Source: Escherichia phage vB-EcoS-XT34
Direction: 5' to 3' (one strand)
Length of the DNA stretch: 50,596 nt
Sequence record: OR767160
Part shown: positions 1 to 50,596 of the stretch, piece by piece
Position numbering within the stretch: position 1 is the first letter of the stretch
Layout of the letters: every line of letters begins with the position of its first letter
Position numbers and translations under genes: made by a program
The notes under the pieces: model-generated
The model's input: only the letters and a program-made list of their open reading frames with translations
What the model was told of the DNA's origin: nothing
Database searches by the model: none

Positions 1-110
1 TTGCAGCTATTGCAATGATTCACTTCACTATTGCACAGATAGCAATATTGCATCTATTGCAATGATGTTTTCGATTGTTGCGAATTGAGCAATGATTCAT
101 TGATGGGGGG
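1..110 (+). repeat. cluster of short direct repeats (ATTGCA / GCAATGAT) at the left end
   Basis: ATTGCA at about 9, 30, 46 and 56; GCAATGAT at about 12, 59 and 98. Confidence 0.6.
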
Positions 111-250
111 AATGATGGGGTGAGATCTGATCCCCTGATCGCCTGGTAGGATTTTCCCGCCACACGCTTCTAGCGCATACGCGTTATAAAAGTTACGCCG
201 TGTAGATGAAGAAGCCCACCGTAGGAATCGTGTACGCTTATCACGCAGAA

Positions 251-350
251 TTACGCCATGGTTACATTAAAATATCCTTATATAATAACCATTTATCTAT
301 ATTATTATTATTAATATATATATATGTAGATAATGTAGATAGTGGATATG
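251..350 (+). repeat. AT-rich element shared with 30586-30670
   Basis: TTACGCCATGGTTACATTAAAATATC followed by (TTA)n and (TA)n tracts; preceded by TTACGC-type short repeats. Confidence 0.7.
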
Positions 351-545
351 TGATATTGCGATTGTTTTCTATGATATTTTCCTACACCTGTAGGAATATG
401 ACGACATTGTAGGAATAAAAGGGCATGTAGGGGCCCATTTGCTAAAAATCCTTATCTACAAACTATACGCAGACTTTACATTGAGCTATATCTGGGGCGA
501 GAGGTCGCAAAACGTAACTAAGTCGAACATTTGCATCAATAACAC

Positions 546-574
546 TTGATAACATGTAACCACGCTGGTAGTAT
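546..574 (+). promoter_or_regulatory. candidate sigma70 early promoter (TTGATA-17-TAGTAT)
   Basis: -35 TTGATA at 546-551, 17-nt spacer, -10 TAGTAT at 569-574 preceded by TGg; sits upstream of the first + strand gene at 617. Confidence 0.45.
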
Positions 575-616
575 TGCACCCATCTTAACGAAGACCACCA
601 ATCAGGAGTAATATCT

Positions 617-1138
617 ATGTCAAATCATAATCAACACGTAAGCCTGGGCGATGTCGTCCGCTACATGGCGGAGCAGGCTCTTAAGGCCGACGACCGAACT
701 TTCCATGTCCCAATCCATCTAATAGCTCGCCAGGTTTACGGCCTCACATCTAGTGATATAGGAGGCATAAGTCGTGAGGATCTGGATGTAGGTGGCAAGT
801 ACAGTATGGCAAAGCTGAAGCCGTCATATGTCGCCAATACGGTAGCCAGGATGCCAGAGATACAGGCGGCAAACGTTCGTGCAAAATTTTCAATTAAGGA
901 TGGTGATTTCGGTGATGACGTCGAGGTTCGGTGTGCTTATCTGTCTTTGGTTGATGGCGCAATCCAGACAGGAAAGCGAGTGAAGGCAAACTGCCAGATT
1001 GCAGAGAAGGCTGTGAGCGACTTTAAGGTCAAAATACTCAAGCTGATGCCATCCGTGACTAACTTTGAGGGCGATGAGATTACAGGAGCCATCAAGGCAA
1101 TCAAAATGTACCAGGAAATGATTAGGGAGACGAAATAA
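617..1138 (+). CDS. hypothetical early protein
   Basis: 173-aa ORF, first gene of the rightward early block, stop overlaps the next start (ATGA-type coupling). Confidence 0.5.
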   Translation: MSNHNQHVSLGDVVRYMAEQALKADDRTFHVPIHLIARQVYGLTSSDIGGISREDLDVGGKYSMAKLKPSYVANTVARMPEIQAANVRAKFSIKDGDFGDDVEVRCAYLSLVDGAIQTGKRVKANCQIAEKAVSDFKVKILKLMPSVTNFEGDEITGAIKAIKMYQEMIRETK

Positions 1139-1701
1139 TGGGGATGTTTGATTTTAACGAAGAGAAGCTGACAGATGAGCAGATTATGAAGATTGCTACG
1201 GAAGATGGGCTTCCACCACTACGAGTTGCAATCAATGCTAACGGATACCGACAGTCACAAAAGTACTGGTGCGAATTAGAAGTTATGCGTCGCGCAAACC
1301 TAAATCGTGAACAATGCGTCGTGGTTGAAAAGATCTGGAAGCAAGCGATAAATGGAAAAGGCGTTGTGGGAGTTCGCTCAACATATGAGGCGATCAGAAA
1401 GGTCCAGCCGTTCGTCGAGCGTAATGGAGTAATGAATAACCTGATTGACAATATCCTACCATCACTACAGGACGCGGGAATCATTTGCCTTATTGGTGAC
1501 AAGATATATGCACACCCATACCTGGTGGGCATGTATGGGAGAGACATTCACAAGTGGTGCGACTCATGGAGATCGGTTGAGCGCAAATCTCATAGCAAAT
1601 TGCAGTCAAGCTCAGACATGATTCATGGCTATGATGCCGATGAGGTGGAGAAGGCCATCCAGTTCTACCGGAAAGCGAAATCTCTCCTGAACGGTGAATA
1701 G
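1138..1701 (+). CDS. hypothetical protein, mini-paralog of the 527-aa protein at 46425-48008
   Basis: N-terminus MFDFNEEKL..LPPLRVAINANGYRQSQ and central NGKGVVGVRSTYEA..CLIGDKIY match the N- and C-terminal ends of the 527-aa protein; stop TAG lies inside the box motif. Confidence 0.6.
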   Translation: MGMFDFNEEKLTDEQIMKIATEDGLPPLRVAINANGYRQSQKYWCELEVMRRANLNREQCVVVEKIWKQAINGKGVVGVRSTYEAIRKVQPFVERNGVMNNLIDNILPSLQDAGIICLIGDKIYAHPYLVGMYGRDIHKWCDSWRSVERKSHSKLQSSSDMIHGYDADEVEKAIQFYRKAKSLLNGE

Positions 1702-1741
1702 CACGAATTGCTAAACAACAAATCGGGTAGTCAGCTATGAT
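1699..1741 (+). promoter_or_regulatory. box element (TAGCACGAATTGCTAAA) plus -10-like TATGAT at 22 nt
   Basis: palindromic box overlapping the stop codon, fixed spacing to a -10-like hexamer, then CA-rich leader and GAGGA before the next ATG. Confidence 0.5.
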
Positions 1742-1765
1742 TACCCTATCAACAACGGAGAGGAA

Positions 1766-1978
1766 ATGATTATGGAAACTGTACGCATTGACGATGTTCA
1801 CTTTGACCAAGCAGAGGTCAGAGTAACGATGGGAACCGTTCGCGGTCACGTTATCAGTCTTGACTTCGATCCTGACGACTACGGAGATTGTCAAACGCTG
1901 ATGCAATACTCACCTGACGCGGCCCGCAAGTTAGCGGCGGCGTTAATACTGGCGGCTGACGAGGCGGAGAAGCAATGA
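1766..1978 (+). CDS. hypothetical protein
   Basis: 70-aa ORF with GAGGA RBS, downstream of box element. Confidence 0.4.
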   Translation: MIMETVRIDDVHFDQAEVRVTMGTVRGHVISLDFDPDDYGDCQTLMQYSPDAARKLAAALILAADEAEKQ

Positions 1979-2126
1979 GTAGTCACCATAATGAGCACGT
2001 AATGCAGCTATACCGACATAATCTCAAGTCACTTGGTCGGTTGGGTAAGTAAAATAACGGGCCGTTGTATGCCCATTTAGAGGCACTACGTGAGCATGAA
2101 AATGGCTCACTGCATGGAGAATCAGA

Positions 2127-2345
2127 ATGAACAATGAAGAAATGATTAAGATCCGTATTATCAAGTCTCCGTATCAGGGCGTTGATAAAAGCAAGCTGCC
2201 AGTAGTGGCGATGGCCTGGAAATATGAAGAAGGTGATGCGGGTCCGATGTACATGGTTGACGCAGATTTCATTCCGGCGCTCAGCAAGAAAGGTATGCCA
2301 CCTGGCGACTGGCCCTTTGCAGAGGATGAGGTGGAAGTTTTATGA
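2127..2345 (+). CDS. hypothetical protein
   Basis: 72-aa ORF with RBS, co-oriented in early block. Confidence 0.4.
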   Translation: MNNEEMIKIRIIKSPYQGVDKSKLPVVAMAWKYEEGDAGPMYMVDADFIPALSKKGMPPGDWPFAEDEVEVL

Positions 2346-2458
2346 AATTCTATGACGTGATTAAACTGTTCATGCCACTGTTGATGCCACTGTTGATGCT
2401 TGGATTATCATTGGCTACCCTGTTCCTGGTGATTATTTTTCTGGTGTTTGTTAAATAG
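2342..2458 (+). CDS. small hydrophobic peptide (38 aa, candidate membrane protein)
   Basis: hand-translated MKFYDVIKLFMPLLMPLLMLGLSLATLFLVIIFLVFVK; ATGA overlap with upstream stop; contains a 12-bp tandem duplication; below the ORF track size cut-off. Confidence 0.3.
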   Translation: MKFYDVIKLFMPLLMPLLMLGLSLATLFLVIIFLVFVK

Positions 2459-2498
2459 CACGAATTGTTAAACCTTCCGCAAGGCCATTTGATATAGT
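2456..2498 (+). promoter_or_regulatory. box element (TAGCACGAATTGTTAAA) plus -10-like TATAGT at 22 nt
   Basis: same architecture as the other box elements. Confidence 0.5.
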
Positions 2499-2531
2499 GG
2501 CCTTATTGAAGCAAGCAACCAATCAGAGGAT

Positions 2532-2741
2532 TTGCAGATGTTTACTGAAAAAGAGTTTGAGCAGTTTTTCCTCCTGGTCAATATGTCAGGCAGCTCGGAC
2601 CAGATGGATCGCATAAACAGCCGTCTTGAGATGCCAAAGTTCATCGAAGCGGTAGGCCGCAAGACCTGCGATCGCATGTGGCACTTAATCGAGCATTACG
2701 GCGTAACACCAGCAACACTTAAATCGGAGCACATGAAATGA
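2532..2741 (+). CDS. hypothetical protein
   Basis: 69-aa ORF with RBS AGAGGA. Confidence 0.4.
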   Translation: MQMFTEKEFEQFFLLVNMSGSSDQMDRINSRLEMPKFIEAVGRKTCDRMWHLIEHYGVTPATLKSEHMK

Positions 2742-3118
2742 AAGTACGCTTACTTAACCCGTCAATCTACTCCCTCAAACCAAACCAGAAACTTAGCGAT
2801 TGGAGCAAGGTCGCCGATCCGGAAAGTTACCCCGTAGTGGTTGAGACTGATGATATCAGCCATGAACCTAAAATCATTCAGGATGCATTCAAGGATCGCG
2901 TTCTTGTCGGTGCTAGTGAGCTGGATCGTGTTTTTAACATGGGTGGAGGTTACAAACGAAGAAGCGACACGCAGCTCGGCTGGTGGAACAATCAGAATAA
3001 CTCAAGTCGCCCACATATCCCTAGTAACTCCTGGGAGCCAGTCGGCCCGTTCGACTACTGGAACAAATTAAAGGCATCACGCGAAGTTGGCGAAACTGTA
3101 GGTAAGGGTTACTTATGA
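2738..3118 (+). CDS. hypothetical protein
   Basis: 126-aa ORF, start overlaps the upstream stop. Confidence 0.45.
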   Translation: MKVRLLNPSIYSLKPNQKLSDWSKVADPESYPVVVETDDISHEPKIIQDAFKDRVLVGASELDRVFNMGGGYKRRSDTQLGWWNNQNNSSRPHIPSNSWEPVGPFDYWNKLKASREVGETVGKGYL

Positions 3119-3294
3119 TTATTTTATGCATCGTGCTTTACATCCTGGGCGCGCTTCCGGTTTATGCAATTGCAAAAGATGTTAGCAATAGTGACAACAA
3201 GTGGTACGACATGGTAATCGTTGCCGCTATCTGGCCCCTGATCGTTGCGTTCGGAATTGTTAAAGGCGTCTACCAAAAGTTGAAGGAGCAATAA
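3115..3294 (+). CDS. small hydrophobic protein (59 aa)
   Basis: hand-translated MIILCIVLYILGALPVYAIAKDVSNSDNKWYDMVIVAAIWPLIVAFGIVKGVYQKLKEQ; ATGA overlap with upstream stop; not in the ORF track. Confidence 0.35.
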   Translation: MIILCIVLYILGALPVYAIAKDVSNSDNKWYDMVIVAAIWPLIVAFGIVKGVYQKLKEQ

Positions 3295-3296
3295 TC

Positions 3297-3515
3297 ATGC
3301 AAGTCTACACTAACAGTAAAGGCATTGAATTTTGTGCGGTCGGCGATGTGGTCCTGCGCACTGGTGGCGGATACGGGATTATTAATATCTCAGGCATTAC
3401 GCAGGATCAGTTGGTAAAGGGTATCCAGGCTGGCATCTTTACCTATCACTCATCACTGACGGCTAAGCAGTATGTCACACTTGAAACTGCAATTCGCGCC
3501 GGATTCATCGAATAG
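3297..3515 (+). CDS. hypothetical protein
   Basis: 72-aa ORF, stop TAG is the first triplet of a box element. Confidence 0.4.
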   Translation: MQVYTNSKGIEFCAVGDVVLRTGGGYGIINISGITQDQLVKGIQAGIFTYHSSLTAKQYVTLETAIRAGFIE

Positions 3516-3556
3516 CACTTTTTTGTTAAAACTTGCTCGGAGACATTAGCTATAGT
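3513..3556 (+). promoter_or_regulatory. box element variant (TAGCAC-T6-TGTTAAA) plus -10-like TATAGT
   Basis: box with a 1-nt longer core, 22 nt to TATAGT. Confidence 0.45.
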
Positions 3557-3597
3557 GTCTCCTGTCAAGTGAACACAAACCAACTGAGGAATCACAT

Positions 3598-4353
3598 ATG
3601 AACAGCATCAACCGTTATATCCCTGTGTCAGTGCCAACCAGCGTCAATATTCACGGCGTCGGAATGCAATCCTGCGACGATGGAGCATGGGTATCCTACG
3701 CAATGCATAAAAAAGAAATCGAGTCCTTACAGGCACGTTTAAAGGCCTTAGAATCGACTCAAAAACATCAAATTTCTGCACCGTCGATTATCGCTGACCA
3801 TGTTGAGCAGGCAATCAAAGAGGCTGTAGGTAAGCTGGTGCACGAAGTATGTGAGAAATTGCTCAAGGATTTGCCTAAGTACAATGGCGATCCGTGTCAC
3901 AGCACTGTCGATGCATTCGTGAATGAGCTTGCGGCTGGCCCAGGGAAAACCGTTAAGGATGACACTTGCAGCGTCGAAGATGAATTGACGAAGAACGGAA
4001 AGTTCAATTTCGGGACTAATTTTGGTGAAGGTAAGTCGCTTACAATGTCAGTAGGCGAATGCGAGTCAGCGAATGATCGCAAGGTGGCTGTTTGCTACCA
4101 TGTTAACGGAAATATGTTTATCAACGGTTGCGAGTATGAGTATGAAGCTGATGAATGTGAGCCAGGGTGTGAGCCGAGCATTATTCATATCGTACAAGAT
4201 GCATTCGTCTCTGATTTAAAAGGAGATTATCGCTGGAATGCCAGGAAGATTGGTAAGAGGATTGGTGATATTATTGAGGACAAGGCAATTCTTAACGATA
4301 CATATGCGATCATGAGTCAAGATGGCGTAGTTGCTAAATTCTACATTAAATAG
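3598..4353 (+). CDS. hypothetical protein, Cys-rich C-terminal half
   Basis: 251-aa ORF, N-terminal predicted coiled coil, several Cys pairs near the C-terminus. Confidence 0.5.
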   Translation: MNSINRYIPVSVPTSVNIHGVGMQSCDDGAWVSYAMHKKEIESLQARLKALESTQKHQISAPSIIADHVEQAIKEAVGKLVHEVCEKLLKDLPKYNGDPCHSTVDAFVNELAAGPGKTVKDDTCSVEDELTKNGKFNFGTNFGEGKSLTMSVGECESANDRKVAVCYHVNGNMFINGCEYEYEADECEPGCEPSIIHIVQDAFVSDLKGDYRWNARKIGKRIGDIIEDKAILNDTYAIMSQDGVVAKFYIK

Positions 4354-4393
4354 CACGATTTGTTAAAAGGGGATTCATCCTGACTGGTATAAT
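4351..4393 (+). promoter_or_regulatory. box element (TAGCACGATTTGTTAAA) plus TGgTATAAT
   Basis: box overlapping stop, 22 nt to an extended -10-like TGgTATAAT. Confidence 0.5.
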
Positions 4394-4424
4394 CCCCACA
4401 TCAACCACACGGAAGGAAGTCAAA

Positions 4425-5042
4425 ATGAATCAGCTTTACACTATGATTAAGCATCACCTTCAAACGGAAGCGGTAAACAAGAAAGTTTACATATTTGATT
4501 TCGATGGTACTCTGTCGGACAAAACGCACCGCCTGCACAAGCTACCGACCAAGGATTTGCACCTCACTGAGTCATGGCTTGAATTTAACTCTCTGAGCAA
4601 GTTCGATACGCCATTCCAGGAAACGATTGACGTAATGAATGGCCTGTTCGCTTCCGGCGCTTTCATCATCGTGCTTACTGGTCGATCTGATGCAGTGGTT
4701 GAGGAATCAACGCAATGGCTTCATGATGCTGGCGCTAAATACAACGTTCTTGTCATGCGCCAGGCTGATGATAACCGCAAGGATACGATCATCAAGGAAG
4801 AGTTTTTACGATACATTGGATTGCACCGCATCACCGCAGCGTGGGATGATAGTTCGAATGTTATTGCGCACTTCCGAAGCCTGGGCATCACAACCTATCA
4901 GGTGTGTGACTATGGCGACAACGCGCACTCCGGCCTTAAGTCTCACGGCGTAGAGAAAGTTTGCGAGCACGAATTTAGCGATCCGCTACCTCCGCATGGT
5001 GTTCGCCAGTGCAAAAAATGCAATCTCGTAAGCGGTAAATAA
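4425..5042 (+). CDS. HAD-superfamily phosphatase (candidate nucleotidase or polynucleotide 3-phosphatase) with C-terminal Cys cluster
   Basis: motif I FDFDGTLSD near the N-terminus; C-terminal C..C..C..CKKC suggests a zinc ribbon. Confidence 0.55.
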   Translation: MNQLYTMIKHHLQTEAVNKKVYIFDFDGTLSDKTHRLHKLPTKDLHLTESWLEFNSLSKFDTPFQETIDVMNGLFASGAFIIVLTGRSDAVVEESTQWLHDAGAKYNVLVMRQADDNRKDTIIKEEFLRYIGLHRITAAWDDSSNVIAHFRSLGITTYQVCDYGDNAHSGLKSHGVEKVCEHEFSDPLPPHGVRQCKKCNLVSGK

Positions 5043-5091
5043 AACTAAACTTAACGGGCGCACATTGCGCCCACTACTCAGGAATATCAAA

Positions 5092-5712
5092 ATGTCAAAG
5101 ATTATCATTCTCAACGGACCTGCTGGCGTAGGTAAAGACACAATCGGCAATGCACTGGCAGCAGATTACAATTGCATCCCGACCAGCTTCAAGCGTCCGA
5201 TGTTTGAGATTGCCGCATCCATCCTTGGTGCCAGGGCTTTCTCAAAGTTCATCACGGCTTATGATGACCGAGATCAGAAAGAGATGCCTCAGAGCTTCCT
5301 TGGTGGCAAGACATGCCGAGAGTTCATGATCTGGATTAGCGAGTCGGTGGTCAAGCCGCTATTTGGCAACCAGCAATTCGGAAAGCTGATGAGCGAACAT
5401 ATCCAGCTGTGCGATGAAGGATTCTGTTTTGTTTGCACTGATGGCGGTTTTCCTGATGAGGTTATCCGCCTGGTGGAAGATGGTCACGATGTTACCCTTG
5501 TCCGCCTGTTCATGGATGGCAAGACTTTCGCGGGAGATAGCCGTGATTACATCCGCATCAAGGAATCGCACTTCCCTGATTACAAGAAATATAACGAGCA
5601 TGATGTGCATCTGGTAAATGGTGATGTTGATGATGGCGTCCTTAAAGTAGTTCGCGCTTGCTTGGTTAGTCCTTCAATGGATGATGATTGGGCAGACGAT
5701 ATTCCTTGGTAA
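5092..5712 (+). CDS. P-loop kinase, dNMP kinase-like
   Basis: MSKIIILNGPAGVGKDTIG resembles the GxxGxGKDT loop of phage deoxynucleoside monophosphate kinases; start chosen at the ATG with an AGGAA RBS rather than the track start at 5065. Confidence 0.55.
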   Translation: MSKIIILNGPAGVGKDTIGNALAADYNCIPTSFKRPMFEIAASILGARAFSKFITAYDDRDQKEMPQSFLGGKTCREFMIWISESVVKPLFGNQQFGKLMSEHIQLCDEGFCFVCTDGGFPDEVIRLVEDGHDVTLVRLFMDGKTFAGDSRDYIRIKESHFPDYKKYNEHDVHLVNGDVDDGVLKVVRACLVSPSMDDDWADDIPW

Positions 5713-5713
5713 A

Positions 5714-5756
5714 TAGCACGAATTGCTAAACCCGCTCCGGCGGGTTTTGTTATAGT
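5714..5756 (+). promoter_or_regulatory. box element (TAGCACGAATTGCTAAA) plus -10-like TATAGT
   Basis: canonical box, spacer contains the GC hairpin cccgc-tccg-gcggg, 22 nt to TATAGT. Confidence 0.5.
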
Positions 5757-5785
5757 TAGTTCACACCAAACGAGAGGAAAGCAAA

Positions 5786-5944
5786 ATGATTACTATCAAC
5801 CTGTCAGACAAGCAAGCTGTCATCCTTAAGCAACTACTGGCGACTCAGACTATGCAGTGCTCAGCCGATGAGTTCTCAGAGATGGTTAAAGAGGTTCGCA
5901 CTCAGATCAACAATCAACAATTTGACGAAAACGAAGGGGAATAA
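5786..5944 (+). CDS. small hypothetical protein (52 aa)
   Basis: hand-translated ORF with AGAGGAAA RBS, fills the gap between flanking genes. Confidence 0.3.
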   Translation: MITINLSDKQAVILKQLLATQTMQCSADEFSEMVKEVRTQINNQQFDENEGE

Positions 5945-5946
5945 CC

Positions 5947-6345
5947 ATGAAATTACGTTGCACAAAGATTAATCCATGCGCATCAGAATGGTTTAAGAAA
6001 GACTTTCAGGTTGGCAAGGTGTATGAGGCAGAGCGCAGTAGTGATATCTACACAGGCACAGTAGATGTTATTGGTGGTAGTGAAGGGATTGTTTGGTGCA
6101 TTATACAGAAAGGAAGCAAATTCAACCTAAGCATCGGAAGTGGACCTGCTGTCACGTTCGAGATGGTAAAGGGTACGCGTCGCATGGTTGTAACTGAAAA
6201 GCGTGTAACTGACCTGCGGTTTGATAAGCGACGAGTTCGCCGCCTTTGCCGACAGTACGGTAAGCGACGATTCACCAAACCTGAAATTTTCAGCTTTAAA
6301 ATATGGTTGGAGTTGAAAAAGATTGCACGAAATTACCAGCGATAG
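5947..6345 (+). CDS. hypothetical protein, basic C-terminus
   Basis: 132-aa ORF; N-terminus MKLRCTK..VGKVYEAE resembles the leftward ORF at 49333-49575. Confidence 0.45.
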   Translation: MKLRCTKINPCASEWFKKDFQVGKVYEAERSSDIYTGTVDVIGGSEGIVWCIIQKGSKFNLSIGSGPAVTFEMVKGTRRMVVTEKRVTDLRFDKRRVRRLCRQYGKRRFTKPEIFSFKIWLELKKIARNYQR

Positions 6346-6385
6346 CACTTTTTGTTAAAACTCATAATCGGGGTGGCTGTATAGT
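6343..6385 (+). promoter_or_regulatory. box element (TAGCAC-TTT-TTGTTAAAA) plus TATAGT and CATCGAAACGA leader
   Basis: box overlapping stop, 22 nt to TATAGT, leader CCCATCGAAACGAACGAGGA. Confidence 0.5.
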
Positions 6386-6415
6386 TACCCCATCGAAACG
6401 AACGAGGAATCAGAA

Positions 6416-6628
6416 ATGAAAATTGAAATTATCGACGTTGACTATATCACTGATGACGACGCTCTTACTCTGGAAGATTGCGGCTTTAAAGTCGGCGACG
6501 TAATCGAAGTGTCAGGTAAATACAAGGACGGCGACCTTTCAATCCAAGCTATCCGTGAAACAGAGTTCGTGCATGTTGGCAACGAAATCAGCATTAGCGA
6601 AAATGAATATAAGGTGATCGAAGAATGA
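6416..6628 (+). CDS. hypothetical protein
   Basis: 70-aa acidic ORF with strong RBS. Confidence 0.4.
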   Translation: MKIEIIDVDYITDDDALTLEDCGFKVGDVIEVSGKYKDGDLSIQAIRETEFVHVGNEISISENEYKVIEE

Positions 6629-6951
6629 TTTACATTCACACTTACGGAGTTGGCAAGTTCGGTAAAGAGATTCGCCGGACCGTTCACGAAACTAAGGAAT
6701 CAGCCGAAGCTGCACAGAAAGTTCTCGGCGGTGAGTTCAAGGCTTACCGCGAAGCAGAAGACTCGGTTGAATGCTGGCAGATTGAGCACATGAGAAATGT
6801 GCTGGAAAGCGAAGTGTCAGAACTTATCGACAACATGACATGTCACGGCCCTGGCGGACCATGGGAAGAACCAGGCTCACCGGAATGGGATTGCGCCAAG
6901 GTTGACACAATGAACAAGATCAGCGAAATCATTGATGAGGTTTACGAATAA
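6625..6951 (+). CDS. hypothetical protein
   Basis: 108-aa ORF overlapping the upstream stop. Confidence 0.45.
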   Translation: MIYIHTYGVGKFGKEIRRTVHETKESAEAAQKVLGGEFKAYREAEDSVECWQIEHMRNVLESEVSELIDNMTCHGPGGPWEEPGSPEWDCAKVDTMNKISEIIDEVYE

Positions 6952-7190
6952 TGTTTGGATTAACCGATCCGCAGATGAACGCAGTAAAGGCCAAGGCCAA
7001 GCAATTAAACGCAGCGTATGCCACCCTTAGCAAGAAAGATCGCAAAGATGATAAGATGGTTGCCTCAATTATTACCAAGCACCATGAGGCCGTAGCGACC
7101 ATTATATCGCGCTCTCGTTTTATTTGGATTGCTGGATACATAGAGGGTAGATGCGGAAGGCGGGATGATGGAGAATGTATTTATGATTGA
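6951..7190 (+). CDS. hypothetical protein
   Basis: 79-aa ORF; its 3-prime end overlaps the HNH gene start, so boundaries are uncertain. Confidence 0.3.
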   Translation: MFGLTDPQMNAVKAKAKQLNAAYATLSKKDRKDDKMVASIITKHHEAVATIISRSRFIWIAGYIEGRCGRRDDGECIYD

Positions 7191-7683
7191 TATAAATGAT
7201 TACCTTTCATATGATGAGTCAAGCGGCGACCTAATATGGGCATTTAAATTAAGCAGAAAGGTAGTTGTCGGATCGGTAGCTGGATGCAAGTGCAAAAGAG
7301 ATGGTTATATAAAGGTTAGGTTTGAAAATAGGCTTTACTTGGCTCATAGGATTATATGGGAGTCTGTAATGGGGAGAATACCAGAAGGGATGCAGATTGA
7401 TCATATAAACCACAATAGGTCAGATAACAGGGTGGAAAATTTAAGGCTTGTTACGCATATCGAAAACGGCATGAATCAATCAAGGAGCGTTAGAAACAAA
7501 AGCGGTGTAACTGGAGTGTCATGGCAGAGCAGGGATAAGAAGTGGAAGGCGGTAATTTCAAAGGATAGAAAGGCAATCAGTCTTGGGTATTTCAATAACT
7601 TCGATGATGCGGTGGCTGCTAGGCTTAGTGCTGAAATTGAATTTGGTTACCATGTAAACCATGGAAGAAAATTAAAGGTGTAA
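7165..7683 (+). CDS. HNH homing endonuclease with AP2-like DNA-binding domain (copy 1)
   Basis: HRIIWE..IDHINHNRSDNRVENLRLVT motif plus C-terminal AARLSAEIEFGYHVNHG; paralogous to five other copies. Confidence 0.75.
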   Translation: MMENVFMIDINDYLSYDESSGDLIWAFKLSRKVVVGSVAGCKCKRDGYIKVRFENRLYLAHRIIWESVMGRIPEGMQIDHINHNRSDNRVENLRLVTHIENGMNQSRSVRNKSGVTGVSWQSRDKKWKAVISKDRKAISLGYFNNFDDAVAARLSAEIEFGYHVNHGRKLKV

Positions 7684-7688
7684 AATCT

Positions 7689-7880
7689 ATGAGTAAGATC
7701 AAGAAGGGTGACGTGATCAAGTGTATCGGCGCGCGCGGTTATGAGTTCTTTACTGGCTGCGAGTACACAGTGGAAAAAGTTGATTCCCAGGGATTCGTTT
7801 ACGTATACAGTGACGAGGGGAACAAGGTAGCGATTGACTACCCTGTTTGCCCTACATATGGAACTTTTAAAAAAAGTTGA
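7689..7880 (+). CDS. hypothetical protein
   Basis: 63-aa ORF. Confidence 0.4.
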   Translation: MSKIKKGDVIKCIGARGYEFFTGCEYTVEKVDSQGFVYVYSDEGNKVAIDYPVCPTYGTFKKS

Positions 7881-7909
7881 TTGACAGCAATCTCACTGAC
7901 TGGTATCTT
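7881..7909 (+). promoter_or_regulatory. candidate sigma70 promoter (TTGACA-17-TATCTT)
   Basis: consensus -35 TTGACA at 7881-7886, 17-nt spacer, TGgTATCTT; followed by about 160 nt of hairpin-rich non-coding sequence. Confidence 0.45.
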
Positions 7910-8069
7910 TAATCTCGTAAACAGAAGAGGCCACCAAGTGGCAACGAGCGGTTCGTAAGCCGCAAATTGAAATAGCGCATCGCAAAAAGCAAAGTGTAAG
8001 TCGCAATACAATCGAGGCATTGTGAAAGCCTTCCGGACTCCGTAACCGGACCTAACAACGAGGTTTGAT

Positions 8070-8255
8070 ATGTTTGAGGTCAAGCTAACTATTTTGCTAA
8101 TGGGTCGCACATGCGCATCTTGTAAGCAAAACTTTGAAACAAAGGTTGAGGCCAGCAGCGCCGAAGAAGCCGTTTCAAAGGTGAAGAAAATGAGCGGAGT
8201 CGATACAACGACTCATAAATTTTTAGTTAATTATGTAAGGGGTATTTCATGCTGA
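8070..8255 (+). CDS. hypothetical protein
   Basis: 61-aa ORF with CASC motif. Confidence 0.35.
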   Translation: MFEVKLTILLMGRTCASCKQNFETKVEASSAEEAVSKVKKMSGVDTTTHKFLVNYVRGISC

Positions 8256-8470
8256 CGTTTATTTATGGTTTTATTTTCGCTTTCGTCCTGATCATTTCGT
8301 TATCTTGCTCATTGGTAGCCAAGCTAATTAAGCGAGGTCAGTTCGCTCAAGCTCGATACGATGAGAAGAAAAAGCAGTGGCGCGTATCCGGCAATTTTAT
8401 CTCTGTGTTCAACGAGATTAACGACATTCGATCGGGGCGGAAGCCTGGGGCCATCAAATACGTTGACTGA
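8249..8470 (+). CDS. hypothetical membrane-anchored protein
   Basis: 73-aa ORF with hydrophobic N-terminal segment. Confidence 0.4.
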   Translation: MLTFIYGFIFAFVLIISLSCSLVAKLIKRGQFAQARYDEKKKQWRVSGNFISVFNEINDIRSGRKPGAIKYVD

Positions 8471-8477
8471 TTCATTT

Positions 8478-8505
8478 AAGCATCCTTCGGGGTGCTTTTT
8501 TTATG
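8478..8505 (+). terminator. rho-independent terminator
   Basis: hairpin aagcatcc-ttcg-gggtgctt followed by a T tract. Confidence 0.6.
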
Positions 8506-8523
8506 CCTGCAATCTGGTATAAT
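8495..8523 (+). promoter_or_regulatory. candidate promoter with extended -10 (TGgTATAAT)
   Basis: TATAAT at 8518-8523 with TG at -15/-14, weak -35; immediately upstream of the packaging and head genes. Confidence 0.45.
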
Positions 8524-8552
8524 TCATTCCTATTCAACAAGGGGAAACAACT

Positions 8553-9071
8553 ATGAAAGACGAAAACTTCACCAGTCACGCAAACGAGAAGGTTCGAATC
8601 GGTAACTTCAAAGAGCTATACAATAAAAAGTATGGTGACATTGCCAACCTGAACCATCGTCACCCAATGACGCCTGAGACTGTATTCAACCTTGCGGTTA
8701 AATATTTCTCATGGGCCGAGGACCAGGCAATCAAGGCCATTGAAACGGCGAGCTTCCAGGGCTTTGTCACTGAGAACCTAGTGCACAAGCCGCGAGTGTT
8801 CACGCTCAACGGCTTCCAGCTTTATTGCGGCGTTACCTCCGGTGCGATCCAAAGCTGGCGCGCGTCGCCTGGATTCTCTGAGGTAATGGAGTTCATAGAC
8901 TCAGTAATTATTGAACAGAAATATCAGTTAGCTGCGTCCAACCTTATCAACGCCGGATTCGTAGGCAAAGACATTGGTATCAACAAGGCGGCAGAAGTTA
9001 ACGTGAGCAATGTTGTGAATGACAAGCAAACCATAGAGGATGCCGTGAAAAGCGTACTGGATAAGATTTGA
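8553..9071 (+). CDS. terminase small subunit (candidate)
   Basis: 172-aa ORF directly upstream of the large terminase gene; assignment by position and size only. Confidence 0.45.
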   Translation: MKDENFTSHANEKVRIGNFKELYNKKYGDIANLNHRHPMTPETVFNLAVKYFSWAEDQAIKAIETASFQGFVTENLVHKPRVFTLNGFQLYCGVTSGAIQSWRASPGFSEVMEFIDSVIIEQKYQLAASNLINAGFVGKDIGINKAAEVNVSNVVNDKQTIEDAVKSVLDKI

Positions 9072-9130
9072 TAAAATCTGACTATGTGGATAAAATAACC
9101 CCTAACAATTAATGTTTAGGGGTTTTTGCT

Positions 9131-10720
9131 ATGTCTAACAAGATATTGATTTGGGAAGATCTGACACCAAAGGAAAAGGCGGTAATAAAGGTGATGAGCG
9201 AAAGGTCGTTTAGTGACTTTATGCGCATATGGTTCGCGCTGATACAGGCTCAGAAGTTTAGATCTAACTGGCACTTCAACTACCTTTGCTGGAAGGTTGA
9301 GCAGATAATCAACGGTGAGATACAAAACATCATATTCAACATCACTCCAGGCTCCGGTAAGACTGAGATATTCTCTATACACATGCCAGTTTATTGCATG
9401 TTCAGAAGCGAGAAGATAAGGAACCTGAACCTATCGTTCTCTGATAGTTTGGTGAAGGATAACGGGATCAGGACTCGTGAAATTATAGGATCGGATGAGT
9501 TTCAGGAGCTGTGGCCATGCAAACTAGCCAAGGCGTCTGGTGGTGATATTACCGCTCTAAACCAAAAGGAAAAGGCATGGCTAACTCTAACCTCTCGCGC
9601 GATCGGTGGTCAGGTAACTGGTAAGCGTGGCGGTTATATGGATGATGGCTTCACCGGAATGCTGACGCTTGATGACCCTGAGAAGCCGAAAGACCTATAC
9701 TCAGCAGTAAAGAGAAAGGCTGGTCATACGCTGTTAAAGAACACCGTTCGATCGCGAAGAATGAATGACAAGACACCATGCGTTGTTGTCCAGCAGCGGC
9801 TACACGTAAACGATGCGACTTGGTTCCTGATGAATGGCGGTATGGGTGGGATGAAGTTTGAACAGGTAATCATTCCGGCGCTGGTAACTGAGGAATATAG
9901 AGACACGCTTCCTGACTGGTTGAAAGAGGAATTTGACAGAGACGTGCTATCGTCCCCATCGGTAATGATTGACGGTGTTGAGCACTTCTCTTTCTGGCCT
10001 GCGAAGGAAAGCGCAGAAAGCCTACTGGCGTTGCGCGAAGCTGACCTGTACACATTTGAGTCTCAGTATCAGCAGAAGCCAATCGCGCTTGGCGGTAACG
10101 CGTTTAAGTCGGACTGGTTCCAGTATTACGGCGACGGCGAAAAAGCCAACATGCCAAAACCGGATCGCTTCGAATACCTTTTTACCACTGCGGATACTGC
10201 GCAGAAGGCCGAGGAAATTCACGACTACAGCGTCTTTGTTTTGTGGGGCAAGTATAAGGATCGCGTATATTTCATCGACGGCATTCGCGGTAAGTGGGAA
10301 GCGCCGGAACTTGAAAAGATGGCCCTTAAGTTTTATGGCAACTGCTTCAAATGGGCGAAGGATAACAAGACTTCACTGCGCAAGGTTTACATTGAAGACA
10401 AGGCGAGCGGTACTGGCCTGATCCAGTCAATCAACAAGAAACTACCGATTGACATTACGCCAGTTCAGCGAAATACGGATAAGGTAACTCGCGCAATGGA
10501 CGCGGCGCCAATCATGAAAGCGGGGCGCTGTGTTTTTCCCGAGTCTCACGAAATGTTAAGTGACATGGAGGTTGAGTTGGTTTCATTCACGTTTGATGAT
10601 TCATCTCCTCACGATGACATTTGCGATAACGTCTTTGATGCTGTAAACTTTGAGATGAACATGTTGGATGATCCAGTATCTAGAATGAAGCGTTTAGCCG
10701 GATTAAGTAAGGGGATGTAA
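9131..10720 (+). CDS. terL: terminase large subunit
   Basis: 529 aa, N-terminal ATPase with Walker A TPGSGKT, C-terminal acidic nuclease-like region, followed by portal gene. Confidence 0.85.
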   Translation: MSNKILIWEDLTPKEKAVIKVMSERSFSDFMRIWFALIQAQKFRSNWHFNYLCWKVEQIINGEIQNIIFNITPGSGKTEIFSIHMPVYCMFRSEKIRNLNLSFSDSLVKDNGIRTREIIGSDEFQELWPCKLAKASGGDITALNQKEKAWLTLTSRAIGGQVTGKRGGYMDDGFTGMLTLDDPEKPKDLYSAVKRKAGHTLLKNTVRSRRMNDKTPCVVVQQRLHVNDATWFLMNGGMGGMKFEQVIIPALVTEEYRDTLPDWLKEEFDRDVLSSPSVMIDGVEHFSFWPAKESAESLLALREADLYTFESQYQQKPIALGGNAFKSDWFQYYGDGEKANMPKPDRFEYLFTTADTAQKAEEIHDYSVFVLWGKYKDRVYFIDGIRGKWEAPELEKMALKFYGNCFKWAKDNKTSLRKVYIEDKASGTGLIQSINKKLPIDITPVQRNTDKVTRAMDAAPIMKAGRCVFPESHEMLSDMEVELVSFTFDDSSPHDDICDNVFDAVNFEMNMLDDPVSRMKRLAGLSKGM

Positions 10721-10794
10721 CGCAGGGCTCAAGAAGTGAAATATATGACATTGCCAAAGGTTATCTAACATATGACGGAACTCATGTTAGATGG

Positions 10795-11244
10795 ATGATT
10801 AAGGTTAAGAAAAGTAAATTCTACCCAGGTGATATAGCTGGAACCATTGATGCTGATGGTTATGTGAGGATAACGATAGGTGGAGTGTCTATTCTTGCTC
10901 ATAGGTTTGCGTGGGAATTCGATAATGGAGACATACCAGAGGGAATGCAGATAGACCACAAAAATCACGTAAGGAACGATAATAGGAGGGAGAATCTAAG
11001 GGTTGTTACCCATAAGGATAACGGTAGGAACACGAAAAGATCTGTCAGAAATAGGAGTGGATGTGTAGGTGTTTATTGGTATGAGTCAAGGTCTAAGTGG
11101 TGGGCTTTCATTGGAAACTCAGGAAAGGGAGAGAGGAAATCACTAGGCTACTTCTCTGATTGGTTTGACGCGGTTTGCGCCAGGAAATCAGCCGAGCTCA
11201 GGCTTGGATACCATGAAAACCATGGTAAGATAGACATCAAATAA
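10795..11244 (+). CDS. HNH homing endonuclease with AP2-like domain (copy 2)
   Basis: HRFAWEF..IDHKNHVRNDNRRENLRVVT and WFDAVCARKSAELRLGYHENHG; inserted between terminase and portal genes. Confidence 0.75.
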   Translation: MIKVKKSKFYPGDIAGTIDADGYVRITIGGVSILAHRFAWEFDNGDIPEGMQIDHKNHVRNDNRRENLRVVTHKDNGRNTKRSVRNRSGCVGVYWYESRSKWWAFIGNSGKGERKSLGYFSDWFDAVCARKSAELRLGYHENHGKIDIK

Positions 11245-11251
11245 TGTATAA

Positions 11252-11279
11252 TGGCTAGGCTAACAACCTAGCCTTTTTT
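11252..11279 (+). terminator. rho-independent terminator
   Basis: hairpin ggctagg-ctaacaa-cctagcc followed by TTTTTT. Confidence 0.5.
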
Positions 11280-11295
11280 ATTGGGAGAAAAACAG

Positions 11296-12558
11296 ATGAG
11301 TAAAAAAAGCGTTAAGACCGACTCTTACAACAAGACGTTTAAGGGTGAAGGTACGGCAGGCGGCGCGCTTGCATCGCTGTATGATCAGATGTACGTGACG
11401 CAGTTTTACATTGATGATCCTATGGCTAAAAAAATTGTCGATGTGATTCCAGAAGAGATGGTCTTCCCTGGATTCGGCCTGGACGGGGTGAAGGATGAGA
11501 AGGCGTTCAAATCTTTGTGGGATGGCATGAAGCTTAACAAGCAGATTGTCGAGGCGTTCTCATGGGAGCGGCTTTATGGTGGTTCCGCTATCGTTGCCGT
11601 CGTCCGTGACAACCGACTCCTGACATCACCAATCAAGGAAGGTGCGCAGCTTGAATCAATCCGAGTGTACGAGAAAGAGCAGATCCGCATCAAGGACCGC
11701 GAGAAGAACGCACGCAACCCTCGCTATGGTATGCCGAAGATTTACACCATTAACCCTGGCGGCAGCGTACCGGAATACGACGTACACTACACGCGAATCT
11801 ATGTTAACGGCGGCGAGCGCGTACCTAACTCACTTCGCGAGCAGAATAACGATTGGGGCGCATCGGTGCTGAGTAAGGGCTTGATTGACGCCATCCTTGA
11901 CTACAACTACTGTGAAGAGCTGGCTACTCAGCTATTGCGCCGTAAGCAGCAAGGCGTATGGAAAGCTAAAGGTCTGGCGGATTTGTGCGACGATGACGAA
12001 GGGCGTTACGCGGCTCGACTGCGATTAGCTCAGGTTGATGACAATAGCGGCGTAGGCCGGACGATTGGCATTGATGCCACCGACGAAGAATACGACGTCC
12101 TTAACTCAGACATTGGCGGCGTTGATGCTTTCCTGGATAAGAAGATGGACCGCATCGTCAACTACTCGCAGATTCATGAGATAATCCTCAAGAATAAGAA
12201 CGTAGGCGGCGTGTCAGCGAGCCAGAACACAGCGCTTGAGACTTTCTACAAGATGATTGACCGCAAGCGTAACGAGTATTACAGGCCGCTTCTGGAATGG
12301 CTGGTTCCTATGATTATCCAGGAAGAGGAATGGTCAGTCCGCTTTGAGCCGTTATCAATGCCAAGCGAGAAAGAGCAGTCCGAGACGTTGAAGAATAACG
12401 TTGAGTCGCTTTCGAAGCTGTTGGCTGAGCAGGTCATTGACCGTGACGAAGCGCGTGATACACTTGAGGCAATCGCAGACTTTATCAAGATTCAAGGCCC
12501 AGCGCCGGAGATTGAAGAGATCGAGCCAACTAACCCGCAGGTGAACAACGAGGAATAA
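11296..12558 (+). CDS. portal protein
   Basis: about 420 aa, between terminase and head morphogenesis genes; start set at the ATG at 11296 (track uses an upstream TTG). Confidence 0.75.
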   Translation: MSKKSVKTDSYNKTFKGEGTAGGALASLYDQMYVTQFYIDDPMAKKIVDVIPEEMVFPGFGLDGVKDEKAFKSLWDGMKLNKQIVEAFSWERLYGGSAIVAVVRDNRLLTSPIKEGAQLESIRVYEKEQIRIKDREKNARNPRYGMPKIYTINPGGSVPEYDVHYTRIYVNGGERVPNSLREQNNDWGASVLSKGLIDAILDYNYCEELATQLLRRKQQGVWKAKGLADLCDDDEGRYAARLRLAQVDDNSGVGRTIGIDATDEEYDVLNSDIGGVDAFLDKKMDRIVNYSQIHEIILKNKNVGGVSASQNTALETFYKMIDRKRNEYYRPLLEWLVPMIIQEEEWSVRFEPLSMPSEKEQSETLKNNVESLSKLLAEQVIDRDEARDTLEAIADFIKIQGPAPEIEEIEPTNPQVNNEE

Positions 12559-12560
12559 TC

Positions 12561-13334
12561 ATGAAGGTTAACGGCATTGTAAATCAATGGAGTTACCCCG
12601 AAGCAAGCGAGCGGCAGCTTAGCCGCTCATTGTCAAACTTCGCAGGCGAGATGGCAAAGAAGGCCAGAACGCTTACTGGCGGGATGAGATTTGACGCTTC
12701 GGGCGAAGAAATCAATGACGCAGAAAGTGAGCTAGAGGAATATGCAGCCGGACTGATCGCGGCGATCGTTGCTACACTTCCTGCGATGGCCCTAACTATC
12801 TATAAGTTCAACTCAAAGCAATTTCTCAACGTGGCAAAGAAAGCAGGTGGCGGAAAGAATCAATCTGTAATATTGCTTGGTGCGCTTGGGGCAAACGCCA
12901 ATGAGTCGTGGTATAGAGAGAAGTCATCTCAATGGCGCGGTTCGGCTGAGGCGAGTATTCTAAAGTTAGCGAGAGACATTATCTCTGACTGGTCGCAAAA
13001 CCTTCGCGTCGAAAACGTGCGCAATAAAACCAGTCAGCAGATAGATGAAGTTTTAAAGCAGCGCTACAAGGTGTATACTGGCTGGACCGTGAATCGCTCA
13101 CGTGGAATTGTGTCCACCTGGAACAGCGTACTGATGCGCCAGCGCCTGGATGATGCTGGAGTAACTCACTATTTCTGGCATGGTAAACTGGATGAGCGCG
13201 AGCGATTGCAGCACGTTAAATGGGAGGGTAAGCGCATTGAGATCTCAAGTGATCATCCGTTCCCTGGCGAGCCTTACGGTTGCCGTTGTTGGGCAATTCC
13301 TGATTTTACAACATCAAACGGGGAAGTATCATGA
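12561..13334 (+). CDS. head morphogenesis or minor capsid protein (Mu F / SPP1 gp7-like)
   Basis: 257-aa ORF immediately after portal, translationally coupled. Confidence 0.6.
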   Translation: MKVNGIVNQWSYPEASERQLSRSLSNFAGEMAKKARTLTGGMRFDASGEEINDAESELEEYAAGLIAAIVATLPAMALTIYKFNSKQFLNVAKKAGGGKNQSVILLGALGANANESWYREKSSQWRGSAEASILKLARDIISDWSQNLRVENVRNKTSQQIDEVLKQRYKVYTGWTVNRSRGIVSTWNSVLMRQRLDDAGVTHYFWHGKLDERERLQHVKWEGKRIEISSDHPFPGEPYGCRCWAIPDFTTSNGEVS

Positions 13335-13388
13335 TTAATGAGGAAAATTGGGATGTTTAAATTAACTGGATTTGGAGAGGGTTAGTAT

Positions 13389-14504
13389 ATGAAAGCTAAG
13401 CAAAGGTTTGATTACCTGTTATTTAAGGCGATAAAGGATGAGAATGGATTTATTTTTGATGTCCCAGTAGTTGCAAGGGTTGGCTTACAGGAGTATACGT
13501 TAGCAGATGGCTCAACCCAGAGGGAGTTCAGGCCAGAAAGTGAGGTTTTTGATATAGACTCACTGACTAGTTACAGAGGGAAGCCAATAACACTTGGGCA
13601 CGTAACGGTAACTCCAGATAACGCAAAAGATGTTGTTGTGGGTAATTGTTCTGGAGAGGCTTTTGCTGATAGAGGTGAGGGCAAGGTAATGTGCCCGATC
13701 ACCATAATGGACTCCGATGCAATTGCTGCTGCTGAGAGCGGCAGGGCTAGAGAGTTGTCAGTAGGATACACAGTTATTGAGATTCACAGGGAAGGTTGGG
13801 GTTCAAATGCATCTGGTGAATATATTTTCAAAGACGACGTTGGGCCTGATATTAGCATCCCAGATGACTGGGTAGAGTTTGACGTTCTACAGACAAAAAT
13901 TAGGGTTAATCACGTCGCACTTGTTAGCAAGGGTCGAGCTGGTGTTGCCAGATTAAATCTTGACGGCTCAGAAGAAATTAAATATGATGAGCATGTTCAA
14001 TTAACCAATGAGGAAAGTAACATGACCGTAAAAATCAAAATTGATTCCGCAGAAGTGGAAGTGTCCAAAGACGTAGCTGACCACATCGGCAAACTGCAAA
14101 CCGCAGCAGAGCAAGCTGGCGCTAAAGTCGATGGCCTGCAAGCTGAGCGTGATGCGCTGAAAGCAAAGGTTGACGGCATTCCGGCTCAGATCGAGGCGGC
14201 TCTGGCGGAAGCAAAGGAGAAAGCTGACGCGCTGGGCGCTGTTATCGCATTAGCTTCCGGAATGGGTATCAAGTGCGACGGCCTGGACGAGAAAGCTATT
14301 AAGCTGGCAGTCATTGAAGAAGTTCTCGGCATTGACGCGAAAGAAAAATCCGACGCATACATCAATCAGTCTTATGAAATCGCACGCGATTCTGATAAGA
14401 TGGCTGCTCAACGCATTAAAGTGCACGGCGACAAAGCTGATGGCGCTCAAGGCGGCAAAGATGATGACGCGATTCCTGATCCACAGGCGCGCTTCCGTAA
14501 GTAA
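13389..14504 (+). CDS. capsid scaffolding protein, possibly with an N-terminal prohead protease domain
   Basis: 371 aa; C-terminal Ala/Lys/Glu-rich predicted coiled coil typical of scaffolds; position equivalent to lambda C/Nu3. Confidence 0.5.
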   Translation: MKAKQRFDYLLFKAIKDENGFIFDVPVVARVGLQEYTLADGSTQREFRPESEVFDIDSLTSYRGKPITLGHVTVTPDNAKDVVVGNCSGEAFADRGEGKVMCPITIMDSDAIAAAESGRARELSVGYTVIEIHREGWGSNASGEYIFKDDVGPDISIPDDWVEFDVLQTKIRVNHVALVSKGRAGVARLNLDGSEEIKYDEHVQLTNEESNMTVKIKIDSAEVEVSKDVADHIGKLQTAAEQAGAKVDGLQAERDALKAKVDGIPAQIEAALAEAKEKADALGAVIALASGMGIKCDGLDEKAIKLAVIEEVLGIDAKEKSDAYINQSYEIARDSDKMAAQRIKVHGDKADGAQGGKDDDAIPDPQARFRK

Positions 14505-14557
14505 TAAAATGGCGGTCGAAAGGCCGCTTAATCTCTAAGTGAAAAAGGAAAAATATC

Positions 14558-15070
14558 ATGGCACTAATCAAAGCTTCTTATACGGTCAACCGTTCAAAGG
14601 CATATGCTGGTCAGCTGGCTGACACTTCTCTTTACAATGTCGACGGTGCTTGCGCTGCGGCTAAAGAAATTAAGGTTGGCGTTGTTGTTGCTCTTGACCC
14701 TACCGGAAAGGTTGTTGATGGTCACAAAGTCGTAACCGACACAATCTCGGCAGAAGCACCGAATCTGGTCGGCGTCGCCATCATGTCGCACGCATACTCT
14801 CCCGAAGGGGTTTATGATGAAGGCTCAGCAATCAACGTACTGACCAACGGTCGCGCATGGGTACTATGTGCTAAAGACCTGCCGGAAGTTAACAAGGAGT
14901 TTAACAAGCAGGTTTTCCTGACAACCTCAGGCACTGTGGCGGCAACTGGTATTGGCACCGCGTACACCACTACTGGCGAATGGTTGAAGACTGACGATGA
15001 GAACTTCGACATTATCAAAATCCAGGTTACTCAAGCTCAATTCCAGCTTCCGGCAAGTCCGGCAGCTTAA
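14558..15070 (+). CDS. candidate head decoration protein
   Basis: 170-aa ORF directly upstream of the major capsid gene (lambda D-E-like order), followed by a strong terminator. Confidence 0.4.
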   Translation: MALIKASYTVNRSKAYAGQLADTSLYNVDGACAAAKEIKVGVVVALDPTGKVVDGHKVVTDTISAEAPNLVGVAIMSHAYSPEGVYDEGSAINVLTNGRAWVLCAKDLPEVNKEFNKQVFLTTSGTVAATGIGTAYTTTGEWLKTDDENFDIIKIQVTQAQFQLPASPAA

Positions 15071-15087
15071 TAGCTGAACCACAATAT

Positions 15088-15110
15088 GGAGCCGAAAGGC
15101 TCCTTTTTTA
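15088..15110 (+). terminator. rho-independent terminator
   Basis: ggagcc-gaaa-ggctcc then TTTTTT; the same 16-nt hairpin recurs at 45887. Confidence 0.7.
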
Positions 15111-15148
15111 TTGCCATGAATAGCTCAAGCGCTTAACACAAAAAGCTG

Positions 15149-15176
15149 TTGACCGTTTAACAAAAAATGCTATTAT
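15149..15176 (+). promoter_or_regulatory. candidate strong promoter for the major capsid gene (TTGACC-16-TGcTATTAT)
   Basis: -35 TTGACC at 15149-15154, extended -10 TGcTATTAT ending at 15176. Confidence 0.5.
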
Positions 15177-15223
15177 AGACTAGTGAACTTAATCACGTCT
15201 TTCTAAACCAAAAGGAACAAATT

Positions 15224-16183
15224 ATGACTATGAAACTCGACTCTTTCGAACAGAACATGATCACTACTGGTATGCGCCAGCTTGGCGTTAGCGGCAACAA
15301 GGCCGACCAGCTTGGCATCTGGACCGTTAAACAGATGACTCAGTTGCTTAAGCGTCAGTATGAAGCGGCTTACCCTGAAACTTCCGCTCTGGCCCTGTTC
15401 CCTGTCACTACTGAGATTAGCCCGACCGCTAACCTGTTCGAATATCTCAAGTTTGACGGCGTGACCATGGCGAAGATTATCGCTGACTACACCGACGACC
15501 TGCCGACTGTTGACGCTACTCACAGCCTGGAATCTGGTCGAGTTCACCGCCTCGGTAACGCGTGGCTGATTTCTATCGACGAGATCAAAACTGGTGAAGC
15601 GCTGGGTTCAAGTTTGTCAGATCGTAAAGCGACTCTGGCGCGTGAAGGTCACGAAACACTTGTTAACCAGTTGGTTTTCAAAGGCTCCAAGCCTCACAAA
15701 ATCATCTCTGTTTTCGACCATCCGAACATCACCCGTGTGACTTCTGTTGCTGGCGCGTGGGGCGATGCAGAGAAAGCAAGCGAAGAACTGACCGACCTGA
15801 TCGAGAAGATGGAAACCCTGACCAATGGTCAGCACAAGATCACCGACATCGTTATCCCGCCGTCTCAGCGTAAATTGCTCGCTAAGCGTATGCCGGAAAC
15901 CACGATGAGTTATCTGGACTGGTTCAAGTCTCAGAACGGTGGCATCACCATCTCTTCCATCTCCGAACTGGAAGACATCGACGGCGCAGGCACTAAAGCT
16001 GTACTGGCGTATGAGAAAGACCCGATGAACATGAGCATCGAGATTCCTGAGCCTTTCAACATGCTGCCGATGCAGGCGAAGGATTTGCACTTTAAAGTCC
16101 CGTGCACCTCCAAGACCACTGGTCTGATCGTATATCGTCCGCTGACGATTATCATGCTGGTTGGCCTGAAAGCTACCGCGTAA
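15224..16183 (+). CDS. major capsid protein
   Basis: 319 aa, own promoter and terminator, position after scaffold and decoration genes. Confidence 0.75.
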   Translation: MTMKLDSFEQNMITTGMRQLGVSGNKADQLGIWTVKQMTQLLKRQYEAAYPETSALALFPVTTEISPTANLFEYLKFDGVTMAKIIADYTDDLPTVDATHSLESGRVHRLGNAWLISIDEIKTGEALGSSLSDRKATLAREGHETLVNQLVFKGSKPHKIISVFDHPNITRVTSVAGAWGDAEKASEELTDLIEKMETLTNGQHKITDIVIPPSQRKLLAKRMPETTMSYLDWFKSQNGGITISSISELEDIDGAGTKAVLAYEKDPMNMSIEIPEPFNMLPMQAKDLHFKVPCTSKTTGLIVYRPLTIIMLVGLKATA

Positions 16184-16185
16184 TA

Positions 16186-16218
16186 CTGAGCCTCTGATTA
16201 ACGTCAGGGGCTTTTTTT
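16186..16218 (+). terminator. rho-independent terminator
   Basis: hairpin cctctga..tcagggg followed by CTTTTTTTG. Confidence 0.6.
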
Positions 16219-16219
16219 G

Positions 16220-16248
16220 TTGACATGCAACATTAAAACAATTACATT
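16220..16248 (+). promoter_or_regulatory. candidate sigma70 promoter (TTGACA-17-TACATT)
   Basis: consensus -35 TTGACA directly after the terminator T tract, 17-nt spacer. Confidence 0.45.
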
Positions 16249-16295
16249 GAACACCTAGGCAATACACTCGTTAAACTAATCAAAAGGAAATAAAC

Positions 16296-16568
16296 ATGGC
16301 TAAGAAAAACGTCATTAAGAACATCGGCGCTTGTCTGGTTCGTATCGAAAAGCAAGATTTGAAACCTGATGACACTCTGGAGGTAACAGAGGAGCAAATC
16401 AAATCCCAGGCGTTTAAATACCTATTCTTACGCAAGAACATTGAATTTGACGATGATCCGAAGCGCACGCGTGAGTACATCGCTGAAATCAAAAAGGCCG
16501 CGAAGGTTAAGCCGGAAAAAGAATTGAAAGATATTGAAGATCTTGAAACTGGCAAGGAATACAAATAA
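16296..16568 (+). CDS. hypothetical Lys/Glu-rich protein
   Basis: 90-aa ORF with own promoter and terminator inside the head module. Confidence 0.4.
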   Translation: MAKKNVIKNIGACLVRIEKQDLKPDDTLEVTEEQIKSQAFKYLFLRKNIEFDDDPKRTREYIAEIKKAAKVKPEKELKDIEDLETGKEYK

Positions 16569-16573
16569 CCTAT

Positions 16574-16600
16574 AGGGGCGCTGATGCGTCCCTTTTTTTT
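16574..16600 (+). terminator. rho-independent terminator
   Basis: ggggcgc-tgat-gcgtccc followed by TTTTTTTT. Confidence 0.6.
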
Positions 16601-16617
16601 AACATGAGGAAGCTACT

Positions 16618-17031
16618 ATGAATGAAGATCAGACTAAGGCGTTCGAATTTATGTGCCAGCTGGCCCCAGCATTACGAAAGGTTGATAGCGTCACCTTCCT
16701 AGCTTGGATGATGCTGGCTGAGTCATTCGTGTGCAATAATAAATTCGGTGCTGACTATTACAAAGCACTGGCCCTGTACACCATGCACTTGATGTTTTTG
16801 GATGGTGCAATGAAGGGAGAGAATGAAAGTCTGGAGAACTACTCACGGCGAGTAACGTCATTCTCCCTGAGCGGTGAATTTTCGACTGGCTACGGATCTG
16901 TAACTCAGAACACTGATGGTCGTCAGATTACACAAACCCCATGGGGCAAAATGTACGACGTTATCAACAAGAAGAAAGGCGGCGGCTTCGGCCTTATCTC
17001 TGGTATTCGGGCGCGGGGGTGTGTGCGATGA
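16618..17031 (+). CDS. head-tail connector protein (candidate)
   Basis: 137-aa ORF between capsid and tail genes. Confidence 0.4.
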   Translation: MNEDQTKAFEFMCQLAPALRKVDSVTFLAWMMLAESFVCNNKFGADYYKALALYTMHLMFLDGAMKGENESLENYSRRVTSFSLSGEFSTGYGSVTQNTDGRQITQTPWGKMYDVINKKKGGGFGLISGIRARGCVR

Positions 17032-17408
17032 TTGATTATAACGAAGTCCAAAGGCTTACCGATCAGGGGATTAATGCCTTCTCTGGAAACGATGAGGTCG
17101 GATTCGACATCATCATCTCTGGTGGCGGCGTCCAAATGGTTGACGGTGAAGAGGTGAAAGTACCGGAGGTTCTCGGCAAAGTTTTCGGCGCTGTACGAGC
17201 GATCAGCTATCACATGATTGATGGCGAATCTATCAGGCTGGGAGACAAGCGCGCATTCTTCTCTAACGTCACACCGATTGAGAACGGGATGATTATCATC
17301 CTTGAGGGCCAGCACTGGCGAGTCGTTGACAATCGACCAGTTAACCCGACTCAATCTCACGTTATCGCATACCGTCCGATCTTGCGTAAGGTAGCGGCGC
17401 ATGGCTAA
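17028..17408 (+). CDS. head-tail adaptor or head closure protein (candidate)
   Basis: internal ATG at 17028 overlapping the upstream stop; 127 aa. Confidence 0.4.
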   Translation: MIDYNEVQRLTDQGINAFSGNDEVGFDIIISGGGVQMVDGEEVKVPEVLGKVFGAVRAISYHMIDGESIRLGDKRAFFSNVTPIENGMIIILEGQHWRVVDNRPVNPTQSHVIAYRPILRKVAAHG

Positions 17409-17844
17409 CTATATCGTTAGGAAATTCCAGGGCGATATAGAGAAGTGGATTAAGCAGGTAAAATCAGGCCTTGATGACGTTATTCGTGAGTTCGTCAAGG
17501 CTGTACACGCCGATTTAGTTAAAGGCTCTCCAGTCGATACAGGACGATTTAGAGCTAACTGGCAGATAACCTATAACCACATCCCAATGTACGCGCTGAA
17601 TGAGTATGACAAATCCGGTAACGCTACCATTGCAGCAGGCATACGAACAGCTAACGCATTGCCGTTAGGTCGTGGCGGCGCGGTAACTACCATCTATTTT
17701 TCTAACATGCTGATCTATGCAAATGCTCTGGAGTACGGACATTCACAGCAAGCTCCAGCTGGTGTGCTTGGTCTAGTGGCTATCCGGTTGAGATCTTACA
17801 TGGCAGAAGCAATTATTGAATCAAGGAATAAAAATGGTTTATGA
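17401..17844 (+). CDS. neck or tail completion protein (HK97 gp10-like)
   Basis: 147 aa with DTGRFRANW motif. Confidence 0.5.
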   Translation: MANYIVRKFQGDIEKWIKQVKSGLDDVIREFVKAVHADLVKGSPVDTGRFRANWQITYNHIPMYALNEYDKSGNATIAAGIRTANALPLGRGGAVTTIYFSNMLIYANALEYGHSQQAPAGVLGLVAIRLRSYMAEAIIESRNKNGL

Positions 17845-17910
17845 CGATTATGACCTGGCGGTCGCGGCGCGCAAGGCGCTTATGGTGAGTTTGGTAGTCG
17901 ATTCCCGATC

Positions 17911-18234
17911 ATGTGTGAGAACGTGTCATTCACCGAGCCTGATGATGGCTCTACGTGGTTGAAGTTTGATTACATTCCGGCAGAGAAGACGTATAAGTCT
18001 CTGAGCCGGAAGTGTATCAGGATCCGTGGACTCGTACAGATTGGCATCGTGTTCTCTCCTGATACTGGCATGGACGACGCGCGCAAGCTCGCAAAAGAAA
18101 TTGCTAATTTCTTCGAAGATGGTAAAATCCTTTCTGTAGGTTTTATTTTTGAAGGCGCGAGCCAAAAGCCCGTGCAGAAATCCCAAAGAGGCTGGTTAAT
18201 TCCAATCCGCTTCACAGTACAATACGACGAATAA
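17911..18234 (+). CDS. tail terminator protein (candidate)
   Basis: 107-aa ORF immediately upstream of the major tail gene. Confidence 0.4.
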   Translation: MCENVSFTEPDDGSTWLKFDYIPAEKTYKSLSRKCIRIRGLVQIGIVFSPDTGMDDARKLAKEIANFFEDGKILSVGFIFEGASQKPVQKSQRGWLIPIRFTVQYDE

Positions 18235-18247
18235 AGGAGCATTAACT

Positions 18248-18919
18248 ATGGCACTTCCTAACGGTTCCCAAGTCTTTATTGAGCAGACCCGAGCAGCCAC
18301 CGAAATCGAAGCAACCGCAGTGAGTAACGCGGAAAATCCGGTGGCGACTGTTGCGTCAACCACTGGCATTGTGAAAGGCGATTACGTCCTGGTGATGGAA
18401 AGCGTATGGGCTGCATTTAAAAACCGCGTAATGCGCGTAAAAGAAGTGGTTAGCGACACATCAATCACGCTTGAAGGCGACAAGAACACTTCCACGGCTG
18501 ACCTTAACAAGTTCCCCGCTGGCGGCGCCTCCACCTTCGTTAAGATCGAAAGCTGGATTGAGATTCCATGCGTGAGCGACATCGCAAAATCTGGTGGCGA
18601 GCAGCAGTTCTATACCAAGCAGTGTCTTTCAGATGACCGTGAAAAGCAGATCCCGACCTTTAAATCTGCGACGTCCATCGCGTATACGTTCGACTTCGAC
18701 TACTCCAACCCAATCACGCAGCTTCTGATTGGTTACGACGAAGACGGCAAGACGCGCGCTATGCGAATGTTTGTACCGAAGGCAAGCTATCCGATCCGCA
18801 CCTTCTCTGGCACGCCATCTTTCGATGACATCCCTAACACGGTGATGAACGAAGATGAAACGACCGTCCTGACCATCTCGCTTGATGGCAAATACACGCA
18901 CATGAAAGAATCTGAGTAA
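18248..18919 (+). CDS. major tail tube protein
   Basis: 223 aa, followed by terminator and then the G/GT chaperone and tape measure genes (lambda V-G-T-H order). Confidence 0.6.
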   Translation: MALPNGSQVFIEQTRAATEIEATAVSNAENPVATVASTTGIVKGDYVLVMESVWAAFKNRVMRVKEVVSDTSITLEGDKNTSTADLNKFPAGGASTFVKIESWIEIPCVSDIAKSGGEQQFYTKQCLSDDREKQIPTFKSATSIAYTFDFDYSNPITQLLIGYDEDGKTRAMRMFVPKASYPIRTFSGTPSFDDIPNTVMNEDETTVLTISLDGKYTHMKESE

Positions 18920-18922
18920 TGC

Positions 18923-18948
18923 AAGGGGGCTATTGCCCCCTTTTTCTA
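18923..18948 (+). terminator. rho-independent terminator
   Basis: gggggc-tatt-gccccc followed by TTTTT. Confidence 0.65.
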
Positions 18949-18991
18949 TTTGTGATTTAATATCATCAATTCAAACAAAGAGGAAAACACC

Positions 18992-19309
18992 ATGAGCTTT
19001 AAAGTAACCCTATCTGAACGCCTGCCAGACTTCCCGCTTCCGGTTAAATTCGTATTGCCGAACGGCGTTGAAGCTTCGTTTTCATTCACTGTCAAGGCGC
19101 TAACGTCATCCGAACTTAACGCCACGCTGAAAAATGCAGAAAAACAGACTGGCGCTCAGTTTGTAAAATCCCTGGCTAGCGGGTGGGAACTTGAGGACGA
19201 GTTCAATGATGAAAACATCAATAAGCTTGTTGATAGTTACCCTGCCGTTGTTGGTGGCCTGATCTCAACCTACACTCAAGCGCTGGCTGGCTACCGAGTA
19301 AAAAACTAA
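18992..19309 (+). CDS. tail assembly chaperone (lambda G-like)
   Basis: 105-aa acidic ORF directly upstream of the tape measure gene, ending at a slippery heptamer. Confidence 0.6.
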   Translation: MSFKVTLSERLPDFPLPVKFVLPNGVEASFSFTVKALTSSELNATLKNAEKQTGAQFVKSLASGWELEDEFNDENINKLVDSYPAVVGGLISTYTQALAGYRVKN

Positions 19310-19620
19310 AACGGGCGGTCGAGCTATTATTCAGGCGAGCGCCCACCGACGCAGAACTTGAGGCATACGGATTAACCCGTGAGGACTACGACAACGAAGA
19401 TCCAGAGATATTGCAGTTCGATGAGGAAACGTACCAGTCATGGGAAGTATTCACCGCGATGCAAACGCAATGGAGATCTGCCGGAGCCGGAGCCTACGGG
19501 CTTGATTATAATGTCTTGCCTATGCTATTTCGAATCTATAAAATAGATTGTGAAGAAATGGCCTTAAATGATGTGCGTGTGATGGAAGCGGAAGCGCTTA
19601 AGCAGATGCACAAAAAATAA
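18992..19620 (+). CDS. tail assembly chaperone frameshift fusion product (lambda GT-like)
   Basis: G ORF plus the -1 frame extension ending at 19620; the track ORF 19411-19620 is the tail of this frame. Confidence 0.5.
19300..19306 (+). other. -1 programmed ribosomal frameshift slippery site A_AAA_AAC
   Basis: heptamer in correct register with the G frame two codons before its stop; the -1 frame stays open to 19620. Confidence 0.6.
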
Positions 19621-19643
19621 TAGCGCCTACGGGCGCTTTTTTC
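19621..19643 (+). terminator. hairpin plus T tract between chaperone and tape measure genes
   Basis: agcgcc-tacg-ggcgct followed by TTTTTT. Confidence 0.5.
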
Positions 19644-19656
19644 GTATGGGGGTTTT

Positions 19657-22566
19657 ATGACAGATAAATTTGCAGGGCTATCGCTTGGGGTTGACATATC
19701 CCAGGTTGATGCGGCGGTTAAATCTCTGGATGACTTATCCAGGGCGAACAACACAGCCGGAAAGAGCTTTGACAATTTCATTGATGCTGAGCAAGTAGCA
19801 AAGCAGAAGATGAAAGAGTTCAACAACGAGGTTAAGCGCCAGAAGAAAGAATTTGCCGACGTAGAGAAAGCCATTGATCCTACAATCGGAAAAATGCGCC
19901 AGTTGCAGAAGGCGAGCGTTGACCTGGATAACCTCTGGAGTAAAGGCCTAGTTCCAGACGCCGAGTTCTTCAATCTGTCAAGCATGATTGAAACTCAGAT
20001 CAATGCGCTTAACCGATCCAAGATGGCGCTTACCGAAGAAGGCCGTGCGGCTATGGCTAACTCAAAAGCCAAAGAGGCGGCAACAAAGGACGCTGACAGG
20101 TTCCTTAAATCACTGCAAGAACAAGCTAACGCTGCGACAATGACCAAGACTGAGCTTCTCGAATTGAAGGCGGCACAGCTTGGCGTATCGACTCAGGCCG
20201 CACCTTTAATTGCAGCGATGAACAAGCAGACTGTAGCGACAAATGCGGCTGGCCTTTCCGCTGGCGAGTACAAGAACGCGCTGCGCATCTTGCCAATGCA
20301 GATCACTGACGTTGTTACCTCCCTTGCTTCCGGTATGCCTGTATGGCTGGTTGCAATCCAGCAGGGCGGGCAGATCAAGGATTCGTTCGGCGGTGTTGGG
20401 AATACGTTTAAAGTTTTGCTTTCTTACCTTAATCCGGTAACGGTTGGTATGGGCGCTATGGGTATCGCACTTGCTGGCCTTGCTAAAGCTGGTTACGACT
20501 CCTACCGATCCATCACTGACATGAAAAATGCCTTGATTGAGACTGGCGGATTTGCAGCAGCGAGTGCGGCAGACCTTGACCAGATCGCAATCAAGATTGC
20601 GGATACTGGTAACGCGACTATCGGAACCGTCCGCGACATCGCTACTGAGCTTGCTAAGAGTGGGAAATATACTCAGGAACAAATCAGGAATATCACCCGC
20701 GCTACCGCTGAATGGTCAGCCGCTACAGGCCGAGCATCAAGCGATATTATTAAGGATTTCGACAAGATTGCAGATGATCCGGTAAAAGGTCTGGCTAAAC
20801 TTAATGAGCAGTACAACTTCCTTGAGAAAGGTCAGTTAACCTACATTAACGGCATCATCAAAACGAAGGGCGAAACCGAAGCTGTGACAGCGGCGACTAA
20901 ACTGTTTGCCGACACCATGGAAGAACGAATGAGCAAGATTGCAGATACTGCAAGCCCACTTGAAAAGATGTGGACTGACATTAAGAAATGGTCATCCGAT
21001 GCCTGGGGTTGGGTTGGCGATCATACGCTTGGTGCTCTAAACCTCATCATTGACGTGGTTAGCGGCACGGTGATTCAGGTAAAAATGATTCTCGCTAAAG
21101 GTGACGAATACATTTCTAACTTTATCGCATCGGCAATCAAGGCAACGCAGAGCCTGCCAGGTATGAGCGATTTCGGTAAGGACATTCTCGCAGAGCAAGA
21201 ATCAATTGTTAAAAACTCAAAAGAAACATACGACGGATTAGCAAGGGATCTTGATTCAATCAATGCGCGGGTTGAAAAGGGCGAGATGGGATACGTTGAT
21301 GCACTTAAGACTCGGCGCGACCTGCAAAAGCAATACAGCAAAGAAACAAAAGATGCTGTAGAGAAGGAAGCGAAAGCCATTGAGGAACAGAACAGGAAGA
21401 AGGCAAAGAGCACGAAGGGGGACATCACAAAAGGTGCGACCGAGCAGCTTGATAAAGAACTGTATGTTCTCAAGGCACAGCTTAAAGTTTTGGAAGATCA
21501 TAAGTCGATTAACGACAAGATCTCAAGCCAGCGTCGGGCGCTGTGGGCGACTGAGGCTCAAATCTCAATCCTACAGGACGCGCAAAGCAAGCGTAAACTG
21601 ACCAACGAGGAAAGGGCATTGCTCGCCAGTCAGCAAAAGGTGCTTTCGTTAGCGAAGGAGAAAGCTGAGCTTGGCGATCAGATTGTTAAGCAGGAGCAGA
21701 TCAATAAACTGAATGACGACTCAATGAAGTTTATCATGCAGATTGACGCAGCGAGTAAAAGCCTTAACGCAACGCGCGCAATGGGTACTATTGAGGCAGA
21801 GCGACAGATTCAGCTTGAGAAGATCCGAGCGGAGTACATGGCGAAGGGAGGCGGTCAGGATGATGAGGCTCTCAAGGAAATGATTGACAAGCAGAACGAG
21901 TATTACGCCAACGAGGATGAGAAGCGTGGAGACTGGCTTGCTGGGGCGCAAAAAGCATTTTCTGACTACGGCGAAAGCGCAATGGATATGTACGGAAACG
22001 TAGAAAACATCGCAAGCAACGCCCTGAATGGTTTAACAGACATGATGACCGAGTTCTTGATGACGGGCCAGGCCAACTTTGCAGACTTTGCAAAAAGCAT
22101 TATCAGCCAGATCATTAAGATGATCACGCAGATGGTAATCTTTAACTCACTGTCAGGGATGGGCGTCGGCAGCGGTAAGGGGTTCTCCTTCGCTAATTCA
22201 GGTTGGTTCGCCACTGGCGGCTACACCGGAGATGGCGGTAAGTACGAGCCAGCAGGAACGGTTCATAAGGGTGAGTTTGTCATGACCAAGGAAGCTACCA
22301 AGAGAATTGGCGTCGATAACCTTTATCGAATGATGCGCGGTTATGCGAATGGCGGCGTGGTTGGTGGAACTTCAAGCGGTGGCGGCGGTAGTGCAATCAT
22401 GGCTGGCGGCGTGACAATCGGAAGTATCCCTGTTAGCATCAATAACGGTAGCGATCCGAAGGGCATGGAGCAGGGCGTGAAAATGATTTTCAAGCAAATG
22501 ATTCAGGAATCATGTTCCCAGGGTGGCGAAGTTTACAATTACATCAACGGAAAAGCAGGAGCGTAA
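19657..22566 (+). CDS. tail tape measure protein
   Basis: 969 aa, long predicted coiled-coil regions, Gly-rich C-terminal part, position after G/GT. Confidence 0.85.
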
Positions 22567-22616
22567 TAAATGGCCCTAGACGTGTTCAAGTGGTGCGTAC
22601 AGGTTCAGGATGGTGG

Positions 22617-22715
22617 NNNNNNNNNNNNNNNNNNNNNNNNNNNNNNNNNNNNNNNNNNNNNNNNNNNNNNNNNNNNNNNNNNNNNNNNNNNNNNNNNNNN
22701 NNNNNNNNNNNNNNN
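22617..22715. other. run of 99 N flanked by an exact 128-bp direct duplication (assembly join)
   Basis: 22489-22616 is identical to 22716-22843. Confidence 0.9.
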
Positions 22716-22796
22716 TTCAAGCAAATGATTCAGGAATCATGTTCCCAGGGTGGCGAAGTTTACAATTACATCAACGGAAAAGCAGGAGCGTAATAA

Positions 22797-23144
22797 ATGG
22801 CCCTAGACGTGTTCAAGTGGTGCGTACAGGTTCAGGATGGTGGCGGTGTAATGACCGTCACTAATAATGACAGGCAGGTGCAGTTTGGCAATGGATTCCG
22901 CCAGGTTGCATCGTCTGGCTATAACACTGAGCGACGAGAGTACGCAATCAGTTACGTTGGCAAGGACTGGAAAGAAGTGCGCGAGTTTTTGCGATCGCAT
23001 AGACTGAAAGCCTTTGCCTTTACCCCACCGGAGGACAAGATCGGCGTCTTCCTATTGAAGCCGGACACGCTGAATACTCAGCCAATCGGTCGTGGTCTTC
23101 TTGTTGTAAAATGCACCATTGTAGAAGCCTTCACAGCGGTGTAG
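22797..23144 (+). CDS. minor tail protein (lambda M-like)
   Basis: 115-aa ORF immediately after the tape measure gene; a duplicate start at 22570 lies in the pre-gap copy. Confidence 0.55.
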   Translation: MALDVFKWCVQVQDGGGVMTVTNNDRQVQFGNGFRQVASSGYNTERREYAISYVGKDWKEVREFLRSHRLKAFAFTPPEDKIGVFLLKPDTLNTQPIGRGLLVVKCTIVEAFTAV

Positions 23145-23148
23145 AATA

Positions 23149-23173
23149 AAGCCTCCTAACGGGGGCTTTTTTA
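23149..23173 (+). terminator. rho-independent terminator
   Basis: aagcctcc-taac-gggggctt followed by TTTTTT. Confidence 0.55.
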
Positions 23174-23187
23174 TTGGAGGTAATCCC

Positions 23188-23934
23188 ATGACACCTAAGT
23201 TTGAAAACGTATTGCAGGGGCTATTCCCTGGTGAGATCATGACGCTAATTGACGTTGACGGAACTAAGTTCGGCGCGCAGGTCTACAGATTCCACAACGA
23301 GAACATCCAGTTTACGCCTGAAGAGATTCTCGCAGCGACACAACCAGGCGGGAGCCTTAAGCCAAAAACAATCACCTTTCAGGGAAATGAATATGGCGCT
23401 CGTCCTTTCGGCATATCAGGCATTGACCTAAACGGTAACGGAAAGGCAGGGAAGCCACAGTTAACCCTATCGAACCTTGACAGTCGCGTATCGGCCCTTA
23501 TTCGTTCCTACAACGGCATGATGCAGGCCAAGGTGACTATCTGGATAACCTCACGAGAAATGCTCGGCAGCGACGGCAACGTTTCACCTGGTGATTTCAG
23601 GAAATACGTTTACTACGTTGAGCGACCGAACTTTGTTGATCAGAACGTTGCGCGATTTGACCTTACCTCACCATACGACATGGACGGAATCATGATTCCA
23701 CCGCGAGTTACTCAGAGTGTTTGCTTTTGGGCGCAACGTGGATGGTATCGAAGCGGACGCGGTTGCGGTTACAACGGAAGCAGGATGTTTGACAAAGACA
23801 ACAATCCAGTAACTGATCCATCTCAGGACGTTTGCGCTGGAACTGTAACGGCCTGCAAGTTGAGATTCGGGGCTGAAAACGAATTGGACTTTGGCGCCTG
23901 TGCTACCGCATCACTACAGAGAAAAAATCAGTAA
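23188..23934 (+). CDS. minor tail protein (lambda L-like)
   Basis: 248 aa with a C-terminal cluster of four Cys residues, as in lambda gpL. Confidence 0.65.
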   Translation: MTPKFENVLQGLFPGEIMTLIDVDGTKFGAQVYRFHNENIQFTPEEILAATQPGGSLKPKTITFQGNEYGARPFGISGIDLNGNGKAGKPQLTLSNLDSRVSALIRSYNGMMQAKVTIWITSREMLGSDGNVSPGDFRKYVYYVERPNFVDQNVARFDLTSPYDMDGIMIPPRVTQSVCFWAQRGWYRSGRGCGYNGSRMFDKDNNPVTDPSQDVCAGTVTACKLRFGAENELDFGACATASLQRKNQ

Positions 23935-23993
23935 TTGACATTACATCGAAATCATGCCAGCATTAAATCAAATGGATACTGTAGGATACCAAA

Positions 23994-24479
23994 ATGATTA
24001 ACTGGCATGATTACTTTAAGTACGATAACGGGGTTCTGATTAACATAAAGAGCAGGAATGGGGCTAAGTATATGCAGCAAGCGGGGAGGAAAAATAAATC
24101 ATCAGGCTACATTGAGGTGATGGTTAATTATAAGCGGTATCAGGCGCATAGGACTGTGTGGGAAATGAATCATGGTAAAATTCCAGAAGGAATGGAAATA
24201 GATCACATAAATGGGATTCGTGATGACAACAGAATTGATAACCTGAGGCTTGTCACAAGCAGAACAAACGACACAAACAGGGCTAAAAGCAAGGCCAACA
24301 CAAGCGGTGTCGTTGGTGTTTGCTGGGATAAAAGAAAAGGTTTATGGTTGGTTAGGATTTACGACAACAAGAAACCAGTTTTCGTTGGTTACTTTCGTGA
24401 ATGGTTTGATGCTGTATGCGCGAGAAAGTCATCGGAAAGGACTTATAATTATCATGAGAATCACGGGAGAGCGAAATGA
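23994..24479 (+). CDS. HNH homing endonuclease with AP2-like domain (copy 3)
   Basis: HRTVWEM..IDHINGIRDDNRIDNLRLVT and WFDAVCARKSSERTYNYHENHG; inserted between the L-like and K-like tail genes. Confidence 0.75.
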   Translation: MINWHDYFKYDNGVLINIKSRNGAKYMQQAGRKNKSSGYIEVMVNYKRYQAHRTVWEMNHGKIPEGMEIDHINGIRDDNRIDNLRLVTSRTNDTNRAKSKANTSGVVGVCWDKRKGLWLVRIYDNKKPVFVGYFREWFDAVCARKSSERTYNYHENHGRAK

Positions 24480-25201
24480 TTAATGGCAAAATTAAGATGG
24501 CAATCTTCGAACATGCGAAATCAGTATACCCCAATGAATGTTGCGGGGTGGTTACTCAGAAAGGCCGAGTGCAAAAATACTGGCCTATTGACAACGTTCA
24601 CTCAGAGCCGGAAAAAGGTTTTCAGCTTCATTCTGTACAGTACGCCTGCATTGAGGATGACGCAGACCTAACCACGATCGCTATCGTTCATAGTCACACT
24701 GGAGACGGGGCGACCACTTTACCAAGCGCTCACGACCTGTGCGTATTGAATGAGATGGAATTGCCATGGGTGATTGTAAGTCTGCCAGAAGGTGACATGA
24801 GAATCGTTCATCCAGAAGCCATGCCTCTGATTGGTCGCCCCTGGTCGCTTGGCTCATTCGATTGCTGGGGCTTGGTGATGGCGTGGCACAAAGAGCAAGG
24901 CGTAATCCTGAATGACTTCCGAAAGCCTTACGAATGGTGGAAGCCTGAGCATGGAGAGAATCTATACCAGGACAACTACATCAAAGAGGGATTCGTTGAA
25001 ACAGGGAAAGATCCTGAACCTGGTGATATGATCATCATGAAGTTACAAGCTGATGTATGGAACCATGCTGGGATTTACCTTGGCAATAATCAACTCCTGC
25101 ATCACGAATTTGGCAAGCTGTCAAAGACAGACATCTATTCAGGATGGTTCCAGGAGCACACGGTAATGGTTTGTAGGCATAAGGAGTTAGAGAAATGTTA
25201 A
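24476..25201 (+). CDS. tail assembly protein (lambda K-like, JAB/MPN plus NlpC/P60)
   Basis: HSHTGDGATTLPSAHD metalloprotease-like motif and DCWGLV Cys motif. Confidence 0.7.
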   Translation: MINGKIKMAIFEHAKSVYPNECCGVVTQKGRVQKYWPIDNVHSEPEKGFQLHSVQYACIEDDADLTTIAIVHSHTGDGATTLPSAHDLCVLNEMELPWVIVSLPEGDMRIVHPEAMPLIGRPWSLGSFDCWGLVMAWHKEQGVILNDFRKPYEWWKPEHGENLYQDNYIKEGFVETGKDPEPGDMIIMKLQADVWNHAGIYLGNNQLLHHEFGKLSKTDIYSGWFQEHTVMVCRHKELEKC

Positions 25202-25788
25202 AAACGATCAAGCTATCCGGCTCGTTGGGCCGTCGATTCGGTGTTTTCCATAAGTTCGATGTTGACTCATACCCCGAAGCAATTCGGGCGCTATCCTCCC
25301 AGGTGGAAGGGTTCAAGGAGTTCATGCAGAGTGAGATCGGCTCACGTATGCACTTCGCCGTATTCGTTGACGGAAAGAATGTAGGCCAGCATGACGAGTC
25401 GGCGTTCGTTTGCGCTAAAGAGGTTCGCATTATCCCGATCCCTACTGGTTCAAAGAACGGCGGGATGTTCCAGATTGTTGTCGGCGCTGTAATGATGGTG
25501 GCAGCATTCTACACTGGCGGCGCATCTCTTGCTCTAATGGGTACATTCGCAACGTCAGCATTTATGATGGGCGGCGCAATGGTGCTAGGTGGGGTAATGC
25601 AGATGATTTCACCACAGCAAGGCGGCTCAAAGATGGAGGTTCAAAGCAGCAAGAACAAACCATCATACGCCTTCGGCGGCGCAGTAAACACGACAGCAGC
25701 AGGAAACCCGATCCCCGTGCCATACGGGTATCGAACAGTTGGCGGAGCAACGTTCTCAGCCTACAGCGTTGCGGAAGATATGGCCTAA
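25195..25788 (+). CDS. tail assembly protein (lambda I-like)
   Basis: 197 aa, C-terminal hydrophobic Gly/Ala-rich segment, between K-like and J-like genes. Confidence 0.6.
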   Translation: MLKTIKLSGSLGRRFGVFHKFDVDSYPEAIRALSSQVEGFKEFMQSEIGSRMHFAVFVDGKNVGQHDESAFVCAKEVRIIPIPTGSKNGGMFQIVVGAVMMVAAFYTGGASLALMGTFATSAFMMGGAMVLGGVMQMISPQQGGSKMEVQSSKNKPSYAFGGAVNTTAAGNPIPVPYGYRTVGGATFSAYSVAEDMA

Positions 25789-25791
25789 GTT

Positions 25792-25817
25792 AAACCCGCC
25801 TTGCGCGGGTTTTTTTG
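25792..25817 (+). terminator. rho-independent terminator
   Basis: aaacccgc-cttg-cgcgggttt followed by TTTTTTT. Confidence 0.65.
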
Positions 25818-25829
25818 TGCCTGTATAAT
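25801..25829 (+). promoter_or_regulatory. candidate promoter (TTGCGC-17-TATAAT) overlapping the terminator
   Basis: consensus -10 TATAAT at 25824-25829 upstream of the J-like gene. Confidence 0.4.
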
Positions 25830-25864
25830 GAAACTTCGATAAATCGCACGAAAGGCTAAACATC

Positions 25865-28800
25865 ATGATTAAAAATAATGTAGTGACGGGCCGAAAGGGT
25901 GGCAGCAGCAAGCCGCATACCCCACAGGAGATGGAAGATAACCTGATCTCAATCAACAAGATTAAGGTTTTGCTCGCCGTTAGTGATGGCGAGGTTGATG
26001 ATAATTTCTCATTAAAGGACTTGTATCTTAATGATGTTCCTGTAATTGCACCTTCCGGAGAGGTTAACTATGAAGGCGTAAAAGCTGAGTTCCGCCCAGG
26101 TACGCAGACACAGGATTACATCAAAGGCTTCAACGACACGGCGGCTGAGTTCACTGTTGGTCGTGAATTGAAAACAACGACTCCTTACGTGATCTCGGTA
26201 ACGAATAAGCAGCTATCAGCAGTCCGCGTAAAAATCCTGATGCCTCGCGGCGTTACCACGAAAGAAAACGGCGACATGGTTGGCGTGGTCGTGAAGTGGG
26301 CCGTAGATATGGCGGTTGATGGAGGGAGCTACCAGGAGGTTTTATCTGACGTCATCGATGGTAAGACGATTAGCGGATATGACAAGACAAAGCGTATTGA
26401 CTTGCCGTCGTTTAATAGCCAAGTCCTGCTTCGGGTTCGTCGTGTTACTCCTGATTCGAATAATGCAAGAGTTGTTGATGCGATCAGCATTCAGTCATAT
26501 GCGGAAGTTATTGACGCTAAATTCCGTTATCCTCTGACTGGTCTTGTTTACGTTGAGTTTAACAGCGAGCTGTTCCAGCAGATCCCAAGAATTAGCACGA
26601 AAAAGAAATGGAAGCTCATCAACGTTCCGAGCAACTATAATCCAGATCTTCGCGAGTATAACGGCACGTGGGATGGTAGCTTTAAAAAAGCATGGTCAAA
26701 TAATCCGGCGTGGGTGCTTTATGATTTGATCACCAATCAGCGCTACGGACTCGACCAACGGGAATTGGGGATTGCAGTTGATAAGTGGTCACTATATGAC
26801 GCTGGTCAATACTGCGACCAGAAAGTGCCAGACGGTCACGGCGGAACAGAACCTCGCTATCTTTGCGATGTGGTTATTCAATCTCAGGTTGAAGCGTACA
26901 ATCTGGTGCGAGATATTTGCTCAATATTCAGAGGGATGAGCTTCTGGAACGGCGAGAGCCTTTCAATTGTCATCGACAGACCTAGAGAGGCGTCGTATAT
27001 TTTCACTAACGATAACGTCGTTGATGGCTCATTTGCCTATACGTTCGCAAGTGAAAAAAGCATGTACACAACCTGCAACGTCACGTTCGACGACGAGCAG
27101 AACATGTACAGCCAGGACATTGAAGGGGTATTCGACCTTAACGCCTCATTACGCTTCGGTCATAATCCGACAAGCATCACGGCGATCGGGTGTACTCGAC
27201 GCAGTGAAGCGAATCGACGGGGCCGTTGGGTTCTCAAAACAAACCTTCGCAGCACGACGGTGAGTTTTGCTACTGGCCTTGAGGGTATGATTCCGATGAT
27301 TGGCGACGTGGTAGCAATCGCTGATAACTTCTGGTCAAGTAACCTGACGCTTTCGTTATCAGGTCGTGTGATGGAAGTGTCAGGCCTGCAAGTGTTCACA
27401 CACTTTAAGGTCGATGCGCGCGCTGGTGATTTCATTATCGTGAACAAGGCTGACGGAAATCCGGTGCGCCGGACGATTTCAAAAGTTTCTGCGGACGGGA
27501 AAACCATTGAGCTTAACGTTGGATTCGGTTTTGATGTTCAACCCAACACAGTGTTCGCAATCGACCGCACTGATGTGGCCTTGCAGCAATACGTTGTAAC
27601 CGGAATAACGAAGGGCGACGGAGACGATGAGTTCACGTACAGCATTACGGCAGTTGAATACGATCCGAACAAATACGACGAGATTGACTACGGCGTAAAT
27701 ATTGATGACCGACCAACCAGTATTGTAGATCCTGACAACATGCAGCCACCTAAAAACATTGTCGTTTCATCATACTCTAGAATTGTGCAGGGAATGAGCG
27801 TAGAAACAATGGTGGTAGGATGGGATAAAGTTCAGTACGCAAGCAAGTACGATGTGCAGTGGCGAAAGGATAACGGCAACTGGATGAACGTGCCGCGCAC
27901 AGCAAGCTCAGAGGTTGAAGTGGAAGGTATTTATGCGGGTAATTATCACGTACGCGTAAGGAGTATCTCAAGCGGTGGAAACACGTCTCCATGGTCTGAA
28001 GTTGTCAGCGTCGGATTGACGGGTAAGATTGGGAAGCCAGATAAACCAACAGTCATAACTGCATCTGACGACCAGGTGTTTGGGATACGGGTTAAATGGG
28101 GATTCCCTGAAGGCTCTGGAGATACCGCGTACACTGAGTTGCAGCAGATACCAGATAATGGAGCCGGAGGTCACACAGGCGAGGAGAATGCAAGCCTGTT
28201 AACAATGATACCATACCCTCAGTACGAGTACTGGCACTCTACACTACCGGCAGGATATGTGAACTGGTACAGGGCAAGATTGGTAGACAGGATTGGTAAC
28301 GCCTCTGACTGGTCTGACATTGTTCGCGGAATGGCAAGCGATGACGTTGAGTCAATAATTGGAGAAATAAAGGTTGATATCGAGAATTCCGAGGGGTTTA
28401 AGTACCTACAGCAGAACGCCATTGAGTCAAACGGAGCTATTCAGGCGCAGGCGGAATCAATTCTTGAAAACGCACTTGCAAACGACACTGACGTGCGACG
28501 AATGACCAAGGAAAACGGCAAGCGTAAGGCTGAATACGTTAAGGCGGTGAATCTTATTGCTGATGAAACTCAGGCTCGCGTAGAGGCTCTCACGCAGCTT
28601 AAAGCACAGATTGATGATGAGGTTGTAGCTTCCATAACTGAAGTTCAGACGGCACTAGCCACCGAAACGGAAGCTAGGACTACTGCCGACACTGCTTTAA
28701 GCGCTCAGATTGGCGACACGCAGGCCGCACTGAATGAAAAACTTGACTCATGGGTAGATGCAGAATCAGCTGGCGCTCAGTACGGCGTTAAATTGGGCCT

Positions 28801-29230
28801 CAAATACAATGGGGTTGAATATAGCGCAGGGATGAGCATGGAACTTGTTGGCACTGGTGGGAATGTTCGCAGTCAATTCATTTTTGACGCAAACAGATTC
28901 GCGATCAGTAACGGTATTGGCTCTGGTTCCGGTCAGTGGCAGCTCCCCTTCGTTGTAGAGAACGGAAACGTAATCATCCAAAGCGCGGTAATTGGCGATG
29001 GATCAATCAGCAACGCGAAGATTGGTAACTTCATTCAGTCCAATAACTACGTAGCTGGAAGTACGGGATGGAGGATTGATAAGTCTGGTAACGCTGAGAT
29101 TCGAGGTAAACTGTACGCCAGCAGTGGTGAATTCGCCTTCAACGGAACAAACAATACGGTACAGATTAACGGAAACGGAATCACTGTTAACTTACCAGGA
29201 GGAGGAAGAATTGTTGTGGGTACGTTCTAA
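25865..29230 (+). CDS. central tail fiber / host specificity protein (lambda J-like)
   Basis: 1121 aa, last and largest gene of the tail module. Confidence 0.8.
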   Translation: MIKNNVVTGRKGGSSKPHTPQEMEDNLISINKIKVLLAVSDGEVDDNFSLKDLYLNDVPVIAPSGEVNYEGVKAEFRPGTQTQDYIKGFNDTAAEFTVGRELKTTTPYVISVTNKQLSAVRVKILMPRGVTTKENGDMVGVVVKWAVDMAVDGGSYQEVLSDVIDGKTISGYDKTKRIDLPSFNSQVLLRVRRVTPDSNNARVVDAISIQSYAEVIDAKFRYPLTGLVYVEFNSELFQQIPRISTKKKWKLINVPSNYNPDLREYNGTWDGSFKKAWSNNPAWVLYDLITNQRYGLDQRELGIAVDKWSLYDAGQYCDQKVPDGHGGTEPRYLCDVVIQSQVEAYNLVRDICSIFRGMSFWNGESLSIVIDRPREASYIFTNDNVVDGSFAYTFASEKSMYTTCNVTFDDEQNMYSQDIEGVFDLNASLRFGHNPTSITAIGCTRRSEANRRGRWVLKTNLRSTTVSFATGLEGMIPMIGDVVAIADNFWSSNLTLSLSGRVMEVSGLQVFTHFKVDARAGDFIIVNKADGNPVRRTISKVSADGKTIELNVGFGFDVQPNTVFAIDRTDVALQQYVVTGITKGDGDDEFTYSITAVEYDPNKYDEIDYGVNIDDRPTSIVDPDNMQPPKNIVVSSYSRIVQGMSVETMVVGWDKVQYASKYDVQWRKDNGNWMNVPRTASSEVEVEGIYAGNYHVRVRSISSGGNTSPWSEVVSVGLTGKIGKPDKPTVITASDDQVFGIRVKWGFPEGSGDTAYTELQQIPDNGAGGHTGEENASLLTMIPYPQYEYWHSTLPAGYVNWYRARLVDRIGNASDWSDIVRGMASDDVESIIGEIKVDIENSEGFKYLQQNAIESNGAIQAQAESILENALANDTDVRRMTKENGKRKAEYVKAVNLIADETQARVEALTQLKAQIDDEVVASITEVQTALATETEARTTADTALSAQIGDTQAALNEKLDSWVDAESAGAQYGVKLGLKYNGVEYSAGMSMELVGTGGNVRSQFIFDANRFAISNGIGSGSGQWQLPFVVENGNVIIQSAVIGDGSISNAKIGNFIQSNNYVAGSTGWRIDKSGNAEIRGKLYASSGEFAFNGTNNTVQINGNGITVNLPGGGRIVVGTF

Positions 29231-29233
29231 AAC

Positions 29234-29256
29234 AAAAGCCCCGAAAGGGGCTTTAT
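29234..29256. terminator. bidirectional terminator between convergent genes
   Basis: aaaagcccc-gaaa-ggggcttt with A and T tracts on both sides. Confidence 0.6.
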
Positions 29257-29258
29257 CT

Positions 29259-30203
29259 TTAATACATATCTGGGAGGTAAGGTAGTGGCGTTGATATTGT
29301 TACGTCAGGTCTGTTTCCGATCTCATATCTTACAATCCTCGATCCAGTTCCTGAGCGAACATAACCATTGCTCATCACGACTCCCTTGTTCCTTAACTCC
29401 TTGTAAGCCCGTATTGCTCTTGTGTTAAATCCACACCTGAGTATTGGGAAGTAAGATTCACCAATGTATTGATTGCTACCTGATAGGTTTATGAATCCAG
29501 AAACAACCAATGGCCTCGTAACGGTTGATAATGTGCAAACACCATTTGAGTTAAATATGTTCAGTCCAGGACCAGGGGTTGGAGCGACCATCTGGAAGAT
29601 AATCAAATCCATAGTGACACTTCCTGGTGTATCACCAGTATCTTCAGTGTTTATGTTTGTACATATCAGCTGGTTACTACCATTGTATTCAACTGATACA
29701 CCTGAGTTATTCCACTTTCCAAATGGTATCCCATAAATTGGAAGGGTGTATGTATTGGTGAAAGATATCCTCTGAGCAAACTTGCATACCAATAGCCTAT
29801 CAGTAGTGGTTATCGAAGTAAAATCAGTACTATTCGCAACATAAATACCCTGTCCCGTAGATGCTCTTAGTACCTCAATAACAGTACCAGAAAATTGAGT
29901 TATACGGTCAGAATATCCATTCTCATATCCAATCGATATTGTTCCGCTTGATGCTGTTGACGAGAATCCATTTATGTAATAAATCTCAACCCCTCTATCA
30001 AGTTCGAATGAGTATGCACCATTGTTAGGGATTAGGAACCTTGAAGCTCCTTCATTACCCTGAATTGAAAAATTTTTGCTAAATCCACCACTGGATACGT
30101 TGAAATTTCCAGCGAAATTCAATGCCCGCATCCCTGCGGTTATTGTCATTGGCTTTCTTCCGTCATTGAGGTCTATATAAATACCTTGAGCCATTAATTC
30201 CAC
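29259..30203 (-). CDS. candidate receptor-binding or tail-tip accessory protein
   Basis: 314-aa Gly/Ser/Thr/Asn-rich ORF co-transcribed downstream of a lipoprotein gene and convergent with the J-like gene. Confidence 0.4.
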
Positions 30204-30424
30204 TCCTTAGAACCATAATCACGAACAGAGCCACTGGAACCTTTAATACCATCGTAGCGAATGTCAATTTCACCAGCCGCAACAACTACGCCATCTTTCC
30301 ATTTAGATACGCACACGCCGCTTGAGGACGTTGCACACCACCCATCAGGGCGAGGGCCAGAAGAACAACCAACTGTCATGATCAATGCTGCTGCGATGAT
30401 TGCCGATTTGATTAAGTTAGTCAT
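30194..30424 (-). CDS. small lipoprotein, candidate superinfection-exclusion protein (Cor/Llp-like)
   Basis: 76 aa, signal peptide with lipobox LIMTVGC-S, driven by a box-type element. Confidence 0.55.
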
Positions 30425-30464
30425 TTTGTTTTCCTTAGTAAGTATTTTTCGTTTCGATGAAGTA

Positions 30465-30508
30465 ACTATACATGCAACTATCGTCGGAGTCTTTAACTAT
30501 TCGTGCTA
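30465..30508 (-). promoter_or_regulatory. box element variant (TAGCACGAATAGTTAAA) plus TATAGT and TTCATCGAAACGA leader, leftward
   Basis: read on the minus strand upstream of the lipoprotein gene; spacing and leader match the + strand boxes. Confidence 0.45.
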
Positions 30509-30585
30509 TTGTATACACGTAACCAATGTAACTCGATGTATACAATCCCATCCGCGAGAAATGATATACGCACTGTTACGCCAAT

Positions 30586-30670
30586 TTACGCAATGGTTAC
30601 ATTAAAATATCTATATATATCAACCTTTTACTCTTATTATTATTATTATATATATTAATGTGTATATCAT
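30586..30670 (+). repeat. AT-rich element shared with 251-350
   Basis: 26-nt core TTACGCAATGGTTACATTAAAATATC, one mismatch to the copy at 251-276, followed by TATATAT and (TTA)n tracts. Confidence 0.7.
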
Positions 30671-30880
30671 GTAACTACTTCTATAGAGTGTTCCGCTTAT
30701 AAATTTCTAATATGTACATTTATACAGTATTTAATCACAAGCATACCAATGCACCCTCCGCCAGAAGCGATATACACTATATACACGCTATTTACATCTA
30801 GCTATAGCTGGGCAGGATAGCCATTTTATGTAACTAGCTCCAATGTATACACATGATTACAGATACATGCACGTAACCTA

Positions 30881-30908
30881 TTGACTAATGCAACAAGTCG
30901 CGTATAGT
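30881..30908 (+). promoter_or_regulatory. candidate sigma70 promoter for the recombination module (TTGACT-16-TATAGT)
   Basis: -35 TTGACT at 30881-30886, -10 TATAGT at 30903-30908, then CATCAACAACGAACGAGGA leader and ATG at 30942. Confidence 0.5.
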
Positions 30909-30941
30909 TACCAGCATCAACAACGAACGAGGATTAAATAG

Positions 30942-31982
30942 ATGACCAAGCCACCGTTTCAATACTTCACGTCAGAAGAAATGAGCAACGACTTTTACCA
31001 CAGCAAAGATGAGTGGACATCAGAGTATGTATCAGGCTCATCACTCAGTAAGATCCATAGCACTTGTCCGGCAGCCTGGAAGTTTGAAATGAACTCGACG
31101 ACTAAGGCACTGGTCTTCGGTACGCAGTCGCATACCAACTTTGAGAGCAAAGCACTGTTTGAGCGTCAGTATCGCCGCGCACCGAAAGAAAGCGAGATTG
31201 AAAACGTGATCACTAGTCAGGCAGCATTGGCAACGAAATTAAAATCATTTGGCCTGACTGGTACAAGCGGTAAGCAATATCCAGAACTGATCAAGATGAT
31301 GGTTGATTGCGGCGAAGACCTCAACGTCATGTGGCTGATTGATATGATCGCACAATGTCAGGCGTGGGCCGATGGCGTGGAACTGGTTAAGGCGGAAGAC
31401 TACGACGCTTGCGTAAGTATGCGCCAAGTTCTTGAAATGATTCCTGAACATAACTCTTGCATGAACAGCGAGACGGCATTCCGTGAGTATTCTTTGTTCG
31501 GCGTAATCTGTGGCGTTAAAGTCAAGGTGCGACTTGACCATGTTGACATCATTAATGATCCAGAAGCCATCCGGCGCATGGGTTACGATCCTGAGATTCA
31601 CCCTGAAATCGTCGTCATCACTGATTACAAAACGACAATGAGCGCCAACCCGACCGAGTTCCCGCGCATGGCGTTCAACCTTGGATATTACCTCAAGATG
31701 GCATTGCAGCGTGACCTGTTCGTTAAATGCTTTGAGGAAACGCGACCTGTGGTTGTGCGCTTGCTGGCCCAGGAGAAGAAAGAACCTTACTTGCCTATGG
31801 CGTACCGCATGAGTAGCGATCAGCTTAAGATTGGTCGTGCGCAGTACATGAGCGTTATTCATACTTTCTCAATGTGCGAAGCGAATGACGTATGGCCTTC
31901 ATACAGCAACGGCGAACCAGAGATTGAGCTTGAGACTCCTGACTGGATTATGAAACAGTTCAAGCACATTCTGGAATCGTAG
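30942..31982 (+). CDS. recombination exonuclease (PD-(D/E)XK, RecB/lambda Exo-like)
   Basis: 346 aa, ITDYKTT motif; adjacent to Erf and SSB genes. Confidence 0.55.
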   Translation: MTKPPFQYFTSEEMSNDFYHSKDEWTSEYVSGSSLSKIHSTCPAAWKFEMNSTTKALVFGTQSHTNFESKALFERQYRRAPKESEIENVITSQAALATKLKSFGLTGTSGKQYPELIKMMVDCGEDLNVMWLIDMIAQCQAWADGVELVKAEDYDACVSMRQVLEMIPEHNSCMNSETAFREYSLFGVICGVKVKVRLDHVDIINDPEAIRRMGYDPEIHPEIVVITDYKTTMSANPTEFPRMAFNLGYYLKMALQRDLFVKCFEETRPVVVRLLAQEKKEPYLPMAYRMSSDQLKIGRAQYMSVIHTFSMCEANDVWPSYSNGEPEIELETPDWIMKQFKHILES

Positions 31983-32021
31983 CACTTTTTGCTAAACACG
32001 AACGCGGTGATTTGCTATAAT
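31980..32021 (+). promoter_or_regulatory. box element (TAGCAC-TTT-TTGCTAAA) plus TGcTATAAT
   Basis: box overlapping the exonuclease stop, 21 nt to an extended -10-like hexamer. Confidence 0.5.
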
Positions 32022-32058
32022 CACCGTAAATCAAACAAAGTAAACAAAGGTATATATA

Positions 32059-32715
32059 ATGCGTACATCAGAGAAATTTTCGAATGTTTCAGCCGCTCTA
32101 ATTGCAGCCAAAAAGCAGTTTGCCATCGCAAAAAAATCAGGCTTCAATGCTCACCTGAAAAGCCATTACTCAAACCTGACGGACGTTCTGGATGCGGTTG
32201 AGCCAGCACTAAAAGAGCATGACCTTATGGTTATCCAGTCAAATCTTGACACGTCAACAGAGAAGGTAATGCACATTGAGACACTCATCCTTCACAGCTC
32301 CGGCGAGTGGCTTGCGTTCCAGTACAATATGCCGATCGAGAAGATTAGCGCCCAGGCTTACGGCTCAACAACCTCATACGGTCGCCGTTACGCATTGTGC
32401 GCGGCGCTTGGAATCACTCAGAGCGATGACGACGCTGAAATCGCGAAGCGCACGGCAGCGGACTACAAAAAACTGATCGCCAACTGTGAAAAACTGGAAG
32501 ACCTCCAGGTGATCTATAAGAGCGCGAAAGGTTCGCTTGGCGCGGCGGAATGGAAGATTGCAGAAGACCACTTGCAGAAGCGCAAGGCTGAACTGAGTAT
32601 CGGTAACGCTCGCGGTTTCCAGCCAGCGAAAAAGGCAGATACTCAAAAGGTTGAAGGCAAGGTTGCAAATGCACCTTCCGAACCAGTACAATCTGAATCC
32701 ATCGAACAATTCTAA
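32059..32715 (+). CDS. erf: single-strand annealing protein, Erf family
   Basis: 218 aa with Erf-like N-terminal region, between exonuclease and SSB genes. Confidence 0.6.
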   Translation: MRTSEKFSNVSAALIAAKKQFAIAKKSGFNAHLKSHYSNLTDVLDAVEPALKEHDLMVIQSNLDTSTEKVMHIETLILHSSGEWLAFQYNMPIEKISAQAYGSTTSYGRRYALCAALGITQSDDDAEIAKRTAADYKKLIANCEKLEDLQVIYKSAKGSLGAAEWKIAEDHLQKRKAELSIGNARGFQPAKKADTQKVEGKVANAPSEPVQSESIEQF

Positions 32716-32753
32716 TTAACGGGGCTTCGGCCCCATCCAACAAGGAAAATAAA

Positions 32754-33200
32754 ATGCCACACGTAATCACTGGTCAGATCCGTAAAGCACCATTCACCAA
32801 AGAAGGCAGCAACAATAACGGGCGTTGGAAAATGTACGCCGTCGAACTTTCAGAGCGAATGAAGATTCGAAATCAAAATGGAGAGGATGAGGCTGTTTAC
32901 AGCAACTACCGCGCCACGTTCTTCGCAAAAGAAAACGTTATGCAGTGGTATGATGAAGCGTTCCAGGAAGGTAAGGTTGTATCAATTTCTGCCGACACAC
33001 TTCACTTAGCATCGCGCCAGGGAAATGACGGTACTGTGTATGTGACCGCCGAAATGATCCGTCCTCAGTTGCAATTCAGCCAGCGTGAGCCAGCGCAGCA
33101 GAGCCAAGGCCAGCAGCAGCAACGCCAGCAGCCTCAGCAGCAACAACTCCAGCAACAACCGCAGCAGCAAAACCAGTTCGATGATGACATCCCGTTCTGA
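32754..33200 (+). CDS. ssb: single-stranded DNA-binding protein
   Basis: 148 aa, Gln/Pro-rich linker and acidic C-terminal tail ending DDDIPF. Confidence 0.8.
   Translation: MPHVITGQIRKAPFTKEGSNNNGRWKMYAVELSERMKIRNQNGEDEAVYSNYRATFFAKENVMQWYDEAFQEGKVVSISADTLHLASRQGNDGTVYVTAEMIRPQLQFSQREPAQQSQGQQQQRQQPQQQQLQQQPQQQNQFDDDIPF
33092..33175 (+). repeat. CAG/CAA-rich low-complexity repeat encoding the SSB poly-Gln linker
   Basis: repeated cagcag/cagcaa units. Confidence 0.6.
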
Positions 33201-33210
33201 TATAAAAGAT

Positions 33211-33234
33211 AAAGCCCCTTTAGGGGCTTTTTTA
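33211..33234. terminator. bidirectional terminator between SSB and tailspike genes
   Basis: aaagcccc-ttta-ggggcttt with flanking A and T tracts. Confidence 0.6.
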
Positions 33235-35517
33235 TTAACCAATAACTGACATTCTTGAGTTGGCAAATGTATAAGCATCAGTTTTGTTAGGGAACTGAGC
33301 CAGGAAGTAATCACTAATCCTTACAACACCACCATTAGTTGACTGGAAACGAAGCCTTGCCGTTCCTGAAATAGATGCCTGGCCAACTCCATATGTATGA
33401 ATCCAGTTACCATTAGGCTTGGTATAAATCTCTCCAATAAGGATTGAATCAGCAACTGCAGCTGAAACATCCCCACTAACAACTTTAAGACTACAACCCC
33501 ATACAACCTGGTAATACTGAGCAATGTTGGCAGTTGGAACATCTAAATACAGAGTGTATCCTGCAGGAATCGATAGCTGAGCGCAGCTGTCACTAAGAAC
33601 GCCATCAGCAACAGCTGTTGCATCAACAGTTCCCGTGCCCAAAAATCGCCACGGACCAGCGTCAGAGAACGTCTTGGCATGTAAAACGCCGCCAACAGAT
33701 GACCTTCTAATCCTGCCCTTAATATCTGTAGCTCTTACACTTGCGCTCAATCCTTGACTTAGTGGGAATGAGTTATCAGCTATAGACTCAACAAGTATGT
33801 CACCACCTACGTAACCGCCGATTATCAAATCTCTGGCTATTAACCTGCTACCAGCGTCAATACTAATATCGTAAACACCTGATGCATTATCAATTCGACA
33901 GTTTTTAGTTAGAAGGGTTGAGCCTTTTAACTCAATGTTGTTTAAGTAGCAATTTTCAGCAACAACCATTGGCATATTCTCTAATTTTAGCTGTCTTGGT
34001 TTCTGCGATACGCCATCAACAATAACAGCCTGTTCAGTCGCAACTCCCTCAAGCCATACGTTTGAAATTGTTGGAGTAACAGTGGGTGTAACACCATTAC
34101 CTTTAAAGTAAATCCCACCGCCAGGGCAAGCCTCAAATGTACAATCCCTTATAGATACCCCATCAACCCCACTACCCTGCAAAGACCCACCAAGTGTTGA
34201 GCCATCAATGTAAATACCGTAAGTGTGAATGCCAGCAAAGTGGCAGTCCCTCCATGTATCACTACCAGTGTGCATTGCAACGTCCGATCTTGCTATGTGT
34301 CCATAGTTACACTCAAGGTAACTACAATGTTGGTAAGTGTTACCAATGTTTCCCTTTGGTTTCCTTAAGCCTATATCAAGGCTATCGAACGCAATATGAT
34401 CAAAGTTCCATCTGCCATCAGTATTAGACTGACCGAAAGTTATGCCGATGCCATCCCTTGTACCAATCTCACCTTGAATAAGGAAGTTTGAGGCGTGACG
34501 ATACTGCCACAACCTTGATGACTCAGTAAGAGTAAAGCTTGCCTGGTTGGGTCCTGGGTTGAACCTTGCTCCGTAACCTACACCAATGAGGTTAGCACTC
34601 CCAGAATAATACTCACCAGTGTAAATACCACTGGTGATAAGCATGTCGTTACGCTCTTCAGTTGAGTTTATCGCAGTCTGAAAGTCGGCGTAGTTACCAG
34701 ACCTGTTAATATCATTAATGTTCTGAGTTAGAGTCCTCTCACCAATCCTTACATTGTCACCACCAGATGAAGATAAAAGCTGATCCCTTAATGAGTTATC
34801 GCCAACGGCAACCCATGCGCCTGGAGCTACACCACCAGTTGATTCTGGAGTTGAATTTTCTGGTATTGTCTTTGGTAATGGGCCATTCCACAAATAAGAT
34901 GAAACATCATTACCATTAAAATAAAAAACCTGCTGAGTTTTTGATTCAATTGTCCCGCCACCATCAAATGATAACACAAGAGCGCCAGAAACTGAGTTTG
35001 CAGCGTTCTGAGCTACTCCGGCAAAATAAGAAGAACTATTTGCCTGCTCTGTAGCTATATCTTTATCAGATGAAACCTGGATGGCATCAGCAGCAACCTG
35101 CGCAGCATCAGTGACAACTTGCTGATACTGAGTGTTTACCTGATTTACTTCTTCCTTGAACTTAACACCATCAAACTGATTGAATGCATCAACTGCCTCA
35201 GCAACCTCAGTTTCACGAGATTGGTAGTAACGCAATGTTTCAGCCACATCCTGAGCCAACCCCTGGACGGTAATACCATCGTGAGCAAGAATTGAGTATT
35301 GAGTTCCGGTTGGTGCGGTAAATCCTTTGTCGTTAAAAACTCGAATTTCTGTATCGCTGATAATTTCAGCAATCGTAACAATGCTTGCTGGCGTGGTATT
35401 GAAAATCATTGTTGCTCCAACGCGAATTAGCGTTAGTGGTTGACGCCAGGTAGTCCCAACGCCGTTAACTGTACCATCTGCCGCTAAAGAGGCAGTTCCT
35501 GCATCATAAATAGCCAT
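33235..35517 (-). CDS. tail fiber / tailspike with probable beta-helix domain (candidate depolymerase)
   Basis: 760 aa, Gly/Ser/Thr/Asn-rich repetitive composition with interspersed Cys motifs such as CTFEACPGGGIYFKGNG. Confidence 0.55.
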   Translation of the reverse strand: MAIYDAGTASLAADGTVNGVGTTWRQPLTLIRVGATMIFNTTPASIVTIAEIISDTEIRVFNDKGFTAPTGTQYSILAHDGITVQGLAQDVAETLRYYQSRETEVAEAVDAFNQFDGVKFKEEVNQVNTQYQQVVTDAAQVAADAIQVSSDKDIATEQANSSSYFAGVAQNAANSVSGALVLSFDGGGTIESKTQQVFYFNGNDVSSYLWNGPLPKTIPENSTPESTGGVAPGAWVAVGDNSLRDQLLSSSGGDNVRIGERTLTQNINDINRSGNYADFQTAINSTEERNDMLITSGIYTGEYYSGSANLIGVGYGARFNPGPNQASFTLTESSRLWQYRHASNFLIQGEIGTRDGIGITFGQSNTDGRWNFDHIAFDSLDIGLRKPKGNIGNTYQHCSYLECNYGHIARSDVAMHTGSDTWRDCHFAGIHTYGIYIDGSTLGGSLQGSGVDGVSIRDCTFEACPGGGIYFKGNGVTPTVTPTISNVWLEGVATEQAVIVDGVSQKPRQLKLENMPMVVAENCYLNNIELKGSTLLTKNCRIDNASGVYDISIDAGSRLIARDLIIGGYVGGDILVESIADNSFPLSQGLSASVRATDIKGRIRRSSVGGVLHAKTFSDAGPWRFLGTGTVDATAVADGVLSDSCAQLSIPAGYTLYLDVPTANIAQYYQVVWGCSLKVVSGDVSAAVADSILIGEIYTKPNGNWIHTYGVGQASISGTARLRFQSTNGGVVRISDYFLAQFPNKTDAYTFANSRMSVIG

Positions 35518-35542
35518 AATTGTAAATCCTTAATTTAGTTAA

Positions 35543-35557
35543 TAGCACGATTTGCTA
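35543..35557 (+). promoter_or_regulatory. orphan box element (TAGCACGATTTGCTA) between tailspike and primase genes
   Basis: palindromic box with no correctly spaced -10 in either orientation. Confidence 0.35.
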
Positions 35558-35583
35558 ATCGCAGTATACCATCTTTCAGGAAT

Positions 35584-35606
35584 AAAAAAACCCGCCGAAG
35601 CGGGTA
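35584..35606 (-). terminator. rho-independent terminator (leftward) after primase
   Basis: minus-strand cccgc-ttcg-gcggg followed by TTTTTTT. Confidence 0.6.
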
Positions 35607-35610
35607 ATTG

Positions 35611-36552
35611 TTATGAATACTTATCTATCAGATCCTGCGGCGTATATAGCTTTCGCTCAAGTCCCATCTTGAAATTTCCACTGTTCGGCACGACAACTTT
35701 TAAATCCCTCTCGTCAGCCATGTAAAGCGTTCGCAAATCATCCGCTGTACACGCTACTCTCAACTCCCGATCGCCATGATAGCGATAAGCAACAATCTCA
35801 AGGTTCTCAGGGGAGAAAGTCACCCACACTTCCTGACTGGTCGCCATCTTCACACGATAACCATCAATCAGATCGCTTGTCATATATATAGCTGCATCAG
35901 CCTCGCCACTCCCCAGCTTAACCACTGAGCCGCGAGAATAATCACGCGCAAGGAAAGTGTATTCGCCATTATCATAAGCAAACATGACGTTACACATATC
36001 CTCATCAATTCCGTCATGGTGGACCATGTAGCACGGTAGTGCGTGTATTAGCTCCTCAGTGCCATTCTGACGCACTTTTACGCCAACATCATACGAATCC
36101 TCAGTTAGGCACTCATACACGCTTAAATCGGTGCTCTCGCGCTTTTCTGTGCGCTCCATTACAGCCACGCACGACTCATGATCCGCCATCTTGCCAAGGC
36201 CTTTCTCCGGTACGCGTGATACCCTGCGGTAAGCCTTCGACTTATAATCCTGTGGCACTTTGCCAAGGAATCGACCGAGAATATTAATCACTTCACTGTA
36301 AGGCTCACCAGTCAGCTTCATCATCCAGCCAACACCGGAGTCGTTACCGCACTGGTTACAGATTGCTCCACCGTCACCAGGGGAGTTAATGTTATCAGTC
36401 CAGCGGAAGCGATCAGATCCTCCACAGTGAGGGCACATCTGGTGCTTCTTATTGAACACGATGGACTGCAAACCACAAATTGACTGTAAGGCTTCTCGCC
36501 ATAACCCCTTCATATATGGCAGAACTTCTTCTTTCTGATACACCTCATTCAC
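35611..36552 (-). CDS. DNA primase (zinc-binding plus Toprim-like)
   Basis: 313 aa with CPHCGG..CNQCG zinc-ribbon motif near the N-terminus. Confidence 0.55.
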   Translation of the reverse strand: MNEVYQKEEVLPYMKGLWREALQSICGLQSIVFNKKHQMCPHCGGSDRFRWTDNINSPGDGGAICNQCGNDSGVGWMMKLTGEPYSEVINILGRFLGKVPQDYKSKAYRRVSRVPEKGLGKMADHESCVAVMERTEKRESTDLSVYECLTEDSYDVGVKVRQNGTEELIHALPCYMVHHDGIDEDMCNVMFAYDNGEYTFLARDYSRGSVVKLGSGEADAAIYMTSDLIDGYRVKMATSQEVWVTFSPENLEIVAYRYHGDRELRVACTADDLRTLYMADERDLKVVVPNSGNFKMGLERKLYTPQDLIDKYS

Positions 36553-36562
36553 TTTGATTGCT

Positions 36563-36600
36563 CCAATAAAAAAGGTTGCACCAATTATGGCACAACCTTG
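36563..36600 (-). terminator. candidate terminator (leftward)
   Basis: minus-strand aaggttg..caacctt stem with large loop followed by TTTTTTT. Confidence 0.4.
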
Positions 36601-36604
36601 ATTG

Positions 36605-37078
36605 TTATTCTTTAGCTTTCCGTGCTGCTTCGTTTGCTGCTTTAATTTTTCGCCATGATCGACATTCAGGCTTAGTGGCTAACTCAGCCTCAGTTACTAC
36701 GCGCAGCATGTGACGCTTTTTGCAACGCAGCGTCAGCGGCTTACCGTTCCCATCGAATTGCAGATCCGGTCGGCAGAATGTAGCGCGGAAGCCTTCGCCA
36801 GTTCGCTTATATCGGTTGTGCGCCAGTTGAGCACCGCGCGCCGACATCATGCCGCGTTTAAACCACTCTTCGACCGCCTGGCGAGTAACTTTTAATTGCT
36901 TCGCCATGTTCGCCTTGCTGCCGTAGAACTCAAATACAATATCAAGTCGCGCCCTTAATCCGGCCTTTACTTCATCCTTGAGAACATAGTAACCTGACGG
37001 TCGCTTACGCTGCTTCTTATCTTCCGTGCGGATAGTTCCGTTGTTACCGTTAAGAGTACGCTTATCAGTTGCATTCAT
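36605..37078 (-). CDS. helix-turn-helix DNA-binding protein (candidate transcriptional regulator)
   Basis: 157-aa basic protein with HTH-like segment MAKQLKVTRQAVEEWFKRG; a box element lies in its own upstream region. Confidence 0.5.
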   Translation of the reverse strand: MNATDKRTLNGNNGTIRTEDKKQRKRPSGYYVLKDEVKAGLRARLDIVFEFYGSKANMAKQLKVTRQAVEEWFKRGMMSARGAQLAHNRYKRTGEGFRATFCRPDLQFDGNGKPLTLRCKKRHMLRVVTEAELATKPECRSWRKIKAANEAARKAKE

Positions 37079-37091
37079 TTTATCACCTCAA

Positions 37092-37133
37092 TAGCATTTT
37101 TTGTTAAAAGTCATTACGATTTGATGGTAGTAT
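37092..37133 (+). promoter_or_regulatory. box element variant (TAGCA-TTTTT-TGTTAAAA) plus TGgTAGTAT, in a divergent region
   Basis: 21 nt to a -10-like TAGTAT upstream of the helicase gene; the same palindrome is 11-25 nt upstream of the divergent HTH gene start. Confidence 0.45.
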
Positions 37134-37179
37134 TGTACCAAATTAAACGCTACAAGACAATTTTTATAGGAATTTAGAT

Positions 37180-39174
37180 ATGTTGCCTATCGAGAAGCTA
37201 GTTGCAAACTTCGATAAAGAAAGAATTAAACAGATTCAGAAGGATTACCAGTTTGGAGAGATAACCCCTTACGAATTCCAGTGTGTTACATTTGATGCAA
37301 TCGGAAAGGCCATTGGGAAGTATGAAAGCCCATTCATAGCAGACCTGTCGGTTTCTGCTGGTAAAACTATCATTCTCGCCATGATCGGTAAGAGAATGGA
37401 ACAGTTAGGGCTTCCTTATATGGTGCTATCTCGCCAGTCTGAGATTGTGAGCCAGGACAGCGAAGAGCTTCGCAATTTTGGCATTCGTAATAGCGTCTAT
37501 TGCGCTGGCCTTAACGTTAAATCAGTTTATTACCCAACCATAGTTGCTAGCGAAGGAACTGCGGCTAACGGCTTATTTAAGGGGCTTGGTGACTATGTTC
37601 CTGCCGTTATAGCTATAGATGAGTGCCATATGGTCGATCACATGGATATCGTTGAAGCCGAGGAGAACGAAGAAACATTTGAGCAAATGAGCACAAAGAA
37701 AGGCGAGATGGTTTTTAAGGATGGCGTAAACACAGGATTGCTTGGCACTGGTCGTGCGCAGTACACGCTAATCATTACTGAAATGAAACGACGTTGTCGT
37801 GAGAAGTATGGTCGCGAGCTTCGTATCTTTGGGCTAACTGGCAGCCCGTATCGCAACAATGATCACATAGTGGTTAGCAATCCAAATATCCGTGGATTCT
37901 GGCGCAAAACAGTGATCCAGGTCCCAACCAATTACCTTGTTGATTTGGGATTCGTTGTTCCAACTGTTTACGGAGAGGTTGGTGATTTGGGTTACGACCT
38001 TGCGGAGTTTGCTCCGGATGGCAGCGATGGTGTGAAAGACTTCAGCAAGAAAGAGATGGATGCAATGGCTGCAAAGATTCACGAAAACCAATCAATGACT
38101 CAAAAGATTATGGGTTTTCTTGTAAAAATTCTAGAGACTCGTAACGCCGCATTGGTCACCTGCGCCGGAAAACTCCATTGTGATGAGGCCGCTGCGGCAT
38201 TGCCGGATGGATACCCTTACGCCATTATCACCGATTCTACCGGAGAGAGGAAGCGCAGAGAGATTCTTGCAGATTGCCAGACTGGAAAGTACAAGATTAT
38301 CTTTCAGATTGGATGTCTAACCACGGGCGTAAACCAACCGCTGTGGGATACTAGCGTCATACTACGCAAGATTGGCAGTCTAACCTTAATGATTCAGCTT
38401 CTTGGTCGTGGCATGCGAAAACTAAAAAAGGCGCACATAGATGCTGGGTTCAAGAAGGAGGACCACTTGGTATTAGACTTTGCCGGAGCGCTTGATGACA
38501 TGGCAGAGCTTTACTTTGACCCAATAATTGAGGAGATTCAGGCTGAGAAGTTTAAATCCTCAAGAAAAGGTGGTGATGAGGCTCGCCAGTGTCCGAAATG
38601 TGGATATGAGAATTCGCCATTTGCTAGACGCTGTAGCAATAAGATTAATGGCGTTAGATGCGATCACTTTTTCCAGTTCACAACATGTGATGATATTACC
38701 GACCAACAAACAAAGGCGGTAATCAAGAAAGGTTGTGGAACTAAAAATGACATAGCAGCAAAAGTTTGTCGCGAATGCGGGGAAATGCTTAAAGACCCAA
38801 ACGCTAACCTGACTGGAAAGATGTATCGTCGCGGAGACTATTTGCGTGTTTATGACTTCCAGGTTGGATTGAGCAAAAATCAAACTGGCATTGTAGTTAA
38901 GTACAATATCATGGCCCACAACGGAGAAAGATTTAACGCTTGGGAGTTCTTTAATCCAGAATCTGACCATCGAGTTTGTAGTGTGCTATGGAAAAACTTT
39001 TGCCTTTCTCATATTGAGAATCGCACAGAGGCAGCACGAATTGGCAAACTTCGTAACGCAAAAATGATTATGATGAACGCAGATAAATTCCGAGCTCCTG
39101 TGCAGGTGACGCATCGTCGAAATGCAAAAGGTAAGGATATAATTGCCGTGAAAAATTTTGGAGAGTTAAAATGA
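37180..39174 (+). CDS. superfamily 2 DNA helicase
   Basis: 664 aa, Walker A SAGKT, DECH box (IAIDECHMV), C-terminal Cys cluster. Confidence 0.75.
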   Translation: MLPIEKLVANFDKERIKQIQKDYQFGEITPYEFQCVTFDAIGKAIGKYESPFIADLSVSAGKTIILAMIGKRMEQLGLPYMVLSRQSEIVSQDSEELRNFGIRNSVYCAGLNVKSVYYPTIVASEGTAANGLFKGLGDYVPAVIAIDECHMVDHMDIVEAEENEETFEQMSTKKGEMVFKDGVNTGLLGTGRAQYTLIITEMKRRCREKYGRELRIFGLTGSPYRNNDHIVVSNPNIRGFWRKTVIQVPTNYLVDLGFVVPTVYGEVGDLGYDLAEFAPDGSDGVKDFSKKEMDAMAAKIHENQSMTQKIMGFLVKILETRNAALVTCAGKLHCDEAAAALPDGYPYAIITDSTGERKRREILADCQTGKYKIIFQIGCLTTGVNQPLWDTSVILRKIGSLTLMIQLLGRGMRKLKKAHIDAGFKKEDHLVLDFAGALDDMAELYFDPIIEEIQAEKFKSSRKGGDEARQCPKCGYENSPFARRCSNKINGVRCDHFFQFTTCDDITDQQTKAVIKKGCGTKNDIAAKVCRECGEMLKDPNANLTGKMYRRGDYLRVYDFQVGLSKNQTGIVVKYNIMAHNGERFNAWEFFNPESDHRVCSVLWKNFCLSHIENRTEAARIGKLRNAKMIMMNADKFRAPVQVTHRRNAKGKDIIAVKNFGELK

Positions 39175-39653
39175 ATTGGAATGATGTTTTCGAGTACGTA
39201 GAAGGAAAGATTTTCTGGAAGGATAGTGGGAAAGGTAGGAAGTCTGGTGCTGAATTTGGTTGCATATGCAATACGTGGGGTTATGTTATTGGCACCCTTA
39301 GAGGAAGGACTGTTAGGGCCAATCGTTTAATATGGGAGATGCATAATGGGCCAATACCAAACGGAATGCAAATTGACCACATCAATCACATTAGGCATGA
39401 TAATAGAATTGAGAACTTGAGGCTTGTTAGTAATCAGGAAAACAGCAAAAACAACTCAATGCGAAAGAATAATACTTCTGGAGTTACAGGTGTTTGCTGG
39501 AATAAACAAAAAGGAAAGTGGATGGCTAAAATAAAAGTTGATTACAAAACCATAAATCTTGGTTTGTATTCAGACATTGAAAAGGCCGTGGAAGCAAGAA
39601 AGCAAGCTGAGGAATTATACGGTTTTCATGAAAATCACGGGGTTAATTTATGA
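39171..39653 (+). CDS. HNH homing endonuclease with AP2-like domain (copy 4)
   Basis: NRLIWEM..IDHINHIRHDNRIENLRLVS and EARKQAEELYGFHENHG. Confidence 0.75.
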   Translation: MNWNDVFEYVEGKIFWKDSGKGRKSGAEFGCICNTWGYVIGTLRGRTVRANRLIWEMHNGPIPNGMQIDHINHIRHDNRIENLRLVSNQENSKNNSMRKNNTSGVTGVCWNKQKGKWMAKIKVDYKTINLGLYSDIEKAVEARKQAEELYGFHENHGVNL

Positions 39654-40069
39654 AAATTACAGATAAAGTTGATTACATTGAGTTTTACCCGGGCCCGGTT
39701 AAGTCATGCCATAAAGAGGATGACGAACAAATCTTTTGCTCTGACTGGGTTAAGTACAACTACCCAGAGATGGTATTTTTCCACACCGTGAATGAGGGTA
39801 AGAAAACCATTGGACAAGCAAGAAAAGACCAGGCAAAGGGTTTGCTCAAGGGTGTGTCAGACTGTATTTTTTTGATACCTGAATCCGTGAGAGGGAGGCA
39901 TCCATTTGGCGCAATAGAGCTAAAGAGGGCTGGAAAAACACAAGCCAGTCCAGTCAGTGCCGAACAGAAGTCCTTCCTTAAAAGCGTAAGAGAATCAGGA
40001 GGTTTTGCGGCTGTGGCATACGGACGTGAAGGTTTTCTTGCGGCATTTAAAGAGATGATTTCAAAATAG
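39650..40069 (+). CDS. VRR-NUC domain nuclease
   Basis: 139 aa, PD-(D/E)XK-like core with D..ELK motif (DCIFLIP..GAIELKRAG). Confidence 0.6.
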   Translation: MKITDKVDYIEFYPGPVKSCHKEDDEQIFCSDWVKYNYPEMVFFHTVNEGKKTIGQARKDQAKGLLKGVSDCIFLIPESVRGRHPFGAIELKRAGKTQASPVSAEQKSFLKSVRESGGFAAVAYGREGFLAAFKEMISK

Positions 40070-40109
40070 CACGAATTGCTAAAGACGAATCTCAAGGATG
40101 AGATACTAT
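40067..40109 (+). promoter_or_regulatory. box element (TAGCACGAATTGCTAAA) plus -10-like TACTAT
   Basis: box overlapping the VRR-NUC stop, 22 nt to TACTAT, CA-rich leader. Confidence 0.45.
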
Positions 40110-40139
40110 TACCACATCAAAACGAAATGAGTAAAAGAT

Positions 40140-40643
40140 ATGAAATGGAGAAATCGAATACAATATAAAGATGGTTCACTTTACTGGCTTGAGGCGAAAG
40201 ATAAAAGCAAATCATTCAATCATCGACTTTCTGGAAAGAAAATAGGAACGGTTATGAAGGATGGTTACATGAGATTCAGGTTTAATGATAAAGCATACTC
40301 ATGCAGCAGGGTGACGTGGGAGTACTTTAATGGAGAAATTCCTATCGGAATGGAGATTGATCATATAAACCATATAAGAGATGATAACAGAATTGAAAAT
40401 TTAAGATTGGTATCAAGATCTGATAATCAAAAAAATCTAAGTATATCAAAAAACAACAAATCAGGAGTAACTGGCGTCACATACCATAAACCTTCTGGTT
40501 TATGGTCCGCCAGAATAAACTCTGGAGGAAGAAGGTTTGAGCTTGGCTACTACAAAACCATAGAAGAAGCAAGGTTGGCAAGAATTGATGCTCAAAATGA
40601 ATTTGGTTTTCATGATAATCATGGAAAGAAAATAAAAAATTAA
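40140..40643 (+). CDS. HNH homing endonuclease with AP2-like domain (copy 5)
   Basis: SRVTWEY..IDHINHIRDDNRIENLRLVS and EARLARIDAQNEFGFHDNHG. Confidence 0.75.
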   Translation: MKWRNRIQYKDGSLYWLEAKDKSKSFNHRLSGKKIGTVMKDGYMRFRFNDKAYSCSRVTWEYFNGEIPIGMEIDHINHIRDDNRIENLRLVSRSDNQKNLSISKNNKSGVTGVTYHKPSGLWSARINSGGRRFELGYYKTIEEARLARIDAQNEFGFHDNHGKKIKN

Positions 40644-40658
40644 GCGAGGTTAAATAAG

Positions 40659-41387
40659 ATGATCGACTCAAACGACAAAGATACTCATGACGCATTCGTT
40701 AGCTTCGAGCAGATCGAGTGTGAAAACTTTGTTACCAATGCGCTTGTTCCTGGTAACGGTCATTATCAGTCGGTTAAGCCGGACACCTTCTATCAGGTAA
40801 CTGGGAAACGATACGCCGGAAGCAAGACGCCTGACGCAGTTCGTGACCTATGGGCCACTGACAGAGAAGTGATCTCATGGATGGAGTCGCGTTATGGGAA
40901 GTATGACATTGACGCCGCCGCCAGCGCTAACAATGCTATTTGCGAAAAGTTCTACAGCGAACAAGTGAACTGCCTCAAAATCTGGTGGGGTAGCAATAAG
41001 CACATCTGGATGAATCCTCCGTACTCACATCCAGATCCTTTCGTGAAGAAGGCGATTGAGCAGATGGAGCACGGGAACCAGATTGACATGCTCTTGCCTG
41101 GCGATAACTCGACGGCGTGGTTCGCTGAGGCACGACGCAATGCGGCTGAGATCATCTGGATTGAGGCAGAGATAACAGAAATTGACCAGCAGGAATACTG
41201 CCGAACCGGAAGGCTGGCATTCATATCAGGCCTGACCGGAAAGCCTGTAGATGGGAATAATAAGGGATCTGTCATCTTCATTATGAGAAAGCTGAAAGAA
41301 GGTGAGGCGCAGAAAACGACATACGTCTCAGTTAGTGATATTTGCCCTGGCGTTAGCCGTAAAAAACCACGTAAGCGGAGTGTTTAA
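40659..41387 (+). CDS. dam: DNA N6-adenine methyltransferase (phage Dam-type)
   Basis: 242 aa with catalytic NPPY motif (WMNPPYS). Confidence 0.7.
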   Translation: MIDSNDKDTHDAFVSFEQIECENFVTNALVPGNGHYQSVKPDTFYQVTGKRYAGSKTPDAVRDLWATDREVISWMESRYGKYDIDAAASANNAICEKFYSEQVNCLKIWWGSNKHIWMNPPYSHPDPFVKKAIEQMEHGNQIDMLLPGDNSTAWFAEARRNAAEIIWIEAEITEIDQQEYCRTGRLAFISGLTGKPVDGNNKGSVIFIMRKLKEGEAQKTTYVSVSDICPGVSRKKPRKRSV

Positions 41388-41388
41388 G

Positions 41389-41619
41389 ATGAATAAGAAA
41401 GTTAATTTAAATGAAGATGGTCAGTTCCTTTTATTCCGTGCACTTGTTTGCCAAAATCTCTCAGATCTTGGGTTTAAGGGTGACGCCTGGGTATTCTCTG
41501 AATCACTTGATATGTCATTTGATTGCATAAAGGATGAGGAATATCGCTACTGGAAAGACTTAATAAAAAATGATGCCTCTGACTATAAGCGAGATTGCCC
41601 AGAAGATTTCGCAGAATAG
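41389..41619 (+). CDS. hypothetical protein
   Basis: 76 aa from the internal ATG with RBS; stop TAG begins a box element. Confidence 0.4.
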   Translation: MNKKVNLNEDGQFLLFRALVCQNLSDLGFKGDAWVFSESLDMSFDCIKDEEYRYWKDLIKNDASDYKRDCPEDFAE

Positions 41620-41659
41620 CACGAATTGCTAAACATACCCGCCACCGCGCGGGTATACT
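41617..41659 (+). promoter_or_regulatory. box element (TAGCACGAATTGCTAAA) plus -10-like TATACT
   Basis: spacer of 22 nt containing GC hairpin cccgc-caccgc-gcggg. Confidence 0.5.
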
Positions 41660-41689
41660 TCTTTCATACCAACGAGACGAGGAATCATC

Positions 41690-41923
41690 ATGAAGAAGCA
41701 ACCTTTTAGCACTTACAACCAGCAGGCATACCATAAAAATATTTTACTGCCGCACCTGCTTCGCCTGGCTAATGAGTGTGCAAGTGAAGCTCTGGCGCTT
41801 GGTAAGGATGGCGGGCTTGATGAAGTGATCGCGGTGACATATCTCAAAGGCGCTTATGGTCACTTGCCTATCGCAGATTATCAAGCTATGTCATGGAGAT
41901 TTGACATTTATGGTAACTGTTGA
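41690..41923 (+). CDS. hypothetical protein
   Basis: 77-aa ORF with RBS. Confidence 0.4.
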   Translation: MKKQPFSTYNQQAYHKNILLPHLLRLANECASEALALGKDGGLDEVIAVTYLKGAYGHLPIADYQAMSWRFDIYGNC

Positions 41924-42155
41924 GGTAGGCCGTCAGGCTGTTTGGAATCACTGCAAGGAGGCAGGAATAAGTGATGATATTGCTCTTATAGCAAAGTATT
42001 TCGATATTAAAGATATATGCGTCATTTTCAACGGAAAGATGACGTATATACACGAAAGGCCACGTAAGCTGATCAGGGTTCCGGCAAATCCGGTGAAGAT
42101 TGACTACAAGGCCTGCATTCAAGCAACGAAAGACGCAGCGAGAAGATATAAATGA
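41910..42155 (+). CDS. hypothetical protein
   Basis: 81 aa from the internal ATG overlapping the upstream gene end. Confidence 0.35.
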   Translation: MVTVEVGRQAVWNHCKEAGISDDIALIAKYFDIKDICVIFNGKMTYIHERPRKLIRVPANPVKIDYKACIQATKDAARRYK

Positions 42156-42403
42156 ACTTACCTGGCCTTGATTTTGACGCTGACAAATATCCGACTTGCA
42201 GCAACAACGATGAGACGTTCGCGATCATCCCTTTTGCTGACTGGTTGCCTTCGGACTTCGAAGATGTGCCATGTTCGCGCGGTGGCGGCTATCGCCTGAT
42301 GTATTTTAGCCCTTCAACTGGTATGATGGTTCCCAGCGAATCAGAGAATGCAGGAGAGGCGGTTGAGCCAAATACTTTAACAACATGGTTGAAAAAGATT
42401 TGA
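42152..42403 (+). CDS. hypothetical acidic protein
   Basis: 83-aa ORF, ATGA overlap with upstream stop. Confidence 0.4.
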   Translation: MNLPGLDFDADKYPTCSNNDETFAIIPFADWLPSDFEDVPCSRGGGYRLMYFSPSTGMMVPSESENAGEAVEPNTLTTWLKKI

Positions 42404-42557
42404 TGCGCTGCTTAATTCCAGTATTATTACCGCCGCTAATTGGTTTTATTATCATCTACCTACTAACACGATAAGGATTTACAAAAATGGCTATTCAGAA
42501 GATTAGTGACGAACAATTCATTGCTGAGCGCGAAGCTGGTAAAACACTCCGCCAGAT

Positions 42558-42656
42558 NNNNNNNNNNNNNNNNNNNNNNNNNNNNNNNNNNNNNNNNNNN
42601 NNNNNNNNNNNNNNNNNNNNNNNNNNNNNNNNNNNNNNNNNNNNNNNNNNNNNNNN
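42558..42656. other. run of 99 N flanked by an exact 128-bp direct duplication (assembly join)
   Basis: 42430-42557 is identical to 42657-42784. Confidence 0.9.
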
Positions 42657-42713
42657 CCGCCGCTAATTGGTTTTATTATCATCTACCTACTAACACGATA
42701 AGGATTTACAAAA

Positions 42714-43856
42714 ATGGCTATTCAGAAGATTAGTGACGAACAATTCATTGCTGAGCGCGAAGCTGGTAAAACACTCCGCCAGATTGCCCAGGAATACGGG
42801 ATGAACATTCGAACTGTTGAGCAGCGCTCAAGCCGCCTGGCAAAGCGCGGTGAGTTCCACGGGAATAAACACGTAAGCGTACACGTGCCAGAGGGCTTTC
42901 AGGTTAAAGGCACGTCAACCATGATTCGCGCTGACGGTTCCGAGGTCGTGCGCTGGGTTAAGACCGATCAGGACAAGGAGAAATTAGCCGCCATGATGGA
43001 TGCTGCTATTGAAGCATTCTGTGACGAACTCCCGCGCGCAGCTCCTCAGCCTATTCTTGGCGAGCCTCACTATGATGAGAATCTCCTGGCCCTGTATCCA
43101 GTTTTCGATCTCCACATCGGAGCAATGGCCCACAAGCATGAATGCGGCGAGAATTACAGCACCGACATCTCTGAGAAAGTTCTCAAGAACTTCTTTGATT
43201 ACTCGGTTGGTGTATCTCCTAAAGCAAAGAAAGCCGTATTGCTAATCGGCGGTGACTTCCTTCACTCAGACGGCCTGGACGCTGTAACGCCTGCAAGCGG
43301 TCACGTACTGGATCAGGATAGTCGATACGCCAAGCTAGTTCACGTTGCAATCCGTTCCGTACGCCGCGCGGTGGCGCTAATGCTGGATAAGCACGAAGAG
43401 GTCGAAATCCAGATCATTGAAGGTAACCATGACCAGGCTGGCATGATTTGGTTGCGTGCAGCAATGGCGGCATACTTTGAAGATGAGGCGCGCGTAACGG
43501 TTGATACGTCTCCTATGATTCTTCACCGTACAAAGTGGGGCAAAACATTGCTTGGATACACTCATGGTCACACCATGAAGAAAGCTGATACTCGACTGGC
43601 GGCAATGGCGACTGACTTCCGCGAAGAGTTCGGTACGAGCAAGTATATTTACACGCATAGTGGCCATTGGCACCATCAGACGATCACGGAAGGAACTTTG
43701 GGGATTGATGAGGTTCACGGTCAGCTTGGCGCGAAAGATGCATATGCGGCGCGCGGCGGTTGGCGCTCATATCGCCAGGCGGCGGTAATTGTCTACTCCA
43801 AGGAGTTCGGCGAAGTCGGTCGCTTCGTTTACCGTCCTGAAATGAGCGACATCTGA
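42714..43856 (+). CDS. HTH-containing calcineurin-like metallophosphoesterase
   Basis: N-terminal HTH-like LRQIAQEYGMNIRTVEQR; phosphoesterase motifs DLHIG, GGDFLHSD, GNHDQ; a duplicate start at 42487 lies in the pre-gap copy. Confidence 0.55.
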   Translation: MAIQKISDEQFIAEREAGKTLRQIAQEYGMNIRTVEQRSSRLAKRGEFHGNKHVSVHVPEGFQVKGTSTMIRADGSEVVRWVKTDQDKEKLAAMMDAAIEAFCDELPRAAPQPILGEPHYDENLLALYPVFDLHIGAMAHKHECGENYSTDISEKVLKNFFDYSVGVSPKAKKAVLLIGGDFLHSDGLDAVTPASGHVLDQDSRYAKLVHVAIRSVRRAVALMLDKHEEVEIQIIEGNHDQAGMIWLRAAMAAYFEDEARVTVDTSPMILHRTKWGKTLLGYTHGHTMKKADTRLAAMATDFREEFGTSKYIYTHSGHWHHQTITEGTLGIDEVHGQLGAKDAYAARGGWRSYRQAAVIVYSKEFGEVGRFVYRPEMSDI

Positions 43857-43900
43857 TAGCACGAATTGCCTAACACTATAGCGCCGGAAGGCGCTATATT
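43857..43900 (+). promoter_or_regulatory. box element variant (TAGCACGAATTGCCTAA) plus -10-like TATATT
   Basis: TGA-TAG double stop; spacing about 23 nt. Confidence 0.4.
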
Positions 43901-43927
43901 CATATCTCAATCACAGAGGATTCAATC

Positions 43928-44101
43928 ATGGTTAAATTATTTTGCGTTAAGAACACATCTAAAACCCTGCCTTTCACTGTTAACAATCCGTACATCGCCG
44001 AGTACCAGGGAGACGGGAGCTACAAGATTTACGGCGACGATATGACGTGGATTTTTGCGCCAATTGATGGTGCTCTGGTTGAATTTATTATCGCTGACTA
44101 G
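43928..44101 (+). CDS. small hypothetical protein (57 aa)
   Basis: hand-translated ORF with AGAGGA RBS, followed by a terminator; not in the ORF track. Confidence 0.3.
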   Translation: MVKLFCVKNTSKTLPFTVNNPYIAEYQGDGSYKIYGDDMTWIFAPIDGALVEFIIAD

Positions 44102-44127
44102 CTCAGCAAAAACATAACGTTACGAAC

Positions 44128-44153
44128 GGGGAGCCTTTAGGCCCCTTTTTTTG
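44128..44153 (+). terminator. rho-independent terminator
   Basis: gggagcc-ttta-ggcccc followed by TTTTTTTT. Confidence 0.55.
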
Positions 44154-44220
44154 TGCTTCTTTTTAATACCGTGCTAATGTATTATGTTTTTTACTAACTG
44201 AGATATTGACAATCACATAA

Positions 44221-44448
44221 ATGGTGGATCACATGAGGGAAGTAATTAACGCTGCTACAGCATCAACTGGCGGAGCTGCAGTGACTGGAGCAGCGACTGG
44301 TCAAATGACCATAGCAATAATCAGCCTTATCGCTCTGATCATTTTTGGAGCTTGGGGGGCTTACTGGAAGTTTAAGGATAGCCAGGCCATTAGGCGCGCT
44401 CTTGAATCAGGAGACTTAAAAACAGCAATCAAGATAAGGAGTAAGTAA
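44221..44448 (+). CDS. holin (candidate pinholin)
   Basis: 75 aa, Gly/Ala-rich hydrophobic segments and charged C-terminus, directly upstream of the endolysin gene. Confidence 0.55.
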   Translation: MVDHMREVINAATASTGGAAVTGAATGQMTIAIISLIALIIFGAWGAYWKFKDSQAIRRALESGDLKTAIKIRSK

Positions 44449-44949
44449 ATGAAGCAGAAGCTTGTAATTAGTGCGGCGACGGCTGCAGCAATATACATTG
44501 CAGCACCGATCATTGAGCTTGTAGAAGGCGTGGAGAACAAGCCATACATGGACATTGCTGGAGTGCCTACGGTCTGCGCTGGAGTTACTGGCTCCGATGT
44601 GATATGGGGCAAGAGCTACAGTAACAGGGAGTGCCGGAACTTGCTGGAGAAGCACATTCAGATTCATGGCAAGCATGTGCAGAATGCAGTCACCTACCCT
44701 ATATCCCCAAAGACAAGGGCGGCGCTAATCAGTTTTAGCTACAACGTTGGCGGATACGCCATGAGGAAGTCTACATCTGTAAGGCTAATTAACCAGGGTA
44801 AGGTTGAGCAGGGTTGTAAGGCTCTAGGTATGTGGACAAAAGCAAGAGTAAATGGGAGGCTTGTTACAGTAAAGGGTTTAGTAAACCGAAGGAATGAAGA
44901 GATTAAGCTATGCATTGAGGGTGAGATGGAAATGAAAAGGGGCAATTAA
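44449..44949 (+). CDS. endolysin, lysozyme-like with N-terminal signal-anchor-release (SAR)-type domain
   Basis: 166 aa; weakly hydrophobic Ala/Gly-rich N-terminus followed by E..D..T catalytic spacing (IELVEGVENKPYMDIAGVPTVC). Confidence 0.7.
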   Translation: MKQKLVISAATAAAIYIAAPIIELVEGVENKPYMDIAGVPTVCAGVTGSDVIWGKSYSNRECRNLLEKHIQIHGKHVQNAVTYPISPKTRAALISFSYNVGGYAMRKSTSVRLINQGKVEQGCKALGMWTKARVNGRLVTVKGLVNRRNEEIKLCIEGEMEMKRGN

Positions 44950-45476
44950 GCCCCGTGATTTTCGTGAAAGCCTAGCTCCATCTCTGCGGCTTTTCTAGCT
45001 AAGACTGCATCATCGAATGAGTCTCCGTAGTAAAGCCGCTTATTCTTGCCATTAATTTTTATCTGAGAGAACCATTTACCCCTTGCTGAGTCCCAGCACA
45101 CACCAACGACTCCGGATGTATTTAAAGAAGACATTGGCATGTTCATTTCCTGATCAGACCTTGATGCCAGTCTTAGGTTTTCAATTCTATTATCATCCTT
45201 AATGTGGTTTATATGATCGATCTCTATACCATCAGGTATCTGGCCTTTGTGCATTTCCCATATAATCCTATGCACCTTCCTGTACCTGTTGTTAAATCTA
45301 ACCAATAGGTATCCATGTTTATCTGGAGTTCCAACCATTTTTCCGGCATTTCTTGAGTTGTACTGATTGCTCATGTCATCACGACGCTTCCTCCATAAAT
45401 TATTTCCGTCATAATGAAAGTATTTTGACCAGTTCATGTATACTATCCTCTCTAGTTTCATTTCATCAACAATCAT
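44946..45476 (-). CDS. HNH homing endonuclease with AP2-like domain (copy 6)
   Basis: HRIIWEM..IDHINHIKDDNRIENLRLAS and FDDAVLARKAAEMELGFHENHG; on the opposite strand, between endolysin and spanin genes. Confidence 0.75.
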   Translation of the reverse strand: MIVDEMKLERIVYMNWSKYFHYDGNNLWRKRRDDMSNQYNSRNAGKMVGTPDKHGYLLVRFNNRYRKVHRIIWEMHKGQIPDGIEIDHINHIKDDNRIENLRLASRSDQEMNMPMSSLNTSGVVGVCWDSARGKWFSQIKINGKNKRLYYGDSFDDAVLARKAAEMELGFHENHGA

Positions 45477-45493
45477 ATCAAAGGTGGTAATTT

Positions 45494-45883
45494 ATGTTTT
45501 TGCAAAAAATGCTATTATGCTCTGTAATTCTGCTTTCAGGTTGTTCGGCGACATCTGCGCTGACTGGTTTAATTGGCAGCAAGCCAGAAATCAGTGCGCA
45601 GGCTGGGGCTGAGAACGTGAAGCAAACGGTAGGTGTTACAGGAAAGGTGGATAAGTCAAACGACAACGACACCACTATCAAAGATTCAAAGGTAGGAAAG
45701 GTTGATACGTCAAACGGGAAATCTGTCAGCACATCAAGCATCAAGGCTGACACTATCGTTGCTGATAAGATTGAAATAAGGAATGATGAAGGAGGTGGAA
45801 GGATTGCGTTTGGACTTGCTTTAATTCTAATTAGCCTATTGCTTTTCTCATTTACAATATGGACTACTTTTCGCAAAAAATAA
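45494..45883 (+). CDS. unimolecular spanin (u-spanin) candidate
   Basis: N-terminal lipoprotein signal with lipobox LLSGC-S and a single C-terminal transmembrane helix, as in the phage T1 u-spanin. Confidence 0.55.
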   Translation: MFLQKMLLCSVILLSGCSATSALTGLIGSKPEISAQAGAENVKQTVGVTGKVDKSNDNDTTIKDSKVGKVDTSNGKSVSTSSIKADTIVADKIEIRNDEGGGRIAFGLALILISLLLFSFTIWTTFRKK

Positions 45884-45886
45884 AAG

Positions 45887-45910
45887 GAGCCGAAAGGCTC
45901 CCTTTTTTTA
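45887..45910 (+). terminator. rho-independent terminator
   Basis: ggagcc-gaaa-ggctcc followed by CTTTTTTT; same hairpin as at 15088. Confidence 0.7.
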
Positions 45911-46046
45911 CCCAAATCTTTGCACCAGTAGCAACAATTCACCTTCATTATTGCATAGAGTATGCTCATCACGTCGTCCGGCACGCATTGATGAATTTAG
46001 CATTGACAGCAGCGCTTGATTAAGCCCGTCCTCACTAATCCCATTC

Positions 46047-46421
46047 TCAGAACTGCATCTGATTATCGCGTCGATTACGACCTGGCTCTCCAAATAACTC
46101 TCCATCGCTCATCTTCTCTATGTTCATCATCTCCCATGTGTAGCGATCGTTCTCACCGCCATAGCACTTGAAATGAAATTCAAATGGCCTTTTTTGCGCG
46201 CCTTTGGACCAGTACCAGTTGTTCACGCCGTCAAGGTATCCTTCTCCCATGCATCTTGCAATAAACTCCTTTGATGATGACGATGCGAAATAGCGAGGCG
46301 TAACTCCAGCAGCCTTAGCCAGTCGCTCACACTCCCTGTGCTTGTATATGAAAACCGCCAGGTGCTGACGGTTGAATTTTTCATAGCCTTCGCAAAAACG
46401 GTACAGATCCAGAAGAAACAT
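46047..46421 (-). CDS. hypothetical protein
   Basis: 124-aa ORF co-oriented with the leftward block; overlaps the alternative 45908-46105 ORF, which I rank lower. Confidence 0.4.
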   Translation of the reverse strand: MFLLDLYRFCEGYEKFNRQHLAVFIYKHRECERLAKAAGVTPRYFASSSSKEFIARCMGEGYLDGVNNWYWSKGAQKRPFEFHFKCYGGENDRYTWEMMNIEKMSDGELFGEPGRNRRDNQMQF

Positions 46422-46424
46422 AAT

Positions 46425-48008
46425 TTACCCCAGCAGTCGCGGATTAATGTAAATCTTATCACCAATCAGGCACGTATAGTTCTTCTCATCCAGCATAGGG
46501 ATCAGGTGATCTTTGATGCGAGTCATTACGCCACTTTGCCCTTCAAAGGGCTTAACCTTACGAGCCGCTTCATATAGTGATCGGACACCTACAACGCCTT
46601 TCCCGTTCTTACCTTGCTTGATCAGAATGTCGATCAGCTTATTCATCTCCGCATGGTCGCCAGCATGACCAGCAGCGTTTGCAGATGACAGATAAGTCTT
46701 ACTCAGTTCCTGGAACATAATTACCGCTTCCTGCATTGTGTCAAGCTCAATCTCTCTGGACTTCTGCGGACTCCCGCCATTGGGATTAAACCAGTTACGC
46801 ACAGTGTGAAGAACAGCCGCGATCCTGATAGCCTGCTTATCGAACTTACCCAGCGCGCCGCGAAGCATTGTGTGTGAATACTTCCCGCCGTCCGCAAGGT
46901 GAGGTTCCATATCCTGACGCGCACGGTTGAGATATTTCATCGCCGATGTGCTCACTGTCAGATTGACTTTGTGTTCGCTCATGATCTCATGGACCAGACG
47001 GAAGTAGTCCGCCTTGAGTCCGCCATCAATCGGCTCGTATGTTGATTCGCCTTTTTCGTCAACGAATACACGCTCGCCAAGGAATGACTTCTCACGCACA
47101 AGCAAGAAACGTTCTGACACACCGATACCACGCGCACCAGCATTCATGATCGCGTTGATTGTTTCATCCTGTGCAATTACAGAGATGCAACCCATCGCAA
47201 TAAAGCTCATGTTATTGTCTGCGTTTGCACGCGCGATAGATACGTTTCCAGCATCCCATGCTTTCAGCACAAGCTCGCTGTTCGTTTTCTTTGAGCCGTC
47301 ACCATAGGTCATGCCTAAAAGTGAGTTCACGCTCGTTGCTTCATCCGAGATCACAGAGAAATTACCCTGGCGGTTGTTGATTCGTGCAAGACCTTCCGGC
47401 GTGGTGTCGGATACGGGGAATACGATGTCACAAAGGCGTTCCAGTTTTTCTTCCAGTTCTTCTTTTTCCTCAAACAGCGCCGCCATGTCAGATGGTGATT
47501 TCTCCTGCTTCATCTCCTTGGATAGAGCGGAAAGCTTAGCCATAATCTTCTTGCGGTCGCGCTTTCGGATCTCGTTGAGTCGTTCAGTCTCTGCGATCAT
47601 CGGGGCCAGCGAAAGTGAGTTAATGGCTGATTTACCTGTCGATGGTGGCTGACTGGTTACGACGTACAGCGCGGTAGGCTGTTGTGTTCCGTGATACTCA
47701 ACCGTAAATCGGCCCAGCATGGCGGCTGATATGCATCCGAGGAAATGCATGTAAGCGGACGACTCGGGGAACTGAACTGAACGAGCGGCATTGCTTGACA
47801 GCTTACCAACGACATCATAATCGTTACCAAGTGAGATAACCGGATATTTGTCACCGCCTGAGTCAATTTCTGTTGGGGCTTTCCAGAACGACTGGCTCTG
47901 CCTGTACCCATTCGCATTAATGGCAACGCGCAAAGGCGGCAGGTTGTCGGCAGCGGCTACAGCCATTACCTGATCGATTGACAATTTATCTTCGTTGAAA
48001 TCAAACAT
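46425..48008 (-). CDS. large P-loop-like protein of unknown function (candidate NTPase)
   Basis: 527 aa, deviant Walker A PPSTGKS and Walker B-like VISDE; N- and C-terminal segments shared with the 187-aa protein at 1138-1701. Confidence 0.6.
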   Translation of the reverse strand: MFDFNEDKLSIDQVMAVAAADNLPPLRVAINANGYRQSQSFWKAPTEIDSGGDKYPVISLGNDYDVVGKLSSNAARSVQFPESSAYMHFLGCISAAMLGRFTVEYHGTQQPTALYVVTSQPPSTGKSAINSLSLAPMIAETERLNEIRKRDRKKIMAKLSALSKEMKQEKSPSDMAALFEEKEELEEKLERLCDIVFPVSDTTPEGLARINNRQGNFSVISDEATSVNSLLGMTYGDGSKKTNSELVLKAWDAGNVSIARANADNNMSFIAMGCISVIAQDETINAIMNAGARGIGVSERFLLVREKSFLGERVFVDEKGESTYEPIDGGLKADYFRLVHEIMSEHKVNLTVSTSAMKYLNRARQDMEPHLADGGKYSHTMLRGALGKFDKQAIRIAAVLHTVRNWFNPNGGSPQKSREIELDTMQEAVIMFQELSKTYLSSANAAGHAGDHAEMNKLIDILIKQGKNGKGVVGVRSLYEAARKVKPFEGQSGVMTRIKDHLIPMLDEKNYTCLIGDKIYINPRLLG

Positions 48009-48079
48009 TAAAATAACTCCTTAGTTGGTGCGCTAATGTTAACGCACCTATGGTAAAACCGCTCGCCAGAAAATGCTAC

Positions 48080-48433
48080 TTATTTATACGCCGCCTCAAA
48101 TCGGTAGGTTCCGCATAACGTTTCGAATCCGACGTCATCCGAGCGGTACAACTGCCACGCATGACCCTCGTTATCAAAAATATAGCCAGCGTTGCTTCCC
48201 AATCCAGCATGGAGAGAAACCTGGTAGCGCTTGCCTTCGGTGAAGTCTTTTTTGACGGAAGATTTGTGATTCACCTTGGTAACGTAAAGGGTTTTAGTCT
48301 TGATGTAACGGCCTTTGATATCCAGGTTGACCCACTTTCCATTGATCTTGACCTGTTCAAATCCATTCTTGCTGACGCGAGCTTTCAGTAGGCGATTGTC
48401 GGAGGTAACGAAGTTTTTAGTGGTGATTGTCAT
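48080..48433 (-). CDS. hypothetical protein
   Basis: 117-aa ORF downstream of a leftward box element with RBS. Confidence 0.45.
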   Translation of the reverse strand: MTITTKNFVTSDNRLLKARVSKNGFEQVKINGKWVNLDIKGRYIKTKTLYVTKVNHKSSVKKDFTEGKRYQVSLHAGLGSNAGYIFDNEGHAWQLYRSDDVGFETLCGTYRFEAAYK

Positions 48434-48469
48434 TTTGTTTGCCTTTTTGTGTTTCGTTTCGATGAGATC

Positions 48470-48512
48470 AATATACAGGAAAAGCCCCGAAGGGCTTTAG
48501 CAATTAGTGCTA
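48470..48512 (-). promoter_or_regulatory. box element (TAGCACTAATTGCTAAA) plus TATATT and CTCATCGAAACGA leader, leftward
   Basis: minus-strand box TAG is the stop codon of the methyltransferase-like gene; 22-nt spacer with hairpin agccc-ttcg-gggct. Confidence 0.5.
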
Positions 48513-49178
48513 TTTGTTGCTTTCATATAGTGCGCGAGCAAAACCTTCCGGTGTTAATGAGCGTAGCACCTTTGTCTTTGCAGACTTTCCGCCGCAGTAT
48601 TTCCAGGCCCAAAAGAATCCAATGCTCTCAACTGGTTTTTTAATCGGCTCAACAAATCCATTTCCACACCAAATACAAGTCTTTTTGTTGTAGGCATTGC
48701 GAGTGGGCATCCTTGGGTGATAAACCTCATCGTGATCAATGTAACCGCCATAATCGCAAGGGTGGAAATAGAAGTCCGGTTTACGCCATAGAGTTGACAG
48801 TTTGCCTACAGGATTCTCAACCATCCATGGGGCATTAAAGTGATTGCCGACTTCCTCGACGAGCTTCGCATTAGCCAGGGCATACGCCAGTTCATCCTCA
48901 CTGCGCTCATGCTGTGATCCAGACTGAGAGAACAGCGTGCAATCAGGGAATCCGATAACCATCTGCGCCGGAGGCAGGCCGAGCAATTCACACTTGGTGA
49001 TGAAATCCTTGTCAATCCACATGTTGACGTAGTGAATGTTCTCATGCTTCATCTTGATGTGATATTCGCCATGATTGCCGGAGTCCGCGTTGAAGCAGTA
49101 GACGGTGTGACCATCTTCCGCCCATGGGAGGCCAGCGATACCAGAACCGTCAAAAAGACAATAAATTACCTTTTTCAT
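48510..49178 (-). CDS. compact C5-cytosine methyltransferase-like protein
   Basis: 222 aa with motif I-like LFDGSGIAG, motif IV-like GFPDCTLFSQSG and ENV-like MVENPVG; too short for a canonical target-recognition domain. Confidence 0.5.
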   Translation of the reverse strand: MKKVIYCLFDGSGIAGLPWAEDGHTVYCFNADSGNHGEYHIKMKHENIHYVNMWIDKDFITKCELLGLPPAQMVIGFPDCTLFSQSGSQHERSEDELAYALANAKLVEEVGNHFNAPWMVENPVGKLSTLWRKPDFYFHPCDYGGYIDHDEVYHPRMPTRNAYNKKTCIWCGNGFVEPIKKPVESIGFFWAWKYCGGKSAKTKVLRSLTPEGFARALYESNK

Positions 49179-49333
49179 TTCTTCTTTGCCTTCTCAATTG
49201 CTTTCTGTGTGATTTCGTAACTGCTTTGCAAGTCTTCAACCTGAGCTCTGGTGCTCCATGGATACCATCCTTGACCTGAGAGATTCGCGATCGTGTCGTT
49301 GTCGTAGTAGTTCAAATCGGATGGCTTTAGCAT
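49175..49333 (-). CDS. small hypothetical protein (52 aa)
   Basis: hand-translated MLKPSDLNYYDNDTIANLSGQGWYPWSTRAQVEDLQSSYEITQKAIEKAKKK, coupled at both ends (TAATG and ATGA overlaps). Confidence 0.3.
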   Translation of the reverse strand: MLKPSDLNYYDNDTIANLSGQGWYPWSTRAQVEDLQSSYEITQKAIEKAKKK

Positions 49334-49575
49334 TATTTCACCTTGTCAAAAGTTGCAATACCAGGGATAAACATTCCTACCTCCCAGCCTGCGATAGCAA
49401 TCCAGCCAGAATCGTGCTTGTGCGGTCGCTCAGCGCCATTAATAACCCATTCGTTCGGTATTGTCTTGCCGTTAATTATTAGCGCCTCAGCGTCGTATAC
49501 AGAGCCTTTTACGAATGGAGTAAGAACCTTCTTGTCTGTGCTGGTGATGCAGTTAGTGCAGCGAATTTTCATCAT
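49333..49575 (-). CDS. hypothetical protein
   Basis: 80 aa; N-terminus MKIRCTN..KGSVYDAEA resembles the protein at 5947-6345. Confidence 0.4.
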   Translation of the reverse strand: MMKIRCTNCITSTDKKVLTPFVKGSVYDAEALIINGKTIPNEWVINGAERPHKHDSGWIAIAGWEVGMFIPGIATFDKVK

Positions 49576-49581
49576 GATTCC

Positions 49582-49797
49582 TTAGAACGGTATTCCGTCG
49601 TCAAATTTTAAGCGGTAGTCGAAGTCATCCCCGATTCCGTCCACTGACTGGTTGCTTTCGCTTTCCAGATCCATATCCATGACGCCCAACGCGTCATCGA
49701 GTTCGATGCATCCGTAAGCAACCTTGAGCGCCCACACTTCATTTAGTCCGGCTTCAAGTGCCGCGCGGTGGCGGCTCCAGAAATTATCTTGATGCAC
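49582..49797 (-). CDS. hypothetical acidic protein
   Basis: 71-aa ORF in the leftward block. Confidence 0.4.
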   Translation of the reverse strand: MHQDNFWSRHRAALEAGLNEVWALKVAYGCIELDDALGVMDMDLESESNQSVDGIGDDFDYRLKFDDGIPF

Positions 49798-49799
49798 TG

Positions 49800-50024
49800 T
49801 TAGCTCCAGGAGTTGATGTAAAGTGAGTTATCGTTTAGCAGGTTTACCATCTCGGCGCGGGTAAGGCTGCGGATGATTGATCCTGGATGAGTGCCAACAA
49901 CGTAGCGGTTAAACTCTCGGCGCGTGATGGTGATTTGGCTTACGCCTGCGGCACGGTCCAGCTTGATGATTGCGCGGCCTTTTGCTTCGATGTGTGCTAC
50001 TACGTTCTGAGCTTTAACTGACAT
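49800..50024 (-). CDS. hypothetical protein
   Basis: 74-aa ORF with RBS AAAGAGGAAG, downstream of a leftward box element. Confidence 0.45.
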   Translation of the reverse strand: MSVKAQNVVAHIEAKGRAIIKLDRAAGVSQITITRREFNRYVVGTHPGSIIRSLTRAEMVNLLNDNSLYINSWS

Positions 50025-50061
50025 TTTTACTTCCTCTTTGTGTACTTCGTTTCGATGAAAT

Positions 50062-50104
50062 TATTATGCCTCAATCCGTGAGGCTTCGTTTAGCAATTCG
50101 TGCT
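50062..50104 (-). promoter_or_regulatory. box element (TAGCACGAATTGCTAAA) plus CATAAT and TTCATCGAAACGA leader, leftward
   Basis: minus-strand canonical box, hairpin gcctca-cgga-ttgaggc in the spacer; coordinates within about 2 nt. Confidence 0.5.
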
Positions 50105-50107
50105 ATT

Positions 50108-50305
50108 TCAGAATTTAACTTTCTCGACTACCTGGACCATCTCGTATCCAAGGCGGTAGCTGTCACCAAGGATTAATCGGCCCATGAACTGATCGTTAGT
50201 GAAGCTCTCCTTACCCATGGTCCGAAGCGATCCGTGATGGATGATAGTGTCACCAACCTTCACGTCGTTCTTGTGTTTCAAAACAATTTTGTTAGCCATT
50301 ATCAA
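50108..50305 (-). CDS. hypothetical protein
   Basis: 65-aa ORF; the ATG two codons inside the track TTG start is the likelier start. Confidence 0.4.
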   Translation of the reverse strand: MIMANKIVLKHKNDVKVGDTIIHHGSLRTMGKESFTNDQFMGRLILGDSYRLGYEMVQVVEKVKF

Positions 50306-50312
50306 GTTCTCC

Positions 50313-50495
50313 TTACATGTGTTTCAGGTAGAAAGCGATTTCACGGATGTTGTCTTCTGGATGAGCCTTCACGACTACCGCGAACATCTTCTCAACCAGT
50401 TCCTTGGCGCTCTCAGGGTTATAACCTTCCTGGACCAGAAGAGCAATAGTGTTTTCGATGGTAACTGGTGAGTTCTTGTTGATGCGCTTAGCCAT
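50313..50495 (-). CDS. hypothetical protein
   Basis: 60-aa ORF with RBS upstream, downstream of a leftward box element. Confidence 0.4.
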   Translation of the reverse strand: MAKRINKNSPVTIENTIALLVQEGYNPESAKELVEKMFAVVVKAHPEDNIREIAFYLKHM

Positions 50496-50531
50496 GATAA
50501 TTTCCTTTAGTGCGTGTCGTTTCGATGAGGT

Positions 50532-50576
50532 AATAATAGCGAATCACACCTGATCGGTCATTAGCAAAAAGTGCTA
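50532..50576 (-). promoter_or_regulatory. box element (TAGCAC-TTT-TTGCTAA) plus TATTAT and CTCATCGAAACGA leader, leftward
   Basis: minus-strand box near the right end of the window, same spacing and leader as the other leftward copies. Confidence 0.45.
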
Positions 50577-50596
50577 TTCGTTCGATTTATGGATTG

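Follow-up and report, generated by a model that had tools for sequence, protein, structure and literature searches.

A conserved array of palindromic TTGC/GCAA half-sites as the probable packaging (pac) region of a T1-like Escherichia phage

The DNA analysed here (the window, i.e., the whole stretch of 50,596 nt; record OR767160, Escherichia phage vB-EcoS-XT34) reads, from its sequence, as the complete genome of a T1-like phage of the genus Nouzillyvirus (family Drexlerviridae), given as a linear record of a circularly opened sequence. About 25 phage records match its first 1,200 bases, the closest being phage p111 (96.8%) and other Nouzillyvirus members. The last bases of the window (...GTCATTAGCAAAAAGTGCTATTCGTTCGATTTATGGATTG) continue directly into its first (TTGCAGCTATTGC...) in both p111 and 50EP, which makes the window an entire genome, linearised at this point. 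The record of ESCO41, the type phage of the genus, opens at exactly the same base. Position 1 is hence a record-opening convention and no physical end, which removes one of two options raised in a first-pass annotation of the repeats described below, namely that the window starts at a real genome end. The other option, a circularly permuted genome with the repeats in its divergent control region, is literally true, the end and start of the window being contiguous in relatives. The record of TH27, from the same genus, carries a 402-bp identical terminal overlap; its ends were considered as physical ends and set aside, as the overlap is probably assembly-derived and uninformative.

Gene starts bound the region at 50495 (the last leftward gene) and at 617 (the first rightward gene, whose product is a DUF7174 protein), so the bases up to 616 are non-coding, as had been described. 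With the end and start of the window joined, the divergent intergenic region measures 717 bp, and the repeat element forms its left side. Consensus scanning placed a promoter-like site on either flank of this region. The site that would serve the leftward early genes (50533..50561, minus strand) comprises ATGACC, a 17-nt spacer, and TATTAT, and its -10-like box is retained in relatives according to the alignment. The site that would serve the rightward genes (546..574, plus strand) comprises TTGATA, a 17-nt spacer, and TAGTAT with TG before the second hexamer, and lies 43 nt upstream of the first gene; by eye, resembling hexamers occupy the equivalent place in Rtp, T1, and TLS. Because both promoter-like sites point away from the repeat element, no predicted promoter would transcribe it. 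Adjoining the leftward promoter-like site, and forming the left border of the conserved block, is TAGCAAAAAGTGCTA (50562..50576), one copy of a palindromic intergenic motif, TAGCA-N5-TGCTA, which occurs 17 times genome-wide (at most one mismatch) versus 1.76 expected in shuffles. The copy beside the element is invariant in all relatives compared.

Further right, and separate from the element at 1-110, lies a second repeat-rich segment (160..470), which holds TTACGCC in two copies and TGTAGAT and GTAGGAAT in three copies each plus a single inverted one, together with an AT-rich (TA)n tract at 270-345. On these sequence features the segment is a candidate origin or regulatory region. It also contains a doubtful open reading frame (206-412) that had been judged probably not a gene, and this judgement still stands: the frame has no Shine-Dalgarno sequence, lies in AT-rich low-complexity DNA, and is absent in TH21. 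In relatives it ranges from 42 to 68 aa, and the majority of related records do not annotate it. The first ~30 codons are conserved in some relatives, and the same stretch also carries conserved DNA motifs.

Within bases 1-110, counting confirmed the repeats that had first drawn attention to the region, and in numbers far beyond chance. ATTGCA occurs four times (at 9, 30, 47, and 56), against 0.063 expected in 110 bp from its rate across the genome (Poisson P = 6e-7), and GCAATGAT three times (at 12, 59, and 89), these being its only plus-strand copies in the 50,596-bp window, with 0 on the minus strand. Similarly, the copies of CTATTGCA at 7, 28, and 54 are three of three genome-wide and those of TGATGGGG at 101 and 113 are two of two, such that all genomic copies of these three sequences fall within 1-120. 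The basic unit is a half-site, TTGC (at 1, 10, 31, 48, 57, and 78) or GCAA (at 12, 42, 59, and 89), with ten copies in the first 100 bp versus 1.19 expected (P = 5e-7). The earlier label of iteron-like direct repeats has to be revised, because the half-sites stand in both orientations and are grouped as two tandem ~47-bp units (the repeat families are spaced 47 nt), and the true direct repeat is the two copies of this 47-bp palindromic unit. Unit A (1..47) reads TTGCA-N4-TTGCAATGAT-N11-TTGCA-N6-GCAAT, and in 18 relatives its half-site columns show at least 90% conservation where they are not invariant; unit B (48..95) has the same layout, TTGCA-N4-TTGCAATGAT-N11-TTGC-N7-GCAATGA; each is a nested imperfect palindrome. 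At the right is a palindromic core (73..96; GATTGTTGC-GAATTGA-GCAATGAT), an imperfect palindrome of ~23 bp and our candidate for the primary recognition sequence. The core is the part of the element closest to the predicted cut.

Between the core and the predicted cut lies a purine/G-rich tract (97..123, plus strand) with two copies of TGATGGGG and the hexamer GAATGA, the latter (110-115) being invariant in 18 relatives; a purine-rich tract is present at the equivalent position in most lineages, including TLS. It runs into an inverted repeat, GGGG-TGAGATCTGAT-CCCC (117..135), that has the predicted cut zone (~124-130) at its centre. Two GATC sites (124 and 129) fall within this inverted repeat and a third (137) just outside, and three GATC in 20 bp are found nowhere else in the genome. 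Right of the predicted cut, a CGCCTGGTAGG block (140..150, plus strand) is common to T1 (T1 80-90, within GTTCGCCTGGTAGTC) and other lineages, and its reverse form, CTACCA, sits at the Msk cut. Conjecturally, this block is possibly a right-hand recognition arm.

The element is carried by ~120 phage records of Nouzillyvirus, Rogunavirinae, and Braunvirinae, mostly without annotation. An alignment of positions 1-96 over 18 relatives from three lineages is free of indels, save a 1-nt insertion in one record, and across these 18 relatives column conservation is 96.9% at the half-sites versus 82.8% in spacer and other columns (P = 1e-6). In ESCO41 the element is 97.6% identical to that of the window, while megablast leaves the adjoining DNA on both sides unmatched, indicating an island that was kept through module exchange; such an island of conservation fits, as expected, an essential cis-acting site. 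Copies of the element that might mark satellites or transducible elements were also sought in 5,426 E. coli genomes and 72,556 plasmids, and none was found.

To cover more distant phages, 80 related loci with up to 10 kb of upstream DNA were fetched via small-terminase homologue alignment (1.43 Mb in total). The strict pattern TTGTTGC-N6-9-GCAAT had 25 matches in this set on both strands, and 21 of the 25 fall in the same intergenic locus upstream of terS, at 20 of the 80 loci and in several lineages including T1, some of them with a small terminase only ~50% identical. Klebsiella-type relatives carry a variant of the core, GATTGTTTC-N8-GCAA(T/C)GAT. Upstream of the core, the repeats differ by lineage: the window has TTGCAAT, T1-like and Klebsiella-type phages have ATTCCA/TGGAAT, Warwickvirus has GTAATCA, and TLS-like phages have GATTTGATT or TAGACCGATTGGTC. 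The architecture is constant across lineages, with a TAGCAAAAAGTGCTAT motif, then ~100 bp of repeats, and then a purine-rich tract. Among 49 loci, each small-terminase cluster has one upstream repeat type, a link that is confounded with phylogeny, i.e., common descent.

Packaging termini reported for relatives fall beside this element. For Msk, PhageTerm gave a unique terminus on the forward strand, at 36,862, as a peak only ~20 bases wide (PMC8421802); counted from the T that ends GCAAT in the core, this packaging start lies 37 nt downstream. Counted likewise, it is 31 nt to the PhageTerm terminus of UDF157lw, at which that record was re-opened (PMC10838988), and the Rao1 record opens at +31 nt from the core (a record start only). 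Under random opening, three such positions within 8 nt would have P ~1e-5. The SU57 record begins at a PhageTerm end at which read depth also changes stepwise (PMC7718038); this point is ~55 nt past the core and ~24 nt beyond the UDF157lw junction. The TLS pac, placed by restriction mapping of a submolar fragment (PMC11447400), falls in the homologous purine-rich tract. Two further records open inside the element itself, that of T1 (with a terminal-repeat feature at 1..2800) at window-equivalent 47 and that of Rtp at window-equivalent 41, and record starts form two clusters, at window-equivalents 41-53 and 122-130. On this scale, position 1 of the window lies ~46 nt left of the homologue of T1 position 1 and ~125 nt left of the read-mapped cut of relatives. 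An older proposal, in the form in which PMC8421802 cites it, took ATATA repeats as the pac site; the read-derived termini lie ~150 bp left of these ATATA/AT-rich repeats.

The first-pass annotation had offered a packaging site or a replication origin, to be checked against the end regions of related phages, and had named read termini mapping elsewhere and repeats not conserved in relatives as findings that would count against it. Neither was observed, since the termini of relatives adjoin the repeats and the repeats are strongly conserved. The packaging half of the proposal gained from this comparison, with the read-derived starts of relatives directly right of the repeats (PMC8421802, PMC10838988), whereas nothing specific to 1-110 emerged for an origin.

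The window encodes both subunits of a headful-type terminase. The small terminase gene (8553..9071, plus strand, 172 aa; Pfam PF16677 GP3_package, 34.8 bits with a cut-off of 29.4) lies 8.4 kb downstream of the element, and its counterparts in relatives are annotated as small terminases. The large terminase gene follows (9131..10720, plus strand, 529 aa; Pfam PF17289 Terminase_6C, 42.7 bits with a cut-off of 22.6). Relatives are reported as pac/headful phages (PMC8421802, PMC10838988, PMC11447400). We consider that the flanking motif (50562-50576), bases 1-96, and the G-rich tract to ~150 probably make up the pac region of a headful T1-like phage. The small terminase, presumed to be the reader of the element, would act as a ring that recognises the TTGC/GCAA half-site array on the replicated concatemer, i.e., the two 47-bp palindromic units and above all the core at their right end, GATTGTTGC-N7-GCAATGAT. 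The large terminase would then make the first cut ~30-40 nt right of the core, at ~124-130. Packaging would proceed rightward, with later cuts set by head filling, yielding terminally redundant and partly permuted chromosomes, and the first chromosome in the series would have its left end just to the right of the repeats. We infer that the small terminase binds the half-site motifs, that this phage cuts at the place homologous to the cut of its relatives, and that the lineage-specific upstream repeats serve as accessory recognition sites. The predicted cut at ~124-130 and the rightward direction are extrapolated from the +31 to +37 nt seen in relatives.

A cis sequence conserved among phages with related terminases is indeed found here (~120 records; the core at 20 of 80 loci), but several observations weigh against the packaging interpretation. 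Overall small-terminase identity fails to predict the repeat type: Warwickvirus, with a small terminase 57% identical, has GTAATCA repeats, whereas Braunvirinae, at 56%, have repeats of the window type. Across subfamilies, the DNA element is 80-85% identical versus 55-67% for the small terminase protein. The T1 and Rtp openings lie ~80 nt left of the PhageTerm sites. Immediately right of the core, the segment in the window is T1-like and not of the Msk/ESCO41 type, which means that the +31 to +37 rule is applied across a mosaic boundary. No satellite or plasmid with a copy of the element turned up to serve as an independent functional witness. The element also sits 60-170 nt upstream of an early promoter, which leaves room for regulation.

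Such regulation would take the form of operator or enhancer sites, bound by a phage or host transcription factor and acting on the divergent early promoters, mainly the leftward one (50561-50533), with the proximity to the cut being incidental or the region being shared. We regard this as unlikely. In its favour, the element stands in the 717-bp divergent region between promoter-like sites, where it occupies the upstream DNA of the leftward promoter, and TTGCAA and GCAATATTGC are palindromic half-sites of a kind typical for dimeric regulators. The repeat motif is used nowhere else in the genome, however, and the other early promoters carry the TAGCA motif. That motif precedes many transcription units, and the element adjoins a copy of it, yet T1 has a second TAGCA motif on the other side of the element, so their relative position varies. 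The spacing of the core, moreover, is fixed to the mapped cut sites and not to the promoter. A role as replication-origin iterons, at which an initiator or primase-helicase would bind and open the nearby AT-rich tract, appears distinctly improbable. Several short repeats with conserved spacing are present, as is a (TA)n tract (270-345) with further flanking repeats, and our limited literature search found no description of a T1-like origin; but the half-sites are of mixed orientation and form no same-sense array at regular spacing, and the AT-rich tract lies ~175 bp away with repeats of its own (GTAGGAAT, TGTAGAT, and TTACGCC) that make better iteron candidates, such that 160-470 is a better origin candidate than 1-110. 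Further, no initiator gene is adjacent, the primase and helicase lie 14-37 kb away on the ESCO41 map, and GC skew tracks the direction of transcription without an origin signal at the element.

It would be more surprising still, and we hold it very improbable indeed, if the element encoded a small product, whether from a Cys-rich ORF of 31 codons that spans it (50589 to 87, plus strand; MDCCSYCNDS...), from a 47-codon ORF that overlaps it on the minus strand (163..20), or as a small structured RNA. The plus-strand frame is open in 11 of 18 relatives, but in the other seven its start is lost or the frame is interrupted, and of the 15 relatives examined, 10 have internal stops in the minus-strand frame. 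A 'membrane protein' is annotated here in some database records; against this, a Shine-Dalgarno sequence is absent, the variable columns come in runs without 3-nt periodicity, and the Cys codons simply come from reading the TTGC repeats in frame. Two nested hairpins are drawn by RNAalifold, but among the 18 relatives none of the 23 predicted pairs showed meaningful covariation, and the fold merely mirrors the palindromic repeats; the single-strand fold of the element was no better than that of shuffles (z = -0.87). An Rfam scan of 1-1500 at a permissive threshold returned chance-level matches only (14.5-19.3 bits, far below gathering scores; E at least 2, with the best E at the element 3.3).

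Returning to the packaging reading, a more specific version can be sketched, which we think rather unlikely to hold in full. The Drexlerviridae pac would be bipartite, with a family-wide palindromic core of 23 bp (GATTGTTGC-N7-GCAATGAT) that fixes the cut ~31-37 nt downstream and exchangeable, lineage-specific accessory repeats (TTGCAAT, ATTCCA/TGGAAT, GTAATCA, or GATTTGATT) that tune recognition. The sublineage of the window would have gained the triple-GATC inverted repeat at the cut zone, and, given this position, cutting would be gated, as in P1, by the Dam methylase of the phage itself. The genus Nouzillyvirus encodes a Dam methylase.

In a limited literature search we found no definition of the recognition sequence of T1-like phages, pac being given as a map position only, and the core, the layout in two units, and the cut rule of +31 to +37 are thus a modest addition. 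A recognition site for the packaging enzyme, which the repeats most likely are, is expected in the T1-like family and represents a known kind of site, and the finding leaves the understanding of headful packaging unchanged. Nevertheless, T1-like phages commonly contaminate laboratories and fermentations, act as generalised transducers, and are candidates for phage therapy, and a defined core with a predicted cut could allow the genome records of the family to be opened consistently, simplify packaging-specificity experiments and the engineering of transducing or packaging vectors, and make phage satellites that copy the pac site recognisable.

The closest comparison is with T1, Rtp, and TLS, in which the pac end, as placed in their genome records, is homologous to the locus in the window (T1 position 1 corresponds to window 47 and Rtp position 1 to 41). 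T1 and Rtp share with the window a core, GATTGTTGC-N7-GCAATGA, and a G/purine-rich tract, and T1, like the window in our reading, packages from left to right by the headful mechanism. The upstream half differs: T1 has ATTCCA/TGGAAT, TLS has TAGACCGATTGGTC and GATTTGATT, and the window has TTGCAAT. T1 can start packaging at a site in lambda between genes P and Q; scanning lambda with the T1 junction gave several exact matches of 11-13 nt to T1 -2..+17 (at 33458, 39898, 27164, and 42844), each with E at least 0.2, and as the T1 segment differs in the window these were dropped as a clue to pac. For SU57 the recognition sequence was given as 'not identified' (PMC7718038), and the TLS pac was assigned by resemblance to that of P22 (PMC11447400).

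The small terminase of P22, gp3, belongs to the same Pfam family (PF16677) as that of the window, and P22, too, packages by headfuls from a preferred start in a unidirectional series. According to work by Wu and colleagues in 2002, the P22 pac reportedly consists of one asymmetric 22-bp sequence that lies within the small terminase gene, and its cuts spread over ~120 bp. The candidate in the window is, in contrast, a ~100-bp intergenic array of palindromic half-sites located 8.4 kb upstream of terS; the ~120 bp of P22 cuts compares with ~20 nt for the Msk PhageTerm peak, and the P22 pac shows no sequence resemblance to the element. Closer in outline is the SPP1 pac (pacL-pacC-pacR), where, as a 2013 review by Oliveira and colleagues is said to describe, several small-terminase contacts flank a defined cleavage and an arm lies on the non-packaged side of the first cut, which matches the left arm outside the first chromosome in our reading; the SPP1 pac, however, overlaps the start of the terminase operon, and its motifs are unrelated to those of the window.

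In P1, arrays of short repeated motifs stand beside the cut, as proposed here. The P1 pac carries Dam-methylated TGATC(A/G) hexamers, and the window's sublineage likewise has three GATC at the predicted cut, two of them in the form TGATC(C/G). This GATC cluster is not conserved in ESCO41, Msk, and the Rogunavirus relatives, and the main repeats (TTGC/GCAA) contain no GATC. The iterons of plasmid and lambdoid origins share with the element short protein-binding repeats, conserved spacing, a non-coding setting, and nearby AT-rich DNA, but the element differs from them in its mixed orientation, the lack of an adjacent initiator, and the packaging termini of relatives beside it. Multiple terminase contacts of the kind proposed for the element are, by comparison, a feature of lambda cosB, SPP1, and P1.

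The TTGC/GCAA half-site array (window 1-96), the candidate pac recognition site, is flanked by genes that differ between close relatives on its left and by a conserved gene on its right. Directly left of the array in p111, a Nouzillyvirus relative, lies a NinC-like gene of 807 bp (p111 3096-3902), in place of which the window carries a pair of small genes, 60 and 65 codons long (50108-50495), and ESCO41 differs at this position from both. The array is a fixed point amid exchangeable early-gene modules. On the other side of the intergenic region, the rightward genes begin with one for a DUF7174 protein (617-1138, + strand; 163 bits), which relatives across subfamilies keep at the same place.

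A second repeat-rich segment occupies non-coding positions 160-470 and comprises three copies of GTAGGAAT (221, 390, and 409) with an inverted copy at 376-386, a 19-bp tandem repeat (389-426), three copies of TGTAGAT (201, 325, and 334) with an inverted copy at 452-460, two copies of TTACGCC, and an AT-rich (TA)n tract (270-345). The same architecture, built from different motifs, is present in T1, Rtp, and TLS, and the segment could be an origin or have a regulatory role.

Record ends were also considered in TH27 (MT446401), whose record begins and ends with the same 402 bp and starts at the window-equivalent position 53, within the repeat element. The shared 402 bp are probably a product of overlap in the assembly and not a terminal repeat of the physical molecule. 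For T1, the sequence at the record start (-2..+17; TTGTTGCATGGTGTGCAAC) has four exact matches of 11-13 nt in lambda, located at 33458, 39898 (gene P), 27164, and 42844 (ninG), none of which is significant alone (E ≥ 0.2 for each). In lambda, T1 packaging can initiate at a site between genes P and Q, which is what makes these matches curious.

About 870 bp ahead of the small terminase gene (8553-9071) is a gene for a 172-aa HNH endonuclease (7165-7683, + strand; Pfam HNH_3, 78 bits, and weakly an AP2 domain). Judged against ESCO41, whose small terminase starts ~580 bp earlier than that of the window, the HNH gene appears to be a homing-endonuclease insertion. The small terminase itself is mosaic: in some homologues (P0012-P0014, P0022, and P0027) the N-terminal ~140 residues are near-identical to the window protein while the C-terminal tail is of Braunvirinae type, which suggests that the tail was exchanged together with its large-terminase partner.

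The window holds 17 copies of the palindrome TAGCA-N5-TGCTA (≤1 mismatch) vs 1.76 expected, located at, among others, 50562-50576, 50091-50105, 48498-48512, 1699-1713, 5714-5728, 40067-40081, and 41617-41631. The copies are oriented: blocks of rightward genes contain TAGCACGAATTGCTA, those of leftward genes the complementary form. In T1, one copy flanks the pac-end element on each side. In TLS, 18 oriented 21-base intergenic repeats have been reported (PMC11447400), of which the window motif is probably the equivalent.

Finally, three GATC sites (124, 129, and 137) fall within 14 bp, inside and beside the inverted repeat at 117-135, and two of the three take the form TGATC(C/G). No other cluster like this one (124-140) occurs among the 201 GATC sites of the genome, and its location is that of the predicted packaging cut. 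The cluster is present in p111, TH21, and TH27 and absent from ESCO41, Msk, and the Rogunavirus relatives. A Dam methylase is encoded in the genus Nouzillyvirus, and the cluster is reminiscent of P1, whose pac site carries Dam-methylated hexamers.

Follow-up and report, generated by a model that had tools for sequence, protein, structure and literature searches.

A paired intergenic module with phased repeats and AT-rich DNA is a candidate replication-origin-type site in a T1-like phage

The window that we analyzed was the complete genome of a T1-like (Drexlerviridae) phage, Escherichia phage vB-EcoS-XT34 (OR767160; 50,596 nt, referred to as "the window" throughout). Two related intergenic stretches, copy A and copy B, were observed on its plus strand, 30 kb apart (Table 1). 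Copy A was located upstream of the first rightward gene, and copy B was located between a leftward lipoprotein gene and the rightward exonuclease-Erf-SSB operon. Both contained a 26-nt core, TTACGC[C/A]ATGGTTACATTAAAATATC. The initial annotation had reported this core twice with one mismatch, and our scans confirmed it: no third match was found in the genome at up to three mismatches, and the core was recovered in 0 of 100 dinucleotide-preserving shuffles. A repeat search extended the pair to 71 nt with 82% identity (243–313 vs. 30578–30648; repeat family D7). A module profile was built from 10 copies in 5 phages, and an nhmmer search of the genome with this profile returned exactly two matches. 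The module occupied about 110–175 nt around the core; the element was present as annotated, but its size had been understated at 85–100 bp. In each copy, the order was four phased repeats, the core, an IHF-type position, then a (TTA)n-(TA)n tract and, beyond it, TGTA-type motifs. Both copies also had the TATATAT and (TTA)n runs said to follow the core. The TTACGC-type repeats said to precede it were also real, with a regular spacing of 9–10 bp, and the similarity was therefore not confined to simple AT repeats, a pattern that the initial annotation had named as refuting.

Table 1. Positions of the paired module, its parts, neighbouring signals and candidate reader genes in the window
Feature	Position	Strand	Basis
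Module copy A (profile envelope)	203..377	+	nhmmer E 2e-38; 10-copy alignment
Module copy B (profile envelope)	30536..30713	+	nhmmer E 8e-49
26-nt core, copy A	251..276	+	sequence match and shuffles
26-nt core, copy B	30586..30611	+	sequence match and shuffles
Four phased repeats, copy A: GTACGC 232, TCACGC 241, TTACGC 251, GTTACA 261; spacing 9, 10, 10	232..266	+	
Four phased repeats, copy B: ATACGC 30566, TTACGC 30576, TTACGC 30586, GTTACA 30596; spacing 10, 10, 10	30566..30601	+	
ATGTAAC, inverted partner of GTTACAT (30596–30602), bracketing the AT centre of copy B	30669..30675	-	
Two TGTAGA motifs, right flank of copy A	325..339	+	
Upstream X-box, copy A, CCCACCGTAGGAATCGTGTACGC	215..237	+	10-copy alignment
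Upstream X-box, copy B, CCATCCGCGAGAAATGATATACGC	30548..30571	+	alignment
Second, downstream X-box of the B region, CCCTCCGCCAGAAGCGATATACAC	30754..30777	+	
Position homologous to the IHF core, copy A, TAATAACCATTTA, 2 mismatches	283..295	+	alignment
IHF core consensus WATCAANNNNTTR, exact match (TATCAACCTTTTA), copy B	30618..30630	+	consensus scan
AT tract, copy A: (TTA)4 302–313, (TA)5 315–325; centre of the least stable duplex of the genome	296..326		
AT tract, copy B: (TTA)5 30634–30648, (TA)4 30647–30655; second least stable duplex of the genome	30631..30657		
Shared downstream block 2, A region, TTTACATTGAGCTATATCTGG	475..495	+	
Shared downstream block 2, B region, TTTACATCTAGCTATAGCTGG	30791..30811	+	
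Sigma-70-type promoter of the first rightward gene, TTGATA-17-TAGTAT; start codon 617	546..574	+	
Sigma-70-type promoter of the RecE-like exonuclease gene, TTGACT-16-TATAGT; start codon 30942	30881..30908	+	
Leftward 21-nt dyad repeat (TAGCA-N5-TGCTA type), upstream of the lipoprotein gene	30492..30510	-	
Leftward 21-nt dyad repeat at the window end; on circularisation, it delimits the A control region on the left	50560..50577	-	
DUF3987 (SF6, MCM-related) replicative helicase with C-terminal winged helix; candidate self-loading initiator	46425..48008	-	Pfam 4.5e-39; PHROG 'DNA helicase'
Helicase mini-paralog: N-terminal 42 aa (71% identity) and C-terminal winged helix (45% identity), lacking the ATPase core	1138..1701	+	
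Cro/YdaS-like helix-turn-helix protein, alternative candidate reader of the repeats	36605..37078	-	

The two copies had been placed between leftward and rightward transcription units. This held for copy B. For copy A, whose leftward unit sits at the window end (44946–50500), it requires reading the genome as circular or terminally redundant. Moreover, there were three divergent junctions rather than two; at the third (37079–37179), the profile detected no module copy, and only a dyad-type promoter was present. The 21-nt dyad repeats belong to a family described in T1-like phages (PMC11447400). On the rightward side, a weaker similarity between the A and B regions continued for ~300 nt, through blocks 2 and 3, to the sigma-70 promoters and leader of the first rightward genes. 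In both copies of most genomes, the start codon lay at a conserved 329–391 nt from the module. Within the module itself, consensus and weight-matrix scans for sigma-70 promoters gave different weak candidates in A and B. Similarly, no sigma-70 promoter with 16–18 bp spacing was found at a common position across 14 modules; only the proximal gene promoters were strong. Neither region contained a conserved ORF, the small ORFs being of low complexity and non-matching, and an Rfam scan of the whole genome yielded no family at the gathering threshold. GC skew followed the direction of transcription and was uninformative, and our literature search found no transcription-start or origin data for the T1-like family.

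As shown in Table 1, each copy carried four short repeats at 9–10 bp intervals, phased on one helix face in the manner of iterons. Across the 10 aligned copies, the spacers varied, but three ACGC units and GTTACA did not. GTTACA was enriched in the A and B regions compared to the rest of the genome in this phage, ESCO41, and T1. The inverted GTTACAT/ATGTAAC pair of copy B was also observed in both copies of ESCO41 and in copy B of Rtp and T1, and an AGAACA inverted pair was present in both copies of TLS and in copy A of slyngel. As a whole, 8 of the 14 modules had the group-specific hexamer as an inverted pair bracketing the AT centre. Copy A of the present phage lacked the inverted partner, its TGTAAC being replaced. 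TGTAG[AG] occurred 8 times in the A region against ~0.45 expected, a value obtained by summing two per-500-nt rates. Furthermore, the X-box of copy A aligned with its counterpart in the other copies, the CCGCGGAAA...ATACGC box, and the X-box-related motif CCGCGGA was found six times in the A and B regions of Rtp and nowhere else in that genome.

Duplex stability was analyzed by nearest-neighbour scans of the whole genome with 40-, 60-, and 100-nt windows. The copy A tract ranked first at all three sizes (z 5.1–5.4) and the copy B tract second (z 4.6–5.05), indicating that in both copies the repeats adjoin AT-rich DNA of low duplex stability, as in iteron origins. The least stable 60-mers per control region were similar in seven genomes (−53 to −59 kcal/mol), a comparison that covered the two control regions of each. 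The IHF-type core of copy B followed an A/T tract, TTAAAATATCTATATA, and is thus a predicted IHF site; it was one of only 6 matches to the core consensus on both strands of the 50.6 kb. Copy A of ESCO41, ETEP102, and Rtp showed one mismatch to the IHF core (TAACAACC[A/C]TTTA), and slyngel and Henu7, from two other genera, had an exact core in both copies. Many related loci carried an exact IHF core 320–385 nt upstream of the exonuclease gene; in TLS-type modules, the core was not recognisable.

The module pair was found at the same two positions in nine relatives of at least six genera, that is, in all examined members of the family. This phage, ESCO41, Rtp, and p111 each had exactly two copies, with both on the same strand, and equivalent pairs were observed in T1, TLS, slyngel, and Henu7. 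Positions 30584–30703 of copy B were 96–100% identical in Rtp, ESCO41, p111, and ETEP102, whereas the neighbouring genes were far more diverged or replaced, and the AT-tract portion at 30614–30643 was 100% conserved in the relatives compared. Within a lineage group, the paralogous copies aligned with scores of 59–72, compared to 18–36 for orthologs between groups. Between the groups, the repeat changed from GTTACA/TTACGC to AGAACA/TGTTCT in both copies together, and the switched repeat, as read directly from the sequences, was again phased at 10 bp. This joint switch, together with the presence of the pair in all members examined, points to a phage-encoded reader of the repeats; most likely, the factor would be encoded by the phage rather than being only a host protein. 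A short-query BLAST in distant mode with copy A returned six close relatives only, for which we suspect the low-complexity filter, and an exact 17-mer scan of viral contigs gave mostly chance matches in unrelated large contigs. A search for related loci with the single protein DUF7174 retrieved one locus.

Three proteins were considered as candidate readers, namely, the DUF3987 helicase, its mini-paralog, and the Cro/YdaS-like HTH protein. The DUF3987 helicase belongs to a family with a C-terminal winged helix (PMC4889955), and a winged-helix fold appeared in the predicted structure of its paralog. Its gene was ~2.5–4 kb from copy A across the circular junction and ~16 kb from copy B, and the mini-paralog was the second gene rightward of copy A. 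In an alignment, no visible co-variation was found between the winged helix and the repeat type; T1 shares the GTTACA/TGTAACA repeat, yet it has the most diverged helicase C-terminal domain. The recognition helix of the Cro/YdaS-like protein differed between lineages, and its alignment likewise showed no clear co-variation with the repeat type. Comparison of T1 with TLS by identity per ORF gave no outlier protein tracking the repeat type, this whole-protein comparison being uninformative. No gp38- or DnaB-type protein was detected among the selected proteins scanned by Pfam and PHROG.

The arrangement was compared to known systems. SPP1, a virulent pac-type siphovirus, has two distant origins, each built from direct repeats together with an unwinding element rich in AT, and one phage protein binds both; the second origin has been proposed to stall forks and thereby lead to recombination-dependent concatemer synthesis through an exonuclease, an annealing protein, and SSB (PMC6316719). 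The present pair resembles SPP1 oriL/oriR in having two separated copies with the same repeat-plus-AT-rich organisation, and copy B lies just upstream of the exonuclease-Erf-SSB operon. In contrast, the T1-like helicase is of the DUF3987/MCM-related type, SPP1 oriL lies inside gene 38 while the copies here are intergenic, IHF is no part of the SPP1 system, and origin activity is a candidate function here. The iterons of SaPI flank an AT-rich region. SaPI Rep and SCCmec Cch2 helicases bind short (5–8 nt) element-specific iterons via their C-terminal domain (PMC7581432), and the T1-like helicase family, which also has a C-terminal winged helix (PMC4889955), might by analogy bind repeats. However, the origin of those elements is immediately downstream of the helicase gene, whereas here the copies are kilobases away from it, twice, and the winged helix did not obviously co-vary with the repeat type.

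In P4, ori and crr are separated cis regions with the same short repeat, TGTTCACC, and both are read by the replication protein alpha. The TLS/slyngel/Henu7 repeat (TGTTCT/TGTTCAC) resembles this sequence, maybe coincidentally, and the annotation of T1 likens its primase to the P4-type alpha primase. However, the T1-like primase has 313 aa and lacks alpha's helicase and origin-binding domains, and the group of the present phage uses GTTACA/TTACGC. In lambda, divergent early transcription is flanked by two homologous control regions, OL/PL and OR/PR, to which the same phage HTH proteins bind; the 17-bp dyads there overlap the promoters, whereas the short direct phased repeats here are ~300 nt away from the promoters and next to an unwinding-prone tract. 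An origin of the lambda type, with iterons inside the initiator gene, was rejected, both copies being intergenic. oriC, pSC101, and R6K gamma also pair phased initiator sites with IHF bending and an AT-rich unwinding element. Unlike in these origins, neither copy had DnaA boxes nearby, and copy B matched no record of a plasmid collection searched in distant mode. The three DnaA boxes (TTWTNCACA) of the genome were all at least 8 kb from copy A and 1.8 kb from copy B, and a DnaA-dependent oriC-like origin was therefore rejected.

From these sequence comparisons, we regard the module pair as the best candidate for the replication origins of the T1-like family, a role in early-gene control being also possible. 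We assign a probability of roughly 0.4 to the reading that both elements represent a single nucleoprotein-assembly module in duplicate, serving as a replication-origin-type site. The initial annotation had suggested an origin or a host-factor binding region. The phased repeats, the lowest duplex stability, and the exact IHF core of copy B argue for this suggestion, but a host protein alone is less likely as the reader. The scheme that we infer, from protein binding and unwinding to origin activity, including the binder's identity and any division of labour between the copies, would be as follows. A phage-encoded protein would read the TTACGC/GTTACA sites, four of which are phased at 10 bp on one flank of the AT centre, as well as the inverted GTTACA on the opposite flank in copy B; host IHF would bend the DNA at the adjacent consensus site; and the (TTA)n-(TA)n tract would open, allowing the phage helicase and primase and host Pol III to start. 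By analogy with self-loading initiator helicases, the most plausible reader would be the DUF3987 helicase, acting through its C-terminal winged helix. Copy B may be a second origin or a fork-arrest site triggering recombination-dependent concatemer synthesis, because it is directly upstream of the exonuclease-Erf-SSB operon. A fuller version of this scheme, which we consider unlikely as a whole, is a two-site system of Drexlerviridae, in which the helicase would self-load at lineage-specific repeats by means of the IHF bend and the trinucleotide unwinding tract. The pac-end copy would then fire, the exonuclease-Erf-SSB copy would be the second origin or a programmed fork barrier switching to concatemer synthesis, and the mini-paralog would be a competitor or regulator.

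The seven classic T phages include T1, whose relatives commonly contaminate laboratories and fermentations and are also candidates for therapy. To our knowledge, the T1 replication origin has never been located. The genome papers of TLS and SU57 report that no origin was found in T1-like phages (PMC11447400, PMC7718038). The pair described here, conserved and origin-like in its anatomy, thus offers two exact places to test, together with specific candidate proteins.

The similarity of A and B up to the promoters and the conserved start-codon distance suit a transcriptional unit no less than an origin. Also against an origin, the helicase gene adjoins neither copy, the IHF position is degenerate in copy A, and the inverted partner is absent there. 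The module could instead be a shared hub of early-transcription control, as the initial annotation had also proposed: the whole control region of ~450 bp would have been duplicated, and the module would be its upstream regulatory part, in which arrays of operators or enhancers, bound by a phage regulator (for example, the Cro/YdaS-like HTH protein), are combined with an IHF bend and AT-rich DNA sensitive to supercoiling. Such a hub would set the timing or raise the activity of the divergent early promoters at both junctions, as at lambda OL/PL and OR/PR. We hold this reading as tentative and somewhat less likely than the origin-type one. Besides the continued similarity through blocks 2 and 3 to the promoter and leader and the 329–391 nt kept in most genomes, it gains from the location of the copies in large divergent control regions, upstream of the two best nearby sigma-70 promoters, and from an HTH protein with a lineage-variable recognition helix. 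IHF sites upstream of phage early promoters are also a known arrangement; they precede the early promoters in lambda pL and Mu Pe. However, the rightward promoters are ~270–330 nt from the module, the distance to the leftward dyad-type promoter is unequal (~75 nt in B vs. ~270 nt in A), and the module has no positionally conserved promoter. Operator arrays, furthermore, would need neither the near-complete conservation of the AT tract nor its rank as the least stable DNA. If the module were such a hub, it would define the early control logic of the T1-like family.

A boundary sequence for recombination or another cis function is improbable in our judgement; it might be a homology patch or might serve packaging or DNA organisation, for example, as a pac accessory in copy A. 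In ESCO41 and p111, a different gene lies to the left of the copy B island, and in Rtp, an extra gene lies to its right, the island itself being kept in place; the phage is also a mosaic with ESCO41-like structural genes and Rtp-like replication genes. Mosaic joints at regulatory or origin sequences are, however, a consequence of conservation and not a function, and a homology patch leaves the phased repeats, the IHF consensus, the paired repeat switch, and the conserved internal order unexplained. As for packaging, copy A lies ~250 nt from a genome start shared with T1 and ESCO41, beside a cluster of ATTGCA repeats. The ATTGCA/GCAATA repeats, a putative pac region, numbered 7 in region A (TATTGCA copies at 1–110) and 0 in region B; because this terminase-proximal cluster is absent from region B, a packaging function is not common to both copies, and a pac-site role for the module was rejected. 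(TTA)n and (TA)n runs in AT-rich regions can also align by composition alone, and the pair might then be a chance likeness of intergenic stretches or a recent, neutral, functionless duplication. This explanation, to which we give almost no weight, was refuted by the shuffles, by the profile E-values with no third match, by the conservation of both positions in at least six genera, and by a sequence conservation higher than that of the flanking genes.

The 26-nt core of the module was found at 251-276 and 30586-30611, i.e., in copies A and B, the two same-strand copies of this non-coding module, with a single difference between them. No third copy was detected in the window at ≤3 mismatches, nor in any of 100 shuffles, bearing out the initial annotation, which had described a near-identical core occurring twice; chance resemblance of the two copies is excluded. 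Extended without gaps, the core pair covered 71 nt at 82% identity. A module profile built from ten copies of five phages gave exactly two matches in the window, both on one strand (203-377, E 2e-38; 30536-30713, E 8e-49), and two in each related whole genome as well. Because non-repetitive sequence is shared by both copies, the similarity is not limited to simple AT repeats, and the proposed duplication holds in this respect, too.

The window is the complete genome of a T1-like siphovirus (Drexlerviridae), whose gene order is the same as that of T1, Rtp, and ESCO41. Position 1 corresponds to base 1 of the ESCO41 record, and the T1 record, when aligned, starts here as well; thus, on circularising, the leftward genes of 44946-50500 adjoin 1-616. 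The genome is mosaic, with structural genes ~90-99% identical to those of ESCO41 and replication genes ~83-92% identical to those of Rtp, and its control regions are 95-97% identical to those of p111, P817, and PH1062 (Nouzillyvirus-like). Copy A has the leftward unit of the window end on one side and the first gene transcribed rightward (start 617) on the other; copy B is flanked by a leftward Cor-like lipoprotein gene (30194-30424) and a rightward RecE-like exonuclease gene (start 30942). The two copies had been assigned to "both" divergent control regions. Their placement between leftward and rightward units stands, but the profile search of the window revealed no module copy at a third divergent junction (37079-37179).

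The order of the module parts, obtained from the ten-copy alignment and a coordinate search, was identical in copies A and B (see table). In this alignment, the short-repeat cores (ACGC three times, then GTTACA) were invariant and the spacers variable. The exact IHF core consensus occurs at six sites only in the whole genome, among them that of copy B; at this position, copy A is two bases off the consensus. The A/B likeness runs on rightward, more weakly, through a second box (B region), the shared block, and GTAACTA up to the sigma-70 promoters. Nearest-neighbour stability scans of the whole genome at 40, 60, and 100 nt showed that the two modules are its least and second least stable duplexes (z 4.6-5.4), the next site being clearly behind both (z 3.2-3.8). 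In the window and p111, region A, the control region around copy A, contains eight TGTAG[AG] motifs, including TGTAGGAAT twice; the equivalent positions in relatives are taken by CCGCGGAAAT or TGTATAC/TGTAAC motifs. The TGTAG[AG] motifs are a lineage-specific replacement of a second repeated box within the same framework.

Coordinates of the module parts and of other features in the window
Feature	Position	Strand	Remark
Part 1, upstream box CC..CG..GAA..ATACGC	215-237 (A); 30548-30571 (B)		
Part 2, four short repeats	232/241/251/261 (A); 30566/30576/30586/30596 (B)		9-10 bp spacing
Part 3, TTAAAATATC, then TATATA			both copies
Part 4, AACC-TTTA	30618-30630 (B)		exact IHF core TATCAACCTTTTA in copy B
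Part 5, (TTA)4-5, then (TA)n			both copies
Part 6, TGTA-type motifs	30669-30675 (B)		ATGTAAC, inverted partner of GTTACAT (30596-30602)
Shared block TTTACAT..AGCTATAGCTGG	475-495 (A region); 30791-30811 (B region)		
Sigma-70 promoters of first rightward genes	546-574 (A); 30881-30908 (B)		
TGTAG[AG]-motif places	381-431, 201-206, 325-339, 455-460		region A
21-nt dyad repeat, leftward	30492-30510; 50560-50577	-	left end of regions B and A, respectively
21-base repeat	1698, 2455, 4350, 5713, 6342, 25843, 31979, 35542, 39031, 40066, 41616, 43856	+	first base of ATAGCAC...
21-base repeat	30509, 48513, 50106, 50577	-	first base of ATAGCAC...
Leader motif CATCGAAACGA(A/C)	6390-6403		and others
Leader motif CATCGAAACGA(A/C)	30446-30459, 48455-48468, 50048-50061, 50518-50531	-	and others
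Primase with zinc ribbon	35611-36552		
Cro/YdaS-like HTH protein	36605-37078		
SF2-type helicase	37180-39174		
DUF3987 helicase	46425-48008	-	
HNH-motif ORFs	7165-7683, 10795-11244, 23994-24479, 39171-39653, 40140-40643	+	
HNH-motif ORF	44946-45476	-	

ESCO41, Rtp, ETEP102, and p111 all have the exact 17-nt core GGTTACATTAAAATATC in copy B; copy A of the same phages has it with 0-3 changes. Copy B (30584-30703) was 96-100% identical in all four relatives, compared with 30-96% for the flanking coding DNA; the gene on its left is another one in ESCO41 and p111, and an additional gene lies to its right in Rtp. The exact 17-nt core is missing from T1, TLS, slyngel (Hanrivervirus), and Henu7 (Henuseptimavirus); these phages do carry an AT-rich block in each of the two homologous intergenic regions, the pair being alike within each genome. 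The exonuclease gene also led to 38 related loci, every one of which has a strongly AT-rich block upstream of this gene, ~310-415 nt away in 37 cases. Similarly, of the 13 control regions whose gene start is defined, 12 have their least stable 60-mer 329-391 nt from the start codon of the first rightward gene, whether the region is A or B. In slyngel and Henu7, the IHF-type core matches exactly in copy A and in copy B, and many loci carry it 320-385 nt upstream of the exonuclease gene; this host consensus recurs in several lineages, unlike the lineage-specific short repeats. A second conserved IHF-consensus site was observed ~141 nt upstream of the exonuclease start on the minus strand in T1-type loci (L050-L063), and one ~142 nt upstream on the plus strand in Hanrivervirus-type loci (L028-L035); the window has a AGCTATAGCT palindrome block at the ~141-nt position instead.

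Pairwise comparison of 130-nt modules gave scores of 59-72 for A versus B within the window/ESCO41/Rtp group and of 32-57 within the TLS/slyngel/Henu7 group, for A-B as for A-A or B-B, whereas orthologous modules between the two groups scored only 18-36. The enriched short motif was GTTACA/TGTAAC in the window, ESCO41, and T1, and GTGAACA/AGAACA in TLS; in T1, TGTAACA occurs six times in the two regions and not at all in the rest of the genome. As read from the sequences, 10-bp phasing returns in the TGTTC-type repeats of TLS (two TGTTCT-type copies), slyngel (three), and Henu7 (three). The group-specific hexamer formed an inverted pair around the AT centre in 8 of 14 modules. Both copies thus change together between lineages, which argues for a shared and itself evolving reader of the short repeats that would be encoded by the phage.

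Replicative helicases related to MCM, the DUF3987 proteins carry a winged helix at the C-terminus (PMC4889955), and for one of them, helicase activity and binding to its primase have been demonstrated (PMC11724360). The self-loading initiator helicases of SaPI and SCCmec use their C-terminal domains to read short iterons (PMC7581432); by analogy, the DUF3987 helicase is a reasonable candidate reader. Against this, T1 shares the GTTACA-type repeat, yet its winged helix is the most diverged of those compared, and the helicase gene adjoins neither module. To the right of copy A, the second gene (1138-1701, +) encodes a mini-paralog, in which the N-terminal 42 residues of the helicase (71% identity) are joined directly to the C-terminal 92 (45%) without the ATPase core. 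Its predicted model (pLDDT 83) has a helix-strand-helix-helix-hairpin unit, for which the nearest solved folds, all weak matches, were winged helices of MukE/JetB, MarR, Cdc6/ORC, and forkhead. The mini-paralog has ~270 homologs in the protein database; it is found in ESCO41, reduced to a 17-aa remnant in Rtp, and missing from T1, TLS, and slyngel. It may act as a competitor or regulator at sites bound by the helicase termini. The recognition helix of the HTH protein differs between lineages, which keeps this protein as a further candidate reader.

By analogy, the anatomy of the module is that of an initiator-dependent replication origin, in which phased short repeats, a lineage-specific repeat, and a predicted IHF bend would be combined with the weakest duplex in the genome and, in many copies, with inverted sites across the AT centre. 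SPP1, a virulent pac-type siphovirus, is a direct precedent for two copies; its oriL and oriR both contain direct repeats together with an AT-rich unwinding element (PMC6316719). At the second SPP1 copy, fork stalling and hand-over to an exonuclease, annealing protein, and SSB have been proposed (PMC6316719), and copy B lies directly upstream of this kind of operon. From this anatomy and the SPP1 precedent, we ranked first the reading of the pair as paired origin-type sites, with a probability of about 0.4; binding, unwinding, and initiation at the modules are what we infer. Published analyses of T1-like genomes found no origin (PMC11447400, PMC7718038). Our literature search on this family, conducted without the Rtp and T1 genome papers, found no transcription-start, footprinting, or marker-frequency data, and an earlier mention of the module repeats in those two papers is possible.

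The main rival, less probable in our judgement, is that the pair forms an upstream control hub for early transcription. The A/B similarity reaches the promoters and the distance to the start codons is conserved, both of which favour this reading; across 14 modules, no sigma-70 promoter was found at a common position, and two had no sigma-70 candidate above threshold. Phage origins are often coupled to promoters, and the origin and transcription readings are therefore not exclusive. That the pair serves solely as a recombination boundary or packaging accessory appears improbable. ATTGCA repeats adjoin copy A at the genome start and are absent from region B, the control region around copy B, indicating that packaging is not the function common to both copies. 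Furthermore, the module had no Rfam family match, no similar plasmid record, and no conserved ORF, and no DnaA box was found near copy A or copy B.

Positions 1-145, continuing from 50578-50596, form the densest non-coding short-repeat cluster of the genome, in which TATTGCA/GCAATA repeats are followed by a run of G and, within 17 nt (124-140), three GATC sites. An equivalent cluster (GATTGTTGCA..., GGGGGGATC) was observed at the start of the T1 record. The cluster is distinct from the duplicated module and is probably the pac/terminase recognition region.

A "21-base intergenic repeat" is known in the T1 family (PMC11447400); it has the dyad structure TAGCA-N5-TGCTA. For four of its copies (1698, 2455, 4350, and 5713), a -10-like TATAGT/TATAAT was counted exactly 38 nt downstream of the repeat, placing the dyad centre near -42, and TTGCTA, 22 nt from the -10, is too far away for a -35. 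A GC hairpin often lies between the dyad and the -10-like element. This arrangement resembles that of a dimeric activator's binding site at phage middle/late promoters lacking a -35. In many dyad-type promoters, the leader motif comes after the -10-like element and before the ribosome-binding site, and the exonuclease leader has the variant CATCAACAACGAACGA. The third divergent junction, only 100 nt long, separates the HTH regulator from the SF2 helicase and carries a rightward dyad-type promoter (AATAGCATTTTTTGTTAAAA ... TAGTAT) and, on the other strand, an extended -10-like TGGTACAAT before the regulator gene.

Six paralogous small ORFs have in common a ~88-nt repeat (family D1), which encodes an HNH-type motif (...DHINH..DN..NLR...), and at least some of them break up gene blocks that are otherwise conserved (versus ESCO41 and p111). 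Two runs of 99 N (22617-22715 and 42558-42656) are each bordered on either side by the same 128-nt sequence at 100% identity (22489-22616 = 22716-22843; 42430-42557 = 42657-42784), a pattern suggestive of an assembly or masking artefact and not of biology.

Follow-up and report, generated by a model that had tools for sequence, protein, structure and literature searches.

What does a bacteriophage gain from a copy of its replicative helicase from which the motor is missing? This question is raised by a short ORF near the left end of the DNA stretch analysed here (the window, 50,596 nucleotides in total), two segments of which recur at the two termini of a much longer ORF, the predicted helicase of the same genome. 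The 50.6-kb window is a complete genome of a T1-like siphovirus of the family Drexlerviridae. Its closest relatives are the Escherichia phages P817 and GaoY1-9D as well as the Nouzillyvirus ESCO41 (86-95% DNA identity), and its gene order is shared by T1 and AHP42. A non-coding region of 717 bp extends across the window ends and is flanked by two divergent early operons. The rightward operon begins with a DUF7174 gene, directly followed by the short ORF, whose ATG at 1138 overlaps the stop codon of its upstream neighbor (TAATG); the majority of homologues begin at MFDF, corresponding to ATG 1144 in the window. The leftward operon runs from about 50495 down to 45905, includes the long ORF and ends at a bidirectional terminator-like hairpin (45882-45905). 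On the circular map the starts of the two genes are about 3.7 kb apart across the genome ends, on opposite strands and pointing away from each other. All relevant features are listed in Table 1.

Table 1. Features of the mini-paralog and helicase loci in the window, in order of position.
Feature	Coordinates	Strand	Basis or remark
Sigma-70-like promoter with extended -10 element, upstream of the DUF7174/mini-paralog operon	546..574	+	consensus match only
Upstream gene, DUF7174, 173 aa; opens the rightward early operon	617..1138	+	stop overlaps mini-paralog start
Mini-paralog ORF, 187 aa, phrog_7327	1138..1701	+	ORF and profile match
N-module, residues 3-44: disordered MFDF peptide and three short helices	1144..1269	+	71% identical to helicase 1-42
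Winged-helix domain, residues 57-131, homologous to helicase 453-527	1306..1530	+	model and profile comparison
Short-protein-specific tail, residues 132-187	1531..1698	+	terminal helix 157-183 (1606-1686)
Stand-alone primase, zinc ribbon of primase-helicases	35611..36552	-	domain match
Replicative helicase (predicted), 527 aa, leftward early operon	46425..48008	-	Pfam DUF3987, phrog_2373
Helicase C-terminal winged-helix domain, residues 453-527, common to short protein	46428..46652	-	model and profile comparison
MCM-like AAA+ core, DUF3987, residues 81-430; absent in short protein	46719..47768	-	Pfam
Walker B, VISDEAT, residues 219-225	47334-47354	-	motif, long protein only
Walker A, QPPSTGKS, residues 120-127	47628-47654	-	motif, long protein only
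Helicase N-module, residues 1-42, common to short protein	47883..48008	-	BLASTP and model

Two further genes deserve a brief description. The DUF7174 gene (E 6e-48) occupies the same first position in the left early operon across Drexlerviridae. In T1 (L003), ST77 (539-1114) is a weak member of this family (E 2e-4) with a sub-threshold match to the anti-CRISPR protein AcrF2 (E 0.005); a literature search yielded nothing relevant on DUF7174. Outside the leftward operon, a 176-aa ORF (44946-45476, minus strand) lies antisense to, and directly beyond, an endolysin-like ORF (44449-44949). ESCO41 has no annotated gene at the matching place, HNH/AP2 homing endonucleases are found at varied sites of this region in related phages, and the ORF looks like an inserted mobile endonuclease gene.

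Both ORFs are present at the positions given in Table 1, and comparison of their products by BLASTP with composition-adjusted statistics yields two alignments. Residues 3-44 of the short protein match residues 1-42 of the long one with 30 out of 42 positions identical (E 4e-20), and residues 40-131 match residues 436-527 with 41 out of 92 identical (45%, E 4e-23). As both alignments are ungapped and the statistics are composition-adjusted, the similarity is not one of low complexity. Profile-profile comparison, employing 58 sequences of the short family and 51 of the helicase family, equates residues 57-131 with residues 453-527 at a probability of 99.3% (E 6e-21). Residues common to both proteins include PLRVAINANGYRQS, KG..G.RS.YEA.RKV.PF and CLIGDKIY.(N/H)P. 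The first-pass annotation, in which the two shared terminal segments had been noticed, is thus confirmed on this point, and also in stating that the Walker A and B motifs occur in the long protein only, the NTPase core being gone from the short one. The size of the missing part needs correction, since the loss comprises about 393-410 residues and not the central 340. Likewise, the description of the short protein as only the two ends of the long one holds insofar as both ends are kept; residues 132-187, however, form a conserved tail without any helicase counterpart.

The relationship is an old one. The longest exact DNA word common to both genes is 11 nt, and identical residues are encoded by the same codon in 9 of 27 cases in the N-terminal and in 13 of 34 in the C-terminal segment. 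According to the Nei-Gojobori method, pS between the two genes is 0.73-0.97, i.e. saturated, with a dN/dS of about 0.15-0.18 where computable. Synonymous saturation is found in all 11 same-genome pairs (the window and ten other phages carrying both genes), and together with the short longest word this rules out recent gene conversion as well as an assembly artefact. The N-terminal pS of 0.97 does not point to excess divergence, as 9 of 27 same codons corresponds to the random expectation. An old duplication under protein-level selection, with many synonymous differences, had been proposed from the first reading of the DNA and agrees with these values, dN/dS being far from 1.

The long protein matches Pfam DUF3987 (PF13148) over residues 81-430 with an E-value of 4.5e-39 and 135 bits (cut-off 27), and the family phrog_2373, 'DNA helicase', with an E-value of 2e-255. 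By these matches it is classified as a DUF3987/SF6 MCM-like replicative helicase and is predicted to unwind DNA. ATP-dependent DNA unwinding has been shown only for a distant PriCT-DUF3987 protein, a 5'-3' helicase which binds its primase (PMC11724360). In the window, primase and helicase are separate genes. When 51 helicases of Drexlerviridae are compared, the fastest evolution is seen in the winged helix and in the first 42 residues, where the mean column identity is 0.34-0.43 compared to 0.60 in the core, as one would expect of specificity or docking modules. A partial Mantel test relates the N-module to the winged helix (r 0.28, p 0.0005), although this correlation is unspecific, since the winged helix is correlated with the linker as well (r 0.36).

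The short protein, by contrast, lacks the Walker motifs and any Pfam match, DUF3987 included, and can be regarded as a paralog of the helicase termini which is no helicase itself. It matches the phrog_7327 profile, a catalogued family with no annotated function, over its full length (E 1.1e-77, residues 3-187 on profile positions 1-179 of 179). Sequence searches against Pfam, NCBIfam and the PDB gave no match, and scanning of isolated segments against Pfam gave only a sub-threshold match to MCM_C (E 0.16). Structures of both proteins were predicted, and all structural statements made here refer to AlphaFold monomer models. The model of the short protein has a pLDDT of 84, with values above 90 for residues 10-140, and predicts a confident fold: the MFDF peptide at the N-terminus is disordered and is followed by three short helices at 13-43, by a canonical winged helix (helix 57-72, strand 76-78, helices 79-86 and 98-112, hairpin 116-125) and by a less confident region leading to a final helix at 167-184. 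The succession of helix, strand, two helices and β-hairpin wing, together with structural matches to solved winged helices, supports assignment of the modelled domain to the winged-helix fold.

The tail has no relatives in the rest of the window, the helicase and the gene downstream of it included. No other stretch of the family is as well conserved as the helix at the end of the tail (HGYDADEVEKAIQFYRKAKSLLNGE), where the mean pairwise column identity is 0.76. A search with the tail alone against 1.8 billion representative proteins retrieved only its own family and single TPR-like units of large CHAT/TPR proteins, the latter matching residues 157-183 through multiple stretches with E-values down to 6e-15. 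Classification as a TPR repeat protein was nevertheless rejected, as there is one unit only, with neither tandem 34-residue hairpins nor a Pfam TPR match. In a variant group (L013, L014 and Klebsiella phage Opt-79) the tail is different and similar in character.

A search of 5.8 billion proteins returned 272 relatives; the best 120 clusters comprise proteins of 119-192 aa, many of them on contigs of 45-52 kb, the size of Drexlerviridae genomes. Of the GenBank phage records, 801 show some match to the short protein, in most cases because of the helicase C-terminus, and a near full-length copy is contained in only 104. The carriers examined belong to the Braunvirinae (Bas01 AugustePiccard, Bas03 JulesPiccard, Veterinaerplatzvirus), the Rogunavirinae (AHP42, Opt-79) and Nouzillyvirus, and every copy is annotated as hypothetical protein. 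In a screen of 94 helicase-containing loci, each of which was queried with the termini of its own helicase, the mini-paralog was found only beside helicases starting with MFDFNEDK or MFDFNDDK, which are at least 90% identical to that of the window. No copy was detected in about 40 loci that have a different helicase type and sufficient flanking sequence, T1 and the Klebsiella Webervirus group among them, and most Drexlerviridae, T1 and Webervirus included, are without the short gene. It is also absent from a Shigella Sd1-like phage (L026/L040) with the same helicase type. The duplication is limited to a single helicase clade within the Drexlerviridae.

All winged helices of short proteins are most similar to that of the MFDFN(E/D)DK helicase clade (25-69% identity). 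A neighbour-joining tree, built on about 75 residues only, unites the short proteins in one group with long branches. In the most helicase-like variants even the helix preceding the winged helix can still be aligned (DTLKAIDILIKQG versus EMNKLIDILIKQG). This alignment and the single grouping are most simply explained by one in-frame deletion, which took out roughly residues 45-448, and the data fit a history of one duplication and a subsequent internal loss of about 400 residues.

After their separation the two genes have evolved in rather different ways. For the same genome pairs dN/dS is 0.15-0.43 for the short gene and 0.01-0.06 for the helicase gene, the former evolving 5-10 times faster. 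While the helicases of the carrier phages are 90-99% identical, their short proteins range from 44 to 100%. Between the window and ESCO41 the helicases are 99% identical (dS 0.29) and the short proteins 56% (dS about 2.0); because of such differing histories the left-end module must have been exchanged horizontally. The short protein and the helicase of the same genome were not found to co-vary, the dS of the two genes differing between the same genome pairs, nor do the variable positions of the N-module match those of the helicase within genomes. In some lineages the short winged helix retains 25-30% identity to that of the helicase, a drift by which shared specificity may have been lost there.

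In-frame stops interrupt the gene in two IMG/VR phage contigs (L015, about 892-1411; L020, about 9946-10532), and in two further loci it is cut to 140 aa with loss of the conserved terminal helix (L010, 8670-9092; L016, 10000-10422), so that the mini-paralog has decayed repeatedly. In other Drexlerviridae unrelated small genes fill the slot after the DUF7174 gene, and the mini-paralog occupies a hypervariable position among the early genes. Given its patchy presence, the stops and the truncations, the short gene cannot be a core replication factor; its product is a selected yet dispensable accessory early protein.

In T1 (L003) the slot is taken by ST76 (108 aa, 1127-1453), whose first six residues, MFNIKP, are those of the T1 helicase ST9 (44517-46085). 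At the DNA level 16 of the first 18 nt are identical and nothing is alike beyond. No second case of such sharing was found among 20,880 ATG starts in the 94 loci, and three other Tunavirinae-like phages do not have it. With T1 as the sole case, a general co-variation of the N-terminal peptide of the slot gene with the helicase was discarded, and the shared MFNIKP may have arisen by chance or be a recombination scar left by a lost paralog.

How, then, might such a protein act? A duplicate of the helicase gene would have lost roughly residues 45-448 in frame and with them the whole AAA+ motor, leaving the N-terminal helical module fused directly to the winged-helix domain, to which a new 56-aa tail was added. 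This product would still bind whatever is bound by the terminal module of the helicase. Candidate ligands comprise the stand-alone primase, a replisome or loading factor of the host, DNA, and also the helicase ring, which might be contacted via the winged helix. Being produced early, from the rightward operon, and having no motor, the short protein would work in trans on the loading or coupling of the helicase, either as a competitor and thus a negative regulator or as an adaptor bringing in a second factor by means of its own tail.

The argument for a retained partner lies in what both proteins have kept. The N-module of the short protein is 64-79% identical to that of the helicase despite saturated synonymous sites, and the short family has also conserved the residues which form the structural core of the winged helix in the helicase. 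A shared ligand is the simplest reason for two proteins being held to the same sequence features, and with both modules kept by purifying selection the short protein most likely still binds the partner of the helicase module. The C-terminal winged helix of MCM-type helicases serves as a loading interface, as in the binding of Cdt1 by the C-terminal domain of Mcm6 (PMC3326298), and as an origin interface, as in the binding of iterons by the winged helix of SaPI Rep (PMC9371898). In the window the primase is a candidate for the common partner of the module shared by short protein and helicase. We tentatively favor a trans-acting copy of the docking module, which quite possibly competes with the helicase for its partner or forms a bridge to it, while the tail may recruit further factors. 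A regulator or decoy of the long form, retaining its putative interaction surfaces, had also been proposed in the first-pass annotation. A regulator or competitor is the best-supported class of explanation and a plausible one, with P4 Cnr/alpha and Mcm6/Cdt1 as precedents. Homology, domain make-up, selection, distribution and genomic position are established here, and the partner and the sign (positive or negative) of the effect are inferred. A literature search retrieved no paper linking phrog_7327 to a helicase and none on the BASEL locus tags or on a helicase mini-paralog.

Alternatively, the short protein might have become an independent DNA-binding protein, either a transcription factor or a binder of the origin or pac region, with no link to the helicase left. 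The winged helix has a net charge of about +4 in both families, the three modelled N-terminal helices, which include a conserved N-G turn, might make up a unit of helix-turn-helix type, the gene adjoins the 717-bp inter-operon region with its many short repeats and AT-rich element, and winged helices of SaPI Rep proteins do bind iterons (PMC9371898). On the other hand, helix 98-112, which occupies the canonical recognition position, has a neutral to acidic character (mean -1.7), the N-module is acidic, no Pfam family of helix-turn-helix or winged-helix DNA-binding domains was matched, and the type of short protein is not tracked by TGTAGGAA or the other local repeats. We consider such a neofunctionalisation unlikely.

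Immediately ahead of the early promoter, at 379-433, there are three to four direct copies of TGTAGGAA(T) and an inverted copy (CCTACA). This motif is shared by the window with AHP42, L006 and L008, whereas ESCO41, L011, L007 and L009 lack it. The first 100 nucleotides of the window contain four copies of CTATTGCA within 60 nt and GATTGTTGC...GCAATGAT twice. The cluster of four TATTGCA copies is found at the exact record starts of the window and ESCO41 (same base), and the record start of T1 is similarly rich in TTGCA; for this reason window 1-100 is probably a pac region, where packaging initiates, and not a set of replication iterons. Neither the TATTGCA nor the TGTAGGAA repeats are conserved among carriers or track the type of short protein, as exemplified by AHP42 and L007, whose short proteins are near-identical and whose inter-operon repeats differ, and both were rejected as iterons for the short protein. 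A further repeat is an AT-rich element of 95 nt (GGTTACATTAAAATATC...TATTATTATTATTAATATATAT), found at 243-337 between the divergent early operons and repeated at 30578-30673 upstream of an ORF at 30942-31982 (82% identity, E 1e-19). Each copy is followed by a second shared box (ACATTGAGCTATATCTGGGG at 476-497 and ACATCTAGCTATAGCTGGGC at 30795-30817), and ESCO41, AHP42 and T1 have likewise kept the copy at the left end. The pair probably represents a regulatory or promoter module common to both sites; less probably, it could act as an origin-like unwinding element.

A second alternative is a conflict mimic or decoy, where an early, motor-less copy would titrate a host defence sensor, or a factor of a satellite or competitor phage, aimed at the helicase termini. 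A hypervariable slot, fast evolution, exchange and patchy loss are typical of accessory counter-defence genes. The short gene occupies the second slot of the first-transcribed left-end operon, with unrelated genes there in other Drexlerviridae, evolves at the high rate given above with independent horizontal exchange, and is patchy in presence with pseudogenes among its copies. Yet this pattern fits a dispensable regulator under relaxed constraint equally well, the gene-wide dN/dS is below 1 throughout, and we know of no defence system sensing a DUF3987 helicase of this type, which counts against a decoy. On balance we regard it as rather improbable. That the gene is a decaying, non-functional leftover of the helicase duplication and is about to be lost, as the interrupted copies (L015, L020), the 140-aa truncations (L010, L016) and its absence from many relatives might suggest, is very improbable and largely refuted by the selection data, with at least 120 clusters of intact proteins about 175-190 aa in length, an orthologue dN/dS of 0.15-0.43 at dS values up to saturation, a confident predicted fold and an added tail that is the best-conserved part (0.76).

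Returning to the favored docking-module copy, its interest extends beyond this genome. Phage MCM-like (DUF3987) helicases are widespread, and their loading and regulation are little understood. A natural stand-alone copy under selection marks the N-terminal and winged-helix modules as one functional unit, and the mini-paralog is a ready tool to find the partners of these modules. BASEL phages of E. coli K-12 carry it (bas01_0066 in Bas01 AugustePiccard, bas03_0065 in Bas03 JulesPiccard), and the question is therefore directly testable. Should the decoy reading prove true instead, the virus would have built a decoy from its own essential replication protein, a new anti-defence principle by which the real helicase is protected.

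Among known systems the closest comparison is offered by phage P4, where Cnr, a proposed winged-helix protein, reportedly regulates the alpha primase-helicase via the winged-helix origin-binding domain of the latter (Yeo et al. 2002, Mol Microbiol 43:855). In both cases a small stand-alone protein, a proposed winged helix in Cnr and a modelled one in the window, is related to the C-terminal winged helix of the phage's own helicase. Alpha, however, is an SF3 helicase, in contrast to the MCM-like (DUF3987) helicase of the window. The homology between Cnr and alpha is remote, whereas that of the window pair is plain (45-71%) and includes the helicase N-terminus. Unlike Cnr, the short protein carries an extra conserved tail, and its interaction with the helicase and its regulatory role are putative. 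If it is a regulator, it would be a clear sequence-supported addition to the P4 Cnr/alpha type of control.

The parallel to MCM and Cdt1 is more limited, since the phage helicase has no MCM N-terminal OB-fold domain and the short protein is a helicase paralog and no Cdt1 homologue, with the Pfam MCM_C match mentioned above remaining below threshold. The self-loading MCM-like helicases SaPI Rep, PriRep5 and SCCmec Cch belong to other Pfam families (DUF927 and others), and PMC9371898 mentions no stand-alone winged-helix copy for them. With respect to SaPI Rep, the window region furthermore differs in having no iterons which track the winged-helix type.

Shortened initiators are also found in animal viruses. 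HSV-1 OBPC/UL8.5, derived from UL9, and papillomavirus E8^E2 lack the motor or activator part, keep the docking or DNA-binding domain and modulate the full-length protein, and each is produced, by internal starts or splicing, from the gene of its full-length form. In the window, in contrast, the short and the long form come from separate paralogous genes, which diverged anciently and lie on opposite strands. Motor-less forms of initiators that keep a binding domain are thus a known principle, of which the mini-paralog is a clear variant in an MCM-like phage helicase.

Follow-up and report, generated by a model that had tools for sequence, protein, structure and literature searches.

Boxes resembling host marboxes probably mark early promoters in Escherichia phage vB-EcoS-XT34

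The 50,596-nt stretch of the T1-like Escherichia phage vB-EcoS-XT34 analysed here (record OR767160; the window) carries 19 curated copies of a short box, 17 of a promoter type and two reversed. TAGCACNNNTTGCTAAA has 17 matches at up to two mismatches, where 0.47 would be expected on the basis of dinucleotide-preserving shuffles (maximum, 3), and seven exact matches against 0.00. The first-pass annotation, which had seen about 16 non-random, oriented boxes forming one regulon of putative protein-binding sites, is upheld by this control, and the sites can now be linked to promoters. A copy is present at each of its 16 positions (50104 being really 50105), although its list was incomplete, overlooking 15156-15172(-), 45498-45514(-) and the intragenic 39032-39048(+). 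As it had noted, the initial TAG also terminates the preceding ORF in nine copies (1699, 2456, 3513, 4351, 6343, 31980, 40067, 41617 and 48512).

Each promoter-type copy forms part of a unit with a -10 hexamer, and the box itself is called a marbox below on the grounds of its sequence. The leftmost unit (1698-1748, plus strand) comprises the marbox ATAGCACGAATTGCTAAACA (1698-1717) and the -10 TATGAT (1736-1741), the latter enclosed by a stem-loop (z = -5.7); its TAG ends the ORF at 1138-1701, and it is predicted to drive the ORF at 1766-1978. It is followed on the same strand by a TTGTTA variant (2455-2505; marbox 2455-2474, -10 TATAGT 2493-2498, stem-loop z = -3.5) and by a unit at 3512-3563 (-10 TATAGT 3551-3556), whose TAG ends the ORF at 3297-3515 and which is predicted to drive the ORF at 3598-4353. 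This last copy, picked up by eye only, has an extra T between its GCAC and TTG half-sites, while the ESCO41 orthologue has normal spacing. The plus-strand unit at 4350-4400 (marbox 4350-4369) has an extended -10, TGgTATAAT (hexamer 4388-4393), and is predicted to drive a polynucleotide kinase-like ORF (4425-5042). Within the spacer of the unit at 5713-5763 (plus; marbox 5713-5732, -10 TATAGT 5751-5756) lies the terminator-like hairpin CCCGCtccgGCGGGTTTT, and the unit at 6342-6392 (plus) has the marbox GCACTTTTTGTTAAA, a 15/15 match to the Escherichia coli consensus GCAHWWWWTGYYAAA, with its -10 TATAGT (6380-6385) followed by CATCGAAACGAA.

Further along, a minus-strand TAGTTA variant (30458-30509; -10 TATAGT 30465-30470) is predicted to drive a Cor-like lipoprotein ORF (30194-30424). 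The plus-strand unit at 31979-32028 (-10 TATAAT 32016-32021) shares its TAG with the stop of an exonuclease VIII-like ORF (30942-31982) and is predicted to drive an Erf-like ORF (32059-32715), and that at 37091-37140 (plus; -10 TAGTAT 37128-37133) occupies the divergent region between a regulator gene (36605-37078, minus) and a helicase-like ORF (37180-39174). At the 3' end of the latter ORF lies the intragenic unit GCACGAATTGGCAAA (39031-39081, plus; -10 TATGAT 39069-39074), which is conserved in ESCO41 at 40042 and precedes an ORF (39171-39653) assigned as an HNH endonuclease by synteny with ESCO41 gp42. The next plus-strand units are found at 40066-40116 (-10 TACTAT 40104-40109), where the TAG ends the ORF at 39650-40069 and an HNH-AP2 endonuclease ORF (40140-40643) is the predicted target; at 41616-41666, with the spacer hairpin ACCCGCcaccgcGCGGGT and -10 TATACT (41654-41659); and at 43856-43907, a TTGCCTAA variant (-10 TATATT 43895-43900) directly after the stop of an SbcD-like ORF (42714-43856). 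The remaining units are on the minus strand. GCATTTTTTGCAAAA (45465-45515; -10 TATGAT 45472-45477) lies inside the 3' end of the ORF at 45478-45984 and is predicted to drive an HNH-AP2 endonuclease ORF (44946-45437); the unit at 48463-48513 (-10 TATATT 48470-48475) carries the terminator-like hairpin GCCCttcgGGGCTTTT, and its TAG ends a methyltransferase-like ORF (48510-49178); that at 50056-50106 has its marbox at 50087-50106 and the -10 CATAAT (50063-50068), then CATCGAAACGAA; and the last (50526-50577, containing TTGCTAAT; -10 TATTAT 50533-50538) is predicted to drive the ORF at 50313-50495.

The two reversed copies lie at late genes. The capsid-gene promoter (15149-15176, plus; -35 TTGACC 15149-15154, -10 TATTAT 15171-15176) has a 16-bp spacer that is filled by a reversed marbox, 15156-15172(-); this arrangement occurs in four of seven genomes and is kept in T1, ESCO41 and a Hanrivervirus genome. 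The other (35543-35559, within 35539-35559, plus) is reversed with respect to the local genes, lies upstream of the tail-fibre ORF (33235-35517) and adjoins a minus-strand extended -10, TGcTATTAA (35544-35539), which would represent the tail-fibre promoter; it is conserved in ESCO41 at 36151. Two earlier statements, that the box is absent from the structural module and always points along local transcription, were thus wrong, since 15172(-) immediately precedes the major capsid gene and both it and 35543(+) face the opposite way.

At every specified position the box agrees with the E. coli marbox consensus, GCAnnWWnTGnnAAA; consensi have been published independently (PMC12052159, PMC6900184), and both are matched throughout. 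GCANNWWNTGNNAAA has 14 exact matches in the window, compared with 0.38 after shuffling, and 15-20 in each of six relatives from five genera, where the expectation is about 0.4-0.5 (three of them shuffled); GCAHWWWWTGYYAAA at up to one mismatch gives 14 against 1.43 expected. In a pooled set of 69 units, variation is restricted to the n, W and Y positions of the consensus, positions 6 and 7 each being A or T in 68 units and position 11 C or T in 65. The box had been called palindromic, and five pairs are indeed able to pair, but the invariant G3 faces its complement C13 in just 40 of the 69 units (T in 25, A or G in 4), and the A before TAG, C6, T10 and AAA are conserved without being complementary. 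We therefore consider that the box is probably best read as the asymmetric marbox of MarA, SoxS and Rob, host stress regulators that activate as monomers with two HTH motifs, a reading that is new. The phage consensus is tighter than that of the host, with ATA upstream, T at positions 8 and 12 and a partial palindrome, which counts against these host activators in that the box could have a different reader.

A fixed 20-bp distance between the box and a TATAnT -10 hexamer, seen in 17 copies, is the key anatomical fact and was absent from the first-pass annotation. Across the 69 units, GCA lies 35 nt from the -10 in 51, 36 in 10 and 34 in 8; all 17 promoter-type copies face the -10 and the following ATG in the same way, and for 16 of these the distance on to that ATG is 67-88 nt. 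The layout recurs across Drexlerviridae, where seven genomes representing six genera together have 85 such units. A search of the units for a usable -35 returned none, the best match averaging 2.8 of 6, and a stem-loop lies between box and start site in most. Class II marbox promoters likewise lack a -35 (PMC10268841), their paradigm being micF, with a marbox centred at -41.5 (PMC9638938); E. coli micF reads GCACTGAATGTCAAA-N20-TAGAAT, so its gap is also 20 bp. The phage units thus share with micF-type promoters the consensus, the forward orientation, the gap, a centre near -41 and the missing -35. They differ from E. coli class II promoters in lying in a virulent phage genome at about 17 per 50 kb, in being far nearer consensus than most host marboxes, in their fusion to a stop codon and stem-loop, and in that activator dependence is here a prediction.

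We propose the following mechanism, which we regard as probable for the early promoters, some 17 of which the box appears to mark. One monomer of host Rob, MarA or SoxS, all of the AraC family (RamA being the corresponding activator in Klebsiella and Salmonella), would bind the ~20-bp asymmetric marbox. The 17 forward copies, centred near -41, would stand in for the -35 in a class II architecture, and RNA polymerase would be brought in through contacts of the activator with the alpha C-terminal domain and with region 4 of sigma-70, as has been demonstrated at micF. Start sites, deduced from the -10, would fall at the conserved ATCGAAACGA some 7 nt beyond it, and transcripts would run through a short leader (~25-35 nt) into the small gene that follows (early, replication or recombination). 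Among the candidate activators Rob is the one made constitutively, with MarA and SoxS perhaps adding a stress input. At the two reversed copies the same factor may repress: a marbox in the spacer of E. coli pbpG leads to direct repression by MarA/SoxS/Rob (PMC12052159), and the phage copies lie in a similar repression-type position, in the spacer (capsid promoter) or against the -10 (tail-fibre gene), although the phage arrangement occurs in only some genera and its repressive sign is by analogy.

The sequence match, the geometry, the family-wide conservation and the want of a phage homologue were obtained here, and from them we infer binding, start sites, sign of regulation and the choice among the three host proteins. 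A tblastn search with MarA over 50,697 phage records gave no Drexlerviridae among the matches listed, and four genomes, translated in six frames and searched with phmmer and hmmsearch for MarA/Rob homologues, had no match at E of 0.2 or less. Several points count against host activators. Unstressed cells have little MarA or SoxS, and Rob without inducer has been reported in aggregates (PMC10268841). T1-like phages nevertheless grow fast in ordinary media. Extended -10 elements (TGn, 26/69 units) mean that some units may fire without an activator. The literature searched contained no report of an effect of rob, marA or soxS mutants on T1-like phages.

It is unlikely, though worth weighing, that the box instead serves as operator for a Cro/C2-like HTH regulator encoded by the phage itself (phrog_2856; 36605-37078, minus), the only transcription regulator recognised among 16 ORFs scanned, bound as a dimer to a TAGCA-N5-TGCTA core near -42 and acting either in activation, like lambda cI at PRM, or in early-promoter shut-off. 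With 5-bp arms set about 10 bp from each other, the core would suit an HTH dimer, and its centre near -42 agrees with the geometry of cI-type activation at lambda PRM. The regulator is retained in 7/7 genomes with its own sigma-70-type promoter in all seven, canonical here at 37160, so that it could be made first. The required two-fold symmetry is missing at G3, however, the C6/T10 and A…AAA flanks are conserved though non-complementary, and the orientation to the -10 is the same in every promoter-type copy. The first three residues of the putative recognition helix, whose position was assigned from sequence pattern and not by a tool, vary by genus (TRQ, SNQ, SIQ, SQQ, TPQ) whereas the box stays constant, and the position-by-position agreement with the host site is left unexplained. 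The earlier suggestion that the inverted repeat implies a dimeric phage HTH protein is thus unsupported, given asymmetric conservation, fixed orientation and a match to the site of a monomer.

Less plausible still is a factor-independent element read by RNA polymerase alone, either UP-like or a displaced -35 TTGCTA, yielding strong constitutive early promoters. TTGCTA is similar to TTGACA, the -10 hexamers depart little from consensus and are partly extended, and UP elements are among the options named in the TLS paper discussed below (PMC11447400). Reversed copies inside late promoters would go unexplained. Furthermore, TTGCTA lies 22 bp from the -10, beyond the usual sigma-70 spacer range, and UP elements are A/T-rich, unlike the invariant GCAC of the box. 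An RNA hairpin (UAGCA-loop-UGCUA) serving processing, termination or antitermination at the 3' ends of read-through transcripts is highly improbable: the box is strand-specific, overlaps stop codons and in its frequent C-to-T change retains a G·U pair, but the fold is weak (best -3.7 kcal/mol, -1.3 in TTGTTA copies, lost in other variants), compensatory changes number 0 in 69 units, a search of Rfam gave no family match, and the constant distance to the -10 is left unexplained.

Activators that replace a poor -35 by binding in its region are familiar from lambda cI at PRM and the MotA/AsiA middle promoters of T4. Neither fits the marbox-like box: cI is a symmetric dimer, and the T4 middle promoters depend on phage MotA and AsiA and have their MotA box at -30, with 11-13 bp between it and the -10. 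A closer parallel in arrangement is offered by the PeSL cassettes of the T4-type phages RB49 and phi1 (PMC2839356), also repeated and intergenic, with the same order of upstream stop codon, upstream promoter element, stem-loop, Shine-Dalgarno and ATG, a stem-loop of the GGGG…CCCC type that covers the -10 or separates it from the -35, and links with small orphan genes and mosaic boundaries. PeSL cassettes, however, have a normal -35, where the phage units have a putative activator site.

The repeat itself is already published for T1-like phages. The account of it in a 2024 paper on phage TLS (PMC11447400) describes 21-nt intergenic direct repeats with consensus aaATAGCACnnnTTGnTAAAA, whose 18 intergenic copies run along transcription and precede start codons by about 76 nt; the central triplet defines A, T and G subclasses, and the repeats are also noted in T1, Rtp and Rogue1. 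As possible roles it names UP elements, stoperators and enhancer sites, leaving the function open. The box here is the same element, to which, relative to that account, we add the marbox match, the 20-bp gap to the -10, the stem-loops and the reversed late-promoter copies. A phage without such an activator of its own would be outsourcing its early expression to the host, and, if experiments confirm the marbox reading, the published question of the repeat's function would be answered.

The repeated boxes of vB-EcoS-XT34 (TAGCAC-N3-TTGCTA-AA) probably represent class II marbox promoters combined with stem-loop attenuators, an arrangement that would hand early transcription to the host regulators Rob, MarA and SoxS. 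The element is present at every coordinate listed by the first-pass annotation, and its frequency does not resemble that of the shuffled genome: with up to two mismatches, the 17-mer TAGCACNNNTTGCTAAA has 17 matches in the window, where dinucleotide-preserving shuffles predict 0.47 and reach at most 3, and exact copies number 7 against 0.00 expected. The control for these counts consisted of shuffles. Three boxes can be added to the earlier list, at 45498-45514 on the minus strand, at 39032-39048 on the plus strand (intragenic) and at 15156-15172 on the minus strand, giving a total of 19 in the window. The last of these is a head-module copy a short distance 5' of the major capsid gene, contradicting the proposed absence of the box from the structural module, and both it and the box at 35543(+) oppose the local genes, so that the orientation claimed to follow local transcription is not constant. 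The proposal that in at least nine copies the upstream ORF is terminated by the TAG of the box was borne out, with nine found.

Many boxes together with their flank (consensus TAAATAGCACnnnTTGCTAAA, for example at 2452-2472, 4347-4367 and 5710-5730) carry stops in three frames, namely an upstream TAA, the TAG and the TAA inside CTAAA, and the unit would thus terminate translation arriving in any upstream frame. The copy at 3513 is distinguished by one extra T separating the half-sites, which was confirmed by eye; six T's run from GCAC to GTTAAA at 3513-3530 compared with five in the orthologue of the Nouzillyvirus ESCO41 (L001 3022-3041), moving the half-sites 1 bp apart, and this may reflect a homopolymer slip or a sequencing error.

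The 17 promoter-type units of the window share the consensus aATAGCACgaaTTGcTAAA, followed by 20 bp, TATAnT, 5-6 nt and CAtCgAAACGa, after which come a Shine-Dalgarno sequence and an ATG; measured from the T of TAG, the latter is 67-88 nt away in 16 units and ~139 nt away in the remaining one, the intragenic unit at 39032. The box and its flanks agree at all specified positions with both published versions of the E. coli marbox, 5'-gcannwwntgnnaaa-3' (PMC12052159) and 5'-GCAHWWWWTGYYAAA-3' (PMC6900184), these published degenerate consensi being the only ones used for matching. With no mismatch, GCANNWWNTGNNAAA has 14 matches in the window (0.38 expected from shuffles), and GCAHWWWWTGYYAAA with up to one mismatch also has 14 (1.43 expected); boxes of the TTT class (GCACTTTTTGYTAAA) fit GCAHWWWWTGYYAAA at 15 of 15 positions. 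In 69 units pooled from four genomes, variation of the box is restricted to the degenerate positions of the marbox: G or T occupies position 5 in 63 units, A or T positions 6 and 7 in 68 each, and C or T position 11 in 65. G1, A3, G10 and A13-15 show little or no variation, and C2 is kept in 68. MarA, SoxS and Rob bind the marbox as monomers (PMC6900184), and the site is consequently asymmetric and oriented.

The placement of the box relative to the promoter elements points in the same direction. Class II marbox promoters carry a forward site over the -35 region, clustered near -41, and have no recognisable -35 (PMC10268841); in micF the marbox is centred at -41.5 (PMC9638938). The window units likewise combine a consensus match, forward orientation at -35 and a good -10 with no recognisable -35. 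As read from E. coli K-12, the micF promoter is GCACTGAATGTCAAA-N20-TAGAAT-N7-G(+1), and the 20-bp gap to the -10 is common to micF and the phage units. GCA precedes the -10 by 35 nt in 51 of the 69 units, by 36 in ten and by 34 in eight, and all 17 window units have the same orientation. Most -10 elements are TATAGT, TATTAT, TATGAT or TATAAT, extended by TGn in 26/69, and across the 69 the sequence closest to TTGACA at the expected -35 location agrees with it at 2.8/6 positions on average. If transcription starts 7-8 nt past the -10, the 20-bp marbox would be centred at about -40.5 to -41.5, and the predicted start falls at the A of ATCGAAAC, ~47-48 nt 3' of the G of GCAC. In several genera a block of moderate conservation, (tacc)CATCGAAACGAa, is found ~6-20 nt after each -10, at the predicted 5' end of the transcript (for example at 6390-6401, 48464-48453 and 50057-50046), and may serve as initial transcribed sequence, leader or operator.

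The window derives from a Drexlerviridae coliphage of the T1-like type; the records nearest to it are 88-94% identical and collinear with ESCO41. In this family the repeat is already known. The 2024 re-annotation of phage TLS describes 18 intergenic copies of aaATAGCACnnnTTGnTAAAA, in the same direction as transcription and ~76 nt 5' of start codons, states that the repeat is also present in T1, Rtp and Rogue1, and predicts only three sigma-70-like intergenic promoters; its authors regard the function as an open question, proposing stoperators, enhancer sites or UP elements (PMC11447400). Our literature search found no link of the repeat to MarA, SoxS or Rob, no connection of these regulators with T1-like phages and no start-site map of any T1-like phage. 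Conservation in related T1-like genomes, which the first-pass annotation proposed to test, is evident from a scan of six other Drexlerviridae (a Nouzillyvirus, the Tunavirus T1, two Webervirus, one Braunvirinae member and one Hanrivervirus), each of which has 15-20 matches to the published marbox pattern with no mismatch and 6-13 matches to a marbox followed by exactly N20 and TAnnnT. When IMG/VR was scanned with the composite pattern, nearly all of the matches listed fell in contigs of ~41-53 kb or shorter. One of those listed, a marbox-N20-TATnnT at 10042-10085, lies in a 174-kb contig (IMGVR_UViG_648019609_000001, 174,436 bp), the sole contig among them whose size far exceeds that of a T1-like genome; the match could be due to chance or to other phage groups using the same device. 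T1 also has an extra perfect marbox antisense to its late genes (L002 18833-18847, minus strand), between the major tail and tape-measure chaperone genes and with TAAGAT at class II distance, which may be an antisense promoter and for which the window has no counterpart.

The host encodes both MarA and Rob. A phage-encoded MarA-like activator was considered and rejected, since a tblastn search of 50,697 phage records with MarA listed no member of the Drexlerviridae, and phmmer and a MarA plus Rob profile applied to six-frame translations of four Drexlerviridae genomes returned only matches with E > 0.2. The sole regulator recognised among 16 ORFs scanned against Pfam and PHROGs is a Cro/C2-like helix-turn-helix (HTH) protein encoded at 36605-37078 on the minus strand (phrog_2856), which is kept in 7/7 genomes. 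The first residues of its putative recognition helix, a placement of our own based on Cro-type HTH positions, differ across genera (TRQ, SNQ, SIQ, SQQ and TPQ) while the box stays constant. A highly conserved host protein as reader of the site would account for this constancy more readily than a phage regulator and site evolving together, and we therefore infer that host Rob, MarA or SoxS would bind the box. Rob would be the constitutively expressed candidate, to which MarA and SoxS would add stress inputs. The host-activator model is limited by the scarcity of MarA and SoxS in unstressed cells. A further limit is that Rob has been reported to be aggregated without inducer (PMC10268841). Some units may work without an activator.

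The first-pass annotation had read the inverted repeat as the operator of a dimeric HTH protein, and the strongest alternative to host activation, albeit an improbable one, is that a dimer of the Cro/C2-like protein occupies the palindromic core. The palindrome centre does lie near -42, as for lambda cI at PRM, and the regulator has its own promoter of the sigma-70 type. The 69 units nevertheless lack the two-fold symmetric conservation expected of such an operator: counting along the TAG box, with A0 the base before TAG, G3 and C13 are complementary in only 40 units while G3 itself is unchanged, and the pairs C6/T10 and A0/A16 are conserved yet non-complementary. The fixed orientation of the box also argues against a dimer, which would moreover leave the match to the host site unexplained. 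The divergent control region between the regulator and helicase genes (37079-37179) has a layout of its own, in which the regulator's promoter (TTGTCT-N17-TACAAT at 37160, minus strand) overlaps the helicase marbox unit and an inverted repeat, GGTA-N6-TACC, covers the -10 of that unit; the repeat is a possible operator for the Cro/C2-like protein.

Reading of the element by RNA polymerase alone, with no additional factor, is less probable still, given the 22-bp spacing and the invariance of GCAC. An RNA hairpin formed by the box itself can be given very little credence, the hairpin being weak and without covariation, and no Rfam family matched the box. Among known promoter classes, a canonical sigma-70 promoter with TTGCTA as its -35 was rejected because the spacer from the end of TTGCTA to the -10 is 22 bp and no -10 occurs at 16-18 bp. 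The sigma-54 consensus is TGGCAC-N5-TTGC, with GG and GC elements at -24/-12, whereas TAGCAC-N3-TTGC has AG in place of GG and is 2 bp too short. The MotA box of T4 middle promoters is of the TGCTT type, centred at -30 and 11-13 bp from the -10, a spacing that the 22 bp found here does not fit. Stoperators of the mycobacteriophage L5 type are oriented asymmetric sites at which a phage repressor blocks elongation, and they bear no set relation to a -10; the fixed 20-bp distance in the phage units marks promoters rather than roadblocks, and the family is virulent (PMC11447400).

A second component of the units is the stem-loop. Between box and start site, 10 of the 17 window units form a stable hairpin (z < -1.5), compared with 9% of random segments, and in the seven-genome set a fold of ≤-8 kcal/mol was reached by 57-82% of units as opposed to 6-18% of the random 34-mers (p = 5e-22). 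Of 85 units, 37 have the -10 inside the stem, and the stems vary in sequence from unit to unit with pairing retained, often as GGGG…CCCC; examples in the window are at 1718-1747, 2475-2504, 4370-4399, 6362-6391 and 31999-32027, and others occur in L001-L006, the relatives' genomes. Only two stem-loops, at 5733-5752 and 48476-48493, have the look of a classic terminator with a T-run. The layout is akin to that of the PeSL cassettes of T4-type phages, which comprise a stop codon, upstream element, stem-loop, Shine-Dalgarno sequence and ATG, with the stem-loop between -35 and -10 or over the -10; in those phages transcription arriving from upstream was shown to end at the stem-loops, and genes are shuffled by means of the cassettes (PMC2839356). 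The window units share this repeated intergenic early promoter with stem-loop, running from stop codon to Shine-Dalgarno and ATG. In comparisons with ESCO41 and a Braunvirinae genome, 8 of ~80 homology-block ends fall ≤60 nt from a box, where ~3.7 would be expected. The Rha/anti-repressor gene of ESCO41 lies between two boxes (L001 30195-30970), where the window has one (30458-30509). A separate unit accompanies each of the two Pfam-confirmed HNH-AP2 endonuclease genes (40140-40643 and 44946-45437) and also the ORF at 39171-39653, assigned as HNH by synteny with an annotated ESCO41 gene. The presence of box units at some mosaic boundaries and with endonuclease genes may point to PeSL-like cassette shuffling.

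The two reversed boxes differ from these units in their association with late promoters. The box at 15156-15172(-) exactly fills the 16 bp separating the -35 and -10 of a plus-strand promoter close to consensus (-35 TTGACC at 15149-15154, then g-TTTAACAAAAAATGC, and -10 TATTAT at 15171-15176 with TGc), which as a whole (15149-15176) lies 48 nt 5' of the major capsid ATG. The reversed perfect marbox is kept in T1 (L002 ~15060-15090), ESCO41 (L001 ~15075-15102) and the Hanrivervirus genome (L006 ~46230-46260); it is degenerate in Webervirus and absent from the Braunvirinae genome. The second, at 35543(+), is conserved in ESCO41 and adjoins an extended -10 on the minus strand (TGcTATTAA), a short way 5' of the tail-fibre gene. 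This marbox (35539-35559 including the -10) is flanked by the primase terminator and the tail-fibre gene; the -10 is only ~22 nt 5' of the tail-fibre ATG, and the geometry of start site and leader is uncertain. A marbox within the promoter spacer, as in the capsid promoter, is also found in pbpG of E. coli, where it leads to direct repression by MarA, SoxS and Rob (PMC12052159). By analogy, one host factor could both activate the early units and hold the capsid and tail-fibre promoters down.

The class II marbox reading would answer a stated question on the function of the repeat and would tie the repeat to the host multidrug-resistance regulon. The question becomes addressable with reagents already available, namely the three purified proteins (Rob, MarA and SoxS), strains mutant in rob, marA and soxS, and the known inducers. 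If true, the units would also offer compact, activator-dependent promoter-terminator parts for synthetic biology. The same reading would explain how dozens of early genes are switched on within minutes by a phage with no polymerase, sigma factor or recognisable early promoters of its own, and why just three sigma-70-like promoters were predicted in TLS. It would likewise account for a possible tie of infection to the host regulon for multidrug efflux and porins, with a bearing on the combination of phage therapy with antibiotics and on phage behaviour in the bile-rich gut. More tentatively, we propose that the Drexlerviridae, as a whole family of virulent enterobacterial phages, may lack early-promoter recognition of their own and borrow Rob, MarA and SoxS, each genome offering ~15-20 class II marboxes of near-perfect sequence. 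The same factor, bound at the reversed sites, would block the capsid and tail-fibre genes until its titration by replicating phage DNA lifts the block, constituting an early-to-late switch. Were this the case, bile, salicylate and oxidative or antibiotic stress would affect how efficiently these phages infect.

What the first reader, a model, noticed from the sequence alone, without database searches (positions are those of the whole stretch)
1699..6385. Box-to-hexamer spacing is fixed at 21-22 bp, placing the palindrome centre near -42
In 14 of 16 copies a -10-like hexamer (TATAGT, TATAAT, TATACT, TATATT or similar, often preceded by TGg) lies 21-22 nt after TTGCTA. A conserved leader of the form N3-(C/T)CATCGAAACGA or CATCAACAACGA follows, then GAGGA and the ATG. 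TTGCTA is too far from the hexamer to act as a standard -35 (17 +/- 1 bp). If transcription starts about 7 nt after the hexamer, the palindrome is centred near -42, which is the geometry of class II activator-dependent promoters. The spacer usually also forms a GC hairpin, so an alternative reading is a terminator or RNA-processing cassette that separates each early gene.
Basis: partly seen in the sequence, partly recalled or inferred. Interest (0 to 1): 0.8.

Follow-up and report, generated by a model that had tools for sequence, protein, structure and literature searches.

The report
Host marbox promoters in T1-like phage
The repeated box in front of this T1-like phage's early genes matches, base for base and at the same distance from the -10 element, the binding site of the E. 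coli stress activators MarA/SoxS/Rob, so the phage probably borrows these host proteins to switch on its genes; this would answer an open question about T1-like phages.

Summary
The window is a T1-like coliphage (Drexlerviridae, Nouzillyvirus). It carries 17 copies of the box, six inside 1699-6385. In 134 unique copies from T1-like phages, a -10-like hexamer lies exactly 22 nt after TTGYTA in 57% and 21-25 nt after it in 73%; shuffles give at most 1.8% at any one position. The box is the "21-nt direct repeat" already described in TLS, T1, Rtp and Rogue1, whose function was listed as open in 2024. New here: the 20-bp box ATAGCACnnWTTGYTAAAY fits the published marbox consensus AYNGCACNNWNNRYYAAAYN. 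The window has 6 perfect sites and 15 with at most one mismatch, against 0 and 0.8 in shuffles. The box faces forward, is centred at -40.5, and lies 18 bp from the hexamer, as at E. coli micF read here. There is no -35 hexamer, G-14 is present in 74%, and C-1/A+1 is conserved. This is the class II marbox layout. A variable hairpin lies between box and start site; its G·U over A·C bias points to sense RNA. The box TAG is often the upstream stop codon. The cassettes resemble T4-type PeSL cassettes. Binding by MarA/SoxS/Rob is inferred, not shown.

The parts
1698..1768 (+). Cassette 1. Marbox ATAGCACGAATTGCTAAACA at 1698-1717; its TAG (1699-1701) is the stop codon of ORF 1138-1701. Hairpin GGGTAGTCA/TGATTACCC overlaps the -10. 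Hexamer TATGAT at 1736-1741. ATG at 1766.
   Evidence: 0 mismatches to the marbox consensus; 18-bp gap
2455..2540 (+). Cassette 2. Marbox ATAGCACGAATTGTTAAACC at 2455-2474; its TAG is the upstream stop codon. TGaTATAGT with the hexamer at 2493-2498. Hairpin overlaps the -10. ATG at 2538.
   Evidence: The cassette alone is conserved in P817, 50EP and T1.
3512..3600 (+). Cassette 3. Box TAGCACTTTTTTGTTAAAAC with one extra T in the centre. TATAGT at 3551-3556. Ten-bp hairpin GGAGACATTA/TAGTGTCTCC. ATG at 3598.
4350..4427 (+). Cassette 4. Marbox ATAGCACGATTTGTTAAAAG at 4350-4369. TGgTATAAT with the hexamer at 4388-4393. Hairpin GGGGATT/AATCCCC. ATG at 4425 (polynucleotide kinase gene).
5713..5788 (+). 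Cassette 5. Marbox ATAGCACGAATTGCTAAACC at 5713-5732. Hairpin CCCGC/GCGGG followed by a T-run; this is the only canonical terminator shape among the six. TGtTATAGT with the hexamer at 5751-5756. ATG at 5786.
6342..6418 (+). Cassette 6. Marbox ATAGCACTTTTTGTTAAAAC at 6342-6361. TATAGT at 6380-6385. Hairpin GGGGTGGCT/AGTTACCCC. Leader CATCGAAACGA. ATG at 6416.
31979..32061 (+). Cassette upstream of gene 32059-32715. Gap of 17 bp. TGcTATAAT.
37091..37182 (+). Cassette upstream of the helicase gene 37180-39174. It is divergent from the Cro-like regulator gene 36605-37078(-).
40066..40142 (+). Cassette upstream of the HNH-AP2 endonuclease gene 40140-40643.
41616..41692 (+). Cassette with a perfect marbox. 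TATACT at an 18-bp gap. ATG at 41690.
43856..43930 (+). Cassette (box variant TTGCCTA). TATATT hexamer. ATG at 43928.
50493..50577 (-). First cassette of the leftward early arm. No ORF lies upstream of it.
50022..50106 (-). Cassette with a perfect marbox. CATAAT at an 18-bp gap. Leader CATCGAAACGA.
48431..48513 (-). Cassette. Hairpin AGCCC/GGGCT followed by a T-run. TATATT hexamer.
30422..30509 (-). Cassette upstream of the phage lipoprotein (Cor-like) gene 30194-30424.
15149..15176 (+). Near-consensus sigma-70 promoter TTGACC-N16-TGcTATTAT of the major capsid gene (ATG at 15224). Its spacer is filled by a reversed box (15154-15173 on the - strand). This is a non-activating, occluding position.
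   Evidence: same arrangement in T1 and L075
35542..35561 (+). Box antisense to the tail-fibre gene. It lies at about -2 to +18 of the - strand promoter TGgTATACT.
25843..25862 (+). Perfect marbox match ATCGCACGAAAGGCTAAACA. It carries the ribosome-binding site, lies downstream of cTGTATAAT, and sits just before the tail-tip gene.
   Evidence: TLS DR8 is the equivalent
546..574 (+). Canonical sigma-70 promoter TTGATA-N17-TGgTAGTAT. It drives the two genes (617-1701) that precede the first box.

Best explanation
Each copy is a compact regulatory cassette that joins the end of one gene to the start of the next. In 5'-to-3' order it contains five elements:
1. A 20-bp marbox (ATAGCAC-nnW-TTGYTAAAY). 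Its TAG often serves as the stop codon of the upstream gene.
2. An 18-bp gap that holds a hairpin of variable sequence.
3. An extended -10 element (G-14, TATAgT) with no -35 hexamer.
4. A start site at the A of CATCGAAACGA.
5. A ribosome-binding site and the ATG.

Proposed mechanism (inferred). A monomer of a host AraC-family activator (Rob, MarA or SoxS; RamA in Klebsiella) binds the marbox. One helix-turn-helix contacts GCAC (-47 to -44) and the other contacts YAAA (-36 to -33). The activator then recruits sigma-70 RNA polymerase as it does at class II promoters such as micF.

The hairpin acts in RNA made from upstream promoters. It attenuates read-through or protects the 3' end of that RNA. 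It ends before +1, so it is absent from the cassette's own transcript.

Reversed or downstream copies of the box overlap three late promoters (capsid, tail fibre, tail tip), where the same factor would repress.

The cassettes also serve as joints for gene gain and loss.

Shown: the sequence match, the geometry, the conservation and the RNA-strand bias of the hairpin. Inferred: protein binding, activation, repression, the start site and the role of the hairpin.
For: - Spacing is fixed: 76 of 134 copies at 22 nt, against at most 1.75% per position in shuffles.
- The logo shows the box at -51 to -31, G-14 in 74%, and C-1/A+1 conserved.
- The published consensus AYNGCACNNWNNRYYAAAYN (PMC2064960, PMC3709825) finds 6 perfect sites and 15 with at most one mismatch in the window, against 0.0 and 0.8 in shuffles. 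In T1 it finds 21 against 0.8.
- Of the 134 copies, 18 are perfect matches and 76 have one mismatch.
[quoted passage not shown] Forward sites cluster at -41, and class II promoters lack a -35 hexamer, with a mean of 1.9 matches (PMC10268841). The RamA site at micF lies at about -41 and reads CACT-7X-AAA (PMC8811837). The phage box reads CAC(G/T)-7X-AAA and has 1.71 matches to the -35 hexamer.
- E. coli micF read directly: marbox ACAGCACTGAATGTCAAAAC, 18 bp, TAGAAT, TSS. The gap is the same as in the phage.
- The marbox of the mar operon, ATGCCACGTTTTGCTAAATC, shares 16 of 20 bases with the phage box.
- No AraC-like protein was found in the 30 window ORFs scanned.
- The box is kept in RB43 and in a Slopekvirus (T4-like phages) while the neighbouring spacer diverged. 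None of the 30 of 801 gp2-homologue records that were listed was a T4-like phage.
- Hairpin: z = -2.9. G·U 20 against A·C 2 (p about 3e-4; 10 against 2 after clustering).
- Stop codon: 15 of 24 upstream ORFs end on the box TAG, and the other 9 stop within -5 to +15.
- Indel joints fall at the box or at the cassette ATG.
Against: - No binding, footprint or start-site data exist for any T1-like phage in the library I could search.
- T1 grows fast in unstressed laboratory cells. In such cells, from general knowledge, MarA and SoxS are scarce and Rob is largely inactive. The extended -10 may therefore give substantial activator-independent activity, with the box only modulating it.
- The phage box is conserved at positions that the marbox consensus leaves free (A-48, T-40, T-39). 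This could reflect another binder or recent copying between cassettes.
- A phage-encoded binder of unrecognised fold is not excluded. gp2 (1138-1701), made from a canonical promoter upstream of the first box, gives weak winged-helix-like fold matches.
- The T4-like copies lie in a small island that was probably transferred horizontally, so their retention is weak evidence for a host factor.
- The G·U bias drops to p = 0.04 when related copies are clustered.
Confidence: 0.6

Rival explanations
1. A phage-encoded activator binds the box, not a host protein. Candidates are the product of an immediate-early gene (gp2, 1138-1701) or the Cro-like regulator (36605-37078). On this view the promoters are middle promoters switched on after the first genes are expressed, as with Mu Mor or T4 MotA.
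For: - The two genes before the first box are driven by a canonical sigma-70 promoter at 546-574.
- The gp2 model (pLDDT 80) gives weak tandem winged-helix-like matches (JetB/MukE, MarR-type; E >= 0.015).
- A Cro/YdaS-like helix-turn-helix protein is encoded divergently from box 37091.
- The phage box is conserved at positions the marbox consensus leaves free.
Against: - The first promoter of the leftward early arm is itself a box promoter with no ORF upstream.
- Conservation is asymmetric, which does not fit a dimer on a palindrome.
- The box persists in RB43 and Slopekvirus, and none of the 30 of 801 gp2-homologue records that were listed was such a phage.
- The fold matches are not significant, and gp1 matches nothing.
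- This view would leave a 14-of-14 match to a host consensus at the host's own spacing as coincidence.
Confidence: 0.15
2. The box needs no activator. The cassettes are extended -10 promoters that RNA polymerase uses alone. The box acts as an UP-like or curved-DNA element contacted by the alpha subunit. Alternatively it is kept mainly as a homology patch for recombination between cassettes (as in PeSL modular shuffling) and as a universal stop codon.
For: - G-14 is present in 74% of copies.
- A/T tracts at -52 to -50, -43 to -39 and -36 to -32 are phased by about 10 bp.
- The TLS authors suggested an UP element.
- Indels are bounded by boxes, with alignments overlapping on the box.
- T1 matches the window's early region (1-9000) only at the cassettes and one terminase-gene stretch.
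- TAG is used as the stop codon.
- PeSL cassettes have the same layout.
Against: - UP elements have no conserved G/C, yet GCAC and TTG are the most conserved bases.
- The same 20-bp sequence is kept across four Drexlerviridae genera or subfamilies and in T4-like phages. PeSL motifs, by contrast, drift between phage pairs.
- Most gene junctions without a box are also breakpoints.
- A homology patch does not explain an exact 18-bp distance to the hexamer.
Confidence: 0.17
3. The cassette is mainly an RNA element. Box plus hairpin would act as a terminator or processing site at the 3' end of each gene, and the -10-like hexamer would be incidental.
For: - The hairpins are real, and G·U pairs outnumber A·C by 20 to 2.
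- The box itself can form a 5-bp stem UAGCA/UGCUA, and the C/T variation keeps G-C or G·U (read).
- Two window copies (5713 and 48513) have terminator-like T-runs.
Against: - The hairpin position relative to the box varies by about 2-12 nt, whereas the hexamer position is fixed.
- Only 10 of 85 hairpins have a T-rich tail.
- There is no Rfam match.
- G-14, A-11, T-7 and C-1/A+1 form a complete promoter logo.
- Cassettes with no upstream ORF exist.
Confidence: 0.05

Closest known systems
Class II marbox promoters of the E. coli/Salmonella/Klebsiella mar-sox-rob(-ram) regulon, for example micF
   Same: - The 20-bp asymmetric consensus AYNGCACNNWNNRYYAAAYN.
- Forward orientation.
- Site centred at about -41, overlapping the -35 position.
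- An 18-bp gap to the -10 hexamer (micF read here).
- No recognisable -35 hexamer.
- A normal -10 and start site.
   Different: - The sites are in a virulent phage, at about 15 promoters per 50-kb genome.
- Most copies are closer to the consensus than the natural host sites.
- The site is fused to a stop codon and an RNA hairpin.
- The leader is conserved.
- Binding and activation are untested.
The '21-nt direct repeat' aaATAGCACnnnTTGnTAAAA of phage TLS, also reported in T1, Rtp and Rogue1 (PMC11447400)
   Same: It is the same element. It is intergenic, faces the direction of transcription, and lies about 76 nt upstream of start codons.
   Different: That paper left the function open (stoperator, enhancer site or UP element). 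It did not report the fixed distance to a -10 hexamer, the hairpin, or the marbox match.
PeSL (promoter-early stem-loop) cassettes of T4-type phages RB49/phi1, PST and nt-1 (PMC2839356, PMC4122927)
   Same: - The order of parts: upstream stop codon, promoter, a G/C stem-loop between the upstream element and the -10 or overlapping the -10, Shine-Dalgarno sequence, ATG.
- Location among small ORFans.
- Indels bounded by cassettes.
   Different: PeSLs have a -35 hexamer at 17 bp and no marbox, and their motif drifts between phage pairs. Here the upstream element is an activator site kept across genera. Terminator activity and mini-circles have not been tested here.
Phage promoters that replace the -35 hexamer with an activator site (T4 MotA box at -30; Mu Mor site at about -43)
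   Same: A -10 element combined with a conserved upstream box in place of the -35 hexamer.
   Different: Those activators are phage-encoded and mark middle genes. Here the best candidate is a host protein, and the box also drives the first promoter of an early arm. This comparison rests on general knowledge and was not tested.

Membership tests
Class II marbox (MarA/SoxS/Rob/RamA) promoter | 20-bp asymmetric site AYNGCACNNWNNRYYAAAYN, with recognition elements GCAC and YAAA | tested here: met
   Window: 6 perfect sites and 15 with at most one mismatch of 14 specified bases, against 0.0 and 0.8 in shuffles. T1: 21 against 0.8. Of 134 copies, 18 are perfect and 76 have one mismatch. The consensus comes from PMC2064960 and PMC3709825.
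Class II marbox (MarA/SoxS/Rob/RamA) promoter | Forward orientation, overlapping the -35 position, centred near -41 | tested here: met
   The box spans -50 to -31 (centre -40.5) and points towards the gene in every cassette that has a hexamer. The rule is taken from PMC12052159, PMC10268841 and PMC8811837.
Class II marbox (MarA/SoxS/Rob/RamA) promoter | Fixed distance from the marbox to the -10 hexamer, as at a proven class II promoter | tested here: met
   At E. coli K-12 micF the marbox is at 84-103, TAGAAT at 122-127 and the TSS at 135 of L131, giving 18 bp. In the phage the distance is 18 bp in 57% of 134 copies.
Class II marbox (MarA/SoxS/Rob/RamA) promoter | No recognisable -35 hexamer; canonical -10 and start site | tested here: met
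   Mean of 1.71 matches to TTGACA at 17 bp, against 1.9 reported for Salmonella class II promoters. The logo shows TATAaT, G-14 and C-1/A+1.
Class II marbox (MarA/SoxS/Rob/RamA) promoter | Bound and activated by MarA, SoxS, Rob or RamA | not testable with these tools
   This needs EMSA or footprinting, in vitro transcription, and reporter assays in rob marA soxS mutants.
PeSL-type mobile promoter/stem-loop cassette | Upstream stop codon, stem-loop in a variable position near the -10, SD and ATG, located among ORFans | tested here: met
   the description of PeSLs is.
PeSL-type mobile promoter/stem-loop cassette | Sigma-70 promoter with a -35 hexamer at 17 bp | tested here: not met
   There is no -35 at 17 bp. 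A standard promoter scan finds no excess (15 against 15.8 expected).
PeSL-type mobile promoter/stem-loop cassette | Indels between close relatives are bounded by the cassettes | tested here: inconclusive
   Joints fall at 1697, 2454, 2540, 3512, 4425 and 5786, with alignments overlapping on the box. However, most junctions without a box are also breakpoints.
Intrinsic terminator | G/C hairpin followed by a T-run | tested here: not met
   Only 10 of 85 hairpins have at least 5 T in the next 8 nt. The terminator scan of 1-8000 picked up one cassette hairpin.
Sigma-54 promoter | GG and GC elements spaced as TGGCAC-N5-TTGC | tested here: not met
   The box is TAGCAC-N3-TTGC: AG replaces GG and the spacing is 2 nt too short (read). 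The consensus is from general knowledge.
UP element | A/T-rich -40 to -60 region without conserved G/C | tested here: not met
   GCAC (-47 to -44) and TTG (-40 to -38) are among the most conserved bases.
Operator for a dimeric regulator (true palindrome) | Symmetric conservation of both half-sites and their flanks | tested here: not met
   The left half is a fixed TAGCA while the right half is TGYTA. Both flanks carry A-tracts on the same strand.
Lrp site (yAGhAwATTwTdCTr) | 15-bp consensus | tested here: inconclusive
   By-eye match of 11-12 of 15 to the consensus quoted in PMC5554404. This explains fewer positions than the marbox and gives no spacing rule.

The most novel reading that the evidence does not exclude
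T1-like phages use the host's Mar/Sox/Rob (Ram) stress activators as their master switch. About 15 consensus marboxes per genome turn on early and middle genes. Boxes placed inside the capsid, tail-fibre and tail-tip promoters hold late genes off until replicating phage DNA titrates the factor. On this view phage development is tied to the host state that also causes multidrug resistance. The stop-marbox-hairpin-promoter cassettes are mobile modules that move genes between phage families (Drexlerviridae and T4-like RB43/Slopekvirus).
Probability: 0.25. Interest if true: 0.9.

Novelty: new variant of a known kind. Interest (0 to 1): 0.75.

Why it matters
A 2024 re-annotation of TLS names the function of these repeats as one of the open questions about T1-like phages. 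How T1, one of the classic coliphages, controls transcription without its own polymerase or sigma factor is still unknown.

If the box is a working marbox, three things follow:
- A whole family of virulent enterobacterial phages, including Klebsiella phages considered for therapy, reads the host's MarA/SoxS/Rob/RamA status.
- Salicylate, bile salts, redox stress, antibiotics, and marR or ramR resistance mutations could then change how well these phages grow.
- The phage DNA could soak up the activators that drive efflux-pump expression.

The hypothesis can be tested directly with existing strains and proteins. The cassettes also offer a compact natural part (stop, activator site, insulator hairpin, promoter, leader) for synthetic biology.

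Tried and rejected
- **TTGCTA as a -35 hexamer.** Rejected. No conserved hexamer lies at 17 bp, and the real one is at 22 bp.
- **Sigma-54 promoter.** Rejected on spacing and on AG in place of GG.
- **Lrp site.** A partial match only; superseded by the marbox.
- **UP element.** Does not explain GCAC or TTG.
- **DNA cruciform or N4-like hairpin promoter.** Disfavoured by the G·U over A·C bias and by the variable hairpin position.
- **Known RNA family.** No Rfam match in 1-8000 at E <= 1.
- **Phage AraC-type activator.** Pfam scans of 30 ORFs found no HTH_18/AraC domain. Not every ORF was scanned.
- **Structure models of gp1 and gp2.** gp1 has no fold match, and gp2 gives only weak winged-helix-like matches.
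- **Literature on start sites or transcriptomes of T1-like phages.** Nothing found.
- **Pattern scan of IMG/VR.** It returned many single chance hits. Only contigs with at least two copies were used.

Full report
**What the window is.** Megablast of positions 1-8000 finds T1-like coliphages of the family Drexlerviridae. The closest are P817, PH1062, CJ19 and 50EP, all in the genus Nouzillyvirus. The finding covers the rightward early arm, a run of small genes of unknown function on the + strand.

**Check of the observation.** The box TAGCAC-N3-TTGYTAAA gives 30 matches at up to 3 mismatches, against 9.1 +/- 2.8 in shuffles. There are 17 good copies in the window. Six lie in 1699-6385, six more are on the + strand between 31.9 and 43.9 kb, and five are on the - strand. 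The bare hexamer TTGCTA is not informative.

I pooled 134 unique copies from the window, from T1 (18 copies) and from T1-like IMG/VR contigs.
- The best -10-like hexamer lies exactly 22 nt after TTGNTA in 76 copies and 21-25 nt after it in 98.
- Shuffled controls never put more than 1.75% at any one position.

A logo anchored on the hexamer (109 copies) shows:
- the box at -51 to -31;
- G at -14 in 74% of copies, the key base of an extended -10;
- TATAaT at -12 to -7;
- a C-rich -4 to -1;
- C-1 and A+1, followed by TCGAAAC.

There is no -35 hexamer at 17 bp. The mean is 1.71 matches to TTGACA, and a standard sigma-70 scan of 1-8000 finds no excess (15 against 15.8 expected). The stated range holds six copies, not sixteen. 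The palindrome is imperfect and its conservation is asymmetric.

**What was already known.** The element is the "21-nt direct repeat" aaATAGCACnnnTTGnTAAAA of phage TLS. [quoted passage not shown] The authors report it also in T1, Rtp and Rogue1 (PMC11447400). They found only three canonical promoters in TLS. They suggested a stoperator, an enhancer site or an UP element, and they listed the function of the repeat among the open questions about T1-like phages. I found no start-site or transcriptome study of these phages.

**The box is a marbox.** Written as 20 bp, the box reads A-T-A-G-C-A-C-n-n-W-T-T-G-Y-T-A-A-A-(C/A)-n. The binding site of the E. coli activators MarA, SoxS and Rob is AYNGCACNNWNNRYYAAAYN, with recognition elements GCAC and YAAA (PMC2064960, PMC3709825).

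| Scan with the published consensus | Observed | Shuffles |
|---|---|---|
| Window, perfect match (14 of 14) | 6 | 0.0 |
| Window, at most one mismatch | 15 | 0.8 |
| T1, at most one mismatch | 21 | 0.8 |

Of the 134 pooled copies, 18 are perfect matches and 76 have a single mismatch.

For comparison I read two archetypal host sites directly from E. coli K-12. Each has one mismatch to the consensus.
- micF: ACAGCACTGAATGTCAAAAC.
- The mar operon's own site: ATGCCACGTTTTGCTAAATC. It shares 16 of 20 bases with the phage box ATAGCACTTTTTGCTAAAAC.

**Geometry.** Class II promoters of this regulon have a forward marbox that overlaps the -35 position (PMC12052159). In Salmonella the forward sites cluster at -41, and class II promoters lack a recognisable -35 hexamer, with a mean of 1.9 matches (PMC10268841). 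In the cryo-EM study of RamA at micF, the site lies at about -41 and reads CACT-7X-AAA (PMC8811837).

The phage box is forward, spans -50 to -31 and reads CAC(G/T)-7X-AAA. At micF I counted 18 bp between the end of the marbox and the TAGAAT hexamer. The phage's 22 nt after TTGYTA is the same 18 bp after the marbox. Every sequence-level criterion of a class II marbox promoter is therefore met. Protein binding is the one criterion that cannot be tested here.

**Host or phage factor.**
- Pfam scans of 30 ORFs found no AraC-type domain.
- Two genes precede the first box and are driven by a canonical promoter at 546-574. I modelled both. gp1 (DUF7174) has no fold match. gp2 gives only weak winged-helix-like matches.
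- The same cassette occurs in T4-like phages, with box, hairpin, TGnTATAGT and leader. It is present in RB43 and in a Klebsiella Slopekvirus. Between these two phages the box stayed intact while the spacer diverged.
- None of the 30 of 801 gp2-homologue records that were listed was a T4-like phage.
- In the first 50 kb of RB43 the cassettes are confined to a small ORFan island. One gene next to a box there is 46% identical to a window early gene. Horizontal transfer is therefore likely, and this argument is only moderate.
- The first promoter of the leftward early arm is itself a box promoter with no ORF upstream.

Together these points favour a host factor.

**The hairpin.** The segment from the box to +2 folds with a mean of -9.5 kcal/mol (z = -2.9). 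Stem sequences differ between copies. The 3' arm ends either at -18 to -12 or at -9 to -1, so the hairpin is never part of the cassette's own transcript.

Internal mismatches in the stems are G·T in 20 cases and A·C in 2. This gives p about 3e-4 against a composition-based expectation. After clustering related copies the counts are 10 against 2, p = 0.04. This bias is expected for a structure selected in sense-strand RNA, that is, in read-through transcripts from upstream.

Only 10 of 85 hairpins are followed by a T-rich tail, and Rfam has no match. Most are therefore attenuators or 3'-end protectors rather than textbook terminators. The hairpin position varies relative to the box, while the hexamer position does not. 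This ties the box to the promoter rather than to the hairpin.

**Cassette character.** In the window and T1 together, 24 copies follow an ORF. In 15 of them the box TAG is the in-frame stop codon, and in the other 9 the stop lies within -5 to +15.

Against close relatives, several indels begin or end exactly at a box or at a cassette ATG, and the alignments overlap on the box itself (q1697-1716, q2454-2472). In the early region compared (window 1-9000), T1 matches the window only at the cassettes and at one stretch in the small-terminase gene. Most junctions without a box are also breakpoints, so the specificity of this signal is unproven.

The layout is stop codon, upstream element, G/C stem-loop between or over the promoter elements, Shine-Dalgarno sequence and ATG, set among ORFans. 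This is the layout of the PeSL cassettes of T4-type phages (PMC2839356, PMC4122927). The difference is that PeSLs have a -35 hexamer at 17 bp.

**Boxes at late promoters.** The copies that lack a hexamer at 18 bp are not random.
- **Capsid promoter.** At 15149-15176 a near-consensus promoter, TTGACC-N16-TGcTATTAT, precedes the major capsid gene. Its spacer is exactly a reversed box. T1 and another T1-like contig have the same arrangement, and TLS DR7 lies at the same place.
- **Tail-fibre promoter.** A reversed box lies just downstream of the tail-fibre promoter.
- **Tail-tip gene.** A forward variant that carries the ribosome-binding site precedes the tail-tip gene (TLS DR8).

In these positions a bound protein would hinder RNA polymerase. 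This suggests one factor that activates early and middle genes and represses late ones. Relief could come from titration as phage DNA accumulates. This part is inference.

**Verdict.** The spacing observation is correct, and the class II reading is supported and made specific. The repeat itself is known. As far as I could search, the marbox identity, the exact micF-like geometry, the RNA hairpin and the late-promoter copies have not been reported.

My confidence is about 0.9 that these are extended -10 promoters with a functional upstream site. It is about 0.6 that the site works through host MarA/SoxS/Rob-type activators.

Noticed in passing
window 15149-15176 (+), box on - strand 15154-15173: The major capsid gene has a near-consensus sigma-70 promoter, TTGACC-N16-TGcTATTAT. 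Its spacer is exactly a reversed copy of the box. The arrangement is conserved in T1 (L002, 15062) and in L075. Binding of the box factor there would occlude the promoter.
   Followed up: partly
window 35542-35561 and 25843-25862: Two more boxes sit in non-activating positions. One is antisense and lies just downstream of the tail-fibre promoter (TGgTATACT on the - strand). The other is a forward variant that contains the ribosome-binding site of the tail-tip gene, after cTGTATAAT. Both are conserved in T1.
   Followed up: partly
L129 (RB43, 340 and 1502) and L128 (Klebsiella Slopekvirus PSKm4DII, 1147 and 1502): T4-like phages carry the same cassette in a small ORFan island. In two of the copies the forward box lies 6 bp upstream of a TTGCAA/TTGCAT-N17 promoter, with a terminator hairpin in between. 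From memory this resembles the zwf arrangement. RB43 ORF014c is 46% identical to window gene 50108-50305(-).
   Followed up: partly
L128 1800-1858; L129 906-978 and 1790-1855: Canonical -35/-10 promoters in RB43 and the Slopekvirus are followed by the same leader (ACA)CATCGAAACGAA as the T1-like box promoters. The leader is therefore shared across promoter types and phage families. Its role is unknown; start-site context, RNA stability and translation are possibilities.
   Followed up: no
window 1-110: The left end carries several copies of (C)TATTGCA(A/C)(T)GA, including a palindrome-like ATAGCAATATTGCAT. They lie between the two divergent early arms. They could be sites for the Cro-like regulator or part of the packaging or terminal-repeat region.
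   Followed up: no
window 39171-39653, 40140-40643, 44946-45476(-), and 7165-7683: Three free-standing HNH_3 + AP2 endonuclease genes are present. A fourth HNH-like gene (7165-7683) was read from its sequence only. Relatives differ by the presence or absence of such genes directly behind cassettes, for example between box 4351 and the kinase gene in 50EP and BUCT-XGG-1.
   Followed up: partly
window 1138-1701: The gp2 model (pLDDT 80) gives weak tandem winged-helix-like fold matches (JetB/MukE, MarR-type). Residues 40-155 are similar to a segment next to or inside the helicase genes of many Drexlerviridae (tblastn, 2-3 places per genome).
   Followed up: partly
L002 (T1) position 119, - strand: T1 has a box copy near its left end with no -10 hexamer and no gene behind it, inside the annotated 2.8-kb repeat region.
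   Followed up: no
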